Source: Polaromonas sp. | Lineage (GTDB): Bacteria; Pseudomonadota; Gammaproteobacteria; Burkholderiales; Burkholderiaceae_C | Length of the DNA: 64,000 nt | Direction of reading: 5' to 3' | Assembly: GCA_043769295.1 (NCBI GenBank) | Contig: JAYVJL010000156.1 | Coordinates: 1,913 to 65,912 of the forward strand | Position numbers and translations under genes: made by a program | Shown here: positions 1 through 64,000 of the stretch, piece by piece | How positions within the stretch are numbered: position 1 is the stretch's first letter | Layout of the letters: each line of letters opens with the position of its first letter | The notes under the pieces: generated by a model | The model's input: the letters and a program-made list of their open reading frames with translations, nothing else | Databases searched by the model: none | Told to the model about the DNA's origin: nothing

Positions 1-838
1 ATTCTCCGGTTGCAATAGCAGCATCTGCATCAAAACCGCCCTCTTTTTCTTGTGATGCCCCCTCAAAAACCCCATCCAGGAAAGCTATTTTCTTGATCTG
101 GAAGGTGTCTGTGAGTAAAAACGACACCCTTCCTCCCCAAGTCATGGCCAGTTTGGTCGGCACCTTGCCACTGGTGATGTGCAGCCGGACCTCGTCAATA
201 TCCAGGGCATGGCGTGAATAGCGCACCACGGCCTTGGTTTCGTCAGGTGATTTCAACTCGCACTCACGGTCAATCGTGAAGCCGGCAGGTGGCTCCTGGC
301 TGCTCAGCCATTCCGACATGGCCACAGCGCAGGAGGTTTGCGGGTTGATGGGCAAGAGTGAGAACCCGTCTAGACATTTCACCAAGTAAGTGATCACTTC
401 GTCTGCCTTGGCTTGGCTGACCGCGTCAATGGTCAACAGGGATGCTTTGGGATCGATCCACACCACGACAGCGCCCAGCTTGGTAAAAGCCATGGGTATC
501 AACGAAAGTTTGATGTCTTCTTTGATCTCCTTGGTCTCCCGCTTGCCCGGTTTGCGCCCCGTACCCGCCTCGATGGCAGCCAGTTGCTCCTTGGCTTTGC
601 GGTTGATCACCGAACTGGGCACGGCTTTGACCTCAATCATCAGCTTGAGCATGAGCTGCCCACCCACAGACTCGACCAGCGCGCCATTTGCCTCGCCCCG
701 TGGTTCCGTCCAGCCGACTGATTTTTCCTGGCTGGCACCACATTCAATATAGCGGGCAGCCTCTAAACCAGCCTCGATCAGTTCTAAATCAGCCGTCCAA
801 GTGGGGGCGATGCGGTAGATAAGCGCGTTTTTAAACAC
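1..838 (-). CDS. rdgC: Recombination-associated protein RdgC; C-terminal end cut by window edge
   Basis: Not in the ORF track because it runs off the window. My minus-strand translation from GTG at 838 reads VFKNALIYRIAPTWTADLELIEAGLEAARYIECGASQEKSVGWTEPRG..., a typical RdgC N-terminus. AAGG lies about 8 nt upstream. Plus-strand ORFs 390..752 and 413..721 are shadows. Confidence 0.8.
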   Translation of the reverse strand, partial: MFKNALIYRIAPTWTADLELIEAGLEAARYIECGASQEKSVGWTEPRGEANGALVESVGGQLMLKLMIEVKAVPSSVINRKAKEQLAAIEAGTGRKPGKRETKEIKEDIKLSLIPMAFTKLGAVVVWIDPKASLLTIDAVSQAKADEVITYLVKCLDGFSLLPINPQTSCAVAMSEWLSSQEPPAGFTIDRECELKSPDETKAVVRYSRHALDIDEVRLHITSGKVPTKLAMTWGGRVSFLLTDTFQIKKIAFLDGVFEGASQEKEGGFDADAAIATGE

Positions 839-1000
839 AGACAGCCTTTTTAATGGGGGGAATCGAAACAATGCAAGGAAGTGCAGCAGCGGCAAAGGCG
901 CAAAGCAGCCATAAAGCAGCTGCAAAGGCGCTATTGTCCGTGCGTTAGCCCTCGATTTTTAAAACCACGGCCATCAATTTTGTAAATCTACGTACAAATT

Positions 1001-1046
1001 GCTACAAATAAAATAGCAAATTAGGCAATAAATACGCCGGCTATAT
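1001..1046 (+). repeat. Dispersed ~45-bp AT-rich repeat, forward copy
   Basis: gctacaaataaaatagcaaattaggcaataaatacgccggctatat; 39-40 of 46 positions shared with the copies at 14688, 58300 and 59046 (hand alignment). Confidence 0.8.
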
Positions 1047-1090
1047 CTGTATTTGAAGGTATTTTTAGCTTTTTAAGTGATTTGACCCAT

Positions 1091-1117
1091 AAAAAAAGGC
1101 GCCAAGCGCCCTTTTTT
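1091..1117 (-). terminator. Rho-independent terminator after the phasin gene (A-run/T-run on both sides, possibly bidirectional)
   Basis: aaaaaaaGGCGCcaaGCGCCctttttt: GC stem flanked by an A7 run and a T6 run, 18 nt downstream of the phasin stop. Confidence 0.6.
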
Positions 1118-1134
1118 GAGATGTTGGTTTGAAA

Positions 1135-1698
1135 TTAAACAGTTTTACTTGGTGCAGCGCGCTTGGACGCAGCCTTAACTGCAGGTTTTGAAACTGATTT
1201 GACGGCTGGTTTGGCCACGGGAGCCTTGGCAACAACCGTTTTTTTAGCCGCAGGCGCAGCTGCTTTAACGGTTTTTGCCGGTTTTTTTTGAATTTGTTTG
1301 CTTAATTCGTCCACACGCTGGATCAATGCCTGCACGTCTTTTGCTGACGGCACACCCAGCTTATTCAGGGCTTTGGCGACGCGATCTTCAAAGATGTTTT
1401 CCAGCTTGTCCCACTGGCCGGTGGCTTTGGAGGTGATGCCGTTGGCCATGTCGGTCATTTTGCTGGTGGTTTCGGTGATTTTTTCTTCAGCGGCGGCTTG
1501 GGTTTTGCGCTGCAAGCCCAGACCGTCTTTGACCAGGTTTTCAAACACTTTGCCGCCTTCGGCTTGGGCTTTGGAGAAAGCGCCCAGACCAGCCAGCCAG
1601 ATTTGCTGCGCAGATTCTTTGACGCTGCTCGCCAGTTGCGCACCAGTGTGGGCGCTGGCAGCTTTTTCAGCGGATAGTTTTTTTAGTTTTTTGACCAT
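1135..1698 (-). CDS. Phasin-family PHA granule-associated protein with Lys/Ala/Pro-rich histone H1-like C-terminal tail
   Basis: The N-terminal part (QIWLAGLGAFSKAQAEGGKVFENLVKDG...VPSAKDVQALIQRVDELSKQI) matches the PhaF/PhaI-type phasin pattern. The C-terminus is AKP/KPAVK-rich. Confidence 0.8.
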   Translation of the reverse strand: MVKKLKKLSAEKAASAHTGAQLASSVKESAQQIWLAGLGAFSKAQAEGGKVFENLVKDGLGLQRKTQAAAEEKITETTSKMTDMANGITSKATGQWDKLENIFEDRVAKALNKLGVPSAKDVQALIQRVDELSKQIQKKPAKTVKAAAPAAKKTVVAKAPVAKPAVKSVSKPAVKAASKRAAPSKTV

Positions 1699-1908
1699 GT
1701 GGCCTCCTAGGGTAAATCAAACAACAATTCGCGCCGTGATGCGCCAAGACTGCACTGACTTTAACCGCCGTGATGCACCGTGTTTAGGTGCAGGATTCTA
1801 GAACGCTAGAGGTCTTTTACTAGGGAAAAGCACCCTCTACACGGGTTTATGCTTAATTCATCAGACACTAATTTAGGCAAAATGAACGCTTCTATTTGGA
1901 GTCCACAC

Positions 1909-3924
1909 ATGCACTATTTTGTAACCGGAGCTACCGGCTTCATTGGCAAACGACTGGTAAAGAAGCTGTTAGAGCGCAAAGGTGCTGTCGTTCATTTCTT
2001 GATCCGCAAGGAAAGCGATAGCAAGGTTGCTGGTTTGCGTGACTATTGGGGAGTAGGTGGGGCAGTGGATGCCAAGCGCGCTATCCCCGTTTACGGCGAT
2101 TTGACCAGCAAGAAACTGGGTGTTTCCGTCGATGCAGTGAAGACACTGAAAGGCAAAATCGACCATTTTTACCACTTGGCAGCGGTGTATGACCTGAGCG
2201 CCGACGAAGCCAGCCAGATCGCCGTCAACATCGACGGCACCCGCAACACCATTGAGTTTGCCAAGGCCATCGACGTGGGGCATTTTCACCACGTCAGCAG
2301 CATTGCGGCGGCGGGCTTGTACGAAGGCGTGTTCCGTGAGGACATGTTTGATGAGGCTGAAAACTACGACCACCCTTACTTCAAAACCAAACACGAAAGC
2401 GAAAAAATCGTCCGTAAAGAGTACAAAAGCGCTTGGACGGTGTACCGCCCCGCCTTTGTAGTGGGCGACAGCACCACCGGCGAGATGGACAAGGTGGACG
2501 GCCCCTACTATTTCTTCAAGCTCATTCAGCGCATGCGCCAAATTTTGCCACCGTGGATGCCATCGGTCGGCATCGAGGGCGGACGCATCAACATCGTTCC
2601 GGTGGATTTCGTGGTCAACAGCATTGACCATGTCAGCCACGCCAAGGACAGCAAAGACATCAAGGGCAAAGCCTTCCACATCGTCGACCCCATGGGCTAC
2701 CGCGTGGGCGACGTGCTGGACATCTTCAGCAAAGCGGCACATGCCCCGAAGATGAATCTGTTCATCAACGCGGCTTTGCTGGGCTTTATCCCCAAAAGCG
2801 TGAAAAAAGGCATGATGGCGCTCGCCCCCGTGCGTCGTGTGCGCAACGCCATCATGAAAGACTTGGATCTGCCCGAAGACATCTTCGAGTTTGTCAATTG
2901 GCCGACACGTTATGACAGGCGCGAGCTGGACGCCGCCCTCAAAGGCAGCGGCATTGAATGTCCCAACTTGAAAGACTACGCCTGGGTGCTGTGGGATTAT
3001 TGGGAGCGTCACCTCGACCCAGCGCTGTTCATCGACCGCACCCTTAAAGGCACGGTCGGCGGCAAAGTGGTGCTCGTCACCGGCGGCTCGTCCGGCATTG
3101 GCTTATCGGCTGCCTGCCGATTTGCCGAGGCTGGCGCGATCACCATCATCTGCGCGCGTGGCGAAGAGCAGTTGGCAGAAGCCAAGAAAACTATTCAAGA
3201 AGCAGCGGGTAAAGACACCAAAGTCTTCACCTATTCCGTCGATATCGTCGATGAAGCGCAATGCGCCGAATTTGTGCAAAAGCTGGAGGCAAACCACGGT
3301 GGCGTGGATTTCTTGATCAACAACGCCGGCCGCTCCATCCGCCGCGCGATTGAAGCCAGTTATGACCGCTTCCATGACTTTGAGCGCACCATGGCATTGA
3401 ACTACTTCGGCGCGCTACGCATCACCATGGGTTTGCTGCCCGGCATGGTGGCGAAACGCAAGGGGCATATCGTCAACATCAGCTCCATCAGCGTGCTGGT
3501 CAATGCGCCGCGCTTTTCAGCCTATGTCGCCAGCAAAGCCGCGCTGGACGCCTGGACCAACTGCGCGGCCTGCGAATATGCCGACCAAGGCGTCACCTTC
3601 ACCACCATCAAAATGCCCTTGGTACGCACACCGATGACGGCACCAACCAAGATCTACGACAGCATGCCGCTGTTGATGCCCGAAGAAGCGGCAGACATGA
3701 TCATCCGCGCCTGCGTCGAAAAACCCGTCGAAATAGCCACCCGTTTGGGCACCTCGGTCGGTCTGCTGCACGTTGCGGCCCCGCGCGTGGCGCAAATCTT
3801 GATGAACACGACTTTCCGCATGTTCCCGGACAGCGCGGCCGCCAAGGGCGACAAGAGCGGCAAACCCACATTGTCACCCGAGGCAATTGCCATGTCACAG
3901 ATGATGCAGGGGATTCATTTCTGA
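1909..3924 (+). CDS. Two-domain fatty acyl-CoA/aldehyde reductase (N-terminal NAD-binding reductase domain plus C-terminal SDR domain)
   Basis: MHYFVTGATGFIGKRL..HFHHVSSIAAAGL..YFKTKHESEKIVR..GEMDKVDGPYYFFKLIQ..INIVPVDFVV, then VVLVTGGSSGIGL..NNAGRSIRR..SAYVASKAALDA. Close to my memory of the Marinobacter Maqu_2507-type reductase. Start moved to the ATG at 1909, which has GGAG 7 nt upstream; the track ORF starts at 1849. Confidence 0.8.
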   Translation: MHYFVTGATGFIGKRLVKKLLERKGAVVHFLIRKESDSKVAGLRDYWGVGGAVDAKRAIPVYGDLTSKKLGVSVDAVKTLKGKIDHFYHLAAVYDLSADEASQIAVNIDGTRNTIEFAKAIDVGHFHHVSSIAAAGLYEGVFREDMFDEAENYDHPYFKTKHESEKIVRKEYKSAWTVYRPAFVVGDSTTGEMDKVDGPYYFFKLIQRMRQILPPWMPSVGIEGGRINIVPVDFVVNSIDHVSHAKDSKDIKGKAFHIVDPMGYRVGDVLDIFSKAAHAPKMNLFINAALLGFIPKSVKKGMMALAPVRRVRNAIMKDLDLPEDIFEFVNWPTRYDRRELDAALKGSGIECPNLKDYAWVLWDYWERHLDPALFIDRTLKGTVGGKVVLVTGGSSGIGLSAACRFAEAGAITIICARGEEQLAEAKKTIQEAAGKDTKVFTYSVDIVDEAQCAEFVQKLEANHGGVDFLINNAGRSIRRAIEASYDRFHDFERTMALNYFGALRITMGLLPGMVAKRKGHIVNISSISVLVNAPRFSAYVASKAALDAWTNCAACEYADQGVTFTTIKMPLVRTPMTAPTKIYDSMPLLMPEEAADMIIRACVEKPVEIATRLGTSVGLLHVAAPRVAQILMNTTFRMFPDSAAAKGDKSGKPTLSPEAIAMSQMMQGIHF

Positions 3925-3955
3925 TCCAAAGCGACCAGAAACCAGCATTTTTTAC

Positions 3956-3982
3956 AAAAAGCGTCTTCGGGTGCTTTTTTTT
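3956..3982 (+). terminator. Probable rho-independent terminator
   Basis: aaaaagcgtcttcgggtgcttttttt: imperfect stem (G-U pairs) followed by a T-run, 32 nt after the reductase stop. Confidence 0.5.
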
Positions 3983-4080
3983 GGGCTTTTTTGCGCACTC
4001 AAAGCGGCGATAATGCAAAGGTGAGTTGGTTCACGCCCGACCAGCATAGCGATTAACACAACACTTTCTGGGAATTCAGC

Positions 4081-5157
4081 ATGATTTTGGTGACTGGCGG
4101 TGCAGGCTTCATTGGAGCTAACTTTGTCCTTGATTGGCTATCTGCCCATAATGAAGAGGTGGTGACGCTGGACAAACTCACCTATGCGGGCAATTTGGAG
4201 AACTTGTCCTCACTCGCCAACGACAAGCGCCACACCTTCGTTCAAGGCGACATCGGCGACTCGGCTTTGGTGACGTCTTTGCTGGCCAAGTACCAACCGC
4301 GTGCTGTGCTCAATTTTGCAGCGGAGTCGCATGTGGACCGCTCGATCCATGGGCCTGAAGACTTTATCCAGACCAATATTGTGAGCACGTTTCACCTGCT
4401 GGAAGCGGTGCGCGCCTATTTTGGCCAACTGGAAGGCGCTGCCAAGTCCAACTTTCGGCTGCTGCATGTGTCGACCGATGAGGTGTACGGTTCGCTCGCG
4501 CCCAAAGAGCCCGCCTTTACCGAAAAGCACCAGTACGAGCCGAACAGCCCGTATTCAGCCAGCAAAGCCGCGAGCGACCACCTGGTCCGGGCCTACCACC
4601 ACACCTATGGGCTACCGGTGCTGACCACCAATTGCAGCAACAACTACGGCCCCTACCATTTCCCTGAAAAGCTCATCCCGCTGATGATTGTGAACGCCTT
4701 GGCAGGTAAAAACCTGCCAATTTACGGCGACGGCCAGCAAATCCGCGATTGGCTGTACGTCAAAGACCATTGCAGCGCCATTCGCCGTGTTTTAGAAGCG
4801 GGCAAACTGGGCGAGACCTACAATATCGGTGGCTGGAATGAGAAGCCGAACGTAGATATCGTCAACACCATCTGCCAATTACTCAACGAGTTCACGCCCA
4901 GAGCCGACGGCAAGAGCTATGCAGAGCAGATTACTTACGTCACCGACCGCGCTGGCCACGATCGCCGCTACGCCATTGACGCCAGCAAGATTGAACGCGA
5001 ACTGGGCTGGAAGCCGGTCGAAACCTTTGAAACAGGCATCCGCAAAACAGTTCAATGGTATTTGACCAACCCAGACTGGGTCACCCATGTGCAAAACGGC
5101 AGCTACCGCGACTGGGTGAGCAAACAATACGCCGGTTCTGCACAGATAGCGGCATGA
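4081..5157 (+). CDS. rfbB: dTDP-glucose 4,6-dehydratase
   Basis: [59 protein letters not shown]. Confidence 0.95.
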
Positions 5158-6056
5158 CCACACCTCTGAAAATCCTGCTGTTTGGCAAAGGCGGTCAGGT
5201 CGGCTGGGAGCTGCAGCGCAGTCTGGCACCGCTGGGCGAGGTCGTTGCCGTTGATTTTGACAGTACCGATTTGTGTGGCGACTTCACCAATCCTGCCGGT
5301 TTGGCCGAAACAGTGCGCCAGGTCAAACCCAGCATCATCGTCAACGCGGCAGCCCACACCGCTGTGGACAAAGCCGAGTCTGAGCCTGAGCTGGCGCGCA
5401 CCATCAATGCAACCGCGCCCGGCATCATCGCTCAAGAGGCGCAGCGTCTGGGCTGCTGGATGGTGCATTACTCGACCGATTACGTGTTTGATGGCTCTGG
5501 CGAGCAGGCCTGGACAGAGTCTGACCAGCCCGCGCCACTGAGTGTGTATGGTCAAACCAAATGGGAAGGCGAGCAGTTGGTTGCCGCCAATTGCAGCAAA
5601 CACCTGATCTTCAGGACCAGCTGGGTCTACGCGGCACGTGGTGGTAATTTTGCCAAAACCATGCTACGACTGGCCAAAGAACGTGACAGTTTGAGCGTGA
5701 TTGACGATCAAATCGGCGCACCTACAGGGGCAGACTTGCTGGCCGACATCACCACGCTGGCCTTGCGTCAGGCCCAAACGCAGCCCGATCTGGCAGGTCT
5801 GTACCACCTGGTCGCCAGCGGCCATACCTCATGGCATGGCTATGCGTCGCTGGTGATTGAACAGGCACGGCAAGCAGGCATTCCGCTTAAAACACCTCAA
5901 AATGCTATACATAAGATAGCAACTAAGGCATACCCTACGCCGGCTAGACGTCCAATTAACTCAAAATTGGACACTTCCAAGCTGCAGGCAGCCTTTCAGG
6001 TGCATTTACCGGCTTGGCAGCAGGGCGTGACCCGCATGTTGGCTGAAATCATCTGA
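5154..6056 (+). CDS. rfbD: dTDP-4-dehydrorhamnose reductase
   Basis: [57 protein letters not shown]. The ATG at 5154 overlaps the rfbB stop (ATGA). The track ORF from 5055 is an upstream extension. Confidence 0.9.
5904..5946 (+). repeat. Segment resembling the dispersed ~45-bp repeat, inside the rfbD coding sequence
   Basis: gctatacataagatagcaactaaggcataccctacgccggcta, in an AT-rich patch of a GC-rich gene; read in frame as [14 protein letters not shown]. Confidence 0.4.
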
Positions 6057-6105
6057 TCAAGACCTTCTTCAAGTAACCCGTCAATTTTAGCTACCTCCTC
6101 TTGCC

Positions 6106-7020
6106 ATGACACAAATGAAGCAAAAACAAGTCTCAAGTACGCGCAAAGGCATCATCCTCGCGGGTGGCTCAGGCACCCGTTTGCACCCTGCCACCTTGGC
6201 GCTGAGCAAACAATTGCTGCCGGTGTACGACAAACCGATGATCTATTACCCGCTCAGCACCCTGATGCTGGCGGGAATGCGCGATGTGCTCATCATCAGC
6301 ACGCCACAGGACACACCACGGTTTCAACAACTGTTGGGTGATGGCAGCCAGTGGGGCATGAACCTGCAATATGCAGTGCAGCCCAGCCCGGACGGCTTGG
6401 CACAGGCTTTCATCATCGGCGAGCAGTTTGTCGGCAACTCCTCCAGCGCGCTCGTGTTGGGTGACAACATTTTTTATGGCCACGACTTTGCACACCTCTT
6501 GTCTGGTGCAGATGCCAACGACGCTGGCGCGACCGTGTTTGCCTACCATGTGCATGACCCTGAGCGCTACGGCGTGGTTGCCTTTGACGCTGCCGGCAAA
6601 GCCACCAGCATTGAAGAGAAACCGCTCAAGCCTAAAAGCAACTACGCGGTGACTGGCTTGTACTTTTACGACAACCAGGTCGTTGATATCGCCAAATCCG
6701 TCAAACCCAGCGCGCGTGGCGAGCTGGAAATCACCACGGTGAACCAAACCTACCTGGAGCGCGGCAAACTGAATGTGCAAATCATGCAGCGCGGCTATGC
6801 TTGGCTGGACACAGGCACGCATGACAGCTTGTTGGAAGCGAGCCAATTTATTTCGACCTTGGAGCATCGCCAAGGCTTGAAAATCGCCTGTCCTGAAGAA
6901 ATCGCCTGGCGCAACGGCTTTATCTCCAGCGAACAAGTTGCAAAGCTGGCGCAGCCCTTGGCAAAAAATGGCTACGGACAATACCTGCTGCGCATGCTGA
7001 AAGAAGACTCACCCGCATGA
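6106..7020 (+). CDS. rfbA: Glucose-1-phosphate thymidylyltransferase
   Basis: [71 protein letters not shown]. Confidence 0.95.
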
Positions 7021-7562
7021 AAGTAACGCCTACCGCGATCCCAGACGTTCTCATCCTTGAACCCAAGGTGTTCGGCGACCAGCGCGGCTTTTTCTTTGAA
7101 AGCTTCAACCAGCAGGTCTTCAATGAAGCCACGGGCTTGGACGTGCATTTTGTGCAAGACAACCACTCACGGTCAGCGCACGGCGTGCTGCGTGGGTTGC
7201 ACTATCAAATCTCTCAACCCCAAGGCAAACTGGTCCGCGTTGCCAGTGGTGAGGTGCTGGACGTTGCTGTAGATATTCGTCAATCCTCAGCCACTTTTGG
7301 CAAATGGGTCAGCGTGTTACTCACTGGTGAAAACCACCGCCAGCTCTGGGTGCCACCGGGTTTCGCACATGGTTTTGTGGTTTTGTCTGAAACCGCCGAT
7401 TTTCTTTACAAAACAACAGACTATTACGCACCCCAATTTGAGCGCGCTGTTTTGTGGAATGACCCGGCTCTCGGGATCGACTGGCAATTGAAGACAGAGC
7501 CCAAGCTTTCAGCCAAAGACATGCTGGGTCTGCCTTTGGCGCAAGCACCCGTTTTTGCCTGA
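7017..7562 (+). CDS. rfbC: dTDP-4-dehydrorhamnose 3,5-epimerase
   Basis: [48 protein letters not shown]; start overlaps the rfbA stop (ATGA). Confidence 0.95.
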
Positions 7563-7572
7563 CAGTTTGGGT

Positions 7573-8727
7573 ATGCGCATTCTCCAATTTGGGCGGTTTC
7601 ACAATGAACAGCAAAACGGTGGCGTTGAGCGACACCAACAGCTGCTTTGCAAGGGTTTGGCCGCACAAGGTTTGGATGTAGTCTATTTGGTCGCAGCGGC
7701 AGGCCTATCTGGCAGCGATGTGATGGTCGATGGCTATCGCTTGATTCAAACCGCGTCATTCGGTACCGCTTTCAGCACGGCACTGTCGCCTGCGCAAGTC
7801 TTCAAAGCCTTAGCCTTGCACAAAGAGAAGCCGTTTGATGTGCTGCACCTGCATTTTCCCAATCCCTTGGCGCACTTGGCATCCATGCTCTTCCCGGCCA
7901 ATGTCAAACGCGTCATCACCTGGCACAGTGACATAGTTCGGCAAAAACGGTTGCTTGCGATGTATTTGCCTTTCTTGCAAAGAGTAACACGCCAAGCAGA
8001 CGCCTTGGTTGCCGCTACACAGGCGCACTACAGCTCGTCCAACCAGATACCAGCTGACATTCCAGAGCGCAAACGACGCGTTATTCCCTTTGGCCTTGAC
8101 TTTGCCAGCTTGGACTTAACCCCGCATACAACGATGTTGGCTGCAAAGCTCAAAGCCCAAGCAAAGTACAAGCCTGTGATTTTTGCATTGGGACGCCATG
8201 TGTATTACAAAGGCTTCGACGTGCTGATTGAGGCGATGCAGCATATTGATGCGCAGCTCATCCTCGGGGGTAACGGACCTTTGCGACAGAGTCTGCAAGA
8301 CCAAGCTGAGAAGTCAGGCACCGGCAACAAAGTGACATTTACAGGCAGCATCCCCGAAGCGGATTTAGCGGCCTACTTTCACGCTTGCGATCTGTTTTGC
8401 CTGCCTTCGGTTGAACAAAGCGAAGCTTTTGGTTTGGTTCAACTCGAGGCGATGGCCTGCGCCAAGCCAGTGATCTGCACGCAGCTGAACAACGGCGTGA
8501 ATGTGCTCAATGTGCATGGAGAAACGGGTTTTGCTGTGCCTGTGCGTGACAGCAAGGCTTTGGCAGAACGAATCAACCAGCTGATCAATGACCCCGCCTT
8601 GCGACTGCAACTGGGTGAGCAAGCCCGCAGCCGTGCACTCAATGTCTACTCGCTACCGGCGATGACCGCTAGCCACATACGTTTGTATCAAGACCTGGTT
8701 CAACCCGGCAATAAGTCAGCAACTTAG
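7573..8727 (+). CDS. Glycosyltransferase family 4 (GT-B fold)
   Basis: The C-terminal half has the GT4 signature (LPSVEQSEAFGLVQLEAMACAKPVICT..GETGFAV). Start is ambiguous: TTG at 7555 or ATG at 7573. Confidence 0.8.
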   Translation: MRILQFGRFHNEQQNGGVERHQQLLCKGLAAQGLDVVYLVAAAGLSGSDVMVDGYRLIQTASFGTAFSTALSPAQVFKALALHKEKPFDVLHLHFPNPLAHLASMLFPANVKRVITWHSDIVRQKRLLAMYLPFLQRVTRQADALVAATQAHYSSSNQIPADIPERKRRVIPFGLDFASLDLTPHTTMLAAKLKAQAKYKPVIFALGRHVYYKGFDVLIEAMQHIDAQLILGGNGPLRQSLQDQAEKSGTGNKVTFTGSIPEADLAAYFHACDLFCLPSVEQSEAFGLVQLEAMACAKPVICTQLNNGVNVLNVHGETGFAVPVRDSKALAERINQLINDPALRLQLGEQARSRALNVYSLPAMTASHIRLYQDLVQPGNKSAT

Positions 8728-9854
8728 GCACGCATGTCACGATAAACGTCTTGTGTGCGTTGCGCTGTTTGTTGCCAGGTAAATTTTTCAGCTTGAATCA
8801 GCCCTTTGCTGATCAATAAATTTCTCATTTCAGGCTGCTCAACCATTTGCTGCATGGCATGTGCAATCTCCTCAACGGACAAAGGATTCACCATCACCGC
8901 CGCATCACCGACAATTTCCGGTAACGATGTGGTGTTGGAGGTGATGACGGGAATACCCGAAGCAAAACCTTCCAGCACGGGCAAACCGAAACCTTCATAA
9001 AGAGAAGGAAATACCAGTGCCTGAGCACACTGCAGCAACGAAAACAAGTCTTGCCGTGGCACATACTTGAGCCACCGGCCAAAGCCATCCGCTTCAAGCT
9101 GCGCCAAGGTAAGCATCAGCTCATATGTGCGCCATCCATTTTGACCCACTACAACCAAGGGATGCTGCTTGCGTACATGTATAGGCAGCAAGGCATGGGC
9201 CTGGATAATTCTTGCCACATTTTTACGCGGCTGCAAGGTGCCTACTGCGATGAAATAGCCAGGACACAGGTCGTATTTAACCAGCGTGGCCGCCTTGACA
9301 TCCGCAGCAACAGGTTTGAAATAATCTTCGCTGACACCCAACGGGATGGAGGTGATCTTGGGCCCGCCGTGACCCAGCCAATCGGCAATATCGGCAGCCG
9401 AATAATCCGAGATGGTGATGATGTGATCAGCCCAACCAACCGCCTTCTTGAACAAGGCATTCTTGAAATGCCGCAGACTCGGATTCACCCATTCCGGGTG
9501 CCGGATACCAATCACATCCATGATGGTCGCGACAACTGGCGTGCGGCGTAGCTTGGGTATGTAATGGTCAGTCGCATGAAAAAGATCAATGCGTGACTCC
9601 AAACCTTTCGCCCCAAAAAACGGCAAACCCGTAGCAGCGGAAGTCGCTGCCGCTGCAGAGTACACCATGGGCAATGCATAGCCATCAGGTATGACCCCTG
9701 CAAATTTACGACCGAACACCACACGAACCGGTGCTTCCTCCTCGTTTGTAGAAAAACCATGCTTGAGCAATTCGGTGGTGTACGTGCCGATGCCGTCCAT
9801 ATGTCCACTGAGTTGGCCACGTGCCAAGGCAGTGCAACCGATGCCCAGTCTCAT
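8724..9854 (-). CDS. Glycosyltransferase family 4
   Basis: FPSLYEGFGLPVLEGFASGIPVITSNTTSLPEIVGDAAVMVNP, a typical GT4 E-X7-E region. Confidence 0.8.
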   Translation of the reverse strand: MRLGIGCTALARGQLSGHMDGIGTYTTELLKHGFSTNEEEAPVRVVFGRKFAGVIPDGYALPMVYSAAAATSAATGLPFFGAKGLESRIDLFHATDHYIPKLRRTPVVATIMDVIGIRHPEWVNPSLRHFKNALFKKAVGWADHIITISDYSAADIADWLGHGGPKITSIPLGVSEDYFKPVAADVKAATLVKYDLCPGYFIAVGTLQPRKNVARIIQAHALLPIHVRKQHPLVVVGQNGWRTYELMLTLAQLEADGFGRWLKYVPRQDLFSLLQCAQALVFPSLYEGFGLPVLEGFASGIPVITSNTTSLPEIVGDAAVMVNPLSVEEIAHAMQQMVEQPEMRNLLISKGLIQAEKFTWQQTAQRTQDVYRDMRA

Positions 9855-9902
9855 GACGAGCGCCCAGGTACTGCCATCATCATTGATGCATGAATTTTCA
9901 CG

Positions 9903-11062
9903 TCAATCCTTGGCCAAAACTTGGCGATAAGCCGCTGAGGTCTGCGTGACACAACGCTCCCACGAAAACAAACGGCTGCGTTCAAGTGATTTTGCTGCAA
10001 GCGTGTTTCGAAACTCCGAATCTTCCACCATCTGTGTCATCGCTTGTGCCAAAGCCGACACATCGCTCGGGTCGATCAACACCCCACTATCCCCAACCAC
10101 CTCGGGCAACGACGAGACATTGCTGCTGATGACGGGCACAGCGCTGGACATGGCCTCCAGCGGAGGCAGACCAAAACCTTCATATATGGATGGGTAAATC
10201 AAACACAAAGCACCAGAGATGACCGTCGCCAAATCCTCACGCGGCAGATACCCCAGCACTCTGATTTGACCGGCGGCGACCAAGGGTGCCATTTGCCGCT
10301 CTAATATGGATGTCAGCCAGCCCTTCATCCCAACCAGGACCAAGGGATAGCGCTCCCGGGTCGCAGCGGACAGGCCTCGATAAGCCTCTAAAGCAATGCC
10401 CAAATTTTTTCGGGGCTCTAAAGTACCTACCGCCAACAAATACCGACCATGTACAAGACCTTGTTGGCCCAAAACCATGGACGTTTCTTCGCTGGACCTG
10501 GGATGAAACATGGCTTCCGCACCCAATGGAATTGACTTGATCCGATCTGAAGGCGTGCCAAACAATGCCATCAAATCTTGTTTGACGAACTCAGAGTCAG
10601 TCAAAACCAGACTAGCCCGCTCCAAACTTGGTTGAAAATACCGGTTCATCTCTGCCACACGCTCTTTGGGATGTGTTTGCGCATAGCGAATCCATGACAA
10701 ATCATGTACCGTAATCACCGACGGTGCATCGCACCTGTAAGCCAAAAAATTGGGTTCATGGTACAGATCCACTTTCTTCTGACGACAACCTTGCGAAAAA
10801 CTGCGCTGTCGCCAATAACGGCTCAGGTTGTATCGCGCTGCATCAGGGATATTTTTTTTAACGCTCGAACGCAATGCTGAACGCCAGTTGGTTTGACCAT
10901 GTACGATTTCGCTCGCCTCTTGCACATCTTGACGCCATGCGCCAGCATAAAAGAAGTGCATATCCAAGGCGGGTTCTGCCTGCAAACCCTTGGCCAAATG
11001 GTAAATGTATTGCCCAATACCAGTCAAAGGAGACAACAGCGGCGAGGCATTGAAAGCGACTC

Positions 11063-11066
<4 letters not shown>
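9903..11066 (-). CDS. Glycosyltransferase family 4
   Basis: [43 protein letters not shown]; start overlaps the upstream reductase stop by 4 nt. Confidence 0.8.
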
Positions 11067-12999
<1,933 letters not shown>

Positions 13000-13076
13000 C
13001 TAGCGCTTCATTCGAGTGTTTCAATGGCCCAAATTATAGTCGGGCAGTAAATTCAGCTAAACAACAGAATTGGAAC

Positions 13077-14603
13077 TCAAAACCGCTCTAACTCCGGGTG
13101 AGATAAGGCGCCACCACGAACCAGCATCTTGCCGTATTCTGCACAGCGCTGTAGGGTGGGAATCACTTTGCCGGGGTTCAACAAGCCTTGGGCATCAAAA
13201 GCCCGCTTCACGCCAAACATCTGTTCGTTTTCTGCTGTCGTGAATTGCACGCACATGGAGTTGAGTTTTTCAATACCCACCCCATGTTCCCCTGTCACGG
13301 TGCCCCCCATGGCCACACTGGTTTCCAGGATGTCGGCACCAAACAACTCGCACCGGTGCAGCTGGTCGGCATCGTTCGCATCAAACAAAATCAAGGGGTG
13401 CAAGTTGCCGTCACCTGCATGGAACACATTGGCACAGCGTAATTGGTACTTTTTCTCCATCTCGGCAATGGCCAGCAAAATATCGGCCAGGCGTTTGCGC
13501 GGGATGGTTGAGTCCATGCACATATAGTCTGGGCTGATGCGTCCGGAGGCTGGGAAAGCATTTTTGCGACCGCTCCAGAATTTCAACCGCTCGGCTTCGT
13601 TTTGGCTGATCGCAATGGCACTGGCACCGCTGTCACGCAAGACCTGTGTCATGCGGCCAATTTCCTCTTCCACTTCTTCAGGTGTGCCATCGCTTTCGCA
13701 CAGCAAAATCGCCGCTGCCGTGAGGTCGTAACCCGCATGGACATAGTCTTCCACCGCGGCGGTCATGGGTTTGTCCATCATCTCCAGACCGGCCGGGATG
13801 ATGCCTGCGGCGATCACGGCTGCCACGGCATCACCCGCTTTGCGGATATCGTCAAAACTGGCCATGATGCAGCGCGCCAATTGTGGTTTGGGGATGAGCT
13901 TGACGGTGACTTCGGTGGTCACCGCCAGCATGCCTTCGCTGCCAATAACGAGACTGAGCAAATCATAACCTGAAGCATCCAGCGCAACGCTGCCAAACTC
14001 AATCGCGTCCCCCTCAATGGTGAAACCTTTGACTTTGAGCACGTTATGCACCGTTAAACCATATTTAAGGCAATGCACCCCACCCGAGTTTTCGGCCACA
14101 TTGCCGCCAATGGTGCAGGCAATTTGACTCGAAGGGTCGGGCGCGTAATACAGACCGTGCGGTGCAGCCGCTTCAGAAATCGCCAAATTGCGCACCCCGC
14201 CCTGCACAATGGCGGTACGTTGTGTGCGGTCCACGCTCAAAATCCGGTTGAACTTGGCCATGGACAAGGTTACCCCGAGGGCATTGGGCATGGCTCCCCC
14301 GCTCAAACCCGTGCCGGCGCCGCGAGCCACAACGGGGATGTTCATGGCATGACAAGTCTTCAAAACATCCTGTACTTGCTGGTACGTTTCAGGCAGCGCA
14401 ACCACCAAAGGACGCTGACGATACGCGGTCAAACCGTCACATTCAAAGGGCGTGGTGTCTTCTGCATGCCACAAAAGCGCGTGTGCGGGCATCACACGCT
14501 GCAGGGCCTGGACGACCTTGGCTTGCAGGGATGACGTGTCGATTACAGATGCAGACGTGGTTGATTGGGTCATTGGCGGTGATTGGAGGGGGGTTGAAGT
14601 CAT
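13077..14603 (-). CDS. FAD-linked oxidase, glycolate oxidase subunit GlcD-like
   Basis: VVARGAGTGLSGGA..GGNVAENSGG..ITGEHGVGIEK-type motifs. Start placed at the ATG at 14603 (AAGGA 7 nt upstream); the track ORF starts at 14675. No glcE/glcF is adjacent. Confidence 0.8.
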   Translation of the reverse strand: MTSTPLQSPPMTQSTTSASVIDTSSLQAKVVQALQRVMPAHALLWHAEDTTPFECDGLTAYRQRPLVVALPETYQQVQDVLKTCHAMNIPVVARGAGTGLSGGAMPNALGVTLSMAKFNRILSVDRTQRTAIVQGGVRNLAISEAAAPHGLYYAPDPSSQIACTIGGNVAENSGGVHCLKYGLTVHNVLKVKGFTIEGDAIEFGSVALDASGYDLLSLVIGSEGMLAVTTEVTVKLIPKPQLARCIMASFDDIRKAGDAVAAVIAAGIIPAGLEMMDKPMTAAVEDYVHAGYDLTAAAILLCESDGTPEEVEEEIGRMTQVLRDSGASAIAISQNEAERLKFWSGRKNAFPASGRISPDYMCMDSTIPRKRLADILLAIAEMEKKYQLRCANVFHAGDGNLHPLILFDANDADQLHRCELFGADILETSVAMGGTVTGEHGVGIEKLNSMCVQFTTAENEQMFGVKRAFDAQGLLNPGKVIPTLQRCAEYGKMLVRGGALSHPELERF

Positions 14604-14687
14604 GGGCATATCCTTATCATCACACTGTAAAGCAAACTTACTGCGTGTGCATTGAGTAAATTTGCAGTGATGCATGAAAAATAAATT

Positions 14688-14733
14688 GCTACATATTTAA
14701 TAGCAAATCAGGCAATAAATACGACGGCTAGAT
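14688..14733 (+). repeat. Dispersed ~45-bp AT-rich repeat, forward copy
   Basis: gctacatatttaatagcaaatcaggcaataaatacgacggctagat; 40 of 46 identical to the copy at 1001. Confidence 0.8.
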
Positions 14734-14765
14734 TAAAAATTAGCCCTAAATATGGCATTTCCAGC

Positions 14766-15650
14766 TCAAATCAGGCTGTTTTTCAGCCAATCAGCAAAGA
14801 CAACGCACTCCCAACGCTCCATCACGCCCGTTCGCCAGCACAGGTAATGGGCATGGGGGCTGGTGCTGTTTCTGATGAATTCATCATGGTAGCCAAGCCG
14901 CACCAGCGTGCCCTGCTCAATCCACGGTGCTGCCAACTTCAAACGAACCAAGGCAACGCCCATCCCCGCAGCTGCGGCATCACAAAGCAAACCCATGTCG
15001 TTGAACTGTGATCCATCCAGAGGTTCTGACCAATCAAGATTGAGGGCTGAAAACCAGGTGCGCCAAGGTTCTAGCGGACTGCGCAGCAGTTTGGCAGCGC
15101 GGAAATCGTCAAGTGTTTCAAAAGGACCGTGCTCTCGCACATACAAAGGAGAAGCCATCGGGGTGATCTCGTCCTTCATCACGCAGACATGCTCAAGATC
15201 TGAATAGCGACCTGTGCCAAAGCGCACGATCAAATCGGCATCCTCCGCCACCACATCCAGCAAAGGAATCGAAACCTGAATGGTGACATCAATCTCTGGA
15301 TAAGCTTCAGTGAACTGGCCCAGACGCGGCAGCAAAATGGTACGGGAAAAGGTAGGCGGTGCCGCCAATCGCAGTTTACGCCGCCCTAAAGCAGGTGTTT
15401 TGCCGGGGAATTTCTGCAGAATGGACAAACCTTCACGCACATGCGCCAGATACTCACTTCCCTCTACAGTCAATGAAAAATCACTCCGACCAAAGAGGCG
15501 GGTCCCAACGATTTGCTCCAGCTGCTTAACACGATGGCTGACTGCGCTGGGCGTGACGAACAACTCCTCTGCTGTTTGCGTCACGCTGCGCAGACGTGCC
15601 AAGGCTTCAAAAGTCAGCAAGCATTGAATCGGTGGAATACGAACTGACAA
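14766..15650 (-). CDS. LysR-family transcriptional regulator
   Basis: N-terminal wHTH (FEALARLRSVTQTAEELFVTPSAVSHRVKQLE) plus a LysR substrate-binding domain. Confidence 0.85.
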   Translation of the reverse strand: MSVRIPPIQCLLTFEALARLRSVTQTAEELFVTPSAVSHRVKQLEQIVGTRLFGRSDFSLTVEGSEYLAHVREGLSILQKFPGKTPALGRRKLRLAAPPTFSRTILLPRLGQFTEAYPEIDVTIQVSIPLLDVVAEDADLIVRFGTGRYSDLEHVCVMKDEITPMASPLYVREHGPFETLDDFRAAKLLRSPLEPWRTWFSALNLDWSEPLDGSQFNDMGLLCDAAAAGMGVALVRLKLAAPWIEQGTLVRLGYHDEFIRNSTSPHAHYLCWRTGVMERWECVVFADWLKNSLI

Positions 15651-15686
15651 AGCAGATTACCTAAACTGTTTTGCCAATTCTGGCGG

Positions 15687-17384
15687 TCACTTCTTATCGC
15701 GAAGTTCACGACGCAGTATTTTCCCAACCGGTGTCTTAGGCAGCTCGGTACGGAATTCGACCACTTTGGGCTGTTTGTAACCCGTTAAGTTGGTCTTGCA
15801 ATAGGCGCGCACATCAGCTTCTGTCAATGATTCATTCTTTTTCACGATCACCAGTTTAACCGCTTCGCCTGATTTATCGTCGGCCACGCCCACGGCGGCG
15901 CACTCCATCACGCCGGCCAAACCTGAGACCACATCTTCAATTTCGTTGGGATACACATTGAAGCCACTGACCAAAATCATGTCTTTTTTGCGGTCCACAA
16001 TTTTGAAGTAGCCACGCTCGTCCATGGTACCAATGTCACCCGACTTGAAATAACCGTCTGGTGTCATCACTTTTGCAGTTTCATCAGGACGCTGCCAATA
16101 GCCAGCCATGACCTGTGGGCCTTTGATGGCGATCTCACCAGGCTGTCCCAGGGGGACATCCTGGCCATCGTCATCCAGCAATTTCATCCAGGTGCCAGGC
16201 AAAGGCACACCAATGCTACCTGTGAAGCTGGTAATGGTCACCGGATTGCAGCTCACGGAAGGCGAAGTTTCAGACAAACCGTAGCCCTCACAAATCGCAC
16301 AGCCCGTTTTCTCCAACCACAACTTGGCCACTGCGCTTTGCACCGCCATGCCACCACCCACAGAGACTTTGAGATGAGACCAATCCACCGTATTGAAATC
16401 CGGGTGATTGGCCAAGCCGTTGAACAAGGTGTTCACGGCGGGGAAGCTGTGGATCGTGTGCTTCGACAACTCCTTGAGCACTGCGGGCATATCGCGCGGA
16501 TTGGGGATCAAAATCAGTTTGCCCCCCGTACGCATCGACAGCATCATACCAACTGTGAAGGCAAAAATATGATACAGCGGCAGCGCACAAACACTGGTGG
16601 GCTGCTCATTGGCTGGCACCCGGGCCATCACCGGGGCATTCCAAGCTTCCGATTGCAAGACATTGGCAATCACATTACTGTGCAACAACACAGCACCTTT
16701 GCTGACGCCTGTGGTGCCGCCGGTGTACTGCAAGACAGCGACATCCGTTGCTTTGATGCTTGGCTTGCTCAACGTGCCCCGCGTCCCTTTGGCAACCGCA
16801 TCGTTGAAACGCACGGCACCCGGCAAGGTGTACCCGGGTACCATCTTCTTGACATGCCGCACCACGTAATTGACCAGCGCACCTTTGAGCAAACCAAGCT
16901 GGTCACCCATGGCGCAAAGAACCACATGTTTGACCGGTGTTGCAGCGATGCATTGCTCCAGCGTACTGGCAAAGTTTTCGATGATGACAATCGCTTTGGC
17001 ACCGGAGTCTTTGAGTTGATGCTCCAACTCGCGCGGGGTGTACAGCGGATTCACGTTCACGACAACCAAACCCGCACGCAAAATAGCGGCTACCGCTATA
17101 GGGTACTGCGGCACGTTGGGCATCATGATGGCGACACGGTCACCCTGTTTGAGTCCCAAACTTTGCAGATACACCGCAAACGCTGCACTCAAGCTGTCTG
17201 TCTGAGCATAGGTCACCTCTTTGCCCATGAAGCTGTAGGCCGTACTGCCAGCATGCTTTTTGAAGCTTTCTTCCATCAAGCCGACCAACGAGCTGTATTG
17301 CGACTTATCAATATCAGCGGCCACACCTGCCGGATAGGCCGACAGCCAAGGGCGAGATGTAGAAATATCAGTCGAATCGCTCAT
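15687..17384 (-). CDS. fadD: Long-chain fatty acid--CoA ligase
   Basis: AMP-binding motifs LQYTGGTTGVSKGAVLLHSN, GYGLSETSP, SGDIG..DERGYFKIVDRKKDMI, PKTPVGKILRREL. Confidence 0.85.
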   Translation of the reverse strand: MSDSTDISTSRPWLSAYPAGVAADIDKSQYSSLVGLMEESFKKHAGSTAYSFMGKEVTYAQTDSLSAAFAVYLQSLGLKQGDRVAIMMPNVPQYPIAVAAILRAGLVVVNVNPLYTPRELEHQLKDSGAKAIVIIENFASTLEQCIAATPVKHVVLCAMGDQLGLLKGALVNYVVRHVKKMVPGYTLPGAVRFNDAVAKGTRGTLSKPSIKATDVAVLQYTGGTTGVSKGAVLLHSNVIANVLQSEAWNAPVMARVPANEQPTSVCALPLYHIFAFTVGMMLSMRTGGKLILIPNPRDMPAVLKELSKHTIHSFPAVNTLFNGLANHPDFNTVDWSHLKVSVGGGMAVQSAVAKLWLEKTGCAICEGYGLSETSPSVSCNPVTITSFTGSIGVPLPGTWMKLLDDDGQDVPLGQPGEIAIKGPQVMAGYWQRPDETAKVMTPDGYFKSGDIGTMDERGYFKIVDRKKDMILVSGFNVYPNEIEDVVSGLAGVMECAAVGVADDKSGEAVKLVIVKKNESLTEADVRAYCKTNLTGYKQPKVVEFRTELPKTPVGKILRRELRDKK

Positions 17385-17462
17385 GCACTTGCTCCAAAAA
17401 TGACAGCTTCTTAATCGAAAAATTTAGTTAGACGCTATATTTAATCGCCTGATTCAATTGGC

Positions 17463-18887
17463 TTATTCAATCGCCTTGGCCATGTCTTCCACCACTTTTT
17501 TGGCATCGCCAAACACCATCATGGTTTTGTCCATGTAGAACAATTCGTTGTCCAAACCAGCATAACCAGCGGCCATACTGCGTTTGTTCACGATGATCGT
17601 CTTCGCTTTATAGGCCTCCAAAATAGGCATGCCGTAAATAGCGCTGCCTTTGACGTGTGCAGCAGGATTAACCACATCGTTAGCGCCCAAAATAATAGCC
17701 ACATCAACTTGTCCAAACTCGCCATTGATGTCTTCCATCTCAAATACCTGGTCGTAAGGCACTTCGGCTTCAGCCAGCAAGACATTCATGTGGCCAGGCA
17801 TACGGCCCGCAACGGGGTGAATCGCGTATTTGACGTTGATGCCTTTTTCGGTCAATTTGGCGGCCAATTCTTTCACCGCGTGCTGTGCGCGCGCCACAGC
17901 CAAACCGTAGCCAGGAACAATCACCACGGTCTCAGCGTTGGACAGGACAAACGCAGCATCATCCGCACTGCCTGATTTCACAGGACGTTGCACCGCACCG
18001 CCAGCCACGGCTGTGACAGCCTCACCGCCAAAGCCACCCAAAATCACATTGAAAAATGAGCGATTCATGGCTTTGCACATGATGTAGCTCAAAATCGCAC
18101 CGGATGAGCCAACCAGCGAACCCGCAATGATCAGCATCGCGTTGTTCAAGCTGAAGCCGATACCCGCCGCCGCCCAGCCAGAATAGCTGTTCAGCATGGA
18201 CACCACCACCGGCATGTCTGCGCCACCAATCGGGATGATGATGAGCACGCCCATGACAAACGCCAGCGCGAGCATGAGGAAAAATGCTGTCCAGTTTTCA
18301 GTGAATGTGAAGACCAAGCCCAAGGCCAATGTGACCAAGCCCAGCACCAGATTAATCATGTGCTGACCAGAAAACTGCACTGGAGCACCCTGGAACAAGC
18401 GGAATTTGTACTTGCCGCTGAGTTTGCCAAACGCAATCACCGAACCGCTGAATGTCAATGCACCAATGGCGGCCCCCAGGAACAACTCAAGCCGGTTACC
18501 TGCCGGTATCGCCATGCCTTTAGCCACAATGCCGAACGCATACGGCTCGGCGACTGCCGCGACGGCAATAAACACGGCCGCCAAACCAATCATGCTGTGC
18601 ATGAACGCGACCAGTTCGGGCATTTTGGTCATCTCGACCTTGTTGGCCATGTACGCCCCCAAACTGCCGCCCAAAACCAATGCGATCAACAAATTGACCA
18701 TGCCAGCCATGTTGCCGCTGGAGAGTTTGTAGATCAAGGCAGCCGTCGTGACAGCGGCTATCGCCATACCGATCATGCCAAACAAATTACCACGAATCGA
18801 CGTGGTCGGATGGCTCAAACCTTTGAGCGCCTGGATAAAGCAAATCGAAGCTATCAAATACAAAAGGGTGACTAGGCTCATGCTCAT
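17463..18887 (-). CDS. pntB: NAD(P) transhydrogenase subunit beta
   Basis: Multi-TM N-terminal part plus dIII domain ([45 protein letters not shown]). Confidence 0.95.
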
Positions 18888-19213
18888 TTTGAAGCCCCTT
18901 CGGTCGATGCAACAGCGACTTTTTTCTCTTTCTTCTTGAACATCTCAAGCATGCGCCGCGTGACCAAAAAGCCACCGAACACATTGACTGCCGCCAACGC
19001 CACGGCCAAAAACCCCATGGTTTGACCCAGCTTGGTTTCTGTCAACGCAGCCGCCAGCATGGCACCGACGATAACAATGGCTGAAATCGCATTGGTTACG
19101 GCCATCAATGGCGTATGCAAAGCGGGTGTCACCGTCCACACCACGTGGTAACCCACGTAGATGGCCAAGACGAAAATAATTAAGTTGAGAATGGTGGGGG
19201 AAACGATATCCAT
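18884..19213 (-). CDS. pntAB: NAD(P) transhydrogenase subunit alpha, part 2 (membrane)
   Basis: 109-aa hydrophobic protein ([19 protein letters not shown]) between pntAA and pntB; 4-nt overlap with pntB. Confidence 0.9.
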
Positions 19214-19249
19214 GATTGTTCCTAGTATTTATTATTGTGTGCTTTGTAT

Positions 19250-20377
19250 TTACTTGCGCTTGAGTTCGCCGCCTTGCGCCATCAGGCAAGCGGCCACAAT
19301 GTCGTCTTCCATATCAACATGTAAGGTGCCTTCTTTGTTGATGATGAGCTTCAAAAAGTCGAACACGTTACGGGCATACAGCGCGGAGGCATCTGCTGCG
19401 ACCAGGGCGGGCAGGTTGGTATCGCCCACGATGGTGACACCGTGCTTGACAACTGTTTTATCGGCTTCTGAAATGGAGCAATTGCCGCCACCATTGGGAC
19501 CTTTACCAGCGGCAATGTCGATGATGACCGAACCCGGTTTCATGGACTTGACCATGTCTTCTGTGATCAAGGTGGGGGCCGGACGACCTGGAATCAGCGC
19601 GGTGGAAATCACCACGTCGGCCAGTGCCACGCGCTTGGCCACTTCAACCGCTTGACGCGCCAACCAGCTGGGCGGCATCGGCTTGGCGTAGCCACCCACG
19701 CCAGCGGCCGCTTCTTTTTCTTCATCGGTGTCGTAGGACACGTCAATGAATTTACCGCCCAAAGATTCGATTTGCTCTTTCACGCTGGGGCGCACGTCTG
19801 AGGCTTCAATCACGGCACCCAGGCGCTTGGCAGTCGCAATCGCCTGCAAACCAGCCACACCCACACCCAAAATCACCACGCGAGCAGCTTTCACTGTGCC
19901 AGCAGCAGTCATCAACATGGGGAAAAAGCGCTGGTATTTGTCGGCCGCCATCATCACGGCCTTGTAACCGGCAATGTTGGCTTGGCTGGACAACACGTCC
20001 ATGCTTTGCGCGCGGGTGGTGCGAGGCGCGGCTTCCAGGGCAAAACCTGTCAGTCCTGCACCGGCCAAACGCTGCAGACCATCGGCTTCAAACGGATTCA
20101 ACATGCCGACCAGAGCCGCGCCAGATTTCATCAACTTGGTTTCTGTATCGGTGATATTGCGTACTTTGAGCACCAAATCACAGGCGAATGCGCCAGCAAC
20201 ATCCGTGATTTCGGCACCAGCGGCCACAAAAGCTTCATCGGTGACACTGGCAGCAACACCAGCACCCGACTGGACGCGCAGGGTATGACCTTGGGCTTTG
20301 AGTTTTTTAACCGTCTCGGGGGTGACAGCGACGCGGGTTTCGCCTGCCAAAGTTTCGGCGGGTATGCCAATCAGCAT
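19250..20377 (-). CDS. pntAA: NAD(P) transhydrogenase subunit alpha, part 1 (dI)
   Basis: MLIGIPAETLAGETRVAVTPETVKKL..VVILGVGVAGLQAIATAKRLGA, alanine dehydrogenase/PNT fold. Confidence 0.95.
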   Translation of the reverse strand: MLIGIPAETLAGETRVAVTPETVKKLKAQGHTLRVQSGAGVAASVTDEAFVAAGAEITDVAGAFACDLVLKVRNITDTETKLMKSGAALVGMLNPFEADGLQRLAGAGLTGFALEAAPRTTRAQSMDVLSSQANIAGYKAVMMAADKYQRFFPMLMTAAGTVKAARVVILGVGVAGLQAIATAKRLGAVIEASDVRPSVKEQIESLGGKFIDVSYDTDEEKEAAAGVGGYAKPMPPSWLARQAVEVAKRVALADVVISTALIPGRPAPTLITEDMVKSMKPGSVIIDIAAGKGPNGGGNCSISEADKTVVKHGVTIVGDTNLPALVAADASALYARNVFDFLKLIINKEGTLHVDMEDDIVAACLMAQGGELKRK

Positions 20378-20541
20378 GAATGGTCTCCTTGATTATTTTA
20401 ATGGTTGTGCATAGGGCTTTCCTGCAGCGACACGCCAGCGCGCCTTGCAGCAAAGTATCTGACCTGTAGCTTACATCAAAATACCACTCGTTCGGCTCGG
20501 GATAAACGCGCACTATGCCCAGTAGAGGTGACACCCTAAAT

Positions 20542-20585
20542 GCTACTATAAATATAGCAAATAACCTTTATATAACGCCGGGTAA
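20542..20585 (+). repeat. Divergent forward copy of the dispersed repeat
   Basis: gctactataaatatagcaaataacctttatataacgccgggtaa; first module intact, second module degraded. Confidence 0.5.
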
Positions 20586-20640
20586 ACACGTGATTCATTA
20601 AAATGAATGTATTTTTAACATTCGAATCTGTCAGAAACAT

Positions 20641-21651
20641 TCAGTCTGCCTTGATCTGTGCGCGCTGAACAATATCTTTCCAGATTTTTTGTTCCCCCGC
20701 AATGAATTTGGCAAAATCAGCCGAAGATCCGCCCCCGCTGACCGCGTTGTCGTTGGCAAAACGTTCGGTGATGGCGCTCGATTTCATCGCTTTTAAGCAT
20801 TCTTCCTGGATGCGTTTGACAATATCCGCCGGCGTGCCTGCAGGTGCCAACAAGCCATACCATTGCGAGGTTTCGAAGTTTTTATAGCCCATTTCGGCTA
20901 CGGTTGGCACGTCAGGCAGATGAGAGACCCGTTTCTGCGTCCCGACGGCAATCGCCCGCAGCTTGCCGCTTTTAATATGCGCGCTCAAGGCCGGCAAACC
21001 CGCTGATGAAGCCTGCGTGCGCCCCGTCAGCAAATCAGTCAACTGCGGCCCCGTGCCCCGGTATGGGATATGGGTGATGAACATACCCGTCACCAGCTTG
21101 AGGTATTCCATCGCTAGGTGCCCCGCGCTGGCGTTGCCCGCCGAGCCATAGTTCAGCTTACCCGGATTGGCTTTGACGTACGCCACAAATTCCTTGAAAT
21201 CCTTGGCGGGTACATCCGCATGGATCACGAACACATTGGGCACTTTGGCCAGCAAAGTCACCGGCATGAAGTCTTTGTTGACGTCATAAGGCTGATTTTT
21301 CAGCATATACGGGTTCACCGCCAGCGTCCCCACATGACCCAAAATCAGTGTATGACCATCAGGAGTCGACTTGGCCACATCCTGCATCGCCACCACGCCG
21401 GCGCCGCCGGGCTTGTTTTCAACGAACACGCTTTGTCCGAGCTGTTTGGTCAGCTCCACAGCCACCGAACGGGCGACAATCTCCGAGGTGCCACCCGGCG
21501 CAAAGGGGACCACCAGCCGAATCGGCTTAGAGGGCCAGCTCGACGGTGTAATCTGGGCAAATGCTGACGGCACGGCGATGCCAGCGGCCATACTGGTGGA
21601 AAATACAGCAGCCGCCTGCAAAAGCTCGCGGCGGGAGGGAGATGTGTTCAT
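20641..21651 (-). CDS. Bug-family (TctC-like) tripartite tricarboxylate transporter substrate-binding protein
   Basis: Tat-like signal (SRRELLQAAAV..AFA), then WPSKPIRLVVPFAPGGTSEIVARS..NYGSAGNASAGHL. Confidence 0.85.
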   Translation of the reverse strand: MNTSPSRRELLQAAAVFSTSMAAGIAVPSAFAQITPSSWPSKPIRLVVPFAPGGTSEIVARSVAVELTKQLGQSVFVENKPGGAGVVAMQDVAKSTPDGHTLILGHVGTLAVNPYMLKNQPYDVNKDFMPVTLLAKVPNVFVIHADVPAKDFKEFVAYVKANPGKLNYGSAGNASAGHLAMEYLKLVTGMFITHIPYRGTGPQLTDLLTGRTQASSAGLPALSAHIKSGKLRAIAVGTQKRVSHLPDVPTVAEMGYKNFETSQWYGLLAPAGTPADIVKRIQEECLKAMKSSAITERFANDNAVSGGGSSADFAKFIAGEQKIWKDIVQRAQIKAD

Positions 21652-21693
21652 GGTGTGTCTCTGGTGGTGTTGCTGAAGGTTAGCGTTGAAACA

Positions 21694-22449
21694 TCAGAAC
21701 TGGTATCGGCGCAAACCCCCATCGACCGCAATAACCGTGCCGGTGATGTAGCTGGCCAAAGGCGAAGACAGGAAGCACACCAGGTTGGCCAGTTCCTCGG
21801 GCTCACCGTAGCGACCCACCGGAATTTCGTTGTCCGACTGCCATTGGCGGTATTCCGGCGTGTAATTGCGCAAAATCTGCTCTGACAAAATGCGCCCTGG
21901 TGGTACGCAGTTGACAGTGATGCCATCCTTACCCACCATGCGCGACAAGCCTTTCGCCCAGCTGTGGATACCGGCTTTGGCGCAAAACGCACCGTTCACG
22001 TGCTCGGGCTCGCTTTTGCCGGTGATGTTGATGATGCGACCCCATTTGTTGGCGATCATTTGGTCAATCAGCGCATCGGTCACCTGGCGTGGTCGGTGAA
22101 AATTGAGCGTGATCGCCTCTTGCCAGCGGTCTTCAGAGACATGCAACTCATTAAAACTGCGCGAGCCACCGGCGTTGTTGATCAAAATATCCACCTGCCC
22201 CAAGCCTTTGATGGCGGCAGCGGCAAGGGTTTGGGCGGCGTCTTCGGCGTATAAATCCGACGCAATCACCACGGGGCGCTTGCCTCCATTGTTGACGATG
22301 TCGTCTGCCACCTCGTTCAGCAGGGCGACGCGGCGCGCCGAAATCGCCAGCTGTACGCCCTCTTTGGCCAGTGCAAAGGCGATGCTTTTGCCAATGCCGG
22401 TGCTGGCACCGGTGACCAACGCGGTTTTGTTGCTGAGCTGCAAGTCCAT
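21694..22449 (-). CDS. SDR-family oxidoreductase
   Basis: TALVTGASTGIGKS..NNAG..FCAKAGIHSWAKGLS; classical SDR length and motifs. Confidence 0.85.
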   Translation of the reverse strand: MDLQLSNKTALVTGASTGIGKSIAFALAKEGVQLAISARRVALLNEVADDIVNNGGKRPVVIASDLYAEDAAQTLAAAAIKGLGQVDILINNAGGSRSFNELHVSEDRWQEAITLNFHRPRQVTDALIDQMIANKWGRIINITGKSEPEHVNGAFCAKAGIHSWAKGLSRMVGKDGITVNCVPPGRILSEQILRNYTPEYRQWQSDNEIPVGRYGEPEELANLVCFLSSPLASYITGTVIAVDGGLRRYQF

Positions 22450-22473
22450 AATTCTCCTCTTTATTGATGAAAT

Positions 22474-22518
22474 TTACTATGAAATTAATAGCATTCTAGG
22501 CAATGAATAAACCGTCTA
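22474..22518 (+). repeat. Divergent forward copy of the dispersed repeat
   Basis: ttactatgaaattaatagcattctaggcaatgaataaaccgtcta. Confidence 0.55.
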
Positions 22519-22563
22519 ATGACCTATTTGATGCCTAAATTTATGCGGATGCCGTTTTTTTGC

Positions 22564-23751
22564 TTAATCTGACCCCAATTGCAGTCGGCTGGGCTGCCGT
22601 TTCTCTATCGCCCACTTCAAGAGCGCTGCAGAGCGGAAAATGCCGTGCGCAAACTTGCCATACGGCAGGGTGACAAACAGCGCCATCACGACGCCCAGAT
22701 GCACCGCCAGCAACAGCGCCATGGCTGCGCTATCGCGCCAGGTCAGCAGCGCCAAACCGGTTCCACTGGTCAACAGCAGCAAGGCAATGAAGCCTCTGTC
22801 CATCGACTTTTGGCTCGCATCCCCCGTGTTCGGGTCGCGCCGCAGGTTCAGCCACAGCAGCCCGGCGGGGCCGATCAGCAAGCCGATGCCGCCTACCGTG
22901 CCCAGCAAAACGGGCAAGCTGGTCAGCGCGTAGGGTGCTTGCCACTTGAAAAGATAGTGGTACACCGTGGCCACACTGGTGGCGGCAAAACAGAGCATAA
23001 AACCGTAAAAAGTGGCGTGGTGAAAGCGTTTGCGCCACAACGTCCAGGCGTCGTCCTCGTTGTTGCAGCCTTCGCCATGACCACCGCCCAGGTATTTGAG
23101 GCGCAGCACGTCTGTTGTCGCCTCTGTTGCCGCTTCCGAGGTGACTTGTCCCGTTGCATCGTGCGTCGTGACGTTTTTCCAAAACTGCCACACGCCGATG
23201 CTCAACGCCAGCACTACAAAGCTGAAAATCGGCAGGAACATCGTCACCAGCAGGTTGTGGGGGAAGATGGCGTAGAAGTTACCTGCCAGCGGTATATTGA
23301 AAAGTGATCCTTGCATCATCACCGCCAACACCAAAAACAGCGCCAAACCGCCTGCCAGCGCCAAAGCCACCGTCAAGCCATTGCGTTTGTACAAAGCGCC
23401 CAGCGCACTCGGCCAAGCGTAGTCGGCATAGGTTTGACCGCGCACCTGCGCCATGCTTCGCGGCACATTGACGGCAAACTCGTGCGGCGGCGCGTACTGG
23501 CAGGCGTGGTAGCAGGCGCCGCAGTTGTGGCACAAATTGGCGAGGTAATGAATGTCGGCCTTGCCAAACGCCAGCCGCCGCGTCATGGCGGGGAACACCG
23601 CGCAAAAGCCCTCGCAGTAGCGGCAAGCGTTGCAAATTTGCAGTTGGCGGGCGACTTCTTGCTCGTTTGCCGTCAACGGTAGCGCCGAAAATGCGAGCTC
23701 ACCTCTGGCCAAGGCTGCAGCTTCCTTTGTGAGTGCTTCAAGTTGCTGCAT
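22564..23751 (-). CDS. tcuB: Tricarballylate utilization 4Fe-4S membrane protein TcuB-like
   Basis: Two Cys clusters ([11 protein letters not shown] and [11 protein letters not shown]) followed by multiple TM helices; sits directly after the tcuA-like gene with a 14-nt overlap. Confidence 0.8.
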
Positions 23752-25186
23752 ACTGTACCTCTTCGTTAACCTCTGAAGTTACTATATTTTTCATAGCAGC
23801 TTTGGCAGCATTCACGCCGGCTAGACGCCCAAATGCCGTCCCTATGGTCATTCCCACGCCGGCGGTGTACCCTTTGCCCAGCACGTTGCCTGCCATCATC
23901 TCGCCAGCTGCAAACAGGTTGGTCGATTCGACATCTGCGAACCTGACTGCCGTGCTTTCCCCCACTTTCATGCCCAGATAGGTGAAGGTGATGCCGGGTT
24001 TGAGGGTGTAGCCATAAAAAGGTGCGGTATCAATTGGGCGTGCCCAGTGGGTTTTGACAGGTTGAATGCCTTCGGTATGGCAATCATCCAGTACGGCGTG
24101 GTCAAAGGTCCCAACGCGGCAGGCAGCGTTGTAGTCGTTCATGGTTTGCATGAAAATAGCCACATTCAAGCCCAGTTTTTGTGCCAACTCAGGCAGAGAA
24201 TCGGCCTTTTCACCGGCAAACACCGGCGGCATGAAGCGCCCAACCGCCTTGGCATCGATCACCGAATAGGCGATTTGACCCGGCTGCTGGGCCACCAGTC
24301 GCCCCCAAATGGCGTAGCGTTTGGGCCAGAAATCCTCACCTTCATCGTAAAACCGCTGGGCGTTTTTATTGACCACCACGCCGAGAGAGACGCAATCGAC
24401 CCGGGTGCAAATGCCACCGTCGTACAGCGGTGCGCGCGCGTCGATGGCGACCATGTGGCTTTGGGTCGGGTCGCCGAGGGTGTCTGCGCCTTGGGCGATC
24501 AGGTCTTTGAGCAGCACACCCATGTTGAAGCGGGTGCCACGAATCGCAAAATTGTCGGCTGGCCACTCGCCGGCATCGTTTTGACCCCAGGCTTCGCGCA
24601 GCCATTCGCGGTTGGACTCAAAACCGCCACTGGCGACAACGCATGCTTTCGCAGTGATGCGTTCAACCCCTATACATGCGGCGACAAATTGACCGTCTTT
24701 GAGTTCCAAGCGATCCACCGGCGACTCGTAGCGAATCTGCACACCCAGCTTTTCAGCACTGCGGTAATACGCGTTCATCAGCGCCTTGCCGCCGCCCATG
24801 AAAAAAGCATTGGTACGGGATAAATGCAGCGTACCCGACAGCGACGGCTGAAAATGCACACCGTGCTTGCGCATCCAGTCGCGGCAGTGGCTGGATTCAC
24901 GAATCGCCAAACGCGCCATCGTCTCGTTGGTCTGGCCGCCGGTGACTTTAAGCAAATCCTGCCAAAATTCTTCTTCCGAATAAACGTCGGTCAGCACGTC
25001 TTGCGGCGCGTCGTGCATGCAGCGCAGGTTGCGGGTATGGGCTGAATTGCCGCCGCGCCAGAGTTTGGGCGCAGCCTCCAGCACCAACACGCTGGCACCC
25101 GCCTCCCGCGCCATCAAAGCCGCGCACAGCGCTGCGTTGCCACCACCTATGATTAAAACGTCTAACATGACGGTGACTTTAGCCAC
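23738..25186 (-). CDS. tcuA: FAD-dependent tricarballylate dehydrogenase TcuA-like flavoprotein
   Basis: [16 protein letters not shown] Rossmann motif; fumarate reductase/succinate dehydrogenase-like flavoprotein. Start is either the GTG at 25186 or the ATG at 25168. Confidence 0.85.
23779..23824 (+). repeat. Forward copy of the dispersed repeat inside the tcuA 3' coding end
   Basis: ttactatatttttcatagcagctttggcagcattcacgccggctag; read on the minus strand in frame as [15 protein letters not shown]. Confidence 0.6.
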
Positions 25187-25225
25187 AGCCGCCGCCTGGC
25201 GCTAGGTCAGCAAAGCGATAGGGGC

Positions 25226-25240
25226 ATCACGAATCGTGAT
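25226..25240. promoter_or_regulatory. Candidate LysR-type operator (T-N11-A palindrome) upstream of tcuA
   Basis: ATCACGAaTCGTGAT, a perfect 7-bp inverted repeat in the 69-bp gap between the LysR stop and the tcuA start. Confidence 0.45.
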
Positions 25241-25255
25241 GGCTAGCTTTTCCTG

Positions 25256-26179
25256 CTAGATCAACTTCACACCCAGCCATTGCTTAGCCGTGACCAATTC
25301 CCGTGCGCAATCGGCCAGCACCACGCGGGCGGCCAACGCTGCGGGAGACAGCTCATCGTCCGACAGGCTGCAGATGGCGTTGACGCGGCGCACTTGCGTA
25401 TCGGCAATCTCAGCCCAGGTGAAACGCTTGGCTGCGTCAGATAAACCCGCCAAAGCCGCCCAAGGTTGCACGGTGCTGCCCAAGCCGGCTTCGACAGCGG
25501 ACATCGTCATCGCCAACGAATCAATTTCAGCAGCCAGCTGGGGTTTGAATTTGGCTCTTAAAAAGGCGGCATCCAGCGCACTGCGCAAACCATGCGTACC
25601 CGTCGGGAGAATCAAAGGAACGTCTTTCAAATCCGCCATACGGGTGCTGGCGACCAATTTGACCCCGCCAGACCTCGCTTGAATCAAAAACAGCTTCTCC
25701 TCGACCAGCGGTAGCACGCTCCAGCGCCGCGCGGCTTGGGTGTCGAACAAAATCGTCAAATCCAGTTGGCGCGAATTGAGCATGGTGGTCAGGTGGCCGG
25801 ACATGCCCTCGACCATGTGCAAGCGCACATCGGGGTAGCGCTCGCGCATGGCGCGCATGAGGGGCAACCCCAGCACCGCCGCCGTGGTGGGTGCCAAACC
25901 GACGCTGACAGCACCCGTCAACCGCGACAATTGCGCAGCCCGCACCGCCTGATCGGCATGGCGCAGGGTGAGCTGCGCTTCGCGGAAAAACGCCATCCCC
26001 GCCTCTGTCGCCACCACGCCTTTGCTGGTGCGCTGCAGCAGGCGGGTGGACAACTCGCTCTCCAAACGGCTTATTTGCTGGCTCAGCGCCGATTGCACCA
26101 GTTCCAAATCAAGCGCGGCGCGGCTGATGCTGCCCAGTTCCAGCACCCGAACGAAGTAACGAAGTTGACGCAGTTCCAT
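25256..26179 (-). CDS. tcuR: LysR-family regulator, TcuR-like by context
   Basis: [40 protein letters not shown]; lies immediately upstream of tcuAB. The symbol rests on gene context only. Confidence 0.6.
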
Positions 26180-26197
26180 GCTGAGATAATCGCATAC

Positions 26198-27388
26198 ATG
26201 ACAGACAGTATTCCATTTTCAGCCATGTGTGCGCAAAAAGCAGGCGCGGGTCGCCGTGTGGTGGTCGGTTTAAGCGGTGGCGTGGACTCGGCCGTGACTG
26301 CTTATTTGCTGAAACAGCAGGGTTATAACGTGGTCGGTATCTTCATGAAAAACTGGGAAGATGACGACGATTCGGAGTTTTGCTCGTCCAATATCGACTT
26401 CATTGACGCTGCTGCTGTGGCGGATGTGATCGGCATCGAAATCGAACACGTCAACTTTGCCAGCGAGTACAAAGACCGCGTCTTTGCCGAATTTTTGCGC
26501 GAATACCAGGCGGGCCGCACCCCCAACCCCGATGTGTTGTGCAATGCCGAGATCAAGTTCAAGGCTTTTTTAGACCATGCCATGCGCTTGGGTGCCGAAA
26601 AAATCGCCACCGGCCACTATGCACGAGTACGCTTGAACGCGACTTCGCAGAAATACGAACTCCTCAAGGGTTTGGATGCGAGCAAAGACCAAAGTTACTT
26701 CTTACACCGCTTGAACCAGGCGCAGTTGTCCAAAACCCTGTTTCCGGTTGGCGAACTGCAAAAAACAGAAGTTCGACGCATTGCCGATGAGATTGGTCTG
26801 CCCAACGCCAAAAAGAAGGATTCGACCGGTATTTGCTTCATCGGCGAGCGACCGTTTCGTGACTTTTTGAACCGTTACATTGCCAAAGAACCTGGCCCCA
26901 TCAAAAACGCAGAAGGCCGCGTGCTGGGTACGCACCAAGGTTTGAGCTTTTACACGCTGGGGCAACGCCAGGGCTTGGGCATTGGCGGCGTGAAGGCCAA
27001 AGGCGCGGAACTCAAGGCCATCCAGGCCTTGGGGCAACGCGGCATGGGAGAGCACACGCCGTGGTTTGTGGCGCGCAAAGACATGGAGAAAAACACCCTC
27101 TGGGTGGTGCAGGGGCACGACCACCCGTGGCTGCAATACCACGCGTTGACGGCGGACAACCTGAGCTGGGTGGCGGGACGGCCACCAACGACAACATCGC
27201 TCAACTCAAAAACACGCTATCGACAGGCAGATGCGCCTTGCGAACTGGTCAGCTGCGATACTGGTGCGAACACGTTTGAATTGACTTTTTCGCAAGCGCA
27301 GTGGGCGGTGACACCGGGCCAATCGGCTGTGTTGTATGACGGCGAGGTGTGTTTGGGCGGCGGCATCATCAGCGCAGCAAACGCTTAA
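26198..27388 (+). CDS. mnmA: tRNA 2-thiouridine(34) synthase MnmA
   Basis: [47 protein letters not shown]. Start at the ATG at 26198; the upstream part of the track ORF (25736 onward) is antisense to tcuR. Confidence 0.95.
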
Positions 27389-27408
27389 AAACTGCGCTTC
27401 TGAGCCCT

Positions 27409-27870
27409 CTAAGGCTTGGGCGCTGGCGGCGCTGCGGGTGCGAACTCGTCAATATTGGCCATGCCGATTTTTTGTAGACCTGCGCGCTGCGCAGTAGCCA
27501 TCACACCCGCCACCACATCGTACTTCGCGGCGCGATTGGGCATGAAATGAATTTCAGCTTGTTTATCACCCAAGAGCGCCTCAACCTGCATTTTTGAGGC
27601 CAGCGTCGCAAAGTCTGGAATCACTTGATCGCCCCACTTTATTTGGTTCTTGGCGTCGACTTCGATCTTTATAACTCTGGGCGGCACAGGCGGCGCTTGC
27701 TCAGCGCCCACAGGCATTTCCACATTCACGGCGTGCATCTGCAGCGGGATGGTGATGATCAGCATCACCAGAAGTACCAGCATCACGTCGATCAGCGGCG
27801 TGGTGTTCATCTCGACCATCACGTCCGGGTCGCCATTGGCGCTGTCCGCTTGACTTAGGTTCATTGCCAT
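27409..27870 (-). CDS. exbD: ExbD/TolR-family biopolymer transport protein
   Basis: MVEMNTTPLIDVMLVLLVMLIIT, the signature ExbD N-terminus. Confidence 0.85.
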   Translation of the reverse strand: MAMNLSQADSANGDPDVMVEMNTTPLIDVMLVLLVMLIITIPLQMHAVNVEMPVGAEQAPPVPPRVIKIEVDAKNQIKWGDQVIPDFATLASKMQVEALLGDKQAEIHFMPNRAAKYDVVAGVMATAQRAGLQKIGMANIDEFAPAAPPAPKP

Positions 27871-27891
27871 GTTGATATCTCACTCATTTCG

Positions 27892-28320
27892 CTAATTTCT
27901 CGCTGGCGGCTGCGTGATGAAACCAATGCGTGTGACGCCCGCTTGCTGCAGCGCATAGACCGTTTGGCCAATGGTTTCGTAACTGGCACTGGCGTCGCCA
28001 CGGATATGCACCTCTGGCTTGACCGACAGCGCCTGGATGGTGCGCAGGCGATTTTGCAGGTCCGCTTGCCCAGCCAGTTTCTCGTTTTTCCAAAAGCTGG
28101 CACCGGTCGCGTCGACAGAAATGACAATCGTCTCCAGCTTCGGTTCGCTCTTGACCAGTGTTTCTTTGGGCAGTTTGATCGCGATGGAAGTGGTGACTGC
28201 TGGAATCGTGATCAAAAAGATAATCAACAACACCAGCATCACATCCACCAGCGGCGTGGTGTTGATGTCCGCCATCAGCGCATCTTCTGAGCTGCGGCTT
28301 TTGTTGAAATTGATGGCCAT
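27892..28320 (-). CDS. exbD: ExbD/TolR-family biopolymer transport protein (second paralogue)
   Basis: MADINTTPLVDVMLVLLIIFLIT. Confidence 0.85.
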   Translation of the reverse strand: MAINFNKSRSSEDALMADINTTPLVDVMLVLLIIFLITIPAVTTSIAIKLPKETLVKSEPKLETIVISVDATGASFWKNEKLAGQADLQNRLRTIQALSVKPEVHIRGDASASYETIGQTVYALQQAGVTRIGFITQPPARN

Positions 28321-28349
28321 GGTCTGTGTCTACCTACATCGCTCTCAAT

Positions 28350-29324
28350 TTAGCCAGCGGCACGTTTTTTTGCGGCCTCGGCATCAGCCAGAGCGTCGCG
28401 GTCAGCCTGAATCAACAAGCTGGTGTGCAAATCTGAGCCAAAGGCGCGCACGGCGTCCATGCCCAGCTTGTTGCGGCGCACCAGCCAGTTGTAGCCCAAC
28501 ACCGCAGGCACGGCGACGGCCAAGCCGATGGCGGTCATGATCAGCGCTTCGCCCACCGGTCCGGCCACCTTGTCGATGGACGCCTGCCCCGAAGCACCGA
28601 TTTTCACCAAGGCGTTGTAAATTCCCCAGACCGTACCAAACAGCCCCACAAACGGGGCGGTGGAGCCGACCGTGGCCAACACGGCCAAACCTTGCTGCGT
28701 ATTGCTTTGCACCGTGGCGACCGAGCGCTCGATGCTTTGTGCGGCCCAGGTGTTCAAATCAACCTGCCGCGCTACGCTGCCGTGCTGTTTGACGGCATCC
28801 AGCGATGCCTCGGCAATAAAGCGAAACGGGCTGCCCGCCAGCATGGCTTTGGTGCCGGTTTGCAGTGATTTGGTTTTTGCAAAAGCCTGTTCCGCATCGG
28901 TGGCCATGTCTTTCATGCGTTTTTGTGCGATGAGCTTGCTGATCAGCACATACCAGCTGGCCAAAGACATGATGACCAGCAGCAGCACGGTGATTTTGGC
29001 GACCCAATCACCCTGGCTCCACATGGCACCCAGGCCGTAGGGGTTGTCAGCCACAGCGGTGTCAGACTTGACCTCCGTCATGGCTGGCAGATTGGTCAAG
29101 GCTGGTGCGGTGTTCAGCGCCATGCTGGACGACGCTGCTGCGGCTTGGGCTGTCGCTTGAGCCGGGGCGGCAGCGGTCTGGGCGTGCGCGGCGGTGAAGC
29201 AGGCCAGCGTCAAACCCATCGCCAGCAGCACGGTGCAACACAGGCGTGAACGCCAAGTCGAAGAAGAAAGCCGTGCACTACGGGTCACCATGGTGTTGCT
29301 TTTGAAGATGGATGGATGAGACAT
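28350..29324 (-). CDS. exbB: MotA/TolQ/ExbB proton-channel protein with long N-terminal signal and Ala-rich extension
   Basis: C-terminal core LATVGSTAPFVGLFGTVWGIYNAL..AGPVGEALIMTAIGLAVAVPAVLGYN. Confidence 0.85.
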   Translation of the reverse strand: MSHPSIFKSNTMVTRSARLSSSTWRSRLCCTVLLAMGLTLACFTAAHAQTAAAPAQATAQAAAASSSMALNTAPALTNLPAMTEVKSDTAVADNPYGLGAMWSQGDWVAKITVLLLVIMSLASWYVLISKLIAQKRMKDMATDAEQAFAKTKSLQTGTKAMLAGSPFRFIAEASLDAVKQHGSVARQVDLNTWAAQSIERSVATVQSNTQQGLAVLATVGSTAPFVGLFGTVWGIYNALVKIGASGQASIDKVAGPVGEALIMTAIGLAVAVPAVLGYNWLVRRNKLGMDAVRAFGSDLHTSLLIQADRDALADAEAAKKRAAG

Positions 29325-29375
29325 GGATAGGTTCCTGCGTTCTAAGTCAAATAGAGGTTCAATAGAGATTCACTT

Positions 29376-30449
29376 TTAAGGGCAATCGCCATTCAAAGCG
29401 CGGTTCATCAATTGTGGCAAGGCCAGTAAACCGGCATTGGTTTCCTTGCCATCAGCATTTTTACCCGGGCGCAAACAGTCGGTTTTAGCTGCCCGACCCA
29501 TGCCCGCCTCAAACTGATCGGGGCGGGCACTGGGATTCAACTGCGTATTGGCTCTTTTAGCCAAATCGCCCGGGCAGAAGCCACCACGGCATCCGGTTGA
29601 CGAGTAGCCCGAGCCTGATCCCGCATTGGGCGACCCCGCCGCCCCACCGAGGGCAGACCCGTTTGGCCCCGAATTCACCAACGCACTGCCCAAAGAAGGC
29701 GTGCCCGCGCCGGCTGCGCTGGGGCCAGAAACCGATCCTGGGACCGCAGAAATCGCTCTGGGCGCTGAAGCAGCCGAGGCAGAGGCAGCAGGCGCAGCAG
29801 ACACGCTGGGGGCAAGACCTGCGGGGGCAACCGGTGCTGTGGCGGCTGCAGCAGCTACCGGGGCCGGTGGTGCAGCCGCAGCCGGTGCGGGCACGGGCGA
29901 GGGGGCCGGTACAGGCGCTGGCTGTGGCACGGGCACCTCGGCCACGACTTCAGCTTTTGGCTTGGGCAGCTCATTTACCACCTCTTTGGGAATTTCCTTG
30001 GGGACTTCTTTCACCACATCTTTCACGACCTCTTTCGGCAGTTCATTTTGAACCTGCACCTCAGGGGCCTTGACTTCAGCGACTTTTTCTACCGGCGCAG
30101 GCGGGCTGGGCTGCTCGGCCTTGGGTTGACGTGTCGGTTTAGGCTCGACGACTTCAGGCGGCGTGGTGATGGTGTTTTTCACCACTGGCGGTGGTTTGAC
30201 AGGCAGCTCGCGTACCACGGGCGGCGGCGTGAGGGTGATTTTCGGCGTGGGCAGGGGTTTGGGCGGTGGCAGGGTGATGGGCAAGGTCAATTGCACCACC
30301 ACTTCACGCAATTCATCGACCTTGCGCTGCACCGGTGGCGACTGCAACAAAAGCCAAAACAGCGCGATATGCACCACAGATACCGCCAGTAAAGCCGGTC
30401 TGGACAGACGCTGGCTTGGCAGTTGGTGGGCGGCTTGTTGAAATTGCAT
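29376..30449 (-). CDS. TonB-like membrane-anchored Pro/Ala-rich protein with non-canonical Cys-containing C-terminal domain
   Basis: N-terminal anchor with His (LLAVSVVHIALFWLLL), a long P/K/E/V then A/P/S spacer, and position directly upstream of exbB-exbD-exbD. The last ~80 aa lack the TonB C-terminal pattern I know. Start is the ATG at 30449 or the TTG at 30470; neither has a clear SD. Confidence 0.55.
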   Translation of the reverse strand: MQFQQAAHQLPSQRLSRPALLAVSVVHIALFWLLLQSPPVQRKVDELREVVVQLTLPITLPPPKPLPTPKITLTPPPVVRELPVKPPPVVKNTITTPPEVVEPKPTRQPKAEQPSPPAPVEKVAEVKAPEVQVQNELPKEVVKDVVKEVPKEIPKEVVNELPKPKAEVVAEVPVPQPAPVPAPSPVPAPAAAAPPAPVAAAAATAPVAPAGLAPSVSAAPAASASAASAPRAISAVPGSVSGPSAAGAGTPSLGSALVNSGPNGSALGGAAGSPNAGSGSGYSSTGCRGGFCPGDLAKRANTQLNPSARPDQFEAGMGRAAKTDCLRPGKNADGKETNAGLLALPQLMNRALNGDCP

Positions 30450-30551
30450 GGACTGGCAATAATCGCACAAAACACTGGCTGTTTTTGCCCGGCTACGGGT
30501 GATAACCCGTTGAAATGTATCTTTTTACCCTCTTTTTATGCCGATATATGA

Positions 30552-30597
30552 ATATAGCCGGCGTATTCATTACCTATAATGCTATATTATTTATAGC
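30552..30597 (-). repeat. Dispersed ~45-bp AT-rich repeat, reverse copy
   Basis: atatagccggcgtattcattacctataatgctatattatttatagc (plus strand). Confidence 0.7.
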
Positions 30598-30666
30598 AAT
30601 TGATTTCTCTGCGATTTCAGGTATTTATTTACCTTGCGCCAGCACATTCGCTAATGAGCCAGCCGT

Positions 30667-31959
30667 CTAGACTGGCTTGGCCAGCGGCTTTTGCTGCCAA
30701 GCCAGCGCCGCGCCCAGCCACAGCACGAGCGCCGAAATCAGCAAGCCCCGCGCCAGCCCACCCGTGCCGTCGGCAATCCAGCCGACCATGGTGGGGCCGA
30801 CAATTTGCCCGGCTGCAAACACAATCGTGAAGGCGCTGATACCTGCTCCCCACGCACTGACCGGCAGGTTGTGCCGCACCAATGCCGTCGTGGAGGCCAC
30901 CACAGACAAGAACACCCCGCCAAAGAGCAGGCCGGACGCCATCAGCGCCGGTTGCCAGCTTGTCAGCGCCGGGACCACAATCGCACTGCCCAGCAGCATG
31001 TTGAGCAGCGCCAGGGCTTGGCCCCCCTGGTAGCGGTCCAGCAATTTGGCCCAAATGCGGGATGAAGCCATCACCGCCAGTCCCAGTAGTGTGTAAAAAA
31101 CCGTGATCATGGTGGTGCTGGCGGCCTGCTCCCGCAACAATGCAATCACAAAGGTCATGTAGCCGATGTAGCCCATGCCAAAACAGCCATAGCCGAGCAA
31201 GGCAAAGGTAAACGAACGCCAGCGAAAAGTTGTCTGAAGCGGCTCTTTGACACTTGTTGTTACCGACGCAGACGATACTGCAGGTGATGCCGCAGGCGTG
31301 GTTGCCGGCCCCGCCGCCAGCGCCTGCATCGCGCGGGCTTGCGTCATCAACATCAGCGTGCCCACGGCACAAGCCACCGCCAAAGCCCACCACGCCCAGA
31401 CCCAAGGGTGCGCGGCCGCAGGCAGGTTGACGGTCACAACATGCGCCACGCCGGGCACGAGCAAGGCGGAAATGACAATCCCCAGCCCCGTACCCCCGTA
31501 ATACACACCCAAAAGCAGTCCACTGTGATCAGGCTCCCGCACACCCAGCTGTGCCGCGAGCAGGCCACCGGCGACAAACACCCAGGCACTGGCCACACCG
31601 GCCAGCAGCCGCTGCAGCAGCAAAGGAGTCGCCGTGGTGAAGAATCCCGTCAGCATCATGAAAACACTGGCCAGCACCGCACCCACCACCAGCATCTGCG
31701 CCGCGCCATGGCGTTTGAGCAGGCGTGGCATGGACAACGCGCCCAGCAAATAGCCTAAAGCATTGATGGTATTCATTGCCCCTGCCAAGGTGTAAGACCA
31801 GCCCAGGTCTGCCCGCATGGGCGGTAGCAGTAAACCGTAGGAAAAGCGCGTCACACCCAGTGAAATCGCCGCCCCCAGGGACAGGACAAGGGCTAAAGTT
31901 ACACTATGTCGCAAGTTTGATGCTGCGCTGGCTGACCGCATGTTTGGGTTGGATGGCAT
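30667..31959 (-). CDS. MFS transporter (YbfB/YjiJ-like)
   Basis: About 12 predicted hydrophobic segments; N-terminus ...LALVLSLGAAISLGVTRFSYGLLLPPMRADLGWSY resembles the YbfB/YjiJ subgroup. Confidence 0.75.
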   Translation of the reverse strand: MPSNPNMRSASAASNLRHSVTLALVLSLGAAISLGVTRFSYGLLLPPMRADLGWSYTLAGAMNTINALGYLLGALSMPRLLKRHGAAQMLVVGAVLASVFMMLTGFFTTATPLLLQRLLAGVASAWVFVAGGLLAAQLGVREPDHSGLLLGVYYGGTGLGIVISALLVPGVAHVVTVNLPAAAHPWVWAWWALAVACAVGTLMLMTQARAMQALAAGPATTPAASPAVSSASVTTSVKEPLQTTFRWRSFTFALLGYGCFGMGYIGYMTFVIALLREQAASTTMITVFYTLLGLAVMASSRIWAKLLDRYQGGQALALLNMLLGSAIVVPALTSWQPALMASGLLFGGVFLSVVASTTALVRHNLPVSAWGAGISAFTIVFAAGQIVGPTMVGWIADGTGGLARGLLISALVLWLGAALAWQQKPLAKPV

Positions 31960-32028
31960 ATGGTCAAATTATGTTGCAATTTACTTGATTCAACTTTCGT
32001 CAACTTCATTTAACTTTATCCAGCCATC

Positions 32029-32691
32029 ATGATCTCATTCAACCTGCACACCCTGCGCCCATCTTTTGCCATTGGCTTTGCTTGCACGCTTTTGTCTACC
32101 GCTGCTTGGGCTGGACGGCCACTGTCGGTGGACGACGCCGATGTCAATGAAGTCGGCCACGGCCATGTGGAGATGTGGTTTGAGCGTACGCTGGGACCCA
32201 GCCGCAGCCTGATTGTGGCACCCGCCTACTCTCCTATTGAAGGCATTGAAATCGCCGCTGCTGTTGCGCGCGACACCACGGCATCCAGCACCAGCATGGC
32301 TGTTCAAGCCAAATGGCGCATCACGCCGGTGCAAGAAAATGGCTGCAACTTTGGCGCATCAGCCAGCTTGGCAAAAACACGGGGTGAATCGGGCAACACC
32401 ACCGCCGTTACGGGCTTGATGACCTGCAACGTACCCATAGGTGCGGTGAATGTCAATGTGGGTGCATTGCGCGCAGCGGGTGTGTCCACCGTGGCAACCT
32501 GGGGTCTGTCGCTGTCTCGTGCATTTGGCGATATCACGGGGCATGTTGAAGCGTTTGGTCAACAACAGGGAAAAACCACATTGCAGGTGGGCGCACGCTA
32601 TGACATCGCCAAAAATATACAGCTCGACGGCACGGTGGGTCGCGGTGATGGTCAAACCCTATACAGCGCAGGCATGAAGGTCGGTTTTTGA
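32029..32691 (+). CDS. Small outer-membrane beta-barrel protein (uncharacterised)
   Basis: Signal peptide ending AAWA, alternating amphipathic strands, C-terminal ...YSAGMKVGF with terminal Phe. Confidence 0.55.
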   Translation: MISFNLHTLRPSFAIGFACTLLSTAAWAGRPLSVDDADVNEVGHGHVEMWFERTLGPSRSLIVAPAYSPIEGIEIAAAVARDTTASSTSMAVQAKWRITPVQENGCNFGASASLAKTRGESGNTTAVTGLMTCNVPIGAVNVNVGALRAAGVSTVATWGLSLSRAFGDITGHVEAFGQQQGKTTLQVGARYDIAKNIQLDGTVGRGDGQTLYSAGMKVGF

Positions 32692-32841
32692 CCGTTTTTG
32701 CCTGATCTACATCAAGCCTCAACACCAACTTTACAAAGCATTACGCAGCCGTCACAGCGCCTTTGCACGGGGTGGTCAAACTGGCCTTCATTCCAGCGCC
32801 GATCTAGACACTGGAAATGTTCAACTCCACAAGGATTTAAG

Positions 32842-33432
32842 ATGAAATTGTCGAATAAACGATTGCTTATCGCTGGCTTGATGGCCACCATTGGTTTTAC
32901 CGCTGTGGCACAAAATGCAACTTCTGGTACACCTCCAGCTGGCCATGGTGGTATGCAGGGTATGCAGCACGGTGACTCTTCAAAAATGCAGGAACGCATG
33001 CAAACCCACCGGCAAGAGCGTGCCACCCAGCGCTTGGCGGCACTGAAAGCCAAACTCAAAATCACCACAGCCCAGGAAGGCGCGTGGACCACCTTCAGCA
33101 CAGCCATGAAGCCACCATCAAATGCAGCTGGCGGGATGATGGGCATGCGCCATGATCCAAAATTAAAAGCTGAAATGGACAAGCTCACCACGCCTGAGCG
33201 CATTGACAAAATGCGTGCTCTGCGCCAGCAACGCATGACCGCCATGAACGCAGAAATGGACAAACGCGCCGATGCCACCAAAGCCTTTTATGGCACACTG
33301 TCATCGGAGCAAAAAGCCGTTTTTGACGCGGTGGCCATGCAAGGCGGTCATGGCCGTTACGGTGGCAAAGGTGAGCATGGCGGTATGGGCGGTGAACAAC
33401 AGGGTCACGGCCGCATGGGCCAGCCAGGCTAA
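32842..33432 (+). CDS. Spy/CpxP-family periplasmic protein (LTXXQ motifs) with Met/His/Gly-rich segments
   Basis: Start at the ATG at 32842 (AAGGA upstream); signal peptide MKLSNKRLLIAGLMATIGFTAVA; LTXXQ-like KITTAQEGAW and LSSEQKAVF; HGGMQGMQHG and GEHGGMGGEQQGHGRMG tracts. Confidence 0.65.
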   Translation: MKLSNKRLLIAGLMATIGFTAVAQNATSGTPPAGHGGMQGMQHGDSSKMQERMQTHRQERATQRLAALKAKLKITTAQEGAWTTFSTAMKPPSNAAGGMMGMRHDPKLKAEMDKLTTPERIDKMRALRQQRMTAMNAEMDKRADATKAFYGTLSSEQKAVFDAVAMQGGHGRYGGKGEHGGMGGEQQGHGRMGQPG

Positions 33433-33459
33433 TCCAGACAAGTCTGGATAAACGCAAGG

Positions 33460-33489
33460 GCGCTGCAATTGCTTGCAGCGCTTTTTTTT
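33460..33489 (+). terminator. Rho-independent terminator between convergent genes
   Basis: gcgctgcaa-ttgc-ttgcagcgc, a perfect 9-bp stem followed by T8. Confidence 0.7.
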
Positions 33490-33853
33490 ATGCCAACAGC
33501 TGCTTTAACTCACCGCTTGCAATCAATTTATCCAGGTCGCCAGCACCACCCACCAGCGTGCCTTTGACGAAGATCATGGGAAATGTCGGCCAGCCGGTCC
33601 ACATTTTCAAGGCGTTGCGCTCACGCCAGGTGTTCAGGTAGTTGCCGTAATCCAGGTCATGGTGTTTGATGCCGACGGCGTCCAGCGCTGCGCGGGCTTT
33701 TTTCGGGAACGGGTTCATGCCCATACCGACGACCACGACAGGATGTGCCGACACAGCCGTTTGCACCTCGGTCACGATGGCTTTTTGGCTGTTGGCCACT
33801 TTGTCCCGAACAGCGGGGTGGATGTGGGATTCGTCTAGTAGCGCACGCGGCAT
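33488..33853 (-). CDS. Glutaredoxin-fold protein with no cysteine
   Basis: VVVVGMGMNPFPKKARAAL..WPTFPMIFVKGTLVGGAGDLDKLIASGELKQLL follows the Grx layout, but the CGFS/CPYC position reads MNPF and the whole protein has no Cys. Confidence 0.7.
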   Translation of the reverse strand: MPRALLDESHIHPAVRDKVANSQKAIVTEVQTAVSAHPVVVVGMGMNPFPKKARAALDAVGIKHHDLDYGNYLNTWRERNALKMWTGWPTFPMIFVKGTLVGGAGDLDKLIASGELKQLLA

Positions 33854-33942
33854 GTCCGGTTCCTCATATATATGGATGATGGCGGATTATCACCGCCCCA
33901 AAATCACGGGTTATAACTAGACCGATTGACCAAGCCGCTTGA

Positions 33943-35151
33943 CTAGGCCGCCTGCAGGGCCTTCACCTGCTCTGCCCGCCGGGATGTTTGCGCACCTGCC
34001 AGGATAAAGCCCTGCAAACGCCCCTCTTCACCCACGTGTTGCCACAAGCCGGGCTCCGCTTCGTGCCAACCGCCGGGCGTGCCGATGTTGGGACTGGCTA
34101 TCAACAACGGCAGAGCTGGCGTTTTCACCGCCACAGGCATGATGGGGAACACCACCTCGGTGCGTTTGCCCGTCAAGGTGACGGCCAAAGCGCGCGCTGC
34201 ATTCATGATGGGCATGACATACGGCAATGTGACGTCGCCGGCGCTGGCGTACTGCGCTGCATCGCCCAAAGCGTAAACGTCGGGGACGCTGGTCTGCAAA
34301 GCGGCATCGACTTTGATGCCACGCTCGCACGCCAACCCTGCCGCCAAGGCTAAACGCGTATCGGCGCGCAAGCCCACCGCACTGAGCACCACATCCGCCG
34401 CCAACACCTCACCACTGGCCAACGTGGCCTGCCAGACCGACGTTGAACCTGATGCCGTGGTCTTGTTAACCGCCTGCACGGTCGTGCCAAAGTGCCAATC
34501 TACGCCTAAATTCGCCAGCGATACCTGTAGCTGTTCACTCGCCTGTTCAGGCAGCAAAGCCGCCAGCGGACGGGTGCATGGGTCCACCACGCTCACCGCA
34601 TAGCCGGCGTTGATCAAATCATTGGCAAACTCACAACCAATCAGCCCCGCACCCATGATGAGCACTTTGGGTGATTTTTTACTACTATTTTCATAGCTAA
34701 CCATGCTTATTTCACGCCGGCTAGCATCACTATTGAGTGCTTTATAAAAGTGTGCGAAGTCTTGCAGGGAATTAACCGACAACACCTGATCTGCCGCATC
34801 GCCTGCCACTGGCACGCGGATGGGCGCAGCCCCTGTGGCCAACACCAATGCGCTGAAGTCATGGCTTCCCTGGCTGGTGGTCAGCGTTTTGACATAGGGG
34901 TCAAAACTGAGCACCTGGGTATGCGCCAATAAGGTCACACCCTGTGTTTCAACCATCTTGGCAGCCGGTGTCACCACCAGTTGCTCGGGTGACTTTTTCT
35001 GGGCAAAAGCGTTTGACAGCGTGGGTTTGGCGTAAAAGTCGCCACTGTCAGCGGTGATCATCAAGATCGGCGTGGTGGTATCAAGCTTGCGGAACTCGCG
35101 CACAGTGGTCCAGGCGGCCAATCCCGCGCCGATGATGATGATGGGATTCAT
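33943..35151 (-). CDS. Rubredoxin-NAD(+) reductase-like FAD-dependent pyridine nucleotide-disulfide oxidoreductase
   Basis: MNPIIIIGAGLAAWTT and VLIMGAGLIGCEFANDL dinucleotide motifs; directly downstream of the rubredoxin gene. Confidence 0.8.
   Translation of the reverse strand: MNPIIIIGAGLAAWTTVREFRKLDTTTPILMITADSGDFYAKPTLSNAFAQKKSPEQLVVTPAAKMVETQGVTLLAHTQVLSFDPYVKTLTTSQGSHDFSALVLATGAAPIRVPVAGDAADQVLSVNSLQDFAHFYKALNSDASRREISMVSYENSSKKSPKVLIMGAGLIGCEFANDLINAGYAVSVVDPCTRPLAALLPEQASEQLQVSLANLGVDWHFGTTVQAVNKTTASGSTSVWQATLASGEVLAADVVLSAVGLRADTRLALAAGLACERGIKVDAALQTSVPDVYALGDAAQYASAGDVTLPYVMPIMNAARALAVTLTGKRTEVVFPIMPVAVKTPALPLLIASPNIGTPGGWHEAEPGLWQHVGEEGRLQGFILAGAQTSRRAEQVKALQAA
34679..34725 (+). 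repeat. Forward copy of the dispersed repeat, in frame inside the rubredoxin reductase gene
   Basis: ttactactattttcatagctaaccatgcttatttcacgccggctagc; read on the minus strand as ASRREISMVSYENSS. Confidence 0.6.
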
Positions 35152-35160
35152 TAGGTTTGT

Positions 35161-35325
35161 TTAGATTTCTACTACTTCAAAGTCAGCTTTGGCCACGCCG
35201 CAATCTGGGCATGCCCATGCGTCTGGCACGTCTTTCCATACCGTACCGGCAGCAATGCCGTCTTCTGGGCGGCCTGCGGTCTCGTCGTATACAAAGCCGC
35301 AAACGATGCAAATATATGTTTTCAT
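35161..35325 (-). CDS. Rubredoxin (54 aa)
   Basis: Below the ORF-track size cut-off. My translation: [54 protein letters not shown], with both CxxCG knuckles. AGGAAA lies 5 nt upstream of the ATG. Confidence 0.9.
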
Positions 35326-35407
35326 GTGTTTTCCTGAAATATGTTGTGATGTGTTGAGTTAGGTCGAACTGGGCGTGATTGTCTTACATAACAAAGAACA
35401 GAGCCGA

Positions 35408-35902
35408 TCAGGCCGTGGCTTTGACCGTGTCCAAACGGGCTTGGTAGTGCGCAGCGTGGCGCTCCTCCACTTTGGCCAAGGCTGCAAAACGCTTTTGCGC
35501 TTTGTCCAGCATGGTTTTGAACTGGGCGGCGTGGACTTTGCTTTCTTCAATCTGCTCATCCATCTCGGCGACAGCGGCGGCATTGCCCTCTGCTTCAGCT
35601 GTTTTGCGGAAACCGGGGTACATCTCGGTGTATTCGTATGTTTCACCGTCGATGGCGATCTGTAAAGCCTTGGCCGGTGTCATGGTGGCCTTGGGATAGA
35701 GTAAATCCAGATGGCCAAAGGCATGCATGACTTCCTGGTCGGCTGTGGCTTCAAAAGCGACTGCGGTGTCAATATCACCGGCTTCACGCGCCAATTTGGC
35801 GAAATAACGGTATTTAATATGCGCCATGGACTCGCCGGCAAAGGCAGATTCCAGATTGGCGATGGTTTTGATTTCGGGACGGCTTGCAGTGGCTGTGGTC
35901 AT
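35408..35902 (-). CDS. Rubrerythrin-family ferritin-like diiron protein (no rubredoxin domain)
   Basis: NLESAFAGESMAHIKYRYFAKLAREAGD..FEATADQEVMHA..GETYEYTEMYP..AKVEERHAAHY. Confidence 0.85.
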   Translation of the reverse strand: MTTATASRPEIKTIANLESAFAGESMAHIKYRYFAKLAREAGDIDTAVAFEATADQEVMHAFGHLDLLYPKATMTPAKALQIAIDGETYEYTEMYPGFRKTAEAEGNAAAVAEMDEQIEESKVHAAQFKTMLDKAQKRFAALAKVEERHAAHYQARLDTVKATA

Positions 35903-35971
35903 GGTTGGCTCCTGATGTTGACTTGAAGGGTGATCAGCACCTCTTGATAGAGGTTATTAATCGGTATAGGG

Positions 35972-35990
35972 GTAATGATAGGCATATTTA
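35972..35990. promoter_or_regulatory. Possible Fur/PerR-family box upstream of rubrerythrin
   Basis: The core taatgataggcatat within gtaatgataggcatattta matches about 12 of 15 positions of TAATGATAATCATTA; lies 70-88 nt upstream of the rubrerythrin start. Confidence 0.25.
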
Positions 35991-36182
35991 ATAATTAAAT
36001 CCAATTGGTTTTAACTAACAGATCAATAGTGGCTATCTTTTAACGGCGCACTATGGACTTGATTCTCAGTTTTTTCAAAGCAAGTTTTGTCGGACAGCGG
36101 TTTGTACGGGTATCATTATTTCTCGTTGCTTTAAGCCTTTCCCAGCACTTACTCACTTACCAATACACAAAGCGAGGTCACC

Positions 36183-37229
36183 ATGGCATTGATGGACTTT
36201 CTCAAGAAACAGTTTATTGACATCCTCCAGTGGACCGAGGACAGCGATGGTACGCTGGCTTGGCGCTTCCCGATGGCTGAGATGGAGATTCAAAACGGGG
36301 CGTCGCTCACGGTGCGTGAGTCGCAACTGGCCGTTTTTGTCAACGAAGGCAAGGTCGCCGACGTCTTTGGCCCGGGCACCTACAAGCTCACCACGCAAAC
36401 CCTGCCGGTGCTCACCTACCTGAAAAACTGGGACAAACTGTTTGAGTCGCCCTTCAAAAGTGATGTCTACTTTTTCAGCACCCGCCAACAGATCGACCAA
36501 AAATGGGGCACGCCACAACCCATCACCATCCGCGACAAGGACTTTGGCGCGGTGCGTCTGCGGGCTTTTGGCAATTACAACTTCCGCATTTCCGACGCCA
36601 AACTATTCCACACCGAGATTTCAGGCACCCGCGACAGCTACGGCGTAGAAGAGCTGGACGGTCAACTACGTGGTTTGGTGTTGCAAAACATCAGCAACGC
36701 GATTGCCAGCAGCGGCATTCCGTTTTTGGATCTCGCTTCCAATCAAATGACCTTTGCGCAGGCACTTACAACGCAACTCGCACCAGAATTTGCCAAAATT
36801 GGCTTGAAACTGGAAGGCATGACGGTGCAAAACGTTTCGCTGCCGGAAGATCTGCAAAAAATCCTCGATCAAAAAATCGGCATGGGTATGGTCGGCGACG
36901 ACATGGGCAAGTTCATGCAGTACCAAACCGCACAGGCGATTCCGAAATTTGCCGAAGGCTCCGGTGGCGGCAGCGGCATTGCTGGCGACGCCATGGGCTT
37001 GGGCGCAGGTTTGGCGATGGGACAGGTGCTGGCGCAAAACCTTCAAGCAGGCTTGAGTTCGGGAACGAACCAAACAGCAACAGCGGCCAGTGCGGCGGCT
37101 GCCGCTGTGATCAAACCAGAAGACATCATGGCCACGCTGGAAAAACTGGGTGAACTGAAAGCCAAAGGCATCTTGACGCAAGAAGAGTTTGACGGAAAAA
37201 AGGCAGAGCTGTTGAAAAAACTGGTTTAA
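36183..37229 (+). CDS. SPFH/Band-7 domain protein (B. subtilis YdjI-like) with C-terminal SHOCT-like helix pair
   Basis: MALMDFLKKQFIDILQW..VRESQLAVFVNEGKVADVFGPGTY..AVRLRAFGNYNFRI. Gly-rich linker, then C-terminal LEKLGELKAKGILTQEEFDGKKAELLKKL. Confidence 0.8.
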   Translation: MALMDFLKKQFIDILQWTEDSDGTLAWRFPMAEMEIQNGASLTVRESQLAVFVNEGKVADVFGPGTYKLTTQTLPVLTYLKNWDKLFESPFKSDVYFFSTRQQIDQKWGTPQPITIRDKDFGAVRLRAFGNYNFRISDAKLFHTEISGTRDSYGVEELDGQLRGLVLQNISNAIASSGIPFLDLASNQMTFAQALTTQLAPEFAKIGLKLEGMTVQNVSLPEDLQKILDQKIGMGMVGDDMGKFMQYQTAQAIPKFAEGSGGGSGIAGDAMGLGAGLAMGQVLAQNLQAGLSSGTNQTATAASAAAAAVIKPEDIMATLEKLGELKAKGILTQEEFDGKKAELLKKLV

Positions 37230-37247
37230 ATCTATATTTAGATAACT

Positions 37248-38753
37248 TTGGCCACTGATTCCCTTCAGCGAAGCTACCGCGCGCCCTGCCCCGGCTGTGG
37301 CGCACCGGTTGAGTTTCGCAACGCGCAGTCCACCCATGCGGTGTGTGGCTATTGCCAAAGCACAGTGGTGCGCAGTGGCGACACGCTGACGCGCACCGGT
37401 AAGATGTCAGAGCTGTTTGACGACTTCAGCCCGCTGCAGCTCATGACCTCCGGCAAGTGGGGAGACAAACCCTTCACCCTGATTGGCCGGCTGCAATACC
37501 AGTACGCCCAAGGCACGTGGAACGAGTGGATAGCCGGGTTTGACGATGGCACAACAGGCAGCTTGAGCGAGGACAACGGCGCGTTTGTGTTTTCGACAAT
37601 ACTGGCCACATCAAGCGCCATCCCTGCAGCCACCAACTTCATCGTTGGCAAAACCACGGCCATCAACGGCAAGTCATTCACCGTGGCGGCCAACAACACC
37701 GTGTCGCTCTTGTCGGCACAAGGCGAATTACCCAAACTGCCAGCATTAGGTACACCGTTTGAGGTCGTGGAGCTGCGTGGTGACCAGGGCGATGTGGTCA
37801 GCATCGACTACAGCCCAGCACCCCCTTTGCCGCCAGCGGTTTCAAGTGGCCGTGCTGTCCTGCTGGAAGATCTGCAGCTCAAAGGTTTGAAAGACGAGCA
37901 AACCAAGACCGAATCGGGTCAGCAATTTGCCTGCCCCAACTGCGCCGCTTCCTTGCAAGTCACGCTAACCTCCACCAAAAGCCTGACCTGCCGCAGTTGC
38001 AACAGCATCATCGATGTGTCGCAAGGGGTGGCCGGGCAACTTAACCACGCGCTGCAAACTGACCCTGTCGCGCCCTTGATCGAGTTGGGCAGCACCGGTC
38101 AACTGCAAGGCGTCAGCTGGCAATTGGTCGGCTTTCAGCACCGCATGGGTTATGAGGCGGATGACCCCGATGAGCATTTCGGCTGGACGGAGTACCTGCT
38201 CTACAACCAAAAGCGCGGCTTCACCTTCTTAATCGACTCAACCGAGGGCTGGAGCCTGGCCACGCCCACCACGGGTGCGCCCACGCTGTCGTCCAACGGT
38301 GCTACCGCCACCTATTTGAGCAACCAATACAACCGCAAATACAGTTACAAAGCCGAAACGCAGTATGTGGCTGGCGAGTTCTATTGGCGGGTCGAACGCG
38401 GCCAGCTGAGCAACAACACCGACTTTGAGAAAGGCGCGGCGCTGCTGTCGCGCGAGGAAACGTCGAATGAGGTGACCTGGTCCATGGGCAGCAAGCTCAG
38501 CAGCGCTGCCGTAACCAAGTCATTCAATTTGAAGGAGGGTGCGCTGGACGGTGGCGGCAAAGACGCACTCAAAGCCAGTGACGCCAAACCTCTGAGCAGC
38601 ATTGCTGGAATGGGCTGTGGCACCATCGTGATTTTGATATTGATCTTGTTGCTTTTTTTGTTTTTGATCAGCCGTTGCTCCAGTCCCGACAGCACTGGGC
38701 GTAGCTCTGGCGGATCTTATGGTGGATTTAGCTCTGGCGGCGGGCATAAATAA
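37248..38753 (+). CDS. Zn-ribbon/DUF4178-type protein with C-terminal TM helix and Gly/Ser tail
   Basis: CPGCGAP..CGYCQS and CPNCAAS..CRSCNS ribbons. FTLIGRLQY..WNEW and WQLVGF..W.EYLLYN blocks are typical of DUF4178. TM segment GCGTIVILILILLLFLFLI. TTG start at 37248; no nearby ATG. Confidence 0.7.
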   Translation: MATDSLQRSYRAPCPGCGAPVEFRNAQSTHAVCGYCQSTVVRSGDTLTRTGKMSELFDDFSPLQLMTSGKWGDKPFTLIGRLQYQYAQGTWNEWIAGFDDGTTGSLSEDNGAFVFSTILATSSAIPAATNFIVGKTTAINGKSFTVAANNTVSLLSAQGELPKLPALGTPFEVVELRGDQGDVVSIDYSPAPPLPPAVSSGRAVLLEDLQLKGLKDEQTKTESGQQFACPNCAASLQVTLTSTKSLTCRSCNSIIDVSQGVAGQLNHALQTDPVAPLIELGSTGQLQGVSWQLVGFQHRMGYEADDPDEHFGWTEYLLYNQKRGFTFLIDSTEGWSLATPTTGAPTLSSNGATATYLSNQYNRKYSYKAETQYVAGEFYWRVERGQLSNNTDFEKGAALLSREETSNEVTWSMGSKLSSAAVTKSFNLKEGALDGGGKDALKASDAKPLSSIAGMGCGTIVILILILLLFLFLISRCSSPDSTGRSSGGSYGGFSSGGGHK

Positions 38754-38787
38754 TGCTCGACGCTTCAACGTTTTTAAGGAGGTTGTG

Positions 38788-39009
38788 ATGGAACTCATGG
38801 GATTAAAACTAGGTGCGATCGTTGGTTCGGTCTTGTTTGCCTTGATTGGCGTGCTGATTTTTTGGTTGTGCTTTGTCATCATCGACAAACTCACGCCCTA
38901 CGATTTATGGGTCGAAATTGTGGAGAAGCAAAACATCGCACTCGGTATCGTCGTCGCGGCCATGAGCCTGGGAGTTTCCATCATCGTGGCGGCAGCCATC
39001 CATGGTTGA
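38788..39009 (+). CDS. DUF350 (YjfL-like) small membrane protein
   Basis: ATG at 38788 with AGGAGG 5 nt upstream; two TM helices (FIIDKLTPYDLW..NIALGIVVAAMSLG). Confidence 0.7.
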   Translation: MELMGLKLGAIVGSVLFALIGVLIFWLCFVIIDKLTPYDLWVEIVEKQNIALGIVVAAMSLGVSIIVAAAIHG

Positions 39010-39015
39010 TGTGGA

Positions 39016-40551
39016 TTGAAGTCTCTTAAAGCCAGTCCGCTAGAAGTTACCCTCCTCGCCAGCGTCTTGGTCGTCGCGGCTTGTGGCCTGGTGTACGAGC
39101 TGGCCGCTGGCGCGCTGGCCTCGTATTTGCTGGGCGACTCGATTCTGCAGTTTTCCACCGTCATCGGCTGCTACTTGTTTGCCATGGGTGTGGGCTCGTG
39201 GTTGTCTCAATTTTTTGACCGTCAACTGCCCGCGCATTTTTTACGGATTGAACTTTTGGTCGCCTTGGCCGGTGGCTTGCTGCCGGCGGTTTTGTTTTTA
39301 GCCAATGCCTATTTCCCCGGCAGTTTCAGGTGGGTGCTCTACGGGCTGGTCGCCACGGTAGGTATTTTGGTGGGTTTGGAGATTCCGCTGGTCATGCGGA
39401 TTTTGAAACGCAACGTAGCCTTCAAAGATGTGGTCTCGCAAGTGCTGACCTTTGATTATTTGGGGGCGCTGGCCGTATCGGTGGCTTTCCCCTTGATTTT
39501 GGTGCCGCAATTGGGCTTGATCCGCACGGGCTTGCTGTTTGGGCTGTTGAACGCGGCCGTGGCGGTCTGGGCGCTGTGGCTGTTCCGGTTTGAGCTGCGC
39601 CAGTTCAAGGCACATGCACTGGCTTGTGGTTTGACCTTGGCGGTTCTTGCTGCCGCTTTTTTGGGCGCAAACCATATCACCACGCTGGCGGAGGACAAGT
39701 TTTACCAGGACCGCATCGTCTTCACCGCCGCATCGCCTTATCAGCGCATTGTGGTGACGCAGGGCAAGCTGGGACACCGCTTGTTTTTAAACGGCAACCT
39801 GCAGTTTGCCGAGCGGGATGAATACCGCTACCACGAGGCTTTGGTTCACCCGGCGATGGCGGCTTTTTCAGCCGCAGGACCGAAACGTGTCGCCGTTCTG
39901 GGCGGTGGCGACGGCATGGCGGTGCGGGAGATTTTGAAGTACCCCAGCGTCGAGTCCGTCACCTTGGTGGAGTTGGACCCGGCCATGACCCGGCTGTTTT
40001 CAGAACAACCCACCTTGGTCCAACTCAACGGCGGCGCACTCAAATCACCCAAAGTCAAAGTCGTCAACACCGACGCGTTTGCCTGGCTTGATTCAGGTAC
40101 CGACTTATTTGACGTGATCATCATCGACTTCCCCGACCCGACCAACTTCTCCATCGGCAAGCTCTACACCAACTCGTTTTACGCGCTTTTGGACAAACGC
40201 CTCTCAGCCAGCGGTTATGCAGTGATTCAAACCACCTCGCCCCTGGTGGCCCGCAAAAGCTTTTGGACCGTGGCGCAAACGATTGAATCCGTCGGTTTAA
40301 CAGCCACGCCCTACCACGCGCATGTACCCAGCTTTGGCGAATGGGGGTTCATCATCGCCAGCCGCCGGCCTTGGCACGTTCCGGCAAGCTTGCCTGCGGG
40401 ACTGCGCTTTTTAGACCTGCCCAGCCTGCCTGTGCTGTTTGACTTCCCGCTCGACATGGCGCGTGTGCCCACCGAGGTCAACCGCCTGTCCAACCAGGTT
40501 CTGGTGACGACCTACGAGCAGGAATGGGGCACAGTGGCACATTCGCCATGA
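39016..40551 (+). CDS. Membrane-anchored polyamine aminopropyltransferase (spermidine/spermine synthase-like)
   Basis: About 7 N-terminal TM helices, then YQRIVV..LFLNGNLQFAERDEYRYHEALVHP..VAVLGGGDGMAVREIL..IIIDFPDP; TTG start at 39016. Confidence 0.8.
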   Translation: MKSLKASPLEVTLLASVLVVAACGLVYELAAGALASYLLGDSILQFSTVIGCYLFAMGVGSWLSQFFDRQLPAHFLRIELLVALAGGLLPAVLFLANAYFPGSFRWVLYGLVATVGILVGLEIPLVMRILKRNVAFKDVVSQVLTFDYLGALAVSVAFPLILVPQLGLIRTGLLFGLLNAAVAVWALWLFRFELRQFKAHALACGLTLAVLAAAFLGANHITTLAEDKFYQDRIVFTAASPYQRIVVTQGKLGHRLFLNGNLQFAERDEYRYHEALVHPAMAAFSAAGPKRVAVLGGGDGMAVREILKYPSVESVTLVELDPAMTRLFSEQPTLVQLNGGALKSPKVKVVNTDAFAWLDSGTDLFDVIIIDFPDPTNFSIGKLYTNSFYALLDKRLSASGYAVIQTTSPLVARKSFWTVAQTIESVGLTATPYHAHVPSFGEWGFIIASRRPWHVPASLPAGLRFLDLPSLPVLFDFPLDMARVPTEVNRLSNQVLVTTYEQEWGTVAHSP

Positions 40552-42215
40552 AACGCCGCCAGTTCATTGCTGCAGCCAGCGCCTTGCCGCTTCTGGGTTG
40601 CAATAAACCGCCTGTGATTGAAGACATCCAGGGTGGTTTTACCGGCGTAGATATTGAACACGGGCACTTGTTACGGGACGCAAAATCGTGGACAACGCCT
40701 TCTCAAACCCGAAAAACCAAAGTCATCATCGCCGGTGGTGGTGTGGCCGGTTTGGTGGCTGCGCGGGCTTTGCGTTTGCAAGGCATCAACGATTTTGTAA
40801 TGCTGGAACTGGAAGACCACGCCGGCGGCAACAGCAAGGGCGGCAGCGTCAACGGCATCACCTGCCCGTTGGGGGCGCATTACCTGCCCGTCCCGTCTGA
40901 ACAAGCCCCCCATGCTGCTGATTTGCGTGACATGCTGGAAGAACTGGGCGTACGTCAGCGCGTTGCGGGGCGTTGGACGTATGACGAACGGGTGTTGTGC
41001 CACAGCCCGCAAGAACGCCTTTTTTTCAAGGGCAGTTGGCAAGACGGGCTGCTGCCTGTGCAGGATGTGGGCGCAGGCACGCTGGCGCAGTACCGCCAAT
41101 TTGCCAAACTGGTTGAGGAAGCCCGAAAACGCAGCAACTGGTCCATTCCAGCCTCAAATTCGACCTTAACCGGCGTAGATATTGCCTTAACAGCTATCAC
41201 ATTTATAGCGTATCTAGATCAGCAAGGGTTGACCGATCCGCAACTGCGCTGGTATTTGGATTACTGCTGCCGCGACGATTACGGCGCAGGTGTCAGTACC
41301 GTCTCCGCCTGGGCAGGCATGCACTACTTTGCCAGCCGCCACGGTTTTCATGCACCAGGCGCAGAGATGTCAGAACCTTATGAGCGTGAAAGTGTGCTGA
41401 CCTGGCCCCAAGGCAATGGCTGGATTACGCATCAGCTGGCTTTGCCACTGGGTGAGCGCTTACTTACAAAACGCCTCGTCACCCGCATTGAAGTGATGAA
41501 GCATGGCGTGGAAGTCGATGTGTTTGATACAAGCACCCGGCAAACCGAGCGCTGGCAGTCGGCGCGCTGCATCGTTGCGCTGCCTATTTTTGTGGCGGCT
41601 CGGGTGGTGAAAAACCCGCCCGCTGTGTTGCAAGCGGCCGCCAGGCAAACCCGCTACGCCCCCTGGCTGGTCGCCAACATCCACATCGACCAACCTTTGC
41701 ATGACCGCTCTGGCGCTGCGCCGAGCTGGGACAATGTGATCTACGGCGCTGCGGGTTTGGGCTACGTGGATGCCCAGCACCAAAGCCTGAAACCGGTGCC
41801 CGGCGCCACAGTGTTGACGCATTACCGCGCTTTGGGCGATAAGGCGGACGGTCGCAAACAGTTCTTGGAGCGCCCCTGGAGCCGCTGGCGGGACGAGATT
41901 TTGGCGGAATTATCAACAGCCCACCCCGATTTGGTGGCCAAAACCCGCCGCATCGACATCACCCGCTACGGGCACGCAATGGCGGTTCCTGTTCCAATTA
42001 GCCCGTCAAACCCGTTAAATCTGTCAAACAGTGGGTTTCATGCTCAAATTCGACCTCAGCCGGCGTATTTATTGCCTAGACTGCTATTAAAAAAAGAGCA
42101 AAAAGAAGGCCTGCCGCAGCCACTGTTGTTTGCGCACAGCGACTGGGCGGGTTACTCGGTGTTTGAAGAGGCCTTCGCACTGGGTCATGCTGCGGGGAAG
42201 TTGGCATCAAAATAG
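40548..42215 (+). CDS. Exported FAD-dependent oxidoreductase, amine-oxidase-like
   Basis: The ATG at 40548 overlaps the upstream stop (ATGA). MKRRQFIAAASALPLLGC is a twin-arginine signal with a lipobox Cys; KVIIAGGGVAGLVAARAL is a dinucleotide motif. Confidence 0.75.
   Translation: MKRRQFIAAASALPLLGCNKPPVIEDIQGGFTGVDIEHGHLLRDAKSWTTPSQTRKTKVIIAGGGVAGLVAARALRLQGINDFVMLELEDHAGGNSKGGSVNGITCPLGAHYLPVPSEQAPHAADLRDMLEELGVRQRVAGRWTYDERVLCHSPQERLFFKGSWQDGLLPVQDVGAGTLAQYRQFAKLVEEARKRSNWSIPASNSTLTGVDIALTAITFIAYLDQQGLTDPQLRWYLDYCCRDDYGAGVSTVSAWAGMHYFASRHGFHAPGAEMSEPYERESVLTWPQGNGWITHQLALPLGERLLTKRLVTRIEVMKHGVEVDVFDTSTRQTERWQSARCIVALPIFVAARVVKNPPAVLQAAARQTRYAPWLVANIHIDQPLHDRSGAAPSWDNVIYGAAGLGYVDAQHQSLKPVPGATVLTHYRALGDKADGRKQFLERPWSRWRDEILAELSTAHPDLVAKTRRIDITRYGHAMAVPVPISPSNPLNLSNSGFHAQIRPQPAYLLPRLLLKKEQKEGLPQPLLFAHSDWAGYSVFEEAFALGHAAGKLASK
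41168..41209 (-). repeat. Reverse copy of the dispersed repeat, in frame inside the FAD oxidoreductase gene
   Basis: aaccggcgtagatattgccttaacagctatcacatttatagc, read as TGVDIALTAITFIA. Confidence 0.55.
42056..42099 (-). repeat. Reverse copy of the dispersed repeat, in frame inside the FAD oxidoreductase gene
   Basis: tcagccggcgtatttattgcctagactgctattaaaaaaagagc, read as QPAYLLPRLLLKKEQ. Confidence 0.7.
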
Positions 42216-42218
42216 CAT

Positions 42219-42644
42219 TCAGTCCAAATCCTCCATGGCCAGCAGATGGTACCGCTGTCCATAGGAGAAAGGAACGACCCGCACCAGCGTCATAATGTGT
42301 TCGGTCTCCTCGTCGGAATGCACTTTCACCATCATCGCGCTGTGCCCTTCACGTGCTAATTTGATATATTTGTGGACAGTGGCACCTTCCGTGCCAACAG
42401 ACGGCATCACGACATCTGACTCCTGGTCGGCTTTGCCAATATCCTTCAACACCTGTTGCGGCGTCAACAGCATGACAACGCGCTCTTCCGATTTCTTGTT
42501 TGGATGATCTGCAAGGTAGCTGTCTACTGCATGAGCCACCTGCGAAGCATCATCTGCGTTGGGAAACATGACAAAAGCATAGCCCTTGGGATAAAAAACG
42601 CCGCTCATGGTCAGCATGTCCGGGGTGAGTTGGAATGTTTTCAT
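42219..42644 (-). CDS. Hypothetical protein (141 aa), downstream of the glucan synthase gene
   Basis: Clean ORF 24 nt after the ndvB-like stop on the same strand; I recognise no family. Confidence 0.5.
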   Translation of the reverse strand: MKTFQLTPDMLTMSGVFYPKGYAFVMFPNADDASQVAHAVDSYLADHPNKKSEERVVMLLTPQQVLKDIGKADQESDVVMPSVGTEGATVHKYIKLAREGHSAMMVKVHSDEETEHIMTLVRVVPFSYGQRYHLLAMEDLD

Positions 42645-42668
42645 CGTAGATACTCCTTTTTAGCTAAC

Positions 42669-45600
42669 TTACACAACAAAATCCTGCGTCTGCAAGCCTT
42701 GAACCAAGAGCACCGACCGCGCAGGGAGGTCGGCCAAGGACAACCATTGCCCCTCTGACAGGGTGCGGTCTGGTTTGAAGTCCCCTGCAGTCATCATACC
42801 TACACGCTGCCAGCGTATATGCACCATCCTGCCTTGAATATTGAGCTTTAAATCAACAAAAGTCCACTCTGCGGGCAGGCAAGGAAACAGTGATATTTGT
42901 CCATGTCGCACTTGTAAACCCAGCAAGTTTTCAATACCAGCGCGGTACAGCCACGCCGCAGAGCCGGTGTACCAACTCCAGCCGCCACGCCCCACATAAG
43001 GTGCTGCGCCGTAAATATCGCCCGCCATGACATAGGGCTCAAGTTCATACAGCGGGCCACGCTGGGGGTCAGCATGACGGTGTGCTGGACTGAGTGCTTT
43101 GAAGCTCTCCCAAGCGGCTTCAGCGTCCCCCGTTTTTGCTTGAGCCATCATCGCCCAGACGGCGGCATGCGCGTATTGACCGCCGTTTTCACGCACGCCT
43201 GGCGGGTAGGCCTGGATATAGCCCGGGTTGTTTTCAGACTTGGAAAAAGGCGGTGCTAAAAGCCGCAGCAAACCAGCGTCACGGTCCATCAATTCCCGAT
43301 TCATGGCGCGCATGGCCGGCTGAGTGAAGTGATCGCTCGATGCGTTTGAGAGCACTGACCAGGCCTGGGCGATCAAATCAATCCGGCATTCGGCATTGGC
43401 GCTGGAACCCAAAGCTGCACCATTGTCAAAAAAGGCACGCCGAAACCACTCCCCATCCCAACCATGGCTGTGAACGGCGGTGATCCAGCCCTCACGGCTG
43501 CTGCGCCATGTTGCGGCACGTTCGCCCTCCCCACGCGACTCCGCCAGCGGTGCAAAGCGATCCACCACGGCACACAAAAACCATGCCAGCCAGACCGATT
43601 CGCCACGCCCCTCATGCCCCACCCGGTTCATGCCATCGTTCCAATCGCCAGTCCCCATGAGCGGCAAACCATGCGCGCCGGTAGCCAGGCTTTTGTCGAT
43701 GGTCAGGGCGCAATGCTCATACACAGAGGCGGACAGCTGACTCACCAGCGGCGTATAGTACGCGTCCTCAGCACCCTCGGCAATCGCTGGGCCTTCGATG
43801 AAATGCACGTCCTGATCCAGGATATTCGCATCACCGGTGACCTCAACGTAGTGCGCGCAAGCGTATGGCAACCACAGCAAATCATCTGAAAAATGGGTTC
43901 TGACCCCTTCGCCGCTGGGCGCATGCCACCAATGCTGCACGTCTCCTTCTGGGAATTGTCGCGATGCATTCAGCACAATCTGGTCATGCAGGCGTTGCGG
44001 GTCACTGACGGCAAAAGCCATGGCATCCTGCAACTGGTCTCGAAAGCCAAAGGCACCACCGGCTTGGTAAAAGCCTGCTTTGGCCCATAAACGCGAGGTC
44101 AAGGTTTGATACAGGAGCCAACGGTTCATCAGCGCGTCAAACAAAGGGTCGGGCGACTTGACCTGGATCTTCTCAAGAACGCCTGACCAATGGTTTTTTA
44201 CAGAATCAAGTGCATGCGCCACATCCCTGGTTTGCCAAGTCTGGGCCAATTGCTCAGCCTGTGCGGCATCGGCGGCATAGCCAAGCATGAATGTCAGATT
44301 CAAACGCTGTCCTGCTTGTATTGTTAAATCACCAAACAGCGCTGCACCCGGATCTAAACTGCCTGCCATTTTTTGATTCAAGCTGACAGGCATGACCAGC
44401 TGACCCGCTGAATTAAAAAACTCGCTGCGATCACACGTCCACTGTATGGGCTCGGGCAGTCCGGTCAACGCCAAAAAGGCCGTGCTTCCACCAAACCCGG
44501 AGCGGCTTTCGCATTGCTGCGCATAAAGCACGGGCATGTTCTTGCTTTTCCAGACGCTTACCGTCCGCCTGTCTGTGCGGTTTGCACCCATTTGCCACTC
44601 GACCATGCCGTGCACACGCAGATGCCGTTTTTTAGACCCGGCGTTGTGCAGCTGTACCCGGACAAACTTGACCGAATCATTGATGTCGACGAAAAAAGTG
44701 GTTTCAAGCTCAAGTTGATCATGCAGACACTCAAACACGCTGTAGCCCTGACCATGCCGTACCCTGAAAGACGGCACCGATCCGCTTTCGGTACTTGGCG
44801 TTAAAGCAAGCAGCGCATGTGTCGCCCGGTCTTGCAAGATGAAATGCTCGAAACCTGGGTCTTGCACCGGATCGTTGGACCAGGGCGTCAACTGCTGCAA
44901 GCGACTGTTGACCGCCCAGGTGTAACCCGCACCAGCTTCTGACACTTGACAGCCAAACGATGCATTTGAAATGACATTCACCCAAGGGCGCATAGGCCGT
45001 TGCGATGCATCAATGTGAAACTGAAACTCACCCGTCACAAAATCAAAAACACCCTGTGGTTCTTTGGGAATCTCCTTCTGCCTGGATGTCGTGCTGAGCG
45101 AGGAAGTCAAAAATGACGTGGTTATCGCCTCTTTGCCAGGTTGATTTTTCACAGTGTCACGTTGTGACAGAATTTGTTGTGCCAGAGGACGACCGTCCGC
45201 AACAAGAACGATGCGCGCCAGAACCGACAGAGTTGCGCGTTCAGACGGGCTGACTTCACTTTCAGACAGCAGATAAAACCCCGCGATGTCGCTGCGCGGA
45301 AAGCTATGCATGGATTGTTGAATTGTACGGTCACGCAGGTTTAAAATATCCCGTTGCAAAGGCATCAGGTAGGAGTTGATTTCACTGTTCAAAATCACCA
45401 GATCAACCGCCAACCCACAAAAACTCCACCAAGGTTGGGCGCGCAACAGGGTATGAACCAGGCCAAGCCCATGGTTGGAATGAATTCGGACAAGGATGAT
45501 GGGCTTATCCCCCGACAGACCAAAGCGCCAGAGCTGACGCAAGTCAAGCGAGGCACGTTCAGTGACCGGTCTGCCAGAGGTGTAGATCAAGGCGGTATTC

Positions 45601-48600
45601 AGATCTTGCAGGGCGGCATTTTCGTCGGGAGCCAGCCCCAGGTCTCGTATACGTACCTGCGCCAGGGTTGCGGCCATGCGCTTGGCGCGTTTCACATGCA
45701 TGGGCTGCAAATATTTATCAATGCGTAACATCAAATCGTTAGCATTGCCAGCGGCCGCTGTTGCGAAACTCAGGCGGGCAATAGCACCAGCGGGTATGCG
45801 CACTTGCACGCGCAACCCTGCGACGGGATCAAGTCCATTGATCGGGGAGCCATCTACGGTCCTGGCTTCGACCTGTACCGCCGGCTGCGTCACCGTTCGA
45901 CCACGCCCTACAAAAGAGCGCCTGTCTGACACGAAGTCGACAGCACCCACATTGACATCTGACTCAGCCAGAAAATGTGCCGCAACCAAGGTTGGGTCGC
46001 CCTGTAAACGCGGCTTACGCGTCAACATCATGGCGCGCCACTCAGGAAGCCAGTCCGTCTGCACGAATAGGTTGGAAAAAGCAGGATGTGCCTCGTCCGC
46101 CCGTGCGTCCGCCAGCACGGCTTCAAAGTATGAAATCACCTCCAGGTTCATCTCAACAGTGGACAGGTTCTGGAGTGTCACCATCCGCAATTCCGTGTCA
46201 TCTTCTGGACTGACCAGAACCGTGGTGTTGATCTCCAGTTTTTTGGATATCGCCTGGTATAACACCCGGTCTGCCAGAAAGGTCGCCTTGTATTGCCAGT
46301 CAGGATGTGGGGCAGGATGGTAGGTGATGGACGACAGGCGGGCATCTTTGTCTGCACGAACGTAAATAAACGAACCATACTGATCACGCAGCAGATCATC
46401 ACGCCAGCGCGTAATGTTGTGCGTGGCATTGTGGCCATGCCATCGGCTCACACCAGCTCCATTTGCACGCAATACAACGCTATAACAACCATTTGACAAA
46501 AGCTGCGTAGGCTGTTGACCGGTTGCTTGAGGATCAATATCTCGGGCTTGATACAGTTTTGTCTGCTCTTGAAATTGAGACTCGGGCAGAACACGTGGAT
46601 CGGCGGTCTTGATGATCTGGCGCGGTGTTTTTTCATGCAAAAGCGAATCAAAGGCCTGTACCAAAGGTGCACTGGCAAACCATCTGCGTGGTGCCTCGTC
46701 ACACAGCACGTTGCACAATGCGACCAAAGACATGCCTTGATGATGGGCCATGAAGGTGTTCACCAGACTGAAAGCCTGCGCGTCCGCTTGTCTCGACACC
46801 GTAAAATCCACCGCATCAATAAAACCGAATTTCCCACGTGCGCCGAGCAAAGTGAGTTTTTTTAAATTTGCTACCGCCTGCTGTGGTTCAAACATGCCCG
46901 CCATGACGCTGGCGTAGGGTGCGACAACACGGTCAAGGATGGGCGTGCGTCGCAATGCAAGTCTCGGCACGCCAAACGGCGAATATTGATAGGCGAGTGT
47001 ATGGTCTTGCGCAAAATAGGCTGACTCCGAAACACCCCAAGGCAGCTGTTCAGAATCGCCGAATGCCTGCTGCTCCATCACCGCCGCGTGTCCACTGACG
47101 TGCAGCAAGCCTTGATCTGGCTCCGTCATGATGAGCGAAGGCATCAAATACTCAAACATAGATCCCGACCAAGACTTGAGCCCTGGTGTCACACCAACCG
47201 TCAAAAATGAACGTCCAAGGGCAGCCCAATGCCGTTTGGGAACGTCGCCCTTGGCTATCGCCAAAAAACTGGTCTGTCTGGCCTCTGAGGCGATCAAATC
47301 GTAATAGCTCTTATCGAGTATTTTCTCGTGTACGCGCAACCCGATATGAAACAGATGACGCTTGGCGCTGTACAGACCGCTAAAATTCATGTCTTGAAAC
47401 AAACGTGTACAGCGTTCAGCCAGAAGTCGAAGCGCGGCTGCGTGTGCCAACTGTATTTCCTCCGTTTCACCGCTTTCAACACACTGTGAAAACTGCTGGC
47501 AAGCTTGCGCCAACGTCAGCAAGTGGCCCGCCAAATTTCCGCTATCGACGGTAGACACATAGGCAGGCATCAGCACTTCCAGCGAGCGCGTTTCATACCA
47601 GTTGAACAAATGTCCCTCGTTTTTAGGCAGTTTTTCAACGGTATCCAGCGTGGCTTGTAGCCGGTTGATGAGGTCAGCCGTTGAAATCCAGCCAAATTCA
47701 CGGGCACAGGCTACGGCCAAAAGATACAAACCAATATTGGTAGGAGAGGTCCGATGCGCGATGATGGGCTCAGGGTCCATCTGCAAATTGTCGGGCGGCA
47801 GATAATGATCATCGGGGCCGACTGTGGTTTCGAAAAAATGCCATGTCTGCAAGGCCAATGCGAGCAAATATTCGCGGTCATTCTCTTTAAGTTTGCAGCT
47901 GATTCGGCGATCAACTGGTTTGCTGGCCCAATAGGCTGTCAGTGGCGCGGCCGCCCATAACAGAAACATGCCCATACCCAGCCATGGATATGGGCTCATC
48001 ACGGCGGCGGCGGCCAGCGCACAACCCAAAATGGTCGTCGTTGCATGGCTGCGGACAAAAACCAATAAGGTATATCTCGCAGTAGCCTGTGCTTGCGCAG
48101 CGGTTGTCCATTCCAATAAATTCTTGTGGCTGACGGCCATACGCCAGACAGCTCTAAAAATCGCATCCAACATCAGCCTCGCCTGCGCCAAAAGCTGGCT
48201 CAACTGCCAAAAGCTTGCGACAACACTTCGTAGGAGATCACGCAGACCGACATCAAAAAAGTGCGGCCATGCAATGCCACGGCGCGTCGGCACCAATCCT
48301 GCCAATGCACCTACACCCGGCCCAACCCAGTAAGCGCAAAAAACAAGACCTACAGCTGTCACCCATGGTATGGATGCGGTAAAAACAACCCAGGCCAACA
48401 AGAAGAAAGATGCAGGAGCGATCAAGGAACGGCGTAGATTATCCAGCATGCGCCACGCACCCAATGCGTCAATCCCAAAATTTCGTGAACGACAGATGAA
48501 GGGGATCAGCTGCCAATCCCCTCGTGTCCAGCGATGCACGCGCGACGCGGCTACGCCAGCATGATGCGGTTGATCTTCCATCACGATGACGTCGCTTGCA

Positions 48601-50885
48601 TAACCGCAACGCGCGATGCTACCTTCCAGCAAATCGTGGCTCAAGACGGCACCCTCAGGCAACCTGCTGTCCAGAACCGCATAAACCGCAGCCACGTTGA
48701 GCAAACCTTTGCCGGTGAATGTGCCCAAACCAAACAAGTCTTGATACAAGTCTGAAGCATCGTTGCTGTAAGGATCCAGACCGCACTGCCCAGCAAACAT
48801 GGTGTGAAAGGGAGAGCGCTCACTCATACTTGAAAGCGGTGTGACAACACGTGGCTGCAATATGCCATAGCCAGCGGTCACGCGTTTATCAACGCGGTCA
48901 ATCTGCGGTGCATTTAAAGGGTGGGCTGCAATCGCCACCAGTTCCCGCAAAGAACCGGCAGGCAAGCCGGTGTCGCTGTCCAGTGTGAGTACATAACGTG
49001 TGTTCTCAGCCAACCTCATATTGCCATCAACCACCATAAATTCAGCGACTGCAGGACTGTCGACGTGGGACACTGAACCTGTAGCAATGAGACGCACCAA
49101 CATCTCCAGTTTTCCGCGCTTGCGCTCCCAGCCTATCCAGCGCCCTTCCGTGGGTGACCAGGTTCGAGATCGATGCAGCAATATAAATCGCGGAGCGGCA
49201 CCAGTTGCAGCGGGATAACTGGCGTTGAGTCCAGCCAATTTTGTCAACAGGTCATCCAGCAAGCCCTGGTCTGAAGCGAGCGTTTCTGAATCTGCGTCAT
49301 TCCAGTCGGTCAACAGCGCAAATTGTGCATTGTCTTCACGACTGGCAAGCCAGTGCAGACTGAGCCTGTGAGTCAACTCACTGTTGGATGAAACACTGCC
49401 CAGCATGCTCGGAAGCACGACAAGCACTCTGTGCTCATCAGGAATACCTGCGGTGAAATCCAGACGTGCCAAGAGCTGTACGCGTGTCGACTCGGCAATA
49501 AAACGGTGAATCAATGACGCCACCGCCTCAGATGCTGGCCATGCCATCAAAAAAACCGACACCCAACCAGACCAATTCAATACTGCGACAGAATGACTGG
49601 CCCAGGCAAGCAAAGCCAATGTGCCCACCAACCAGACGGTCAGATACAGGGGTAAGCGCCAAGCCTGTTTTATTTTTAGAGAAGGAAATTGTCTGGCAAG
49701 AGGCACTGTATGACGAATCATGTCCATCAGCAGCCCTCTGCCGGACCCTATCAGGTAATAGCCTGCCGTCTGCGCCGACGCAGAGTTGTCAGACTCGCCC
49801 GCAGCGGCGACGACGGTCTCTGCGATGATTCGTTCAGGAATACCCGTCTGCTGTGCCAACCTCTCCATCGCTTGGGTGATCTGCTGGCGAGTCATCTCAC
49901 TTTCTTTGGAAAAACTAGGCAGCTGGCGCAGAACCTGCAAAGAACGACTGACGGGTTCCAGAATGTCTCGCCACTCAAGCTGTCCAATCAATCTCAATGT
50001 CGAGATGATGTTGCTGACCGTCAGGTTTGATGCGACCTGCGCAGCCTGCCCTTCATTGATTATTTCCAAAACATCTTGGCAATGTTGGTCTGTCCAGCGT
50101 GTGATAGCCGACGCTGGCTCTGTTCTCTCGACAGACATGCGCTGCCACATCTGGGCAAGATAGACGTGCTCTAGGCCCATTTTTTGCATCAACGCGAAAA
50201 CGGCCTCAACGTCTTGCGGTCTGAGATTCTCTGAGTTATCCCAAACTGCGTGGGCCACCTCTCTGGCCACCTTGTTCCTTGCAATACGGTCCGCCATGCG
50301 ACGAAGATTCTCAAGAAGTACAACACGCAAGGTGGTTGGGAATGCCCAGAGTTCGCCCAGATTGAGCTCTCCACGCTCCTGGTAGGCCTTTAAAAATGCC
50401 GTGAAAAGGGCTGTATCCAACACGGAATCTGTATGCGCAACGTAAGCCCAGGCAATACCATAAATGCGCGGCAAACCTTCAAGAGGCTTGTCAATAAGCT
50501 TGGGTAGATCGGCAAAATACCGTTTTGGCACACCCTCTTCAATCTGCTGAAGCTGTGCCTCAATCAAATAGAAATTATCCAGTAGCCATACAGCGGCTGG
50601 TGTGACGTAATGACCGTTTTGCGATGTAACTGCGATGTAGTCATAGGCCTGACGCAGCGCTTTGATATTTTCTTTGACACGCGGAAAGAATGTAGGACCT
50701 CGATAAGCATACCGGTTGGTCTGAACAACCTGCGCTTTGGCTAAACTACGACCATGCTCTTCAAAGCGCACGGACCCAAACAATTCCGCACGTATCGGTT
50801 CTTGATCATTGTCGTGAGCAGCGACAATTATTTTTTTAGCATACGGACTTAAGGAATCCAGCAGGGATGTGACTGCCGTTGCCAC
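42669..50885 (-). CDS. ndvB: Cyclic beta-1,2-glucan synthase (NdvB/ChvB/Cgs type; glycosyltransferase plus GH94 phosphorylase-like domains)
   Basis: Uninterrupted 2738-aa ORF. N-terminus EPIRAELFGSVRFEEHGRSLA, TM block, GT region (LTLDSDT..RVHRWTRGDWQ), C-terminal GH94-like region (GTGDWNDGMN..GGQYAHAAVW). GTG start without a clear SD. Confidence 0.9.
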   Translation of the reverse strand: MATAVTSLLDSLSPYAKKIIVAAHDNDQEPIRAELFGSVRFEEHGRSLAKAQVVQTNRYAYRGPTFFPRVKENIKALRQAYDYIAVTSQNGHYVTPAAVWLLDNFYLIEAQLQQIEEGVPKRYFADLPKLIDKPLEGLPRIYGIAWAYVAHTDSVLDTALFTAFLKAYQERGELNLGELWAFPTTLRVVLLENLRRMADRIARNKVAREVAHAVWDNSENLRPQDVEAVFALMQKMGLEHVYLAQMWQRMSVERTEPASAITRWTDQHCQDVLEIINEGQAAQVASNLTVSNIISTLRLIGQLEWRDILEPVSRSLQVLRQLPSFSKESEMTRQQITQAMERLAQQTGIPERIIAETVVAAAGESDNSASAQTAGYYLIGSGRGLLMDMIRHTVPLARQFPSLKIKQAWRLPLYLTVWLVGTLALLAWASHSVAVLNWSGWVSVFLMAWPASEAVASLIHRFIAESTRVQLLARLDFTAGIPDEHRVLVVLPSMLGSVSSNSELTHRLSLHWLASREDNAQFALLTDWNDADSETLASDQGLLDDLLTKLAGLNASYPAATGAAPRFILLHRSRTWSPTEGRWIGWERKRGKLEMLVRLIATGSVSHVDSPAVAEFMVVDGNMRLAENTRYVLTLDSDTGLPAGSLRELVAIAAHPLNAPQIDRVDKRVTAGYGILQPRVVTPLSSMSERSPFHTMFAGQCGLDPYSNDASDLYQDLFGLGTFTGKGLLNVAAVYAVLDSRLPEGAVLSHDLLEGSIARCGYASDVIVMEDQPHHAGVAASRVHRWTRGDWQLIPFICRSRNFGIDALGAWRMLDNLRRSLIAPASFFLLAWVVFTASIPWVTAVGLVFCAYWVGPGVGALAGLVPTRRGIAWPHFFDVGLRDLLRSVVASFWQLSQLLAQARLMLDAIFRAVWRMAVSHKNLLEWTTAAQAQATARYTLLVFVRSHATTTILGCALAAAAVMSPYPWLGMGMFLLWAAAPLTAYWASKPVDRRISCKLKENDREYLLALALQTWHFFETTVGPDDHYLPPDNLQMDPEPIIAHRTSPTNIGLYLLAVACAREFGWISTADLINRLQATLDTVEKLPKNEGHLFNWYETRSLEVLMPAYVSTVDSGNLAGHLLTLAQACQQFSQCVESGETEEIQLAHAAALRLLAERCTRLFQDMNFSGLYSAKRHLFHIGLRVHEKILDKSYYDLIASEARQTSFLAIAKGDVPKRHWAALGRSFLTVGVTPGLKSWSGSMFEYLMPSLIMTEPDQGLLHVSGHAAVMEQQAFGDSEQLPWGVSESAYFAQDHTLAYQYSPFGVPRLALRRTPILDRVVAPYASVMAGMFEPQQAVANLKKLTLLGARGKFGFIDAVDFTVSRQADAQAFSLVNTFMAHHQGMSLVALCNVLCDEAPRRWFASAPLVQAFDSLLHEKTPRQIIKTADPRVLPESQFQEQTKLYQARDIDPQATGQQPTQLLSNGCYSVVLRANGAGVSRWHGHNATHNITRWRDDLLRDQYGSFIYVRADKDARLSSITYHPAPHPDWQYKATFLADRVLYQAISKKLEINTTVLVSPEDDTELRMVTLQNLSTVEMNLEVISYFEAVLADARADEAHPAFSNLFVQTDWLPEWRAMMLTRKPRLQGDPTLVAAHFLAESDVNVGAVDFVSDRRSFVGRGRTVTQPAVQVEARTVDGSPINGLDPVAGLRVQVRIPAGAIARLSFATAAAGNANDLMLRIDKYLQPMHVKRAKRMAATLAQVRIRDLGLAPDENAALQDLNTALIYTSGRPVTERASLDLRQLWRFGLSGDKPIILVRIHSNHGLGLVHTLLRAQPWWSFCGLAVDLVILNSEINSYLMPLQRDILNLRDRTIQQSMHSFPRSDIAGFYLLSESEVSPSERATLSVLARIVLVADGRPLAQQILSQRDTVKNQPGKEAITTSFLTSSLSTTSRQKEIPKEPQGVFDFVTGEFQFHIDASQRPMRPWVNVISNASFGCQVSEAGAGYTWAVNSRLQQLTPWSNDPVQDPGFEHFILQDRATHALLALTPSTESGSVPSFRVRHGQGYSVFECLHDQLELETTFFVDINDSVKFVRVQLHNAGSKKRHLRVHGMVEWQMGANRTDRRTVSVWKSKNMPVLYAQQCESRSGFGGSTAFLALTGLPEPIQWTCDRSEFFNSAGQLVMPVSLNQKMAGSLDPGAALFGDLTIQAGQRLNLTFMLGYAADAAQAEQLAQTWQTRDVAHALDSVKNHWSGVLEKIQVKSPDPLFDALMNRWLLYQTLTSRLWAKAGFYQAGGAFGFRDQLQDAMAFAVSDPQRLHDQIVLNASRQFPEGDVQHWWHAPSGEGVRTHFSDDLLWLPYACAHYVEVTGDANILDQDVHFIEGPAIAEGAEDAYYTPLVSQLSASVYEHCALTIDKSLATGAHGLPLMGTGDWNDGMNRVGHEGRGESVWLAWFLCAVVDRFAPLAESRGEGERAATWRSSREGWITAVHSHGWDGEWFRRAFFDNGAALGSSANAECRIDLIAQAWSVLSNASSDHFTQPAMRAMNRELMDRDAGLLRLLAPPFSKSENNPGYIQAYPPGVRENGGQYAHAAVWAMMAQAKTGDAEAAWESFKALSPAHRHADPQRGPLYELEPYVMAGDIYGAAPYVGRGGWSWYTGSAAWLYRAGIENLLGLQVRHGQISLFPCLPAEWTFVDLKLNIQGRMVHIRWQRVGMMTAGDFKPDRTLSEGQWLSLADLPARSVLLVQGLQTQDFVV

Positions 50886-51269
50886 ACAACTACACCAACA
50901 GCATCAGACCGAACCCGATAGCCGCAAGGGCCGCAACAGTGACAAGATGGGAGCAGACCAAGCCATGCGTAGATTGAAGTGTCGAATGCAATGCGAAAAA
51001 CCGACCACGTGAATTGGCACAATGAAACATGTGTGACGCAAGACTCTCCGTGTCGGTTCTTACAAAATCAATGGTGTATGAGAAGGGTGTTTTTAAATTG
51101 AGCGTCGTCATGATGTTCTGCTTTGAGAGTAGGCATAGTCAACAACGCACAGCACTAAATCGCTTATGTTCTCGACCAATACCCCATAAAAATCAAGGTG
51201 TATCCACAAACTGGCGCCCATCGGCCAAGCCGTTGGGCAACAGATGACAGCAGATACCTAAGATGCCGT

Positions 51270-51587
51270 TTAAGGACGGACAATGATGTCGTTACGAACC
51301 AATCTGACGTTTTTCACGCCACGGGCGATATTTTCAGCCTGCATTTTTTCAGCATTTGACTTTGCAAAACCTGACAGCTGAACCGTGCCGTTCAATGTTT
51401 CAACACTGATCGAGGTGGCGGCCACTGTTGGGTCGGCGGCGAACTTGGATTTCACAACCGTGGTGATTGCGGTATCGTCAACAAAGGCGCTAGCCGTTTC
51501 TTGGCCACGACCGACAGCGCAGCCGGTGCTGCCAATGATGGTAATGCCAGCCAAGGTGGCGAATGCAATTGCGCGTAGGTGTTTCAT
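51270..51587 (-). CDS. BON-domain lipoprotein (OsmY-like)
   Basis: Lipobox IIGSTGC; DDTAITTVVKSKFAADP..ISVETLNGTVQLSGFAKS..A..IARGVKNVRLVRNDI. Confidence 0.8.
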   Translation of the reverse strand: MKHLRAIAFATLAGITIIGSTGCAVGRGQETASAFVDDTAITTVVKSKFAADPTVAATSISVETLNGTVQLSGFAKSNAEKMQAENIARGVKNVRLVRNDIIVRP

Positions 51588-51645
51588 GGAATTGTCCTTT
51601 GGGTAAATGGATGGAATGGAATGCGTGCTTGGCTAAAAACCAGTC

Positions 51646-51667
51646 CATAGGCGGCACCACGCCTATG
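51646..51667 (-). terminator. Possible terminator hairpin after the DUF1328 gene
   Basis: cataggcg-gcacca-cgcctatg, an 8-bp stem; on the minus strand a T5 run follows after 6 nt. Confidence 0.35.
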
Positions 51668-51691
51668 ACCCTGCAGAAACGTCAAGTGAAT

Positions 51692-51853
51692 TTATTTTTT
51701 GACCAGACCAATCACAAAAGTGATGACCGCCATGATGGCAAAAATAATGAACAGTATTTTGGCGATCTCAACGGCTCCTGCAGCGATGCCGCCAAAGCCA
51801 AACACAGCCGCAATCAAGGCGACAACAAGAAAAACAACCGAATAGTGCAGCAT
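51692..51853 (-). CDS. DUF1328 (YtjA-like) small membrane protein
   Basis: [53 protein letters not shown]; ATG at 51853 with AAGGAG upstream. The track ORF start at 51913 is an extension. Confidence 0.8.
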
Positions 51854-52035
51854 GAGAAACTCCTTGAACGGGTTGAATTGAAAGGTATTTCTGCTGAAAT
51901 ACGCCTGAATCACCCTTGAAGCAAGGTTAAGACCGATGAAGGTTTTCGGGCATCAGTAAAATTCGTTCTGCTGCGTCAGCGTCTTGACCGACACACTGTA
52001 GGTTAAAACTTACAGGCCTTGCGTTAAGTTCAAAC

Positions 52036-53373
52036 TCAGGATTTGGGTATGACTGCTGAGATCAAGGAACCCTGGCCTTCAGCGGATGCAACCGTGAGAC
52101 GACCGCCAGCGGCTTCAACGCGGTGCCGCATACCGGCCAAGCCGTGGCTGCTGGGGCTCACGTTGCCCAGTTTGAAGCCTTTGCCATTGTCTTTCACCTC
52201 GACGGTGATGTAACCCTCAAAATTGTGCATGCTGATATCGACCTGCTGCGCCTGCGCATACTTGCCAATATTGGTCAGCGATTCCTGCACAAGACGGTAA
52301 ATGGTGAGCTGCGCGGAACCACCCAGCTCGACAGTCTCCAGATCGGTTGTGATCTGCAAACCGTTATGGTCCGCAAACTCACGCGCCAATATTTCAAGCG
52401 ATGCCGTCAGCCCAAGATGCGACAACGAGGATGGCCGCAAGTCTTCAACAATCCGCCGCGTCATGACAATCACACCGTTCAGCGTGCTGGCCAGGTGCTC
52501 AAAACGCTCGGCTGCATCTGGCACATTCACGGTCAAGCGGGCTTTCAACCGTGCCACGTCAAGCTTGGCAGCCGTCAGCAAGGAACCCAATTCGTCATGC
52601 AGGGCTCGAGCCAGGTCACCGCGCTCGTCCTCGCGCACGTTTTGCAGATGCGTCGCCAGCTGGGCCAGGTTTGAGGTGCGCTCACGCACCAAAGAATCCA
52701 CCTGGTCACGCTCTCGTTGCAATGATTCCTGTTCGCGCTTGCCCGTTTCCCGCAATACATTGGTTTGCCGCAAATACAGGTAAAAAGCCAGTAAGCCAGC
52801 CAAGGCCAGCAGTGCGATTGCAATACGGGACAACTCCAGAGTTTTTTGAATCTGCCCTTTGCCTTGCGTCATCCTGCCGGCCGTGCTGGCGGTCAGTTTG
52901 CCCACCTGCTCACGGATGACATCCATGTGCTCCTTACCCATATCGGTGGCGATAACAAATTTCCAGGCATCTTCCTGCCCCTCCCTACGCATGCGCACCG
53001 TGATCTCCAGCTCGGCAAGTTTGCGTGAAATGTGCCGAGCCATGATTCTATACACCGCCAGTTGATCGGGGTAGGGCTGCAGCAGCGCAAACAGAGTGTC
53101 CAGCGTTTGGTTGATCTCTGCAATGGCGTTGGTATAGGGCTCCAGATAACTGGCTTGGCCCGTCAGCAAATAGCCGCGCTGCCCGGTTTCAGCGTCTATC
53201 AGATGGATCAGCAACTTGTTCACTGTGCTGAGCGTCTGGGCAGACTCCTCGATGTGCGCGGTGGCTTTCGTTGACTTGTCAAAATTTGTATCGTTGATGA
53301 AGAACAAAACCAGCGCCGCCAAGATGGCCAAGGGCAAACTGATGCGCATTTTGGGGAGTGTAAATTTTTTCAT
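52036..53373 (-). CDS. Sensor histidine kinase, CHASE3-like periplasmic domain plus HisKA_3/HATPase (NarX/LiaS class)
   Basis: TGQRGYLLTG (CHASE3 hallmark), second TM, H-box ARALHDELGSLLTA, HATPase region; GAGGAGAG SD. Confidence 0.85.
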   Translation of the reverse strand: MKKFTLPKMRISLPLAILAALVLFFINDTNFDKSTKATAHIEESAQTLSTVNKLLIHLIDAETGQRGYLLTGQASYLEPYTNAIAEINQTLDTLFALLQPYPDQLAVYRIMARHISRKLAELEITVRMRREGQEDAWKFVIATDMGKEHMDVIREQVGKLTASTAGRMTQGKGQIQKTLELSRIAIALLALAGLLAFYLYLRQTNVLRETGKREQESLQRERDQVDSLVRERTSNLAQLATHLQNVREDERGDLARALHDELGSLLTAAKLDVARLKARLTVNVPDAAERFEHLASTLNGVIVMTRRIVEDLRPSSLSHLGLTASLEILAREFADHNGLQITTDLETVELGGSAQLTIYRLVQESLTNIGKYAQAQQVDISMHNFEGYITVEVKDNGKGFKLGNVSPSSHGLAGMRHRVEAAGGRLTVASAEGQGSLISAVIPKS

Positions 53374-53438
53374 GAAAAACTCTCCTCGCCACGGGTGGGC
53401 TTATTCGTCAATAATGGGGCTTGCCATTCAAGGCAGAG

Positions 53439-54086
53439 ATGAAAGACAGCAAGATGATCAAAATTGGAATCGTGGATGACCATGCCATTGTGCGCTCGGG
53501 GTTGAAACAGTTCTTTTCGGACTTTGTGGACCTGCGCGTGATGGGCGAAGCCGCCAGCGGACGCGAAGCGATTGACCTGGTCCGCACTGTGGAACTGGAC
53601 GTGCTGCTGATGGATTTGTCCATGCCCGGCCAAAGCGGGATTGATGCGCTGGCCATGATACGCGCCAAAGCGCCTGATGTCGGCATCCTCATCTTGAGCG
53701 GCTACCCCGAAGAGCATTACGCGGTCAACCTGATCCGCCAGGGTGCCAGCGGCTACCTCAACAAAGCGTGCGATCCGTCTGAAATCGTCGATGCCATTCG
53801 TGTGATCTCGATGGGTAAACGCTTCATCACGCCGGCGGTGGCCGAGTTGCTGGCGCAGCAGCTGAGCAAATCCAATGACCTGGCGGCGCACGAGCAATTG
53901 TCGGAGCGTGAATTTCAGGTGTTTTTGAAACTGGCCAAGGGTGAGACGGCTGGCGACATTGCCAAAGCCCTGTCGCTGAGCGTGAAAACCGTCAGCACCT
54001 ACAGAACGCGGGTGATGGAAAAAATGAGCCTGGCCTCCAACAGTGACCTCACTTATTACGCGCTTAAAAATAAACTGATCGACTGA
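53439..54086 (+). CDS. NarL/FixJ-family response regulator (receiver plus LuxR HTH)
   Basis: IKIGIVDDHAIVRSGL..DVLLMDLSMPG..LSEREFQVFLKLAKGETAGDIAKALSLSVKTVSTYR. Start is the ATG at 53439 (AAGG upstream) or the ATG at 53454. Confidence 0.85.
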   Translation: MKDSKMIKIGIVDDHAIVRSGLKQFFSDFVDLRVMGEAASGREAIDLVRTVELDVLLMDLSMPGQSGIDALAMIRAKAPDVGILILSGYPEEHYAVNLIRQGASGYLNKACDPSEIVDAIRVISMGKRFITPAVAELLAQQLSKSNDLAAHEQLSEREFQVFLKLAKGETAGDIAKALSLSVKTVSTYRTRVMEKMSLASNSDLTYYALKNKLID

Positions 54087-54111
54087 TGTCTGGACTGCCG
54101 TTTCGGGAGCA

Positions 54112-54132
54112 CTGGCCATGCGGAATGGCCAG
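54112..54132. terminator. Hairpin between convergent response-regulator genes
   Basis: ctggccat-gcgga-atggccag, an 8-bp stem with no clear T-run. Confidence 0.35.
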
Positions 54133-54513
54133 TTAACCCAACGAGGTGCTTTGCTTGACGCAAAAATCCATCAAGGCTTCAATCTCGGTGGATTTGTCAA
54201 AAACGGCATCAGCCCCTAATTGCTGGCAGCGTTTACGTACATCCGTTGTCGCATAATTGGTCAAAACAACGACTTTTTGAGTGGCTAGACGGTCTTTGCA
54301 GGCAAACAAAACACCCATGCCGCTGCCTTGTTTCAAAAATAAATCAACGATAGCCAGATCCCACGTGTTGTAGCGATCTGTCAACCAAGCGACCCCTTCA
54401 TTTTCCGATTCTGATGTCCCGACACTGTTGACACACGTGAGCTCCTCCAGCGTGGCAATCAGATTTTCGCGGATGGTCGCGTTATCTTCAACAAAATAGG
54501 TTTTCAGTAGCAC
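54133..54513 (-). CDS. Single-domain (CheY-like) response regulator
   Basis: YFVEDNATIRENL..DLAIVDLFL..VVVLTN receiver pattern; 126 aa with no output domain. Confidence 0.8.
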   Translation of the reverse strand: MLLKTYFVEDNATIRENLIATLEELTCVNSVGTSESENEGVAWLTDRYNTWDLAIVDLFLKQGSGMGVLFACKDRLATQKVVVLTNYATTDVRKRCQQLGADAVFDKSTEIEALMDFCVKQSTSLG

Positions 54514-54643
54514 GGCGTCGATCTTGTGTATGCATACGACTGTACCTATGCATTTGAAACTATTCTGACATTGAAGAAGCCCATGACATGTAGGACAAAG
54601 CCCAGTCCTGCCAGGCTGTGGGCCATAAAACTGATCAGACCGA

Positions 54644-55231
54644 TTAAACCGCTTTGTAAAAAATATAGTCCGCTTTGTACTTCACGATTTGTTTGCTGCC
54701 CGCCGTGCCCGCATCACAGGCCATCGCAGGTGCAACACCACCCACGGTCGCCACACGCTGGATGTAGGTCACACCGGTCATGGCACCGGCACCCATGGCC
54801 GGGTTGGCTTTGACCAATTGCAGCGGGATGTTGCCAGCACTGCTGGGTGCCACCGCCACTTGTGCGCCTGTCAGCTTGGAGCCGTCCATGCTTTCCCATG
54901 TCGCTGGCGGCCCATAGTATTTACCAACCTGCTTGCCGCTGCGGTTGTTTAATTTTGCGTCCGGGCCGACAAACACCCACTCAAATTGTCCAGCCATGTC
55001 CTTTTTAGGGTTGCAGGCGTAGGTGATTTCGCCCACACCCACGGTTTCCATGACCACTTTGTTACCCGCAGGCACTTGCACAGTCGCAGGCAGGTTGGCT
55101 TGGGAAAACATGGCAGTATCTTTCATCGGCATGTCCATGGACTTCATGCCAGACATGCTGCCGCAGGCCGACAGCATGGACACGGCCAACACAGAAGATG
55201 CCGCAATCAAGGTACGAGATGTTGTTTTCAT
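54644..55231 (-). CDS. DUF3455-type lipoprotein
   Basis: ATG at 55231 (GGAG upstream), lipobox MLSACGS. ITYACNP..FEWVFVGPDAKL..ATWESMDGSKLTG..YIQRVATVGGVAP..C resembles DUF3455. The track ORF start at 55465 is an extension. Confidence 0.7.
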   Translation of the reverse strand: MKTTSRTLIAASSVLAVSMLSACGSMSGMKSMDMPMKDTAMFSQANLPATVQVPAGNKVVMETVGVGEITYACNPKKDMAGQFEWVFVGPDAKLNNRSGKQVGKYYGPPATWESMDGSKLTGAQVAVAPSSAGNIPLQLVKANPAMGAGAMTGVTYIQRVATVGGVAPAMACDAGTAGSKQIVKYKADYIFYKAV

Positions 55232-55304
55232 AAGAACTCCAAAGTTGTTGTATGAAGTATACGCAGCGCCAGGCGGTTTTGGATTCAAAGAAACACCTGA
55301 AAAA

Positions 55305-55976
55305 TCAAGTTTTTGATGGGAAAACGACCATTGCAGCCCCTGCCTGCCACGGCGCGCAGGGTTGCATGACTTGCTTGAACGCGGCAGACACCTCAAAAGC
55401 CCTGAGCCAGGCCTGCACCTGTGGCCAGGGCTGGGCGGCGAACCAAGCCGCATCCGTGTGCGCAAATTGACGAATAAATGGGGCTATGCCGTCGTCAAAC
55501 ATGCCTGGACTGCTATTAAAAAGAGAGTGATTCTGTGCCGATCCGGCCTCCAGATCAGCCACAAACTGCGCTGCCGTGGCCCGACTCATCTGCTTGTCGG
55601 CACCTGCCTCATGGGCATAGCGTTGCGGGTATTTGTAGCGATCCAGGTGGTGTTTGAACGCACCATCGCAGCGCGACAGCAGCGACATGCCCGCATCAAA
55701 CGTGTCGGTGTCGGTTTCAGCGGGTAACCCATGCTCAGGGTCGTTTTGGCGCAGCGCCCACAACATGATCTCCAGACTTTGATCGATAACTTGGCCATCC
55801 GGGGTGATCAGCACTGGCACCGTGCCTTTGGGTGAGGCGGCCAGCAACTCAGCAGGTTTGTTTCGCAACACCACCTCGCGCAGTTCACAAACAATGCCGC
55901 TGGCCAGCAAGGCCAACCGCGCCCGCATGGCGTAGGGACAGCGGCGAAAAGAGTACAGGATGGGTAGATTCGCCAA
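55305..55976 (-). CDS. Glutathione S-transferase family protein
   Basis: LYSFRRCPYAMRARLAL..KGTVPVL thioredoxin-like N-domain plus helical C-domain. Confidence 0.8.
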   Translation of the reverse strand: MANLPILYSFRRCPYAMRARLALLASGIVCELREVVLRNKPAELLAASPKGTVPVLITPDGQVIDQSLEIMLWALRQNDPEHGLPAETDTDTFDAGMSLLSRCDGAFKHHLDRYKYPQRYAHEAGADKQMSRATAAQFVADLEAGSAQNHSLFNSSPGMFDDGIAPFIRQFAHTDAAWFAAQPWPQVQAWLRAFEVSAAFKQVMQPCAPWQAGAAMVVFPSKT

Positions 55977-56039
55977 AATTATCCGTTCGGGCTGAGCTTG
56001 TCGAAGCTCTTACTCGTTTTCACTTGCATTTACTCCCAT

Positions 56040-57026
56040 TTACTCACCTTCATAGGCTTTCTCTGGTTTCTCTTTTTTCGGCATTTTCACGCCGATGTAA
56101 GGCTGATGCCGCTCTTTCGCCAGCTCAATCTGCCGTTGTCGCTCCTCAAAACGGGCAATCTGCTCGGGTGTCTTGGTGTCATGGCAGTGCGGGCAGCTCA
56201 GTCCCAGCACGAAATACGACGATTCCTTGTCCGCCTGGCTGATCGGCTCGCGGCAGGCGCGGCACAGGCCGTAGTCGCCGGGTTTCAGGCCCTGCCCCAC
56301 GGTGACGCGCTCGTCAAACACAAAACACTCGCCCTGCCACAGGCTGTCCGCCTCGGGCACGGTTTCCAGATACTTCAAAATCCCGCCTTCCAGGTGGTAG
56401 ACCTCCTCAAACCCCTGGGCCCGCAGGTAGGCGGTGGATTTTTCACAGCGGATGCCACCCGTGCAAAACATGGCGACTTTGGTTTTTTTGGTTTCAGATT
56501 CAGCAATCTGCGGCTGGTGCATCAACCACTCGGGAAACTGCGAAAAACTCTTCAGCCTCGGGTCAACCGCACCTTTGAAGGTACCAATATCGACCTCATA
56601 GGTGTTGCGGGTGTCGATCACCAACACGTCCGGGTCGCTGATCAGCGCATTCCAGTCCTGCGGCTTCACGTACTTGCCCACCAGTTCGTTGGGCTTGACG
56701 GTGGGCACACCCATGGTGACGATCTCGCGTTTGAGCTTCACCTTCATCCGGTAAAACGGCGGCTTGTCAGACCAGGATTCTTTGTGCTCCAAATTTGACA
56801 GCCGTGGATCGTTTTTAAGATACGCCAACACCGCACGCACCCCCACCTCTGGCCCGGCGATGGTGCTGTTGATGCCCTCATTGGCCAGCAAAATCGTGCC
56901 CTTGACGTCCTGCGACTCGCAAAACGCCAGCAAAGGATCTTTCATCTCGGGGAAATCCGGGAGTTCGACAAACTTGTAGAAAGCTGCCGTGAGGTACGCG
57001 CTGGGGGATACTGAAGAATCTGTCAT
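56040..57026 (-). CDS. trhO: Rhodanese-domain protein of the UPF0176/YceA family (tRNA uridine(34) hydroxylase TrhO)
   Basis: AAFYKFV..LLANEGINSTIAG..VIDTRNTYE..MFCTGGIRCEKS; C-terminal CxxC..CPHC. Confidence 0.75.
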   Translation of the reverse strand: MTDSSVSPSAYLTAAFYKFVELPDFPEMKDPLLAFCESQDVKGTILLANEGINSTIAGPEVGVRAVLAYLKNDPRLSNLEHKESWSDKPPFYRMKVKLKREIVTMGVPTVKPNELVGKYVKPQDWNALISDPDVLVIDTRNTYEVDIGTFKGAVDPRLKSFSQFPEWLMHQPQIAESETKKTKVAMFCTGGIRCEKSTAYLRAQGFEEVYHLEGGILKYLETVPEADSLWQGECFVFDERVTVGQGLKPGDYGLCRACREPISQADKESSYFVLGLSCPHCHDTKTPEQIARFEERQRQIELAKERHQPYIGVKMPKKEKPEKAYEGE

Positions 57027-57140
57027 AAGAACGCTATTTTATCGACTGCACGGCCCGTGGGCCTGGCGCAGATCAAGCGCGATGAAATCGGCACCGTGCC
57101 TGCGGCTTTACCTGCCCTTTGCACCCACTTGCAAGCCTGT

Positions 57141-57196
57141 ACAGACGGCGTACAATTACTAACCAATGGGTTATTAATATCCTATTTTTTTGTAGG
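57141..57196 (-). repeat. Degenerate, longer reverse copy of the dispersed repeat upstream of rpoH
   Basis: acagacggcgtacaattactaaccaatgggttattaatatcctatttttttgtagg; only the two ends match the family. Confidence 0.3.
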
Positions 57197-57267
57197 ACTT
57201 GAACCTTTTCTTTAGCACTCCCTCCAACCGAGTGCTAATATTACGGATCGAACAAAGGAGTTTTTCA

Positions 57268-58239
57268 ATGTCTATGACGATGAATGCTTTGCAACCTGTC
57301 AAGGCTTCTGCCCTCGCGGCCTCCAACACGCTGGCCGTAGCCACGCCTTGGGCAATGACGCCGACGCTGGGTAACCTTGATGCCTACATCACGGCTGCCA
57401 ACCGCATGCCCATGCTCACCCTTGAGGAAGAGCAGCGTTTTGCCAAAAACCTGCGTGATAACAACGACCTGGACGCCGCCGAGAAGCTCGTCCTGTCGCA
57501 CCTGCGCTTGGTTGTCTCCGTCTCCCGCAAGTATCTGGGTTACGGCCTGCCACATGGCGATTTGATCCAGGAAGGCAACATCGGCCTGATGAAAGCCGTC
57601 AAACGCTTTGACCCCGACCAGGGCGTGCGCTTGGTGAGCTATGCCATGCACTGGATCAAGGCCGAAATCCATGAATATGTGTTGAAAAATTGGCGCATGG
57701 TCAAGATGGCGACCACCAAAGCACAGCGCAAGTTGTTTTTTAACCTGCGCTCGATGAAGCAGGAATACAAAGCCGACGCCGCTGCATTGGGCGACGAAAC
57801 ACACAGCAACACGCTGTCTGAGAGCGAAATCGGTCTGATGGCCAAGACGCTGAACGTCAAGCCCGAAGAAGTGATCGAGATGGAAATGCGCCTGTCCGGC
57901 GGCGACGTGCTGCTGGACCCGAGCCCGTCCGACGACGGCGAAGAAGCCTTCGGCCCGATTGCCTACCTGTCTGACACCGGCCACGAGCCGACCCAGATGA
58001 TCGAAGCGCACCAGCGCGACGTGCTGGCCAGCGACGGCATCGCAGCCGCCCTCGCCAGCTTGGACGAGCGCAGCCGCCGGATTGTGGAAGAGCGCTGGTT
58101 GAAGGTCAACGACGACAGCTCGGGCGGCATGACGCTGCACGATCTGGCCGCTGTTTACGGCGTCAGCGCCGAGCGGATTCGCCAGATTGAGGTGGCGGCG
58201 ATGAAGAAGATGAAGAAGACGCTGGCTGAGTTTGCTTAA
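57268..58239 (+). CDS. rpoH: RNA polymerase sigma-32 (heat-shock sigma factor)
   Basis: LVLSHLRLVVSVSRKYLGYGLP..DLIQEGNIGLMKAVKRFDP and the RpoH box QRKLFFNLR. ATG at 57268 with AAGGAG upstream; the track ORF start at 57199 is an extension. Confidence 0.9.
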   Translation: MSMTMNALQPVKASALAASNTLAVATPWAMTPTLGNLDAYITAANRMPMLTLEEEQRFAKNLRDNNDLDAAEKLVLSHLRLVVSVSRKYLGYGLPHGDLIQEGNIGLMKAVKRFDPDQGVRLVSYAMHWIKAEIHEYVLKNWRMVKMATTKAQRKLFFNLRSMKQEYKADAAALGDETHSNTLSESEIGLMAKTLNVKPEEVIEMEMRLSGGDVLLDPSPSDDGEEAFGPIAYLSDTGHEPTQMIEAHQRDVLASDGIAAALASLDERSRRIVEERWLKVNDDSSGGMTLHDLAAVYGVSAERIRQIEVAAMKKMKKTLAEFA

Positions 58240-58257
58240 AACTTGACTGCGTTTTGC

Positions 58258-58284
58258 TAAAAAGGCCCGTTGAGGCCTTTTTTA
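58258..58284 (+). terminator. Rho-independent terminator after rpoH
   Basis: aaaggcc-cgttga-ggccttttttt. Confidence 0.6.
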
Positions 58285-58299
58285 ATGCCTATTTTGGCT

Positions 58300-58343
58300 G
58301 TGGCCGGCGTTTTTATTGCCTAAGCAGCTATTTTATTTGTAGC
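58300..58343 (-). repeat. Dispersed ~45-bp AT-rich repeat, reverse copy
   Basis: gtggccggcgtttttattgcctaagcagctattttatttgtagc. Confidence 0.8.
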
Positions 58344-58371
58344 AAAAATTAATTTGAATACCAAGACTTAA

Positions 58372-58473
58372 ATTCCCCTTCATTGTGAAGGGGTGCCCAG
58401 CGGGCGGGGTAGCAAAGCGCCACCAAACAACTACCCCGTCGCTTCGCGCCACCCCTTCATTTTGAAGGGGAAT
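58372..58473. repeat. 102-bp imperfect long palindrome with two self-complementary sub-hairpins
   Basis: Left arm attccccttcattgtgaaggggtgcccagcgggcggggtag, 18-nt centre, right arm ctaccccgtcgcttcgcgccaccccttcattttgaaggggaat. CCCCTTCA-ttN-TGAAGGGG occurs at 58375-58393 and 58452-58470. Confidence 0.75.
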
Positions 58474-58539
58474 GAGAAACTGCTCGGATGTTACACTCAT
58501 AACGAAAATTAGTCTTTACATCAATTTCAAGGAGTTTTG

Positions 58540-59019
58540 ATGACCGATTTAACCCCTGAAACCGTCGAATACGCTGGCTTTTGGATTCGCGTGGGGGCAT
58601 CCATCATCGATTCGGTTTTACTCATGCTCATCACCTATCCGCTGTTGTTGGCGGTGTATGGTTGGGCGGGGATTGATTACAGCCGAGCCATGCGAACCAC
58701 AGGGTTTGTGGATATTTTGCTGACTTGGGTGTTCCCAATTGTGGTGATTGTCTGGTTTTGGATGCAAAAACAGGCCACACCGGGCAAGATGTTGCTGTCG
58801 CTGCGCGTGGTGGATGCGCAAACAGGCAAAGCGCTGACATTCGGCCAAAGCATAGGGCGCTATTTGGGCTATTTTGTCGCGGGCGTCCCGTTTGGACTGG
58901 GTTTGATCTGGGTCGGTTTTGACCGCAAAAAGCAAGGCTGGCACGACAAACTGGCTGGCACGGTGGTGATTCGCGACAAAAAGCGTGGGGTCGAGGCAGT
59001 TAAGTTCCCACAGGCTTGA
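58540..59019 (+). CDS. RDD-family membrane protein
   Basis: YAGFWIRVGASIIDSVLL..TPGKMLLSLRVV..RYLGYFV..DRKKQGWHDKLAGTVVI; ATG at 58540 with AAGGAG upstream. Confidence 0.8.
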   Translation: MTDLTPETVEYAGFWIRVGASIIDSVLLMLITYPLLLAVYGWAGIDYSRAMRTTGFVDILLTWVFPIVVIVWFWMQKQATPGKMLLSLRVVDAQTGKALTFGQSIGRYLGYFVAGVPFGLGLIWVGFDRKKQGWHDKLAGTVVIRDKKRGVEAVKFPQA

Positions 59020-59045
59020 GGGGCTATTTTCAGTCTTTATTTAGC

Positions 59046-59091
59046 ATATAGCCGGCGTATTTATTGCCTTAATAGCTATTTAAAATGTAGC
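59046..59091 (-). repeat. Dispersed ~45-bp AT-rich repeat, reverse copy
   Basis: atatagccggcgtatttattgccttaatagctatttaaaatgtagc; its reverse complement shares 40 of 46 positions with the copy at 1001. Confidence 0.8.
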
Positions 59092-59119
59092 AAAAATCAG
59101 GCAAACTCAACCTGACATT

Positions 59120-60052
59120 TCAACCCGACATCTCCACCCGATACTCCACCGCCAGCGTGTGCGATTGACCCGCTGGAACGGTGACAGCGTTGTCCAGCGC
59201 GTTGCCGCTTTCGACACAAACGAAGCTTTTCCAGCCTCCCCCATCGTCATCAGCACCCAAATCGCCCATCTGCGCGGCGCGGGTTGCCCACGGGTTCCAG
59301 ACGACGGTGGATTGGCTGCCAAGTTTGGCGATGTGGATGCGGCGCTGCAAAACCGGGTCGACGATAGTGCAGCGGTTGGCGCTGTTGGTGTAGACGCGAT
59401 CGACCTCGGCGGTGAAACCGACAGGGCCGGTTTGGTCGCCCTGCGTCCAGCCGGCGGCTTTGTCGTGGAAATGGACGCCGTCCAGGCCTTCAACCTGCAC
59501 TTGCGCCACGTCGCTGACATGGAAGTAGGTGTGCAGCGCTTCAGAAATGGTGAAGTCTGACTCGCCCAGGTTGCGGGTAATCAAGGCGATTTTGAGGCTG
59601 GCACCGACGTTGACCAGCAGGTCGAGCCGGCTGGCGACATCACCTTGTGGCCAAAATTTCTGCGTTTCAGCTGTGGGCAGGTAGCAGAGGGCGATTTCTG
59701 TGGAGCCGTCTTCCAGGCTGCGGCTACCGGTGACTTGCCAGGGCTGGGCGCGGGCGAATCCGTGGGCGGGGAATGTCGAATCCGAGTCATGCGCGCCAAA
59801 CCACGGCCAGCAGATGGGGATGCCACCGCGAATGGGCGTGTTGGGGGCGAAGGTAGCGGCGGGGGACATCCAGACCACCGGCTCTGGCGTGGAGACGGGT
59901 TGCCAACTGAACAGGTGGCCCCCTTGCAGGCAGAGGCTGGCCGTACCGTGGGCGTTGGTGATGTGGGCGGCGAGCAGGCCATCGCCGATGGGCTGGAAGT
60001 GCAGTTGGCCGGGGATCGTGAAACGGTCGTTCAGCTCAGCAATGGACAGCAT
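59120..60052 (-). CDS. D-hexose-6-phosphate mutarotase (aldose 1-epimerase family, YeaD-like)
   Basis: GGHLFSWQP..IRGGIPICWPWFG..PAHGFAR..EALHTYF..DRVY pattern. Confidence 0.8.
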   Translation of the reverse strand: MLSIAELNDRFTIPGQLHFQPIGDGLLAAHITNAHGTASLCLQGGHLFSWQPVSTPEPVVWMSPAATFAPNTPIRGGIPICWPWFGAHDSDSTFPAHGFARAQPWQVTGSRSLEDGSTEIALCYLPTAETQKFWPQGDVASRLDLLVNVGASLKIALITRNLGESDFTISEALHTYFHVSDVAQVQVEGLDGVHFHDKAAGWTQGDQTGPVGFTAEVDRVYTNSANRCTIVDPVLQRRIHIAKLGSQSTVVWNPWATRAAQMGDLGADDDGGGWKSFVCVESGNALDNAVTVPAGQSHTLAVEYRVEMSG

Positions 60053-60058
60053 GAACGT

Positions 60059-60691
60059 TTACTTCAACAGCAGCGCAATATCCGACGCCAACGCCGGCGC
60101 ACCGCTGCCGTAGCGGGTGTAGAGGCGGACGTTGCCTGTGGTGTCGTACACAAAGCTGCCTGCGGAGTGGTCCATGGTGTAGCTGGTGTCGGTTTTGCCG
60201 GGCGACTTTTTGTAATAGGTTTTGAAGTCTTTGGCGACCACGGCCAGTTTGTCGGGCGTGGTGCGCAGGGCCAGAAAGGTCGGGTCGAAGTTGGCCATGT
60301 AGGCTTTGAGGACTTCGGGGGTGTCGCGTTCGGGGTCGATGGTGACGAACAGGCCTTGCAGCTTGTCGCCGTCTTTGCCGAGCAGCTTTTTGACCTCGGC
60401 CAGCTCGGCCATGGAGGTGGGGCAGACGTCGGGGCACTGGGTGTAGCCGAAGAACAGCACGACGACCTTGCCGGCAAAGTCTTTGATACTGCGGGGTTTA
60501 CCGTTGTGGTCCAGCATCGCGCCGTCGGCGGCGAAGTCGCGGGCGTAGTCGGCACCGGTGATGTCAACGGCTTTGAATTCCAGTTTTTTCTCGATACAGG
60601 CGGTAAATAGGGCTGTAGCCGGCGTGATTATTGCCAAAGAAGCTATTAATTTAATAGCATTTTGCAGCAGTTCGCGTTTATCAAGCATCAT
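60059..60691 (-). CDS. SCO1/SenC-family copper chaperone for cytochrome oxidase
   Basis: GKVVVLFFGYTQCPDVCPT..DPERDTP..HS..YD pattern; N-terminal hydrophobic leader ending LFTAC. Confidence 0.85.
   Translation of the reverse strand: MMLDKRELLQNAIKLIASLAIITPATALFTACIEKKLEFKAVDITGADYARDFAADGAMLDHNGKPRSIKDFAGKVVVLFFGYTQCPDVCPTSMAELAEVKKLLGKDGDKLQGLFVTIDPERDTPEVLKAYMANFDPTFLALRTTPDKLAVVAKDFKTYYKKSPGKTDTSYTMDHSAGSFVYDTTGNVRLYTRYGSGAPALASDIALLLK
60614..60658 (-). repeat. Reverse copy of the dispersed repeat, encoding most of the SCO1 signal/anchor segment
   Basis: tgtagccggcgtgattattgccaaagaagctattaatttaatagc; read on the minus strand as AIKLIASLAIITPAT. Confidence 0.7.
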
Positions 60692-60703
60692 GGGGAAATC
60701 CGG

Positions 60704-61573
60704 TCAAAAAAGGTAGTGATCGATCAACAGCGCGGCAAACAGCACGCTGAGATGGATCAACGAAAAACGGAAGGTTTTGCGCGCCAAAGCGTCGGAATAA
60801 TTGCGCCACAGGGCGAAGGCGTAGCCGGTGAAGCCGATGCTCAAGGCCACGGCGACGACCAGATACAGCCACGAACTCATACCAAACACGAAAGGCATCA
60901 AACACGCCGGGAACAGCACCAAGGTGTACAAAAACACCTGCAAACGGGTGAATTCATTACCGTGGGTGACGGGCAGCATGGGCAGGCCGGACTTGCGGTA
61001 GTCTTCCACGCGGTACAGGGCCAGTGCCCAGAAGTGCGGTGGCGTCCACAGGAAGATGATCAAAAACAGGATCAAGGCCTCGGGGCCGACGCTGTTGGTC
61101 AGGGCGGCCCAGCCCAGCACGGGTGGCATGGCACCGGACGCGCCGCCGATGACGATGTTTTGCGGGGTGAGCGGCTTCAGAATCACGGTGTAGACAACCG
61201 CGTAGCCGATGAAGGTGGCGAAGGTGAGCCACATGGTGAGCGGGTTGACCCACACATAGAGCAGCACGGAGCCGAGCACGCACAGGGTGGCCGAGAAAAT
61301 GAGGGTTTGGGTGTCGCTGAGTTCGCCTTTAGCGGTGGGCCGCCAGGCGGTGCGTTTCATTTTGGCGTCAATGCCTTTTTCAACGATGCAGTTGAAGGCG
61401 GCCGCCGCACCGGCCACCAGCCAGATGCCCACGCAGGCGATCAACCCGAGCTTGACTTCAGCCCAGCTGGGCACACCCGGCACGGCCAAGACCATGCCGA
61501 TCAGGGCGCAAAAGACGATGAGTTGCACCACACGTGGCTTGGTGAGTGCATAGAACTGCTGAAAAATGGTCAT
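60704..61573 (-). CDS. ctaB: Protoheme IX farnesyltransferase (heme O synthase)
   Basis: [38 protein letters not shown]. Start at the ATG at 61573; the track ORF extension to 61975 overlaps ctaA. Confidence 0.9.
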
Positions 61574-61605
61574 GAGGGATTTTATAGGGGTCGCTGTAAG
61601 GGGCG

Positions 61606-62844
61606 CTATAAGGGTCGCTGAAGCAGCGGTTTGCGGGACGGAATACTGAAATTCAAACGGCGGTCGGCGGCGGTGCTGCTGAGCGTCCAGGTCATCAACA
61701 TCACCAAAGCGGCGGCACCTGCGGTGTGAGAAAGTGCGGCGATCAAGGGCCAGCCCAGCACCACGTTGCTCAAGCCGGTGGCCAACTGCCACAAGGCGAT
61801 ACCACCCAACCAACGGGCATGGCGCTGCAAAGCGGGTACTTTGGACAACTGCCAGGCCAGCACACCCAATGCGGCCAGTAAGGCATAAGCCACGAGCCGG
61901 TGGGTGTAGTGGATGGCGGTGAGCGCTGAAAATGAGATGTGGGCACCGCCAGGCGTGAGACCCAGCTCGCGCCACAAGGTAAAGCCCTGGTTAAAATCCA
62001 TCACCGGCCACCAGCTGTTTTGGCAGGTGGGAAAGGTGTTGCAGGCCAACACGGCGTAGTTGGTGCTGACCCAGCCACCCAGCGCGATTTGCAGCCACAG
62101 CAAGGCAAAAGTGGCGATCAAACCGGCACGCAGGCGGGCAGATATCATCACCGGCGGTTTGGCATCAATCACTTTGGCGTAGAGCGCGGCTTGCAGGCAC
62201 AGCAGCGTCACCAAGACCAGCGCACCCAGCAAATGCAGGGTGACGATGGCGGGGAACAGCTTCAAAGTCACCGTCAAAGCGCCAAAAGCACCGACCAGGC
62301 TGACCCAGAACAAGCTGGCGGTCGGCCACCACGGGCTGATCTGCAGGTGTGCTTTGGGTTGGAATTCGGACAGCACGCGGACTTTTTGCCGGGCTTGTTG
62401 TCTGGCACGATAACCACGATAACGCACCCACCAGCTGTGGATGGTCAAGGTCAAAATCAGCACGCCCACGCTGGTGGCGAGGTAGCGGTGCAGCATTTCT
62501 ATCCACGCTTTGCTGTGGGTGACAGGGCCGGTGGGCATGGCGCTTTGGGCGGCGTCTATATGCGTTTGTGCACCCAACGGGCTGGCGCTGCCGTAGCAGC
62601 CGGGCCAGTCGGGGCAGCCCAGACCGGAATCGGTCAAACGGGTGAAAGCGCCGAAGATGACCAGATCGAAGGTCAAAAACAGGGTGAACACCGTCAGTGC
62701 TTGCAGGCGCTTGAGGCGCTGACCATGGTTATTGGCCCCTTTGTGCTGCAGCCACCACCAGGCCAGCGGCCCGACGGCGACGGACAGCCCCAGCAGCATG
62801 ACGCGCAGGATGGGAGTGAGGTTGACGAGACTGGTTGAATCCAT
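61606..62844 (-). CDS. ctaA: COX15/CtaA-family heme A synthase
   Basis: [24 protein letters not shown]..multi-TM with conserved His; adjacent to ctaB. Confidence 0.85.
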
Positions 62845-62874
62845 GCTGAATAAAAGTCTTGAGAAGCTGAGCGC

Positions 62875-63507
62875 TCAGCGGCCGGCGTTGTCCCATGAGG
62901 CAGAAGCCCGCAGCACGCGTTCGATATCGCGCTTGGCTTTCATGGCGGACTCGGCGTTGAAACCGGGCGGGAAACGCATCATCCAGTTGCCCATGGGGTC
63001 GACCAGAAAGAGGTGTTCGGGCAATTGGTGGCCTGTGCTGGGCTCCAGCCAGGTGGCCAGTTTGTCGGCAGGTACGCGCAACACGGTAGCGCCTTTGAGG
63101 GCGGGTTTCAAGGTCTCCAGCACGGGGGCGTCGTCGTTGACCAGCCAGACCCAATCGAGCCGGTCTTTCTCTTTGCCCAGCGTTTCGCGCAGCTGGCGCT
63201 GCAGATAGAGATGGTTTTGGCACACGGCATTGCACGCACCCCCAGCCACGCTGACCAGCAGCCACTGGCCTTTGAGCGCTTGAAGTTGGACGGGCTGGCT
63301 ATCCAGCGTACTGGCGGTGAGCGGTGGTGTGGGGCGCTGCGGGTTGATCAGCTCGCCAAAACTGCGTATGGTGCTGGGGCGCACCACGTAATAGGTGAAA
63401 TACGAGGCGACCACCGGCGCGGCACACACCAGCAGCACAGCCAGCATCTTCCAGCGGCCGTGTTTAGTGCGCGCCACACCATTAGAACCGGCTTGCAGAT
63501 CGGGCAT
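62875..63507 (-). CDS. Membrane-anchored thioredoxin-fold/Sco-like protein of the cytochrome oxidase assembly cluster
   Basis: TM helix (WKMLAVLLVCAAPVVASYF), GQWLLVSVAGGACNAVCQ (CxxxC). Start at the ATG at 63507, because the longer track ORF would overlap SURF1. Confidence 0.55.
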   Translation of the reverse strand: MPDLQAGSNGVARTKHGRWKMLAVLLVCAAPVVASYFTYYVVRPSTIRSFGELINPQRPTPPLTASTLDSQPVQLQALKGQWLLVSVAGGACNAVCQNHLYLQRQLRETLGKEKDRLDWVWLVNDDAPVLETLKPALKGATVLRVPADKLATWLEPSTGHQLPEHLFLVDPMGNWMMRFPPGFNAESAMKAKRDIERVLRASASWDNAGR

Positions 63508-63550
63508 GCTGTGAACGGTGAGGCCCAAAGGGTGATCGCCGGCGGGCGAA

Positions 63551-64000
63551 TCAGTCTTGGCGTTGAAGTTTGAGTTTGAACTTGGGTCGGACAATTTGAA
63601 ACCAGACATAAAGAATTGCAATTAAAGCACTGAGCGCCCACCATTGGGCCATGTAGCCATAGTGTTTTTCGACACCATTGTTGGGGCGTTGCCAATGGCG
63701 CAGCAAGCCATCCGCAGCAGCGTGAACGGCGGCGGCATCGGTCTGCAGCAGGGAAACACCAAAAAATTCGCGTTGTGTTTGCTGCGCAAACTCAGGCAAG
63801 TCGATATTTTGCCGTATCAGACCGGCATCTGGTCCCTTGAACGCATATAACTTCGAGGGCGGCGGGGCCATTCGGCCTTCAATCTGGACCGTTCCCGCCG
63901 GTGTGGGAACAGGGGGGACGATGCTGCGGTCCAGGAAATGCCGGGCCACCCAGCCGCGCTGCACCAGAATCATTTTTTTGACGCTGCCACTCTGATCGGC
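63551..64000 (-). CDS. SURF1-family cytochrome oxidase assembly protein; N-terminal part lies beyond the window
   Basis: VQRGWV..NNGVEKHYGYMAQWWALSALIAILYVWF, a typical SURF1 C-terminus. The reading frame is open to the window edge. Confidence 0.8.
   Translation of the reverse strand, partial: ADQSGSVKKMILVQRGWVARHFLDRSIVPPVPTPAGTVQIEGRMAPPPSKLYAFKGPDAGLIRQNIDLPEFAQQTQREFFGVSLLQTDAAAVHAAADGLLRHWQRPNNGVEKHYGYMAQWWALSALIAILYVWFQIVRPKFKLKLQRQD

What the first reader, a model, noticed from the sequence alone, without database searches (positions are those of the whole stretch)
1001..60658. Dispersed ~45-bp AT-rich repeat family: at least 13 copies in 64 kb, both orientations, no associated transposase
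The AT-rich islands in this GC-rich window keep showing the same unit. Its consensus is roughly GCTAY-W7-ATAGC-N5/6-AGGCAATAAATACGCCGGCTA.

Copies:
- Forward: 1001, 5904, 14688, 20542, 22474, 23779, 34679.
- Reverse: 30552, 41168, 42056, 58300, 59046, 60614.
- A degenerate copy lies at 57141, with possible relics near 13037 and 17428.

By hand alignment the best copies (1001, 14688, 58300, 59046) share 39-40 of 46 positions, and the copy at 42056 shares about 32 of 46.

The unit has two modules. The first is a GCTA..TAGC hairpin, which is a perfect 8-bp palindrome (gctattaa-a-ttaatagc) in the 60614 copy. The second is a GGC-N9-GCC/GCCGGC module. The central TAGC can pair with either flanking GCTA, so two alternative folds are possible.

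Intergenic copies sit at gene ends, which is REP/MITE-like behaviour. The sequence does not resemble any named bacterial repeat family I know (REP/BIME, ERIC, Correia, RPE, RUP).
Basis: seen in the sequence. Interest (0 to 1): 0.7.

Follow-up and report, generated by a model that had tools for sequence, protein, structure and literature searches.

The report
Long DNA motif written over genes
A ~50-70-bp DNA motif occurs about every 5 kb in a group of cold-water Polaromonas-like bacteria; it arises by point substitutions in place, even inside conserved enzyme genes, which resembles DNA uptake signal sequences but at several times their length.

Summary
The repeat is real. All 13 listed copies score 25-47 bits with a profile HMM (shuffles reach at most 10.4 bits). 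A 14th copy lies at 55488-55532(-). The three "relics" are not supported.

The unit is longer than described: about 70 bp, with about 56-60 bits over the 52-bp core. It occurs in about 20 low-GC Polaromonas/Rhodoferax-like MAGs and in their temperate-phage contigs. It matches no Rfam family, and I found no paper containing the sequence.

It does not behave like a MITE or REP element:
- Of 219 copies, 35% are called intragenic, in both orientations, with frame preferences.
- Intergenic copies face stop codons and avoid divergent promoter regions.
- The "hairpins" show no covariation and no excess stability.
- Copies sit at orthologous positions in species only 75-85% identical.
- In RmlD, methylmalonyl-CoA mutase and a flavoprotein C-terminus, the unit overlies homologous codons with no indel.
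- A codon-aligned RmlD series rises from 19-20/52 matches in genomes lacking the family to 27-39/52 in genomes carrying it.

Best reading: a double-stranded-DNA recognition motif, with A/T tracts phased at 10.5-11 bp, kept in place by drive or selection. The closest known analogue is a DNA uptake signal sequence, but uptake itself is untested.

The parts
997..1045 (+). Unit copy, intergenic. It lies between the phasin gene (1135-1698, -) with its bidirectional terminator and the next minus-strand gene (2-838, RdgC-like by synteny).
   Evidence: 47.1 bits. An orthologous copy is conserved in the syntenic loci L113 and L128, while the rest of the spacer has large indels.
5900..5948 (+). Unit copy inside rmlD (5154-6056, +), sense, frame 1. 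It encodes [17 protein letters not shown].
   Evidence: 39.8 bits. There is no indel at this site: the one 2-residue gap against PDB 1kbz lies upstream of the unit, and distant betaproteobacterial RmlDs have the same segment length. The codon-aligned series runs from 19-20/52 to 39/52 matches.
14684..14733 (+). Unit copy, intergenic, between the FAD-linked oxidase gene (13077-14603/14675, -) and a LysR gene (14766-15620, -).
   Evidence: 44.4 bits. Context.
20538..20586 (+). Degenerate unit copy, intergenic, between the transhydrogenase alpha gene (19250-20377, -) and a TctC gene (20641-21651, -).
   Evidence: 25.2 bits, E = 8.8e-7.
22472..22519 (+). Unit copy, intergenic, between an SDR gene (21694-22449, -) and ORF 22564-23751 (-).
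   Evidence: 31.8 bits.
23777..23826 (+). Unit copy inside the 3' end of a FAD_binding_2 flavoprotein gene (23738-25186, -), antisense, frame 0. It encodes [13 protein letters not shown].
   Evidence: 40.2 bits. The peptide aligns in register with the conserved C-terminal helix FGRIAGDNAAKHAL of 1qo8, so it is not an insertion.
30553..30601 (-). Unit copy, intergenic, between ORF 29376-30449 (-) and an MFS transporter gene (30667-31854, -).
   Evidence: 41.3 bits.
34678..34724 (+). Unit copy inside the rubredoxin reductase gene (33943-35151, -), antisense, frame 1. It encodes ASRREISMVSYENSS in a loop just before the second GxGxxG.
   Evidence: 31.6 bits. About 15-18 extra residues relative to PDB 2v3a. 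The loop is hypervariable in length across relatives, and about 100 homologues keep the unit-encoded peptide.
41165..41213 (-). Unit copy inside an amine-oxidase-like gene (40524-42215, +), antisense, frame 0.
   Evidence: 40.6 bits. The ORF is intact and was called as one 563-aa gene in the ENA record. Pfam Amino_oxidase covers residues 74-483.
42056..42102 (-). Second unit copy in the same amine-oxidase-like gene, antisense, frame 2.
   Evidence: 43.2 bits.
55488..55532 (-). It lies within or next to ORF 55305-55976 (-).
   Evidence: 20.8 bits, E = 2.2e-5. It was not in the HMM training set.
58299..58347 (-). Unit copy, intergenic, downstream of a sigma-70-family gene (57268-58239, +) and upstream of an RDD-family gene (58540-59019, +).
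   Evidence: 45.1 bits. Context.
59047..59094 (-). Unit copy in a convergent spacer between the RDD gene (+) and an aldose 1-epimerase gene (59120-60052, -).
   Evidence: 47.4 bits. Both neighbouring genes present their stop codons to it.
60613..60662 (-). Unit copy at the 5' end of ORF 60059-60691 (-), or in the spacer just downstream of the UbiA gene (60704-61573, -).
Evidence: 44.6 bits. The start codon of the ORF is uncertain.

Best explanation
The unit is not a transposable element. It is a sequence-specific recognition motif on double-stranded DNA, about 50-70 bp long. It arises and is kept in place by many point substitutions wherever the local sequence can tolerate it: 3' intergenic spacers, variable protein loops, and coding segments whose peptide happens to be compatible.

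Anatomy: a GC core (ACGCCGGCTA) and three further short conserved blocks (TGCTAT, ATAGC, AGGCA), separated by A/T tracts phased at about one helical turn. This suggests DNA bent or wrapped on a protein or protein complex.

Most likely mechanism (inferred, not shown): a genome-wide 'self' tag of the uptake-signal type. Competent cells would preferentially bind and take up fragments that carry the motif. Alleles that match the motif better would then be over-transmitted by transformation and recombination (molecular drive). The motif would therefore accumulate, stay at orthologous sites, and even overwrite codons.

What is shown: the family is real; at least three intragenic copies overlie homologous codons with no indel; one of them is a graded substitution series across genomes; the residue and codon pattern at that site fits a constraint on the DNA; copies keep orthologous positions; there is no fixed orientation relative to genes.

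What is inferred: that a protein binds it.

What is hypothesised: that the link is to DNA uptake and drive.

The confidence given (0.4) is for the full statement including the uptake/drive mechanism. For the shown part alone (an in-place-evolving duplex-DNA motif, not a mobile or RNA element) I would put about 0.85.
For: 1. In-place origin.
- The RmlD copy overlies a segment with no indel at that site: the one 2-residue gap against 1kbz lies upstream, and outgroup RmlDs have the same segment length.
- The flavoprotein copy encodes the conserved C-terminal helix in register.
- The methylmalonyl-CoA mutase copy aligns to human MCM without a gap.
- The codon-aligned RmlD series has identical length throughout: 19-20/52 matches to the unit in two genomes with no copies in 12.6 and 20.9 kb; then 27, 35, 36, 37, 37 and 39/52 in genomes that carry the family.

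2. Constraint on the DNA rather than the protein. Under the unit, in-clade RmlD residues vary among Q/K/E, H/N/Y and R/T/K, which fit shared NAG, NAT and ANA codons. V-P becomes I-A, which encodes the invariant ATAGC. The conserved Pro of YPTPA is replaced in 21 of 100 sequences, and becomes AAT, as in the unit, in L125.

3. Retention. Ten orthologous pairs from species 75-85% identical in DNA carry the copy at the same position, and an eleventh apparent pair ran off a contig end. 63 of 177 deviations from consensus are shared. The window, L113 and L128 share the copies at 997 and 5900.

4. Distribution resembles that of uptake sequences.
- 76 of 219 copies (35%) are called intragenic, in both orientations, with strong frame preferences. 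Published values for uptake sequences are 34.5-65% in ORFs, with frame biases and a preference for poorly conserved residues (PMC2817400).
- Intergenic copies face stop codons; only 6 of 128 lie between divergent starts.

5. Anatomy. A GC core is flanked by A/T tracts with a 10.5-11-bp period (p = 0.0005). The Haemophilus USS is a core with helically phased T-tracts on one side (PMC3458573).

6. No RNA or hairpin signature and no Rfam match.

7. Clade-limited. The family is present in about 20 low-GC Polaromonas/Rhodoferax-like MAGs, and 9 pattern hits in unrelated taxa fail the HMM.
Against: - No experiment or direct computational test links the unit to DNA uptake or competence.
- Known uptake sequences are 9-12-bp cores with 30-bp motifs at most. 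This unit carries about 56-60 bits over 52 bp, with 34 positions above 1 bit. Building that by drive alone would need an uptake apparatus reading about 5 helical turns.
- The score distribution is peaked at 30-50 bits with only a modest tail (31 hits at 10-25 bits). That is more bimodal than a simple mutation-drive balance suggests.
- No lineage 'dialects' were seen.
- Neighbouring copies tend to share orientation (78 versus 45), and there is a weak association with GC skew. Neither is expected for uptake sequences.
- The rubredoxin-reductase copy sits in extra sequence, so some copies may arrive by insertion.
- Copies in phage contigs are compatible with this reading but not predicted by it.
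- The 219-copy set was partly ascertained through an exact 17-base pattern.
Confidence: 0.4

Rival explanations
1. The unit is a binding-site array for a clade-specific nucleoid-associated or chromosome-organising protein (gyrase, condensin or Fis/IHF-type usage). It is kept by ordinary organism-level selection for a certain density of sites along the chromosome, not by uptake-driven drive.
For: - Same DNA-level evidence as above: orientation-independent placement, tolerated locations only, and strong retention at orthologous sites.
- Four short conserved blocks plus A/T tracts phased at 10.5-11 bp suggest wrapped or bent DNA.
- Very high information content and a uniform consensus across about 20 genomes fit one conserved protein partner.
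- A density of about 1 per 5 kb is similar to E. coli REP or Chi (my own knowledge).
- The orientation correlation between neighbours could reflect chromosome-scale organisation.
Against: - Selection per site would have to outweigh amino-acid replacements in conserved enzymes, such as Pro in the YPTPA motif of RmlD. That is hard for one of several hundred redundant sites.
- Phage contigs carry the unit at similar density.
- No candidate protein has been identified.
Confidence: 0.28
2. A templated copy-over process pastes the unit over partly similar sequence without changing its length. Candidates are short-patch ectopic gene conversion, or recombination of a reverse-transcribed or single-stranded donor. 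Selection then repairs stop codons and critical residues.
For: - The score distribution is peaked rather than continuous.
- Full-length units appear even inside conserved genes.
- Sites that acquired the unit already matched at 17-18 of 32 high-information positions, including the 8-mer ACGCCGGC in L112, which could seed pairing.
- The loop copy in rubredoxin reductase adds sequence.
Against: - The RmlD series is graded (27, 35, 36, 37, 39 of 52), with different lineages carrying different subsets of consensus bases. That looks stepwise rather than one event followed by decay.
- No donor locus, retroelement or recombinase was seen in the window.
- I know of no established mechanism of this kind for 50-bp patches lacking flanking homology.
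Confidence: 0.12
3. One reading: a non-autonomous mobile element (MITE, REP or RPE-like) that transposes, sometimes in frame into genes, and is mobilised in trans by a transposase encoded elsewhere.
For: - A dispersed, high-copy family in both orientations.
- A gene-end habit.
- One copy coincides with 15-18 extra residues.
- Copies are present in phage contigs.
- An imperfect palindrome, TGCTAT-N7-ATAGCA, is present.
Against: - Three intragenic copies are in register with homologous codons, with no insertion.
- The substitution series is graded.
- No terminal inverted repeats and no target duplications; the unit's ends are unrelated to each other.
- No covariation or stability in the hairpin.
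- No paired REPIN/BIME arrangement.
- No filled/empty polymorphism differing by one unit was found among the orthologous pairs.
- No transposase near copies.
Confidence: 0.06
4. An RNA-level or transcription signal: a terminator, mRNA-stabilising 3'UTR element, small RNA, or promoter. This includes a sigma-54-like GG-N10-GC reading of AGGCAATAAATACGCC.
For: - Many copies lie in 3'UTR-like positions close to stop codons, sometimes just upstream of a classic terminator.
- GG and GC are spaced as in sigma-54 promoters (read directly from the sequence).
Against: - Orientation relative to flanking genes is essentially random: 43 sense versus 33 antisense intragenic, and 34 versus 44 in tandem spacers.
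- 44 copies lie between convergent genes and 76 are called inside genes, so more than half have no gene start downstream.
- No covariation and no excess folding energy.
- No Rfam hit.
- Copies are depleted from divergent promoter regions, 6 of 128.
Confidence: 0.03

Closest known systems
Pasteurellaceae uptake signal sequence (USS; Hin-type AAGTGCGGT with flanking T-tracts)
   Same: - A clade-specific motif at high density on both strands.
- A short GC-containing core flanked on one side by helically phased A/T tracts (PMC3458573; here).
- Many copies inside genes, with reading-frame bias and a preference for tolerant protein segments (PMC2817400; here).
- Intergenic copies lie at gene 3' ends.
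- It arises by substitution in place rather than by insertion (here).
   Different: - The USS core is 9 bp and the whole motif is about 30 bp. This unit has 34 positions above 1 bit over about 70 bp, and about 56-60 bits over 52 bp.
- Density is about 1 per 5 kb in the window, against about 1 per 1.2 kb for the USS in H. influenzae (1,471 copies, PMC2817400; genome size from my own knowledge).
- Copies are single, not inverted pairs that form terminators.
- The host is a betaproteobacterial family in which no uptake specificity is known to me.
- Uptake bias has not been tested.
Neisseriaceae DNA uptake sequence (DUS, 12-mer AT-GCCGTCTGAA and its dialects)
   Same: - A betaproteobacterial, clade-restricted genomic 'watermark'.
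- 34.5% of copies lie in ORFs in N. meningitidis (PMC2817400), against 35% here.
- Intergenic copies lie at 3' gene ends.
   Different: - The DUS is 12 bp, is recognised by the minor pilin ComP, and shows lineage dialects (PMC3630211, PMC3868556). No dialects were seen here.
- The DUS often occurs as inverted pairs in terminators.
- There is no sequence similarity between the two.
REP/BIME elements and REPINs (RAYT-associated)
   Same: - A short dispersed repeat at 3' gene ends, at roughly similar density.
- REP elements are bound by nucleoid proteins such as gyrase and IHF in E. coli (my own knowledge).
   Different: REPs are extragenic GC-rich palindromes whose stems are maintained. They are usually paired in inverse orientation and are linked to a RAYT transposase. 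Here 35% of copies are called intragenic, there is no stem covariation, copies are single, and the origin is in place.
Rickettsia palindromic elements (RPE) and other in-frame MITEs
   Same: Repeat copies are found inside intact protein-coding genes, where they encode stereotyped peptides.
   Different: RPEs are insertions that add residues. Here at least three copies replace homologous codons one for one.
Cyanobacterial HIP1 (GCGATCGC) and Chi-type over-represented oligomers
   Same: Over-represented motifs that lie in coding and non-coding DNA and are kept in place by selection or drive rather than by transposition.
   Different: They are 5-8 bp long. Chi is strongly co-oriented with replication, whereas only a weak, unresolved skew association was seen here.

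Membership tests
DNA uptake signal sequences (USS/DUS) | Competent cells preferentially take up DNA fragments that carry the motif | not testable with these tools
   This needs uptake or transformation competition assays in a family-bearing strain. No cultured carrier was identified: the only isolate hit, the Polaromonas sp. P1-6 megaplasmid, has one truncated half-unit in 40 kb.
DNA uptake signal sequences (USS/DUS) | Strong genomic over-representation, on both strands, restricted to a clade | tested here: met
   14 copies in 64 kb, 7 forward and 7 reverse, against none in shuffles. 225 hits of at least 15 bits split 107:118 between strands across loci. The family is confined to about 20 Comamonadaceae MAGs, and 9 hits in unrelated taxa fail the HMM.
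DNA uptake signal sequences (USS/DUS) | Copies arise and persist by substitution in place, including inside coding sequence with reading-frame bias | tested here: met
   RmlD, methylmalonyl-CoA mutase and flavoprotein copies lie in register with homologues. There is a graded codon series. Frame bias: 35 of 43 sense copies are in frame 1 and 23 of 33 antisense copies are in frame 0.
DNA uptake signal sequences (USS/DUS) | Short motif (9-12-bp core, about 30 bp at most with flanks) | tested here: not met
   34 positions exceed 1 bit. Information is 59.7 bits over 52 bp, or 55.7 bits in the 93 copies not ascertained by the scan pattern. Conservation extends to about 70 bp.
DNA uptake signal sequences (USS/DUS) | Depleted in recently acquired genes | not tested
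   This needs whole genomes with a core/accessory partition. Temperate-phage contigs do carry copies.
REP/BIME/REPIN | Extragenic location | tested here: not met
   76 of 219 copies are called intragenic. Some N-terminal calls are start-codon over-extensions by my gene caller, but mid-gene cases are secure.
REP/BIME/REPIN | A palindromic stem maintained as structure, with copies typically paired in inverse orientation | tested here: not met
   No compensatory changes. Folding z-scores run from +0.9 to -1.7. Only 5 of 123 neighbouring copies lie within 110 bp, in mixed orientations.
REP/BIME/REPIN | A cognate RAYT (Y1 transposase) gene in the genome | not tested
   Only 64 kb plus fragments were available. 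No transposase lies near copies.
MITE | Terminal inverted repeats, target-site duplication, and filled/empty sites that differ by one unit | tested here: not met
   The unit's ends are not inverted repeats of each other. Orthologous comparisons show substitutions, not presence or absence of a unit. The MITE reported in Polaromonas sp. JS666 (cited in PMC10969869) could not be compared because that paper is not held.
Rickettsia palindromic element-type in-frame insertions | The copy adds residues relative to homologues | tested here: inconclusive
   Not met for RmlD, methylmalonyl-CoA mutase and the flavoprotein. Met in appearance for rubredoxin reductase, with 15-18 extra residues, but that loop is hypervariable in length in relatives.
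Rfam RNA families / structured RNA | A match to a curated covariance model, or covariation supporting a fold | tested here: not met
   No Rfam hit at gathering thresholds in the whole window. No tRNA or tmRNA. No covariation.
Promoter (sigma-70 or sigma-54) | Fixed orientation and distance upstream of gene starts | tested here: not met
   Orientation is random with respect to genes. 44 copies lie in convergent spacers and 76 are called intragenic. Only 6 of 128 lie in divergent promoter regions.

The most novel reading that the evidence does not exclude
A third, independently evolved DNA uptake or 'self-DNA' recognition system, in cold-environment Comamonadaceae. Its signal would be a composite motif of about 60 bits over 50-70 bp, read over about five helical turns. 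It would be strong enough as a molecular drive to overwrite codons in conserved enzymes (for example Pro to Asn in the YPTPA motif of RmlD) and to spread into resident temperate phages. If the link to uptake is wrong, the residual reading is just as unusual: a new class of very long recognition motif, evolving in place, with an unknown protein partner.
Probability: 0.35. Interest if true: 0.9.

Novelty: new variant of a known kind. Interest (0 to 1): 0.8.

Why it matters
To my knowledge, sequence-specific DNA uptake is established in only two bacterial families, Pasteurellaceae and Neisseriaceae. Whether uptake sequences accumulate by molecular drive or by selection remains debated.

This motif shows the same genomic behaviour in an unrelated, environmentally abundant group: glacier-fed-stream and ice Polaromonas. 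It carries several times more information. It also offers an unusually clear codon-by-codon record of a DNA motif overriding protein sequence.

That makes the drive-versus-selection question testable in a new system. It also gives a specific bait for finding the recognising protein.

Practical uses:
- The HMM is a sharp taxonomic marker for binning these MAGs and for assigning phage contigs to hosts.
- Repeat annotators should not label these units as MITEs.
- Gene callers should expect stereotyped peptides such as AInnIAxQAINTPA and LAGVxIAxxAIKNIA.

Tried and rejected
- **Rfam and tRNA scans of the window:** nothing found.
- **Hairpin and alternative-fold hypothesis:** no covariation and no excess stability as RNA or DNA.
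- **A third 3' inverted-repeat module (GGCAT..ATGCC):** present in only 5 of 219 copies, against 3 in the control flank.
- **Lineage dialects:** none; the per-MAG consensus is uniform.
- **Direct orthology between the window and the genome-contig loci:** none. Synteny had to be recovered through RmlD homologues (L113, L128).
- **Literature:** no paper holds the core or consensus strings in a relevant context. The Polaromonas JS666 genome paper that reports a MITE is not held.
- **GenBank phage and PLSDB plasmid collections:** no full copy; only a truncated half-unit in the Polaromonas sp. P1-6 megaplasmid.
- **Replication-strand bias through GC skew:** weak and not robust when counted per locus.
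- **Promoter readings (sigma-70 hexamers, sigma-54 GG-N10-GC):** rejected on orientation and context statistics.
- **One look-up (P0099):** returned no contig.
- **Not used:** the metagenome-contig scan, because the other collections gave enough.

Full report

Yes. The 13 listed copies are at the stated coordinates and align without internal gaps over about 50 bp, with unrelated flanks. A profile HMM built from them scores them at 25-47 bits. Twenty Markov shuffles of the window never exceed 10.4 bits.

The HMM also finds a 14th copy that was not in the training set, at 55488-55532(-), scoring 20.8 bits. The core 10-mer ACGCCGGCTA occurs 8 times against 0.1 expected, and 7 of those are inside full units. 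The repeated entity is therefore the whole unit, not a short core.

The window has no tRNA gene and no Rfam match.

**2. Where does the window come from, and who else has the unit?**

The window is an ordinary bacterial chromosome segment. It encodes phasin, the rml genes, TctC/Bug, LysR regulators and a 2738-aa GH94 cyclic-glucan-synthase-like protein. It is identical to an ENA metagenome scaffold.

About 100 of them come from about 20 MAGs labelled Polaromonas (many from glacier-fed streams and ice), Rhodoferax, 'Ca. Aalborgiella', or unnamed Burkholderiaceae and Comamonadaceae. The nine hits in unrelated phyla all fail the full-length HMM and are chance matches.

The fetched loci hold 207 further copies. 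The family-bearing MAGs have 50-55% GC, which is low for this family. Rhodoferax MAGs at 60-62% GC show few copies.

With 219 copies the unit proves longer than described: aaatTGCTATaaaTttaATAGCt..TtAGGCAATAAATACGCCGGCTAgAG.C.tAtTT.....t.aaa. ATAGC is invariant and the 5' edge is sharp. Information content is 59.7 bits over 52 positions. It is 55.7 bits in the 93 copies that were not ascertained by the scan pattern.

**3. It is not a structured element.**

When position 6 is A (55 copies) its partner remains C. When position 10 is C (45 copies) its partner remains A. The alternative fold behaves the same way. Folding energies of window copies, on either strand and as RNA or DNA, are indistinguishable from shuffles, with z-scores from +0.9 to -1.7.

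**4. Context statistics.**

I used a simple codon-usage gene caller. It called 76 of 219 copies as intragenic and 143 as intergenic.

Intragenic copies are spread evenly along genes: 43 sense and 33 antisense. They show a strong frame preference, with 35 of 43 sense copies in frame 1 and 23 of 33 antisense copies in frame 0. Sense frame 0 is closed by the invariant TAG at positions 19-21. Some N-terminal 'intragenic' calls are start-codon over-extensions, so the true intragenic fraction is somewhat lower.

Of the 128 intergenic copies with a called gene on both sides:
- 44 lie between convergent genes.
- 78 lie between tandem genes (34 in one orientation, 44 in the other).
- Only 6 lie between divergent starts.

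Copies are rarely close together. Only 5 of 123 neighbouring copies lie within 110 bp, and they are not arranged as inverted pairs.

An element that works in either orientation relative to genes, avoids promoter regions and is tolerated inside genes is acting at the level of duplex DNA. Its value seems to lie in being present, not in where exactly it sits.

**5. It is not inserted; it is written in place.** Three independent intragenic cases were aligned to solved homologues.

- **RmlD (window 5900).** The unit encodes [17 protein letters not shown]. The only difference in length from Salmonella RmlD is a 2-residue gap that lies upstream of the unit, and AYPTPA.RP is the family's conserved motif.
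- **Flavoprotein (window 23777).** The reverse strand of the unit encodes [13 protein letters not shown], in register with the conserved C-terminal helix FGRIAGDNAAKHAL of 1qo8.
- **Methylmalonyl-CoA mutase (L079, with orthologue L030).** TAGVSAALAAITNAA aligns without a gap to human QALAERCLAALTECA.

For RmlD, 120 homologues show that the whole clade down to about 75% identity has NAI[HNY]KIAT[QKE]AYPTPA.RP. More distant betaproteobacteria have a segment of the same length reading EAI.A[VI]PTSA[FY]PTPA.RP.

At the DNA level, the codon-aligned series is as follows:

| Loci | Matches to the unit (of 52) |
|---|---|
| L112, L114 (no copy anywhere in 12.6 kb and 20.9 kb) | 19-20 |
| L127 | 27 |
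| L113 | 35 |
| L126 | 36 |
| Window, L128 | 37 |
| L125 | 39 |

Residue variation under the unit fits a constraint on the DNA. S became Q, K or E (fits NAG over the unit's TAG). E/A/D became H, N or Y (fits NAT). Q/K/T/R became R, T or K (fits ANA). V-P became I-A, which encodes ATAGC. The conserved Pro of YPTPA is replaced in 21 of 100 in-clade sequences, and in L125 it has become AAT exactly as in the unit. The codon reading comes mainly from protein alignments. The DNA in hand agrees in most but not all cases: L113 uses GAA at the Q/K/E position.

The one apparent insertion is in rubredoxin reductase, with 15-18 extra residues relative to 2v3a. It lies in a loop whose length varies from 3 to about 45 residues among relatives. 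About 100 homologues keep the unit-encoded SSRRIxCLxSYENNS.

A 'missing' copy in the orthologous pair L087/L018 turned out to be a weak in-place match inside a GatA-like gene. The two genomes differ there by 2-3 substitutions, not by an indel.

**6. Retention.**

An all-against-all comparison of the fetched loci found eleven apparent orthologous pairs from different species, 75-85% identical in DNA, with the unit at the same position. Ten of these could be measured; the eleventh ran off a contig end.

Contexts differ. Examples are a 3'UTR just upstream of a classic terminator, a mid-gene position, and a site 15 bp from a divergent ATG. High-information positions are kept in both members while variable positions drift. 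63 of 177 deviations from consensus are shared, which indicates common descent of the site.

The syntenic loci L113 and L128 carry the orthologues of window copies 997 and 5900, although the surrounding spacer has large indels.

**7. Anatomy.**

The unit has four short conserved blocks: TGCTAT at 5-10, ATAGC at 18-22, AGGCA at 28-32 and ACGCCGGCTA at 39-48. The last contains the palindrome GCCGGC. The blocks are separated by A/T tracts whose spacing peaks at 10.5-11 bp (p = 0.0005 against position permutation). This is what one expects of DNA bent or wrapped on a protein surface.

**8. Phages.**

The same pattern hits nine IMG/VR contigs, and eight of them hold true copies at 30-51 bits. These contigs encode large terminase, major head and tail proteins, RecE/RecT and primosomal proteins. 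Copies lie even inside the 3' end of a terminase gene and at the N-terminus of an endonuclease gene. Temperate-phage-like genomes of this clade therefore carry the unit at host-like density.

GenBank phages and PLSDB plasmids hold no full copy.

**9. Interpretation.**

The combination of properties is that of DNA uptake signal sequences:
- Restriction to one clade.
- Presence on both strands.
- About one third of copies in ORFs, with frame bias and a preference for tolerant protein segments.
- Intergenic copies at 3' gene ends.
- Origin by substitution.
- A GC core with helically phased A/T tracts on one side.

For comparison, uptake sequences are 34.5-65% in ORFs, show frame biases and favour poorly conserved residues (PMC2817400). 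The Haemophilus USS is a core plus phased T-tracts, tolerated in coding genes (PMC3458573).

The closest mechanistic model is therefore molecular drive through biased uptake and recombination.

This is an analogy, not a membership. Uptake is untested, and one defining feature, short length, is clearly not met: the unit is 3-5 times longer and far richer in information. Other features also sit uneasily with the model: the peaked score distribution, the orientation correlation between neighbours, the weak link to GC skew, and the absence of dialects.

The main rival is a binding-site array for a clade-specific nucleoid protein kept by ordinary selection. A templated copy-over process cannot be excluded. 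The mobile-element and RNA or promoter readings are poorly supported.

**10. Novelty.**

No paper or database entry matching the unit was found. The MITE reported in Polaromonas sp. JS666 could not be compared.

I class this as a new variant of a known kind: an over-represented recognition motif that evolves in place. There is a substantial chance that it represents either a third origin of uptake specificity or something without precedent.

Noticed in passing
window 42669-50885 (-): A single 2738-aa ORF with GH94/glycoamylase domains (Pfam annotation from the ENA gene call), that is, a cyclic beta-1,2-glucan synthase-like gene. It contains no unit copy over 8.2 kb. That is not significant at the intragenic density seen elsewhere.
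   Followed up: partly
window 34600-34760, and homologues P0121-P0240: The loop before the second GxGxxG of rubredoxin reductase is hypervariable in length, from 3 to about 45 residues. Downstream of the unit-encoded peptide it is filled with low-complexity N/K/E/S-rich sequence such as NKGNENAASFS. Many other intragenic copies are also flanked by K/N/S/T-rich peptide. This suggests AT-rich expansion segments around some copies.
   Followed up: partly
window 1075-1120: A palindromic GC stem (GGCGCC AAGC GCGCC) flanked by an A-run and a T-run, that is, a bidirectional intrinsic terminator between the phasin gene and copy 997. It is conserved in L113.
   Followed up: partly
window 57100-57230: A divergent promoter region between ORF 56040-57026 (-) and the sigma-factor gene. 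It contains GGTTCAAGTCCTAC, which resembles a tRNA T-arm, and TACGCCGTCTGTA, which resembles the unit core. ARAGORN finds no tRNA and the HMM finds no unit.
   Followed up: partly
window 34601-34610: The only occurrence of the 10-mer core (TAGCCGGCGT on the + strand) outside a full unit. It lies about 70 bp from copy 34678, in the same gene and in inverted orientation. It encodes N-A-G-Y in the Rossmann region and is probably a chance 'seed'.
   Followed up: no
L117 4541-5035 (-); L120 1661-3883 (+): In phage contigs the unit supplies the hydrophobic N-terminus (MRIFAIYFIAALAINTPAIA) of a thermonuclease-like endonuclease. It also lies in the 3' end of a large-terminase gene.
   Followed up: partly
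L113 8199-8795; L128 7317-8832: Relative to the window, the syntenic loci carry an extra adenine-glycosylase gene (plus one more ORF in L128) between the 670-aa reductase fusion gene and rmlB. These extra genes are bracketed by additional unit copies (L113 8128; L128 7223 and 8149).
   Followed up: no
all family-bearing loci: Genomes that carry the family have 50-55% GC, about 10 points below typical Comamonadaceae. Relatives at 60-64% GC have few or truncated copies. Whether the AT-rich unit follows or contributes to the compositional shift is unknown.
   Followed up: no
window-wide, and 123 neighbouring copy pairs in the loci: Neighbouring copies share orientation more often than not (78 versus 45). 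In the window, 7 of the first 8 copies are forward and the last 6 are reverse. The association with GC skew is weak (61:39).
   Followed up: partly

Follow-up and report, generated by a model that had tools for sequence, protein, structure and literature searches.

Five genes on the plus strand, spanning positions 36183-42215 of the window (the whole 64-kb stretch of DNA that was analysed), are shown to form one conserved operon, and fused to the second of them is a new element, a transmembrane (TM) helix followed by a Gly/Ser/Tyr-rich tail with an invariant C-terminal Lys. The cassette encodes, in order, an SPFH protein (g1), a DUF4178 protein that carries the tail (g2), a DUF350 protein (g3), a membrane-fused putative aminopropyltransferase of the SpeE type (g4) and a predicted Tat-exported flavin amine oxidase (g5). 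On balance, we slightly favor the view that the cassette is a functional aminopropylation/oxidation module of the envelope with an acceptor other than a polyamine.

Gene content and layout

The genes are tightly packed, with intergenic gaps of 18 nt (g1-g2), 34 nt (g2-g3) and 6 nt (g3-g4) and an ATGA overlap between g4 and g5 (-4 nt), bearing out the original prediction of five co-directional genes with short gaps and one overlap. Pfam and NCBIfam profile searches upheld the domain assignments that it made for all five genes, and the two TTG starts that it proposed are those of g2 and g4. The features are as follows:

36087-36116, + strand: sigma-70-like promoter candidate, tentative, about 67 nt upstream of g1
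36183-37229, + strand: g1, SPFH-SHOCT protein, ATG start (Pfam Band_7_1 and SHOCT)
37248-38753, + strand: g2, double Zn-ribbon/DUF4178 protein, TTG start (Pfam DUF4178, twice)
37287-37355, + strand: g2 Zn-ribbon 1 (CxxC...CxxC)
37449-37859, + strand: g2 DUF4178 module 1 (Pfam)
37932-38000, + strand: g2 Zn-ribbon 2 (CxxC...CxxC)
38085-38501, + strand: g2 DUF4178 module 2 (Pfam)
38616-38750, + strand: sixth element, TM helix and tail, fused to g2 (homologue alignment, AF2)
38788-39009, + strand: g3, DUF350 protein (half-YjfL), 73 aa, 2-TM (Pfam, 1.9e-13)
39016-40551, + strand: g4, SpeE-type putative aminopropyltransferase, TTG start (Spermine_synth, PRK03612)
40548-42215, + strand: g5, flavin amine oxidase, predicted Tat lipoprotein (Pfam Amino_oxidase; fold match)
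40548-40601, + strand: g5 signal and lipobox (N-terminal sequence)
41146-41197, + strand: g5 repeat copy 1, 52 nt, encoding the conserved segment IPASNSTLTGVDIALTAI
42036-42087, + strand: g5 repeat copy 2, 52 nt, in a C-terminal loop that varies, next to a clade-specific ~12-aa insertion

The promoter candidate, TTGTCG-18-TATCAT, has 9 of 12 matches, and such sites are no more numerous in the region than chance would give. The 280-nt leader contains no Rfam element.

The g1 product is a cytoplasmic SPFH protein of the YdjI/SamI type. Pfam Band_7_1 covers residues 27-235 (1.5e-77; 260.5 bits against a cut-off of 24), a Gly/Ala-rich hydrophobic stretch lies at about residues 255-285, and SHOCT is found at the C-terminus (residues 318-344, 2.2e-8). 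The protein is 55% identical to its Ralstonia orthologue and 44% identical to that of Novosphingobium.

DUF4178 matches g2 over two stretches (Pfam, 1.2e-24), and the AF2 model contains two beta modules (residues 68-204 and 283-417, pLDDT 80-93); structure comparison of the model returned no solved fold relatives at E<0.01. Homologues of g2 fall into 3517 clusters at 90% identity. The membrane-anchored g2 product is, with the g1 scaffold, one of the cytoplasmic components of the operon. The sixth element at its C-terminus comprises a TM helix (38616-38672) and a predicted periplasmic Gly/Ser/Tyr tail (38673-38750) that ends in ...SSGGSYGGFSSGGGHK-COOH, modeled by AF2 as a helix at residues 457-475 followed by a disordered tail. 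Among 120 homologues the tail ends in GGHK in 115 and in GSHK in 5, the terminal K being invariant while the remaining tail sequence diverges. A K-ending tail is present in 78 of 80 loci, either fused or as a separate ORF of 48-64 aa, and its gene always adjoins those for DUF350 and SpeE. The element matched no family in Pfam or NCBIfam. The invariant ...GGHK end did not figure in the original prediction, and the operon descriptions of Ravi et al. 2024 (PMC11237479) make no mention of a tail with a C-terminal Lys. Downstream of it, the ATG of g3 is preceded by a strong Shine-Dalgarno sequence, AAGGAGG, the mechanical ORF opening at 38719; wherever related loci have both a tail element and SpeE, DUF350 sits immediately between them.

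The g4 protein consists of seven hydrophobic segments (39016-39663) and a catalytic domain (39700-40368), and is matched by Pfam Spermine_synth (4e-34) and by the NCBIfam polyamine aminopropyltransferase model PRK03612 (672 bits against a cut-off of 472). The closest solved relatives of the catalytic domain are polyamine aminopropyltransferases, with residues 229-451 matching Thermus SpeE (1uir, 5e-33) and thermospermine synthase (6bq2, 3e-32). The motifs RDEYRYHE, GGGDG and DFPDP are invariant among homologues, as are four acidic residues of the TM segments (E28, D41, E122 and D147). The catalytic motifs are thus shown to be intact, and g4 is a putative aminopropyltransferase. Genes for such 7TM-SpeE proteins occur in at least 595 species-level genomes, including those of the plant and opportunistic pathogens Ralstonia solanacearum and Burkholderia cenocepacia. 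We take Rv2599-Rv2601 of Mycobacterium tuberculosis to be a related core.

The N-terminus of g5, MKRRQFIAAASALPLLGC, contains a twin-arginine motif, a hydrophobic region and a lipobox Cys. R3, R4, F6, L15, G17 and C18 are invariant in 10 close homologues and the twin arginine (R3, R4) in 97 homologues, in agreement with the export signal and lipobox originally proposed for this FAD oxidoreductase; g5 is therefore predicted to be a Tat-exported periplasmic lipoprotein. Pfam Amino_oxidase was matched at 1.2e-12 (48.4 bits against a cut-off of 19.8), together with NAD_binding_8, and both the FAD-binding GxGxxG N-terminus and the two-domain amine-oxidase fold are present. With the AF2 model (pLDDT 86.5), the best solved fold is putrescine oxidase 2yg3 (E 1e-22, TM 0.74); other fold matches include MAO-A/B, cyclohexylamine oxidase and SpdH, a Tat-type spermidine dehydrogenase, and the N-terminal sequence matches SMOX, PAO and LSD1. 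What had been described as two repeat insertions in g5 is a single 52-nt direct repeat, its copies 81% identical and in different reading frames, of which only copy 2 adjoins the clade-specific insertion. A search for a tandem repeat in g5 found none.

Conservation of the operon

All five genes occur in order at 53 of 80 Burkholderiales loci, and Rhodoferax has the same five genes between unrelated flanks. Given that the order is shared by so many related loci while the flanks are unrelated, the arrangement far exceeds chance expectation. The gene-neighborhood survey upheld the synteny in Novosphingobium and Gemmatimonadota as well. The Novosphingobium order is SPFH, DUF4178a, DUF4178b, a 48-aa tail, DUF350, SpeE, FAD oxidase and speD; in Gemmatirosa and the MAG locus L089 it is Band_7_1, AdoMet_dc, two DUF4178 genes, tail, DUF350, SpeE and oxidase, and Longimicrobium and locus L098 have the gene set without SPFH. 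Co-occurrence of the genes therefore spans three phyla despite rearrangements. Ralstonia and Burkholderia carry the cassette as two separate transcription units, one for each half, which lie ~9 kb apart in Ralstonia, and the oxidase family stands alone at loci L088 and L097.

An AdoMet decarboxylase gene (speD) usually accompanies the Novosphingobium and Gemmatimonadota versions. Overall, speD lies within 10 kb at 29 of the 80 loci, on the opposite strand where it is present in Burkholderiales loci. In the 64-kb window, tblastn with two SpeD queries detected none at E<0.1. A downstream ORF of 141 aa does not encode SpeD. The scan detected neither PspA nor DUF2170 in the cassette and the neighboring window ORFs that it covered, and the claim that the cassette is without PspA is accordingly confirmed over that range.

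Candidate acceptor and rival explanations

The cassette had been proposed to make and oxidize a polyamine at the membrane surface. This reading is weakened by a statement in PMC12803844 (2025, JBC), citing Li et al. 2019, that bacterial fusions of membrane proteins with aminopropyltransferase-like domains were found experimentally to be uninvolved in spermidine/spermine biosynthesis, and speD is missing from the window. The best explanation as a whole, to which we give a little under an even chance, is aminopropyl transfer onto a tethered acceptor and removal of the group by the periplasmic oxidase. The transfer would occur at the cytoplasmic membrane, onto a non-canonical acceptor, and would yield no bulk spermidine or spermine. 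Our first candidate for the acceptor is the terminal Lys of the tail, through its epsilon-amine, an assignment that we hold tentatively and consider doubtful. The side chain of Lys resembles putrescine in being a four-carbon amine, so that its aminopropylation would give the protein a spermidine-like terminus. Like polyamine oxidases and LSD1, the oxidase may cleave the secondary amine; it would then be a remover or turnover enzyme that releases H2O2 and an aminoaldehyde. Put in full, 7TM-SpeE would use dcSAM from SpeD to write a new protein modification on the C-terminal Lys, at the periplasmic face, and the oxidase would erase it, a scheme that we judge unlikely as it stands. Passage of the cationic donor or product through the membrane could fall to DUF350 and the acidic TM residues of SpeE. 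SPFH and DUF4178 might organize or gate the complex, much as YdjI/SamI does with YdjG/H, and replace the CesT-PspA dyad of sister operons, with SPFH or PspA coupling the state of the tail to membrane remodeling. The membrane-stress role originally put forward was overstated, as it is inferred only from the SPFH/PSP analogy.

Topology bears directly on this scheme. K+R counts in g4 are 7-10 for the even loops and 0-1 for the odd loops, and by the positive-inside rule loops 2, 4 and 6 would be cytoplasmic, as would the N-terminus. If there are seven spans, the catalytic domain would be outside and so share a side with the tail and the oxidase; however, we know of no precedent for dcSAM outside the cell, as a periplasmic SpeE domain would need. 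If, on the other hand, the seventh hydrophobic segment fails to cross the membrane, the domain would be cytoplasmic and the tail periplasmic, leaving enzyme and substrate on opposite sides. Also against a Lys acceptor, canonical enzymes use the second Asp of DFPDP to hold the distal amine of putrescine, and with Lys this residue would instead be opposite the alpha-carbon and its carboxylate. Counted against the best explanation as a whole are the absence of speD from the window, the solitary oxidase family at L088 and L097, and the fact that its functional steps are all inferred.

Three other explanations were weighed. The model implied by the original prediction, in which membrane-fused SpeE makes a free polyamine, the TM domain exports it and the periplasmic oxidase catabolizes or back-converts it, would leave SPFH, DUF4178 and DUF350 merely to organize or regulate the complex; the candidates would be spermidine or a product particular to the lineage, for instance an aminopropylated 2-hydroxyputrescine, cadaverine or diaminopropane. 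Scoring of g4 above the NCBIfam cut-off, its nearest folds, the resemblance of g5 to putrescine oxidase with Tat-type SpdH among the matches, conserved acidic TM residues that fit a cation path, and linkage of speD in other genomes all argue for it. However, it leaves without a role the invariant C-terminal Lys tail and its GG counterpart in ATP-grasp operons, and Betaproteobacteria mainly hold putrescine and 2-hydroxyputrescine; we regard it as rather unlikely.

MprF, which combines a multi-TM domain with a soluble transferase, offers a parallel to g4. By this analogy SpeE would aminopropylate an envelope molecule with an amine, for instance the head group of phosphatidylethanolamine, an aminolipid, or a substituent of LPS or a glucan, the TM domain would flip the product and the oxidase would remove the group, tuning surface charge under stress. 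It is in keeping with the action of SPFH and PspA systems on membrane state, and Ravi et al. (PMC11237479), in their discussion of these operons, suggest aminopropylation of other substrates. Yet the sequence gives no pointer to a lipid, no lipid-metabolism gene is conserved near the related loci, and the conserved tail and the DUF4178 protein are left unexplained, making this explanation improbable. Least probable of the three, and very unlikely, is that the genes share no function, whether as an SPFH/DUF4178/DUF350 membrane-stress unit beside an unrelated pair of SpeE and oxidase or as an anti-phage island. The separated halves in Ralstonia and Burkholderia and the solitary oxidase of some genomes would suit it, but co-occurrence in three phyla despite rearrangements, with genes overlapping or tightly spaced, does not, and PADLOC gave no defense-system match save a generic mad2 methyltransferase-fold hit to g4 and a marginal one to g5.

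The operon bears on the question arising from Li et al. 2019 of what AdoMet decarboxylase and membrane-fused aminopropyltransferases do if they are not polyamine makers. The preferred explanation, transfer onto a tethered acceptor, would, if true, tie polyamine chemistry to the SPFH/PspA membrane-stress machinery and speak to two orphan enzyme families. Should it prove wrong, the cassette would still be an unremarkable example of an operon type that in silico work had already recorded.

Comparison with known systems

The cassette type is not new. Section 19 of Ravi et al. 2024 (mSystems, PMC11237479) had set out computationally a PspA-free Band-7/2TM/SHOCT variant with AdoMetDC and a polyamine oxidase. 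In that variant, as here, Band-7 with a hydrophobic stretch and SHOCT replaces the CesT/Tir-PspA dyad, and the 7TM-fused spermine/spermidine-synthase-like gene, DUF350 (YjfL), DUF4178 and the oxidase are held in common. g5, a flavin amine oxidase that may act on polyamines, would correspond to the polyamine oxidase of those operons. The operons described there contain AdoMet decarboxylase, whereas the cassette in the window has none. That section is a purely computational description giving no product or function, and, as originally claimed, we found no experimental function for the cassette in the published literature. As described in the same catalog, operons of the Shewanella oneidensis SO_3763-3769 type share the DUF4178/DUF350/7TM-SpeE triad, and also an exported low-complexity-region protein (the Ctha_1186 lipoprotein); they have PspA and a CesT-like chaperone where the cassette has SPFH, and no oxidase is listed.

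The original prediction was right to connect the cassette with E. coli yjf and with YdjI/PspA of B. subtilis (PMC8581546). B. subtilis pspA-ydjGHI (samGHI) resembles the cassette in its Band_7_1 protein YdjI/SamI and its Zn-ribbon, membrane-anchored YdjG (PMC8581546; 10.64898/2026.02.06.704340). In contrast, profile searches found neither PspA nor a TPM domain, as in YdjH, in the cassette, and g2 has DUF4178 where YdjG has an NTF2-like domain, so that g2 is an analogue of YdjG in architecture only (Zn-ribbons and TM helix). The samGHI operon also holds no enzymes, unlike the cassette. Canonical SpeD/SpeE and Thermus/ACL5-type aminopropyltransferases match g4 in fold and motifs, including the acidic residue in GGGDG that specifies dcSAM; g4 differs by its N-terminal seven-segment membrane domain, and such fusions reportedly make no contribution to Spd/Spm. 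Flavin amine oxidases (putrescine oxidase, MAO, polyamine oxidase/SMOX, LSD1 and SpdH) have the two-domain FAD fold in common with g5, but identity is only 14-16% and g5 bears a Tat signal and lipobox.

E. coli yjfIJKLMC consists of YjfI (DUF2170), YjfJ (PspA-like), YjfK (DUF2491), YjfL (DUF350), YjfM (DUF1190) and YjfC (peptide-spermidine ligase). DUF350 is the only family common to it and the cassette, DUF2170, PspA, DUF2491, DUF1190 and the ATP-grasp ligase being absent from the latter. Nevertheless, both combine a polyamine-conjugation enzyme, putative in the cassette, with an exported protein bearing a low-complexity C-terminal tail, rich in Gly/Ser/Tyr/Arg in yjf. The yjf operon has an ATP-grasp ligase, a Gly-Gly tail end and PspA with CesT, without SPFH, DUF4178 or oxidase. 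DUF1190 tails end in Gly-Gly in 5 of 6 ATP-grasp sister operons, the Halomonas one ending in GS. In these operons the ligase may add spermidine to the Gly-Gly tail, giving an equivalent end product, and DUF350, common to both operon types, may handle the tail or a cation at the membrane. The analogy has the same side problem, as the ligase is cytoplasmic and DUF1190 proteins are exported lipoproteins. The pairing of Lys tails with an aminopropyltransferase and of Gly-Gly tails with a peptide-spermidine ligase provides a concrete substrate candidate.

Gene content and surroundings of the cassette

Five co-directional open reading frames (g1 to g5) lie on the plus strand as the original prediction described, with 18, 34 and 6 nt separating g1 through g4 and an overlap joining g4 to g5. 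Neighbors on both sides are unrelated to the cassette and occur in other orientations.

Features of the cassette and its downstream flank
36183-37229, plus strand: g1, SPFH protein, 348 aa, ATG start
37248-38753, plus strand: g2, DUF4178 protein, 501 aa, TTG start
38788-39009, plus strand: g3, DUF350 protein, 73 aa, ATG start, Shine-Dalgarno AAGGAGG 7 nt before it (mechanical ORF start, 38719)
39016-40551, plus strand: g4, seven-segment membrane protein fused to SpeE, 511 aa, TTG start
40548-42215, plus strand: g5, flavin amine oxidase-like protein, 555 aa, ATGA overlap with g4
42219-42644, minus strand: 141-aa ORF, putative orphan, convergent to the cassette at the site of speD in many relatives
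42669-50885, minus strand: 2738-aa GH94 protein, convergent, with GH94 supersandwich and catalytic domains and a glucoamylase-like domain

All domain assignments made previously scored above curated Pfam/NCBIfam thresholds. The g1 protein combines Band_7_1 (1.5e-77) with SHOCT (2e-8), and g2 carries DUF4178 in two stretches (1.2e-24), each with a CxxC...CxxC ribbon ahead of it, followed by a C-terminal transmembrane (TM) helix that an AF2 model places at residues 457-475. Both DUF4178 modules are confident beta-rich folds in this model; no relative of solved structure was found for DUF4178 by sequence or fold search (best fold E 0.026), nor was one found for g1. DUF350 matches g3 at 1.9e-13. 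The g4 protein matches Spermine_synth at 4e-34; with NCBIfam PRK03612, "polyamine aminopropyltransferase", it scores 672 bits against a cut-off of 472. The g5 protein matches Amino_oxidase (48 bits against 19.8) as well as NAD_binding_8.

The catalytic domain of g4 (residues 229-451) resembles Thermus SpeE (1uir, 5e-33) and thermospermine synthase (6bq2, 3e-32), and its motifs RDEYRYHE, GGGDG and DFPDP are invariant in four bacterial classes. Given these motifs and solved relatives, g4 should be an active transferase dependent on decarboxylated AdoMet (dcSAM), the aminopropyl donor produced by the AdoMet decarboxylase SpeD. Its membrane part has seven hydrophobic segments with conserved acidic residues E28, D41, E122 and D147. 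In six of six divergent homologues, lysines and arginines number 7-10 in the N-terminus together with loops 2, 4 and 6, compared with 0-1 in loops 1, 3 and 5, which places the N-terminus in the cytoplasm. A membrane-spanning seventh segment would put the catalytic domain outside; with only six TM helices, the domain would be cytoplasmic.

The N-terminus of g5, MKRRQFIAAASALPLLGC, contains a twin-arginine motif and a lipobox. Both arginines are conserved without exception among 97 homologues, which range from Proteobacteria to Gemmatimonadota. An AF2 model (pLDDT 86.5) has putrescine oxidase as its nearest fold (E 1e-22, TM 0.74), with further matches to monoamine oxidases, cyclohexylamine oxidase, protoporphyrinogen oxidase and the spermidine dehydrogenase SpdH. 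Two close oxidase homologues (locus L088:4934-6439 and locus L097:7001-8515), one of them in a Bryobacteraceae MAG, have 54-59% identity to the Gemmatirosa enzyme and no cassette genes nearby; therefore, the oxidase family is not limited to the cassette system. What had been read as two repeat insertions in g5 is actually one 52-nt out-of-frame direct repeat of 81% identity (41146-41197 and 42036-42087), the copies lying in different frames where chance predicts none. Only the 42036-42087 copy adjoins a clade-specific insertion of ∼12 aa. No tandem repeat was found in g5, and the direct repeat could be an old internal duplication.

Upstream of the cassette, and divergent from it, are rubrerythrin, rubredoxin-reductase-like and glutaredoxin genes, suggesting an H2O2 link to the g5 oxidase; their position beside the cassette is not conserved in Rhodoferax or other loci. 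They form part of a redox/envelope-stress group at 32029-35902 comprising a porin-like ORF, an LTXXQ (CpxP/Spy-like) periplasmic protein, glutaredoxin, a rubredoxin-reductase-like flavoprotein and rubrerythrin, the last divergent from g1. Downstream, the GH94 protein resembles cyclic beta-1,2-glucan synthase of the NdvB/ChvB type, an envelope/osmoadaptation gene, and shows no synteny with the cassette in other genomes. Searched at gathering thresholds, the whole window gave no Rfam match, and the g1 leader gave none that was credible; promoter and terminator consensus scans gave counts not above chance.

Conservation of gene order and the link to speD

Homologues of the window's proteins assign it to the Comamonadaceae, and the closest locus among the matches listed is that of a Polaromonas MAG, with a SpeE identity of 92%. 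A Rhodoferax contig carries the identical five genes in the same order between wholly different flanks. Scanning one genome per GTDB species by SpeE alignment revealed a relative in at least 595 species, and the best 80 of these loci, all from Burkholderiales, were compared. SPFH, DUF4178, DUF350, SpeE and oxidase genes occur in the window's order in 53 of these best 80 of at least 595, and most of the remainder are on truncated contigs. Clustering of the ORFs from the same best 80 of at least 595 loci for a conserved regulator or extra neighbor yielded speD only, all other clusters being clade-specific synteny or GC-rich ORF noise. Of the 80 (again the best of at least 595), 29 have speD no more than 10 kb away; it is on the strand opposite to the cassette in 29/29, and in ∼10 directly convergent after the oxidase. 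No speD was found in the 64-kb window. The 141-aa ORF at the equivalent site was ruled out as a diverged speD: it has no Pfam match, and none of about 90 related loci contains a homologue. It may be an orphan gene or a non-gene.

Loci outside Burkholderiales came from plasmid and chromid records and from a search with the Gemmatirosa oxidase as seed. A Novosphingobium plasmid carries HTH, SPFH, DUF4178a, DUF4178b, a 48-aa ORF, DUF350, SpeE, FAD oxidase and speD, and both a Gemmatirosa kalamazoonensis replicon and a 1.18-Mb MAG contig carry Band_7_1, AdoMet_dc, two DUF4178 genes, a small ORF, DUF350, SpeE and oxidase. In Longimicrobium and another metagenomic contig the set lacks SPFH, and Tritonibacter retains only two DUF4178 genes, a small ORF, DUF350 and SpeE. 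Within Burkholderiales, Burkholderia cenocepacia and Ralstonia solanacearum divide the genes into two units, [DUF350-SPFH-DUF4178-small ORF-speD] and [SpeE-oxidase]. These halves are directly divergent in B. cenocepacia and ∼9 kb apart on the R. solanacearum megaplasmid (CP022785.1, 1543000-1564000), with an IS3 transposase gene and a branched-chain amino-acid ABC transporter between them. Cassette order is conserved in 53 of the best 80 of at least 595 loci and the gene set recurs beyond Burkholderiales; the complete system thus comprises seven parts, with SPFH a frequent yet dispensable one.

SPFH proteins of the Gemmatimonadota type (Gemmatirosa locus L005:6028-7089; MAG locus L089:3809-4825) have a C-terminal Zn ribbon in place of SHOCT, as does B. 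subtilis YdjI; the module at this end of the protein (membrane or partner-binding) is therefore interchangeable. YdjI/SamI is itself a Band_7_1 SPFH protein that is recruited by YdjG/H and stabilizes PspA at the membrane (PMC8581546; bioRxiv 10.64898/2026.02.06.704340).

A lysine-ended tail and its Gly-Gly counterpart

Beyond its TM helix, g2 ends in a tail, ...RSSGGSYGGFSSGGGHK, absent from the original prediction. Homologues of g2 end in GGHK (115/120) or GSHK (5/120). In loci whose DUF4178 protein already contains a membrane hairpin or a periplasmic domain, a separate gene of 48-64 aa between DUF4178 and DUF350 encodes an equivalent TM helix and tail. In a census of loci with both DUF4178 and DUF350, a lysine-terminated tail was found in 78/80, and L089, one of the two misses, also ends in lysine when read by eye. 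The tail is strongly divergent among phyla and its final residue is constant; no Pfam or NCBIfam model covers it. Because g2 has ∼440 N-terminal residues with Zn ribbons, no signal peptide and one TM helix, the tail should be periplasmic, and the basic N-termini of the free tail mini-proteins are consistent with an N-in, C-out arrangement.

The DUF4178 gene is in two pieces outside Burkholderiales (loci L003:9651-10913, L005 about 8101-9438, L089:5830-7119 and L006:8233-9525), the second encoding a TM helix, a ∼130-aa beta-rich domain predicted to be periplasmic and a second TM helix. Comamonadaceae g2 has lost this part and is fused directly to the tail. Between TM helix and tail, a Cys-rich linker, SRCSRCDPNVENCSSS, is present in most g2 homologues from Comamonadaceae; the window's g2 (37248-38753) has lost it and reads ISRCSSPDSTGRSS, so the linker is non-essential.

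In E. coli, the sister operon yjfIJKLMC encodes the ATP-grasp enzyme YjfC, whose current annotation, after Pederick et al. 2023, is peptide-spermidine ligase. In operons of this type, a DUF1190 protein with a Gly/Ser/Tyr/Arg-rich tail adjoins DUF350 and the ligase, and the tail ends in Gly-Gly in five of six. Such tails beside a peptide-spermidine ligase gene make the DUF1190 lipoproteins candidate physiological substrates of YjfC. Among these DUF1190 lipoproteins, besides E. coli yjfM, are those at L092:4129-4722, L093:9429-10196, L095:5212-5781 and L096:10179-10823.

C-terminal ends of separate tail genes and of DUF1190 proteins
Separate tail, Ralstonia: ...GGFSGGHK
Separate tail, Burkholderia: ...SSYGSHK
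Separate tail, Novosphingobium: ...YTGPSHK
Separate tail, Tritonibacter: ...NSNRVK
Separate tail, Gemmatirosa: ...ARFRHGK
Separate tail, L089: ...RYMGGK
Separate tail, loci L090 and L098: ...RYVGGK
DUF1190, E. coli yjfM (L091:7388-8026): ...ARGHWGG
DUF1190, Rhizobium: ...SFSFGG
DUF1190, P. syringae: ...GFSTGG
DUF1190, Aureimonas: ...GGSHGG
DUF1190, Photobacterium: ...SKGWGG
DUF1190, Halomonas: ...GGWGS (sole exception; ligase gene apparently frameshifted in the record)

A Gly-Gly end is thus paired with a ligase that uses spermidine to amidate peptide carboxylates, and a lysine end with an aminopropyltransferase, a correlation that suggests the substrate. As a primary amine on four carbons, the lysine side chain resembles putrescine. 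Both routes would produce a protein terminus displaying a spermidine-like group.

Proposed chemistry and published systems

We propose that dcSAM would be supplied by SpeD and that the SpeE fusion would transfer its aminopropyl group to a tethered acceptor other than a polyamine, the leading candidate being the tail lysine. The transfer would leave a secondary amine, which the periplasmic flavin oxidase could then cleave in the manner of polyamine oxidases and LSD1; DUF350 and the acidic TM residues might handle the cationic species, and SPFH and DUF4178 may act as scaffold or gate for the complex in the place of PspA. The main weaknesses of this scheme are that dcSAM would be required outside the cell, as otherwise enzyme and tail would be on opposing sides of the membrane, that the ATP-grasp analogy meets the same topological difficulty, and that the window has no speD.

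The original prediction saw a PspA-less membrane-stress module making and oxidizing a polyamine; the observation is borne out, and the interpretation is supported in part only. A free, possibly unusual, polyamine made and oxidized at the membrane is an unlikely though still appreciable alternative to this scheme. According to PMC12803844, which cites Li et al. 2019 (Biochem J 476:2579), bacterial homologues with such membrane fusions take no part in making spermidine or spermine, and this counts against ordinary polyamine synthesis. We regard a lipid or envelope modification resembling that of MprF as improbable. That the genes are functionally unrelated neighbors or a defense island is hardly credible, the PADLOC scan having given only defense-system matches of no meaning. 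Added here are the broad synteny census, the SpeD link, the literature evidence against ordinary polyamine synthesis, and the conserved C-terminal-lysine tail with its Gly-Gly counterpart.

The combination of genes was originally held to have no experimental function, which stands, yet Ravi et al. 2024 (PMC11237479) already catalogue it in silico. They describe operons with CesT/Tir-PspA, a 7TM-fused spermine/spermidine-synthase-like protein, DUF350, a lipoprotein and DUF4178, together with a PspA-free variant that has a Band-7/SHOCT protein, AdoMet decarboxylase and polyamine oxidase, and propose only polyamine monitoring or "aminopropylation of other substrates". The cassette is therefore a further member of a catalogued operon type and not a new kind; it corresponds to the PspA-free variant, except that the window lacks speD.
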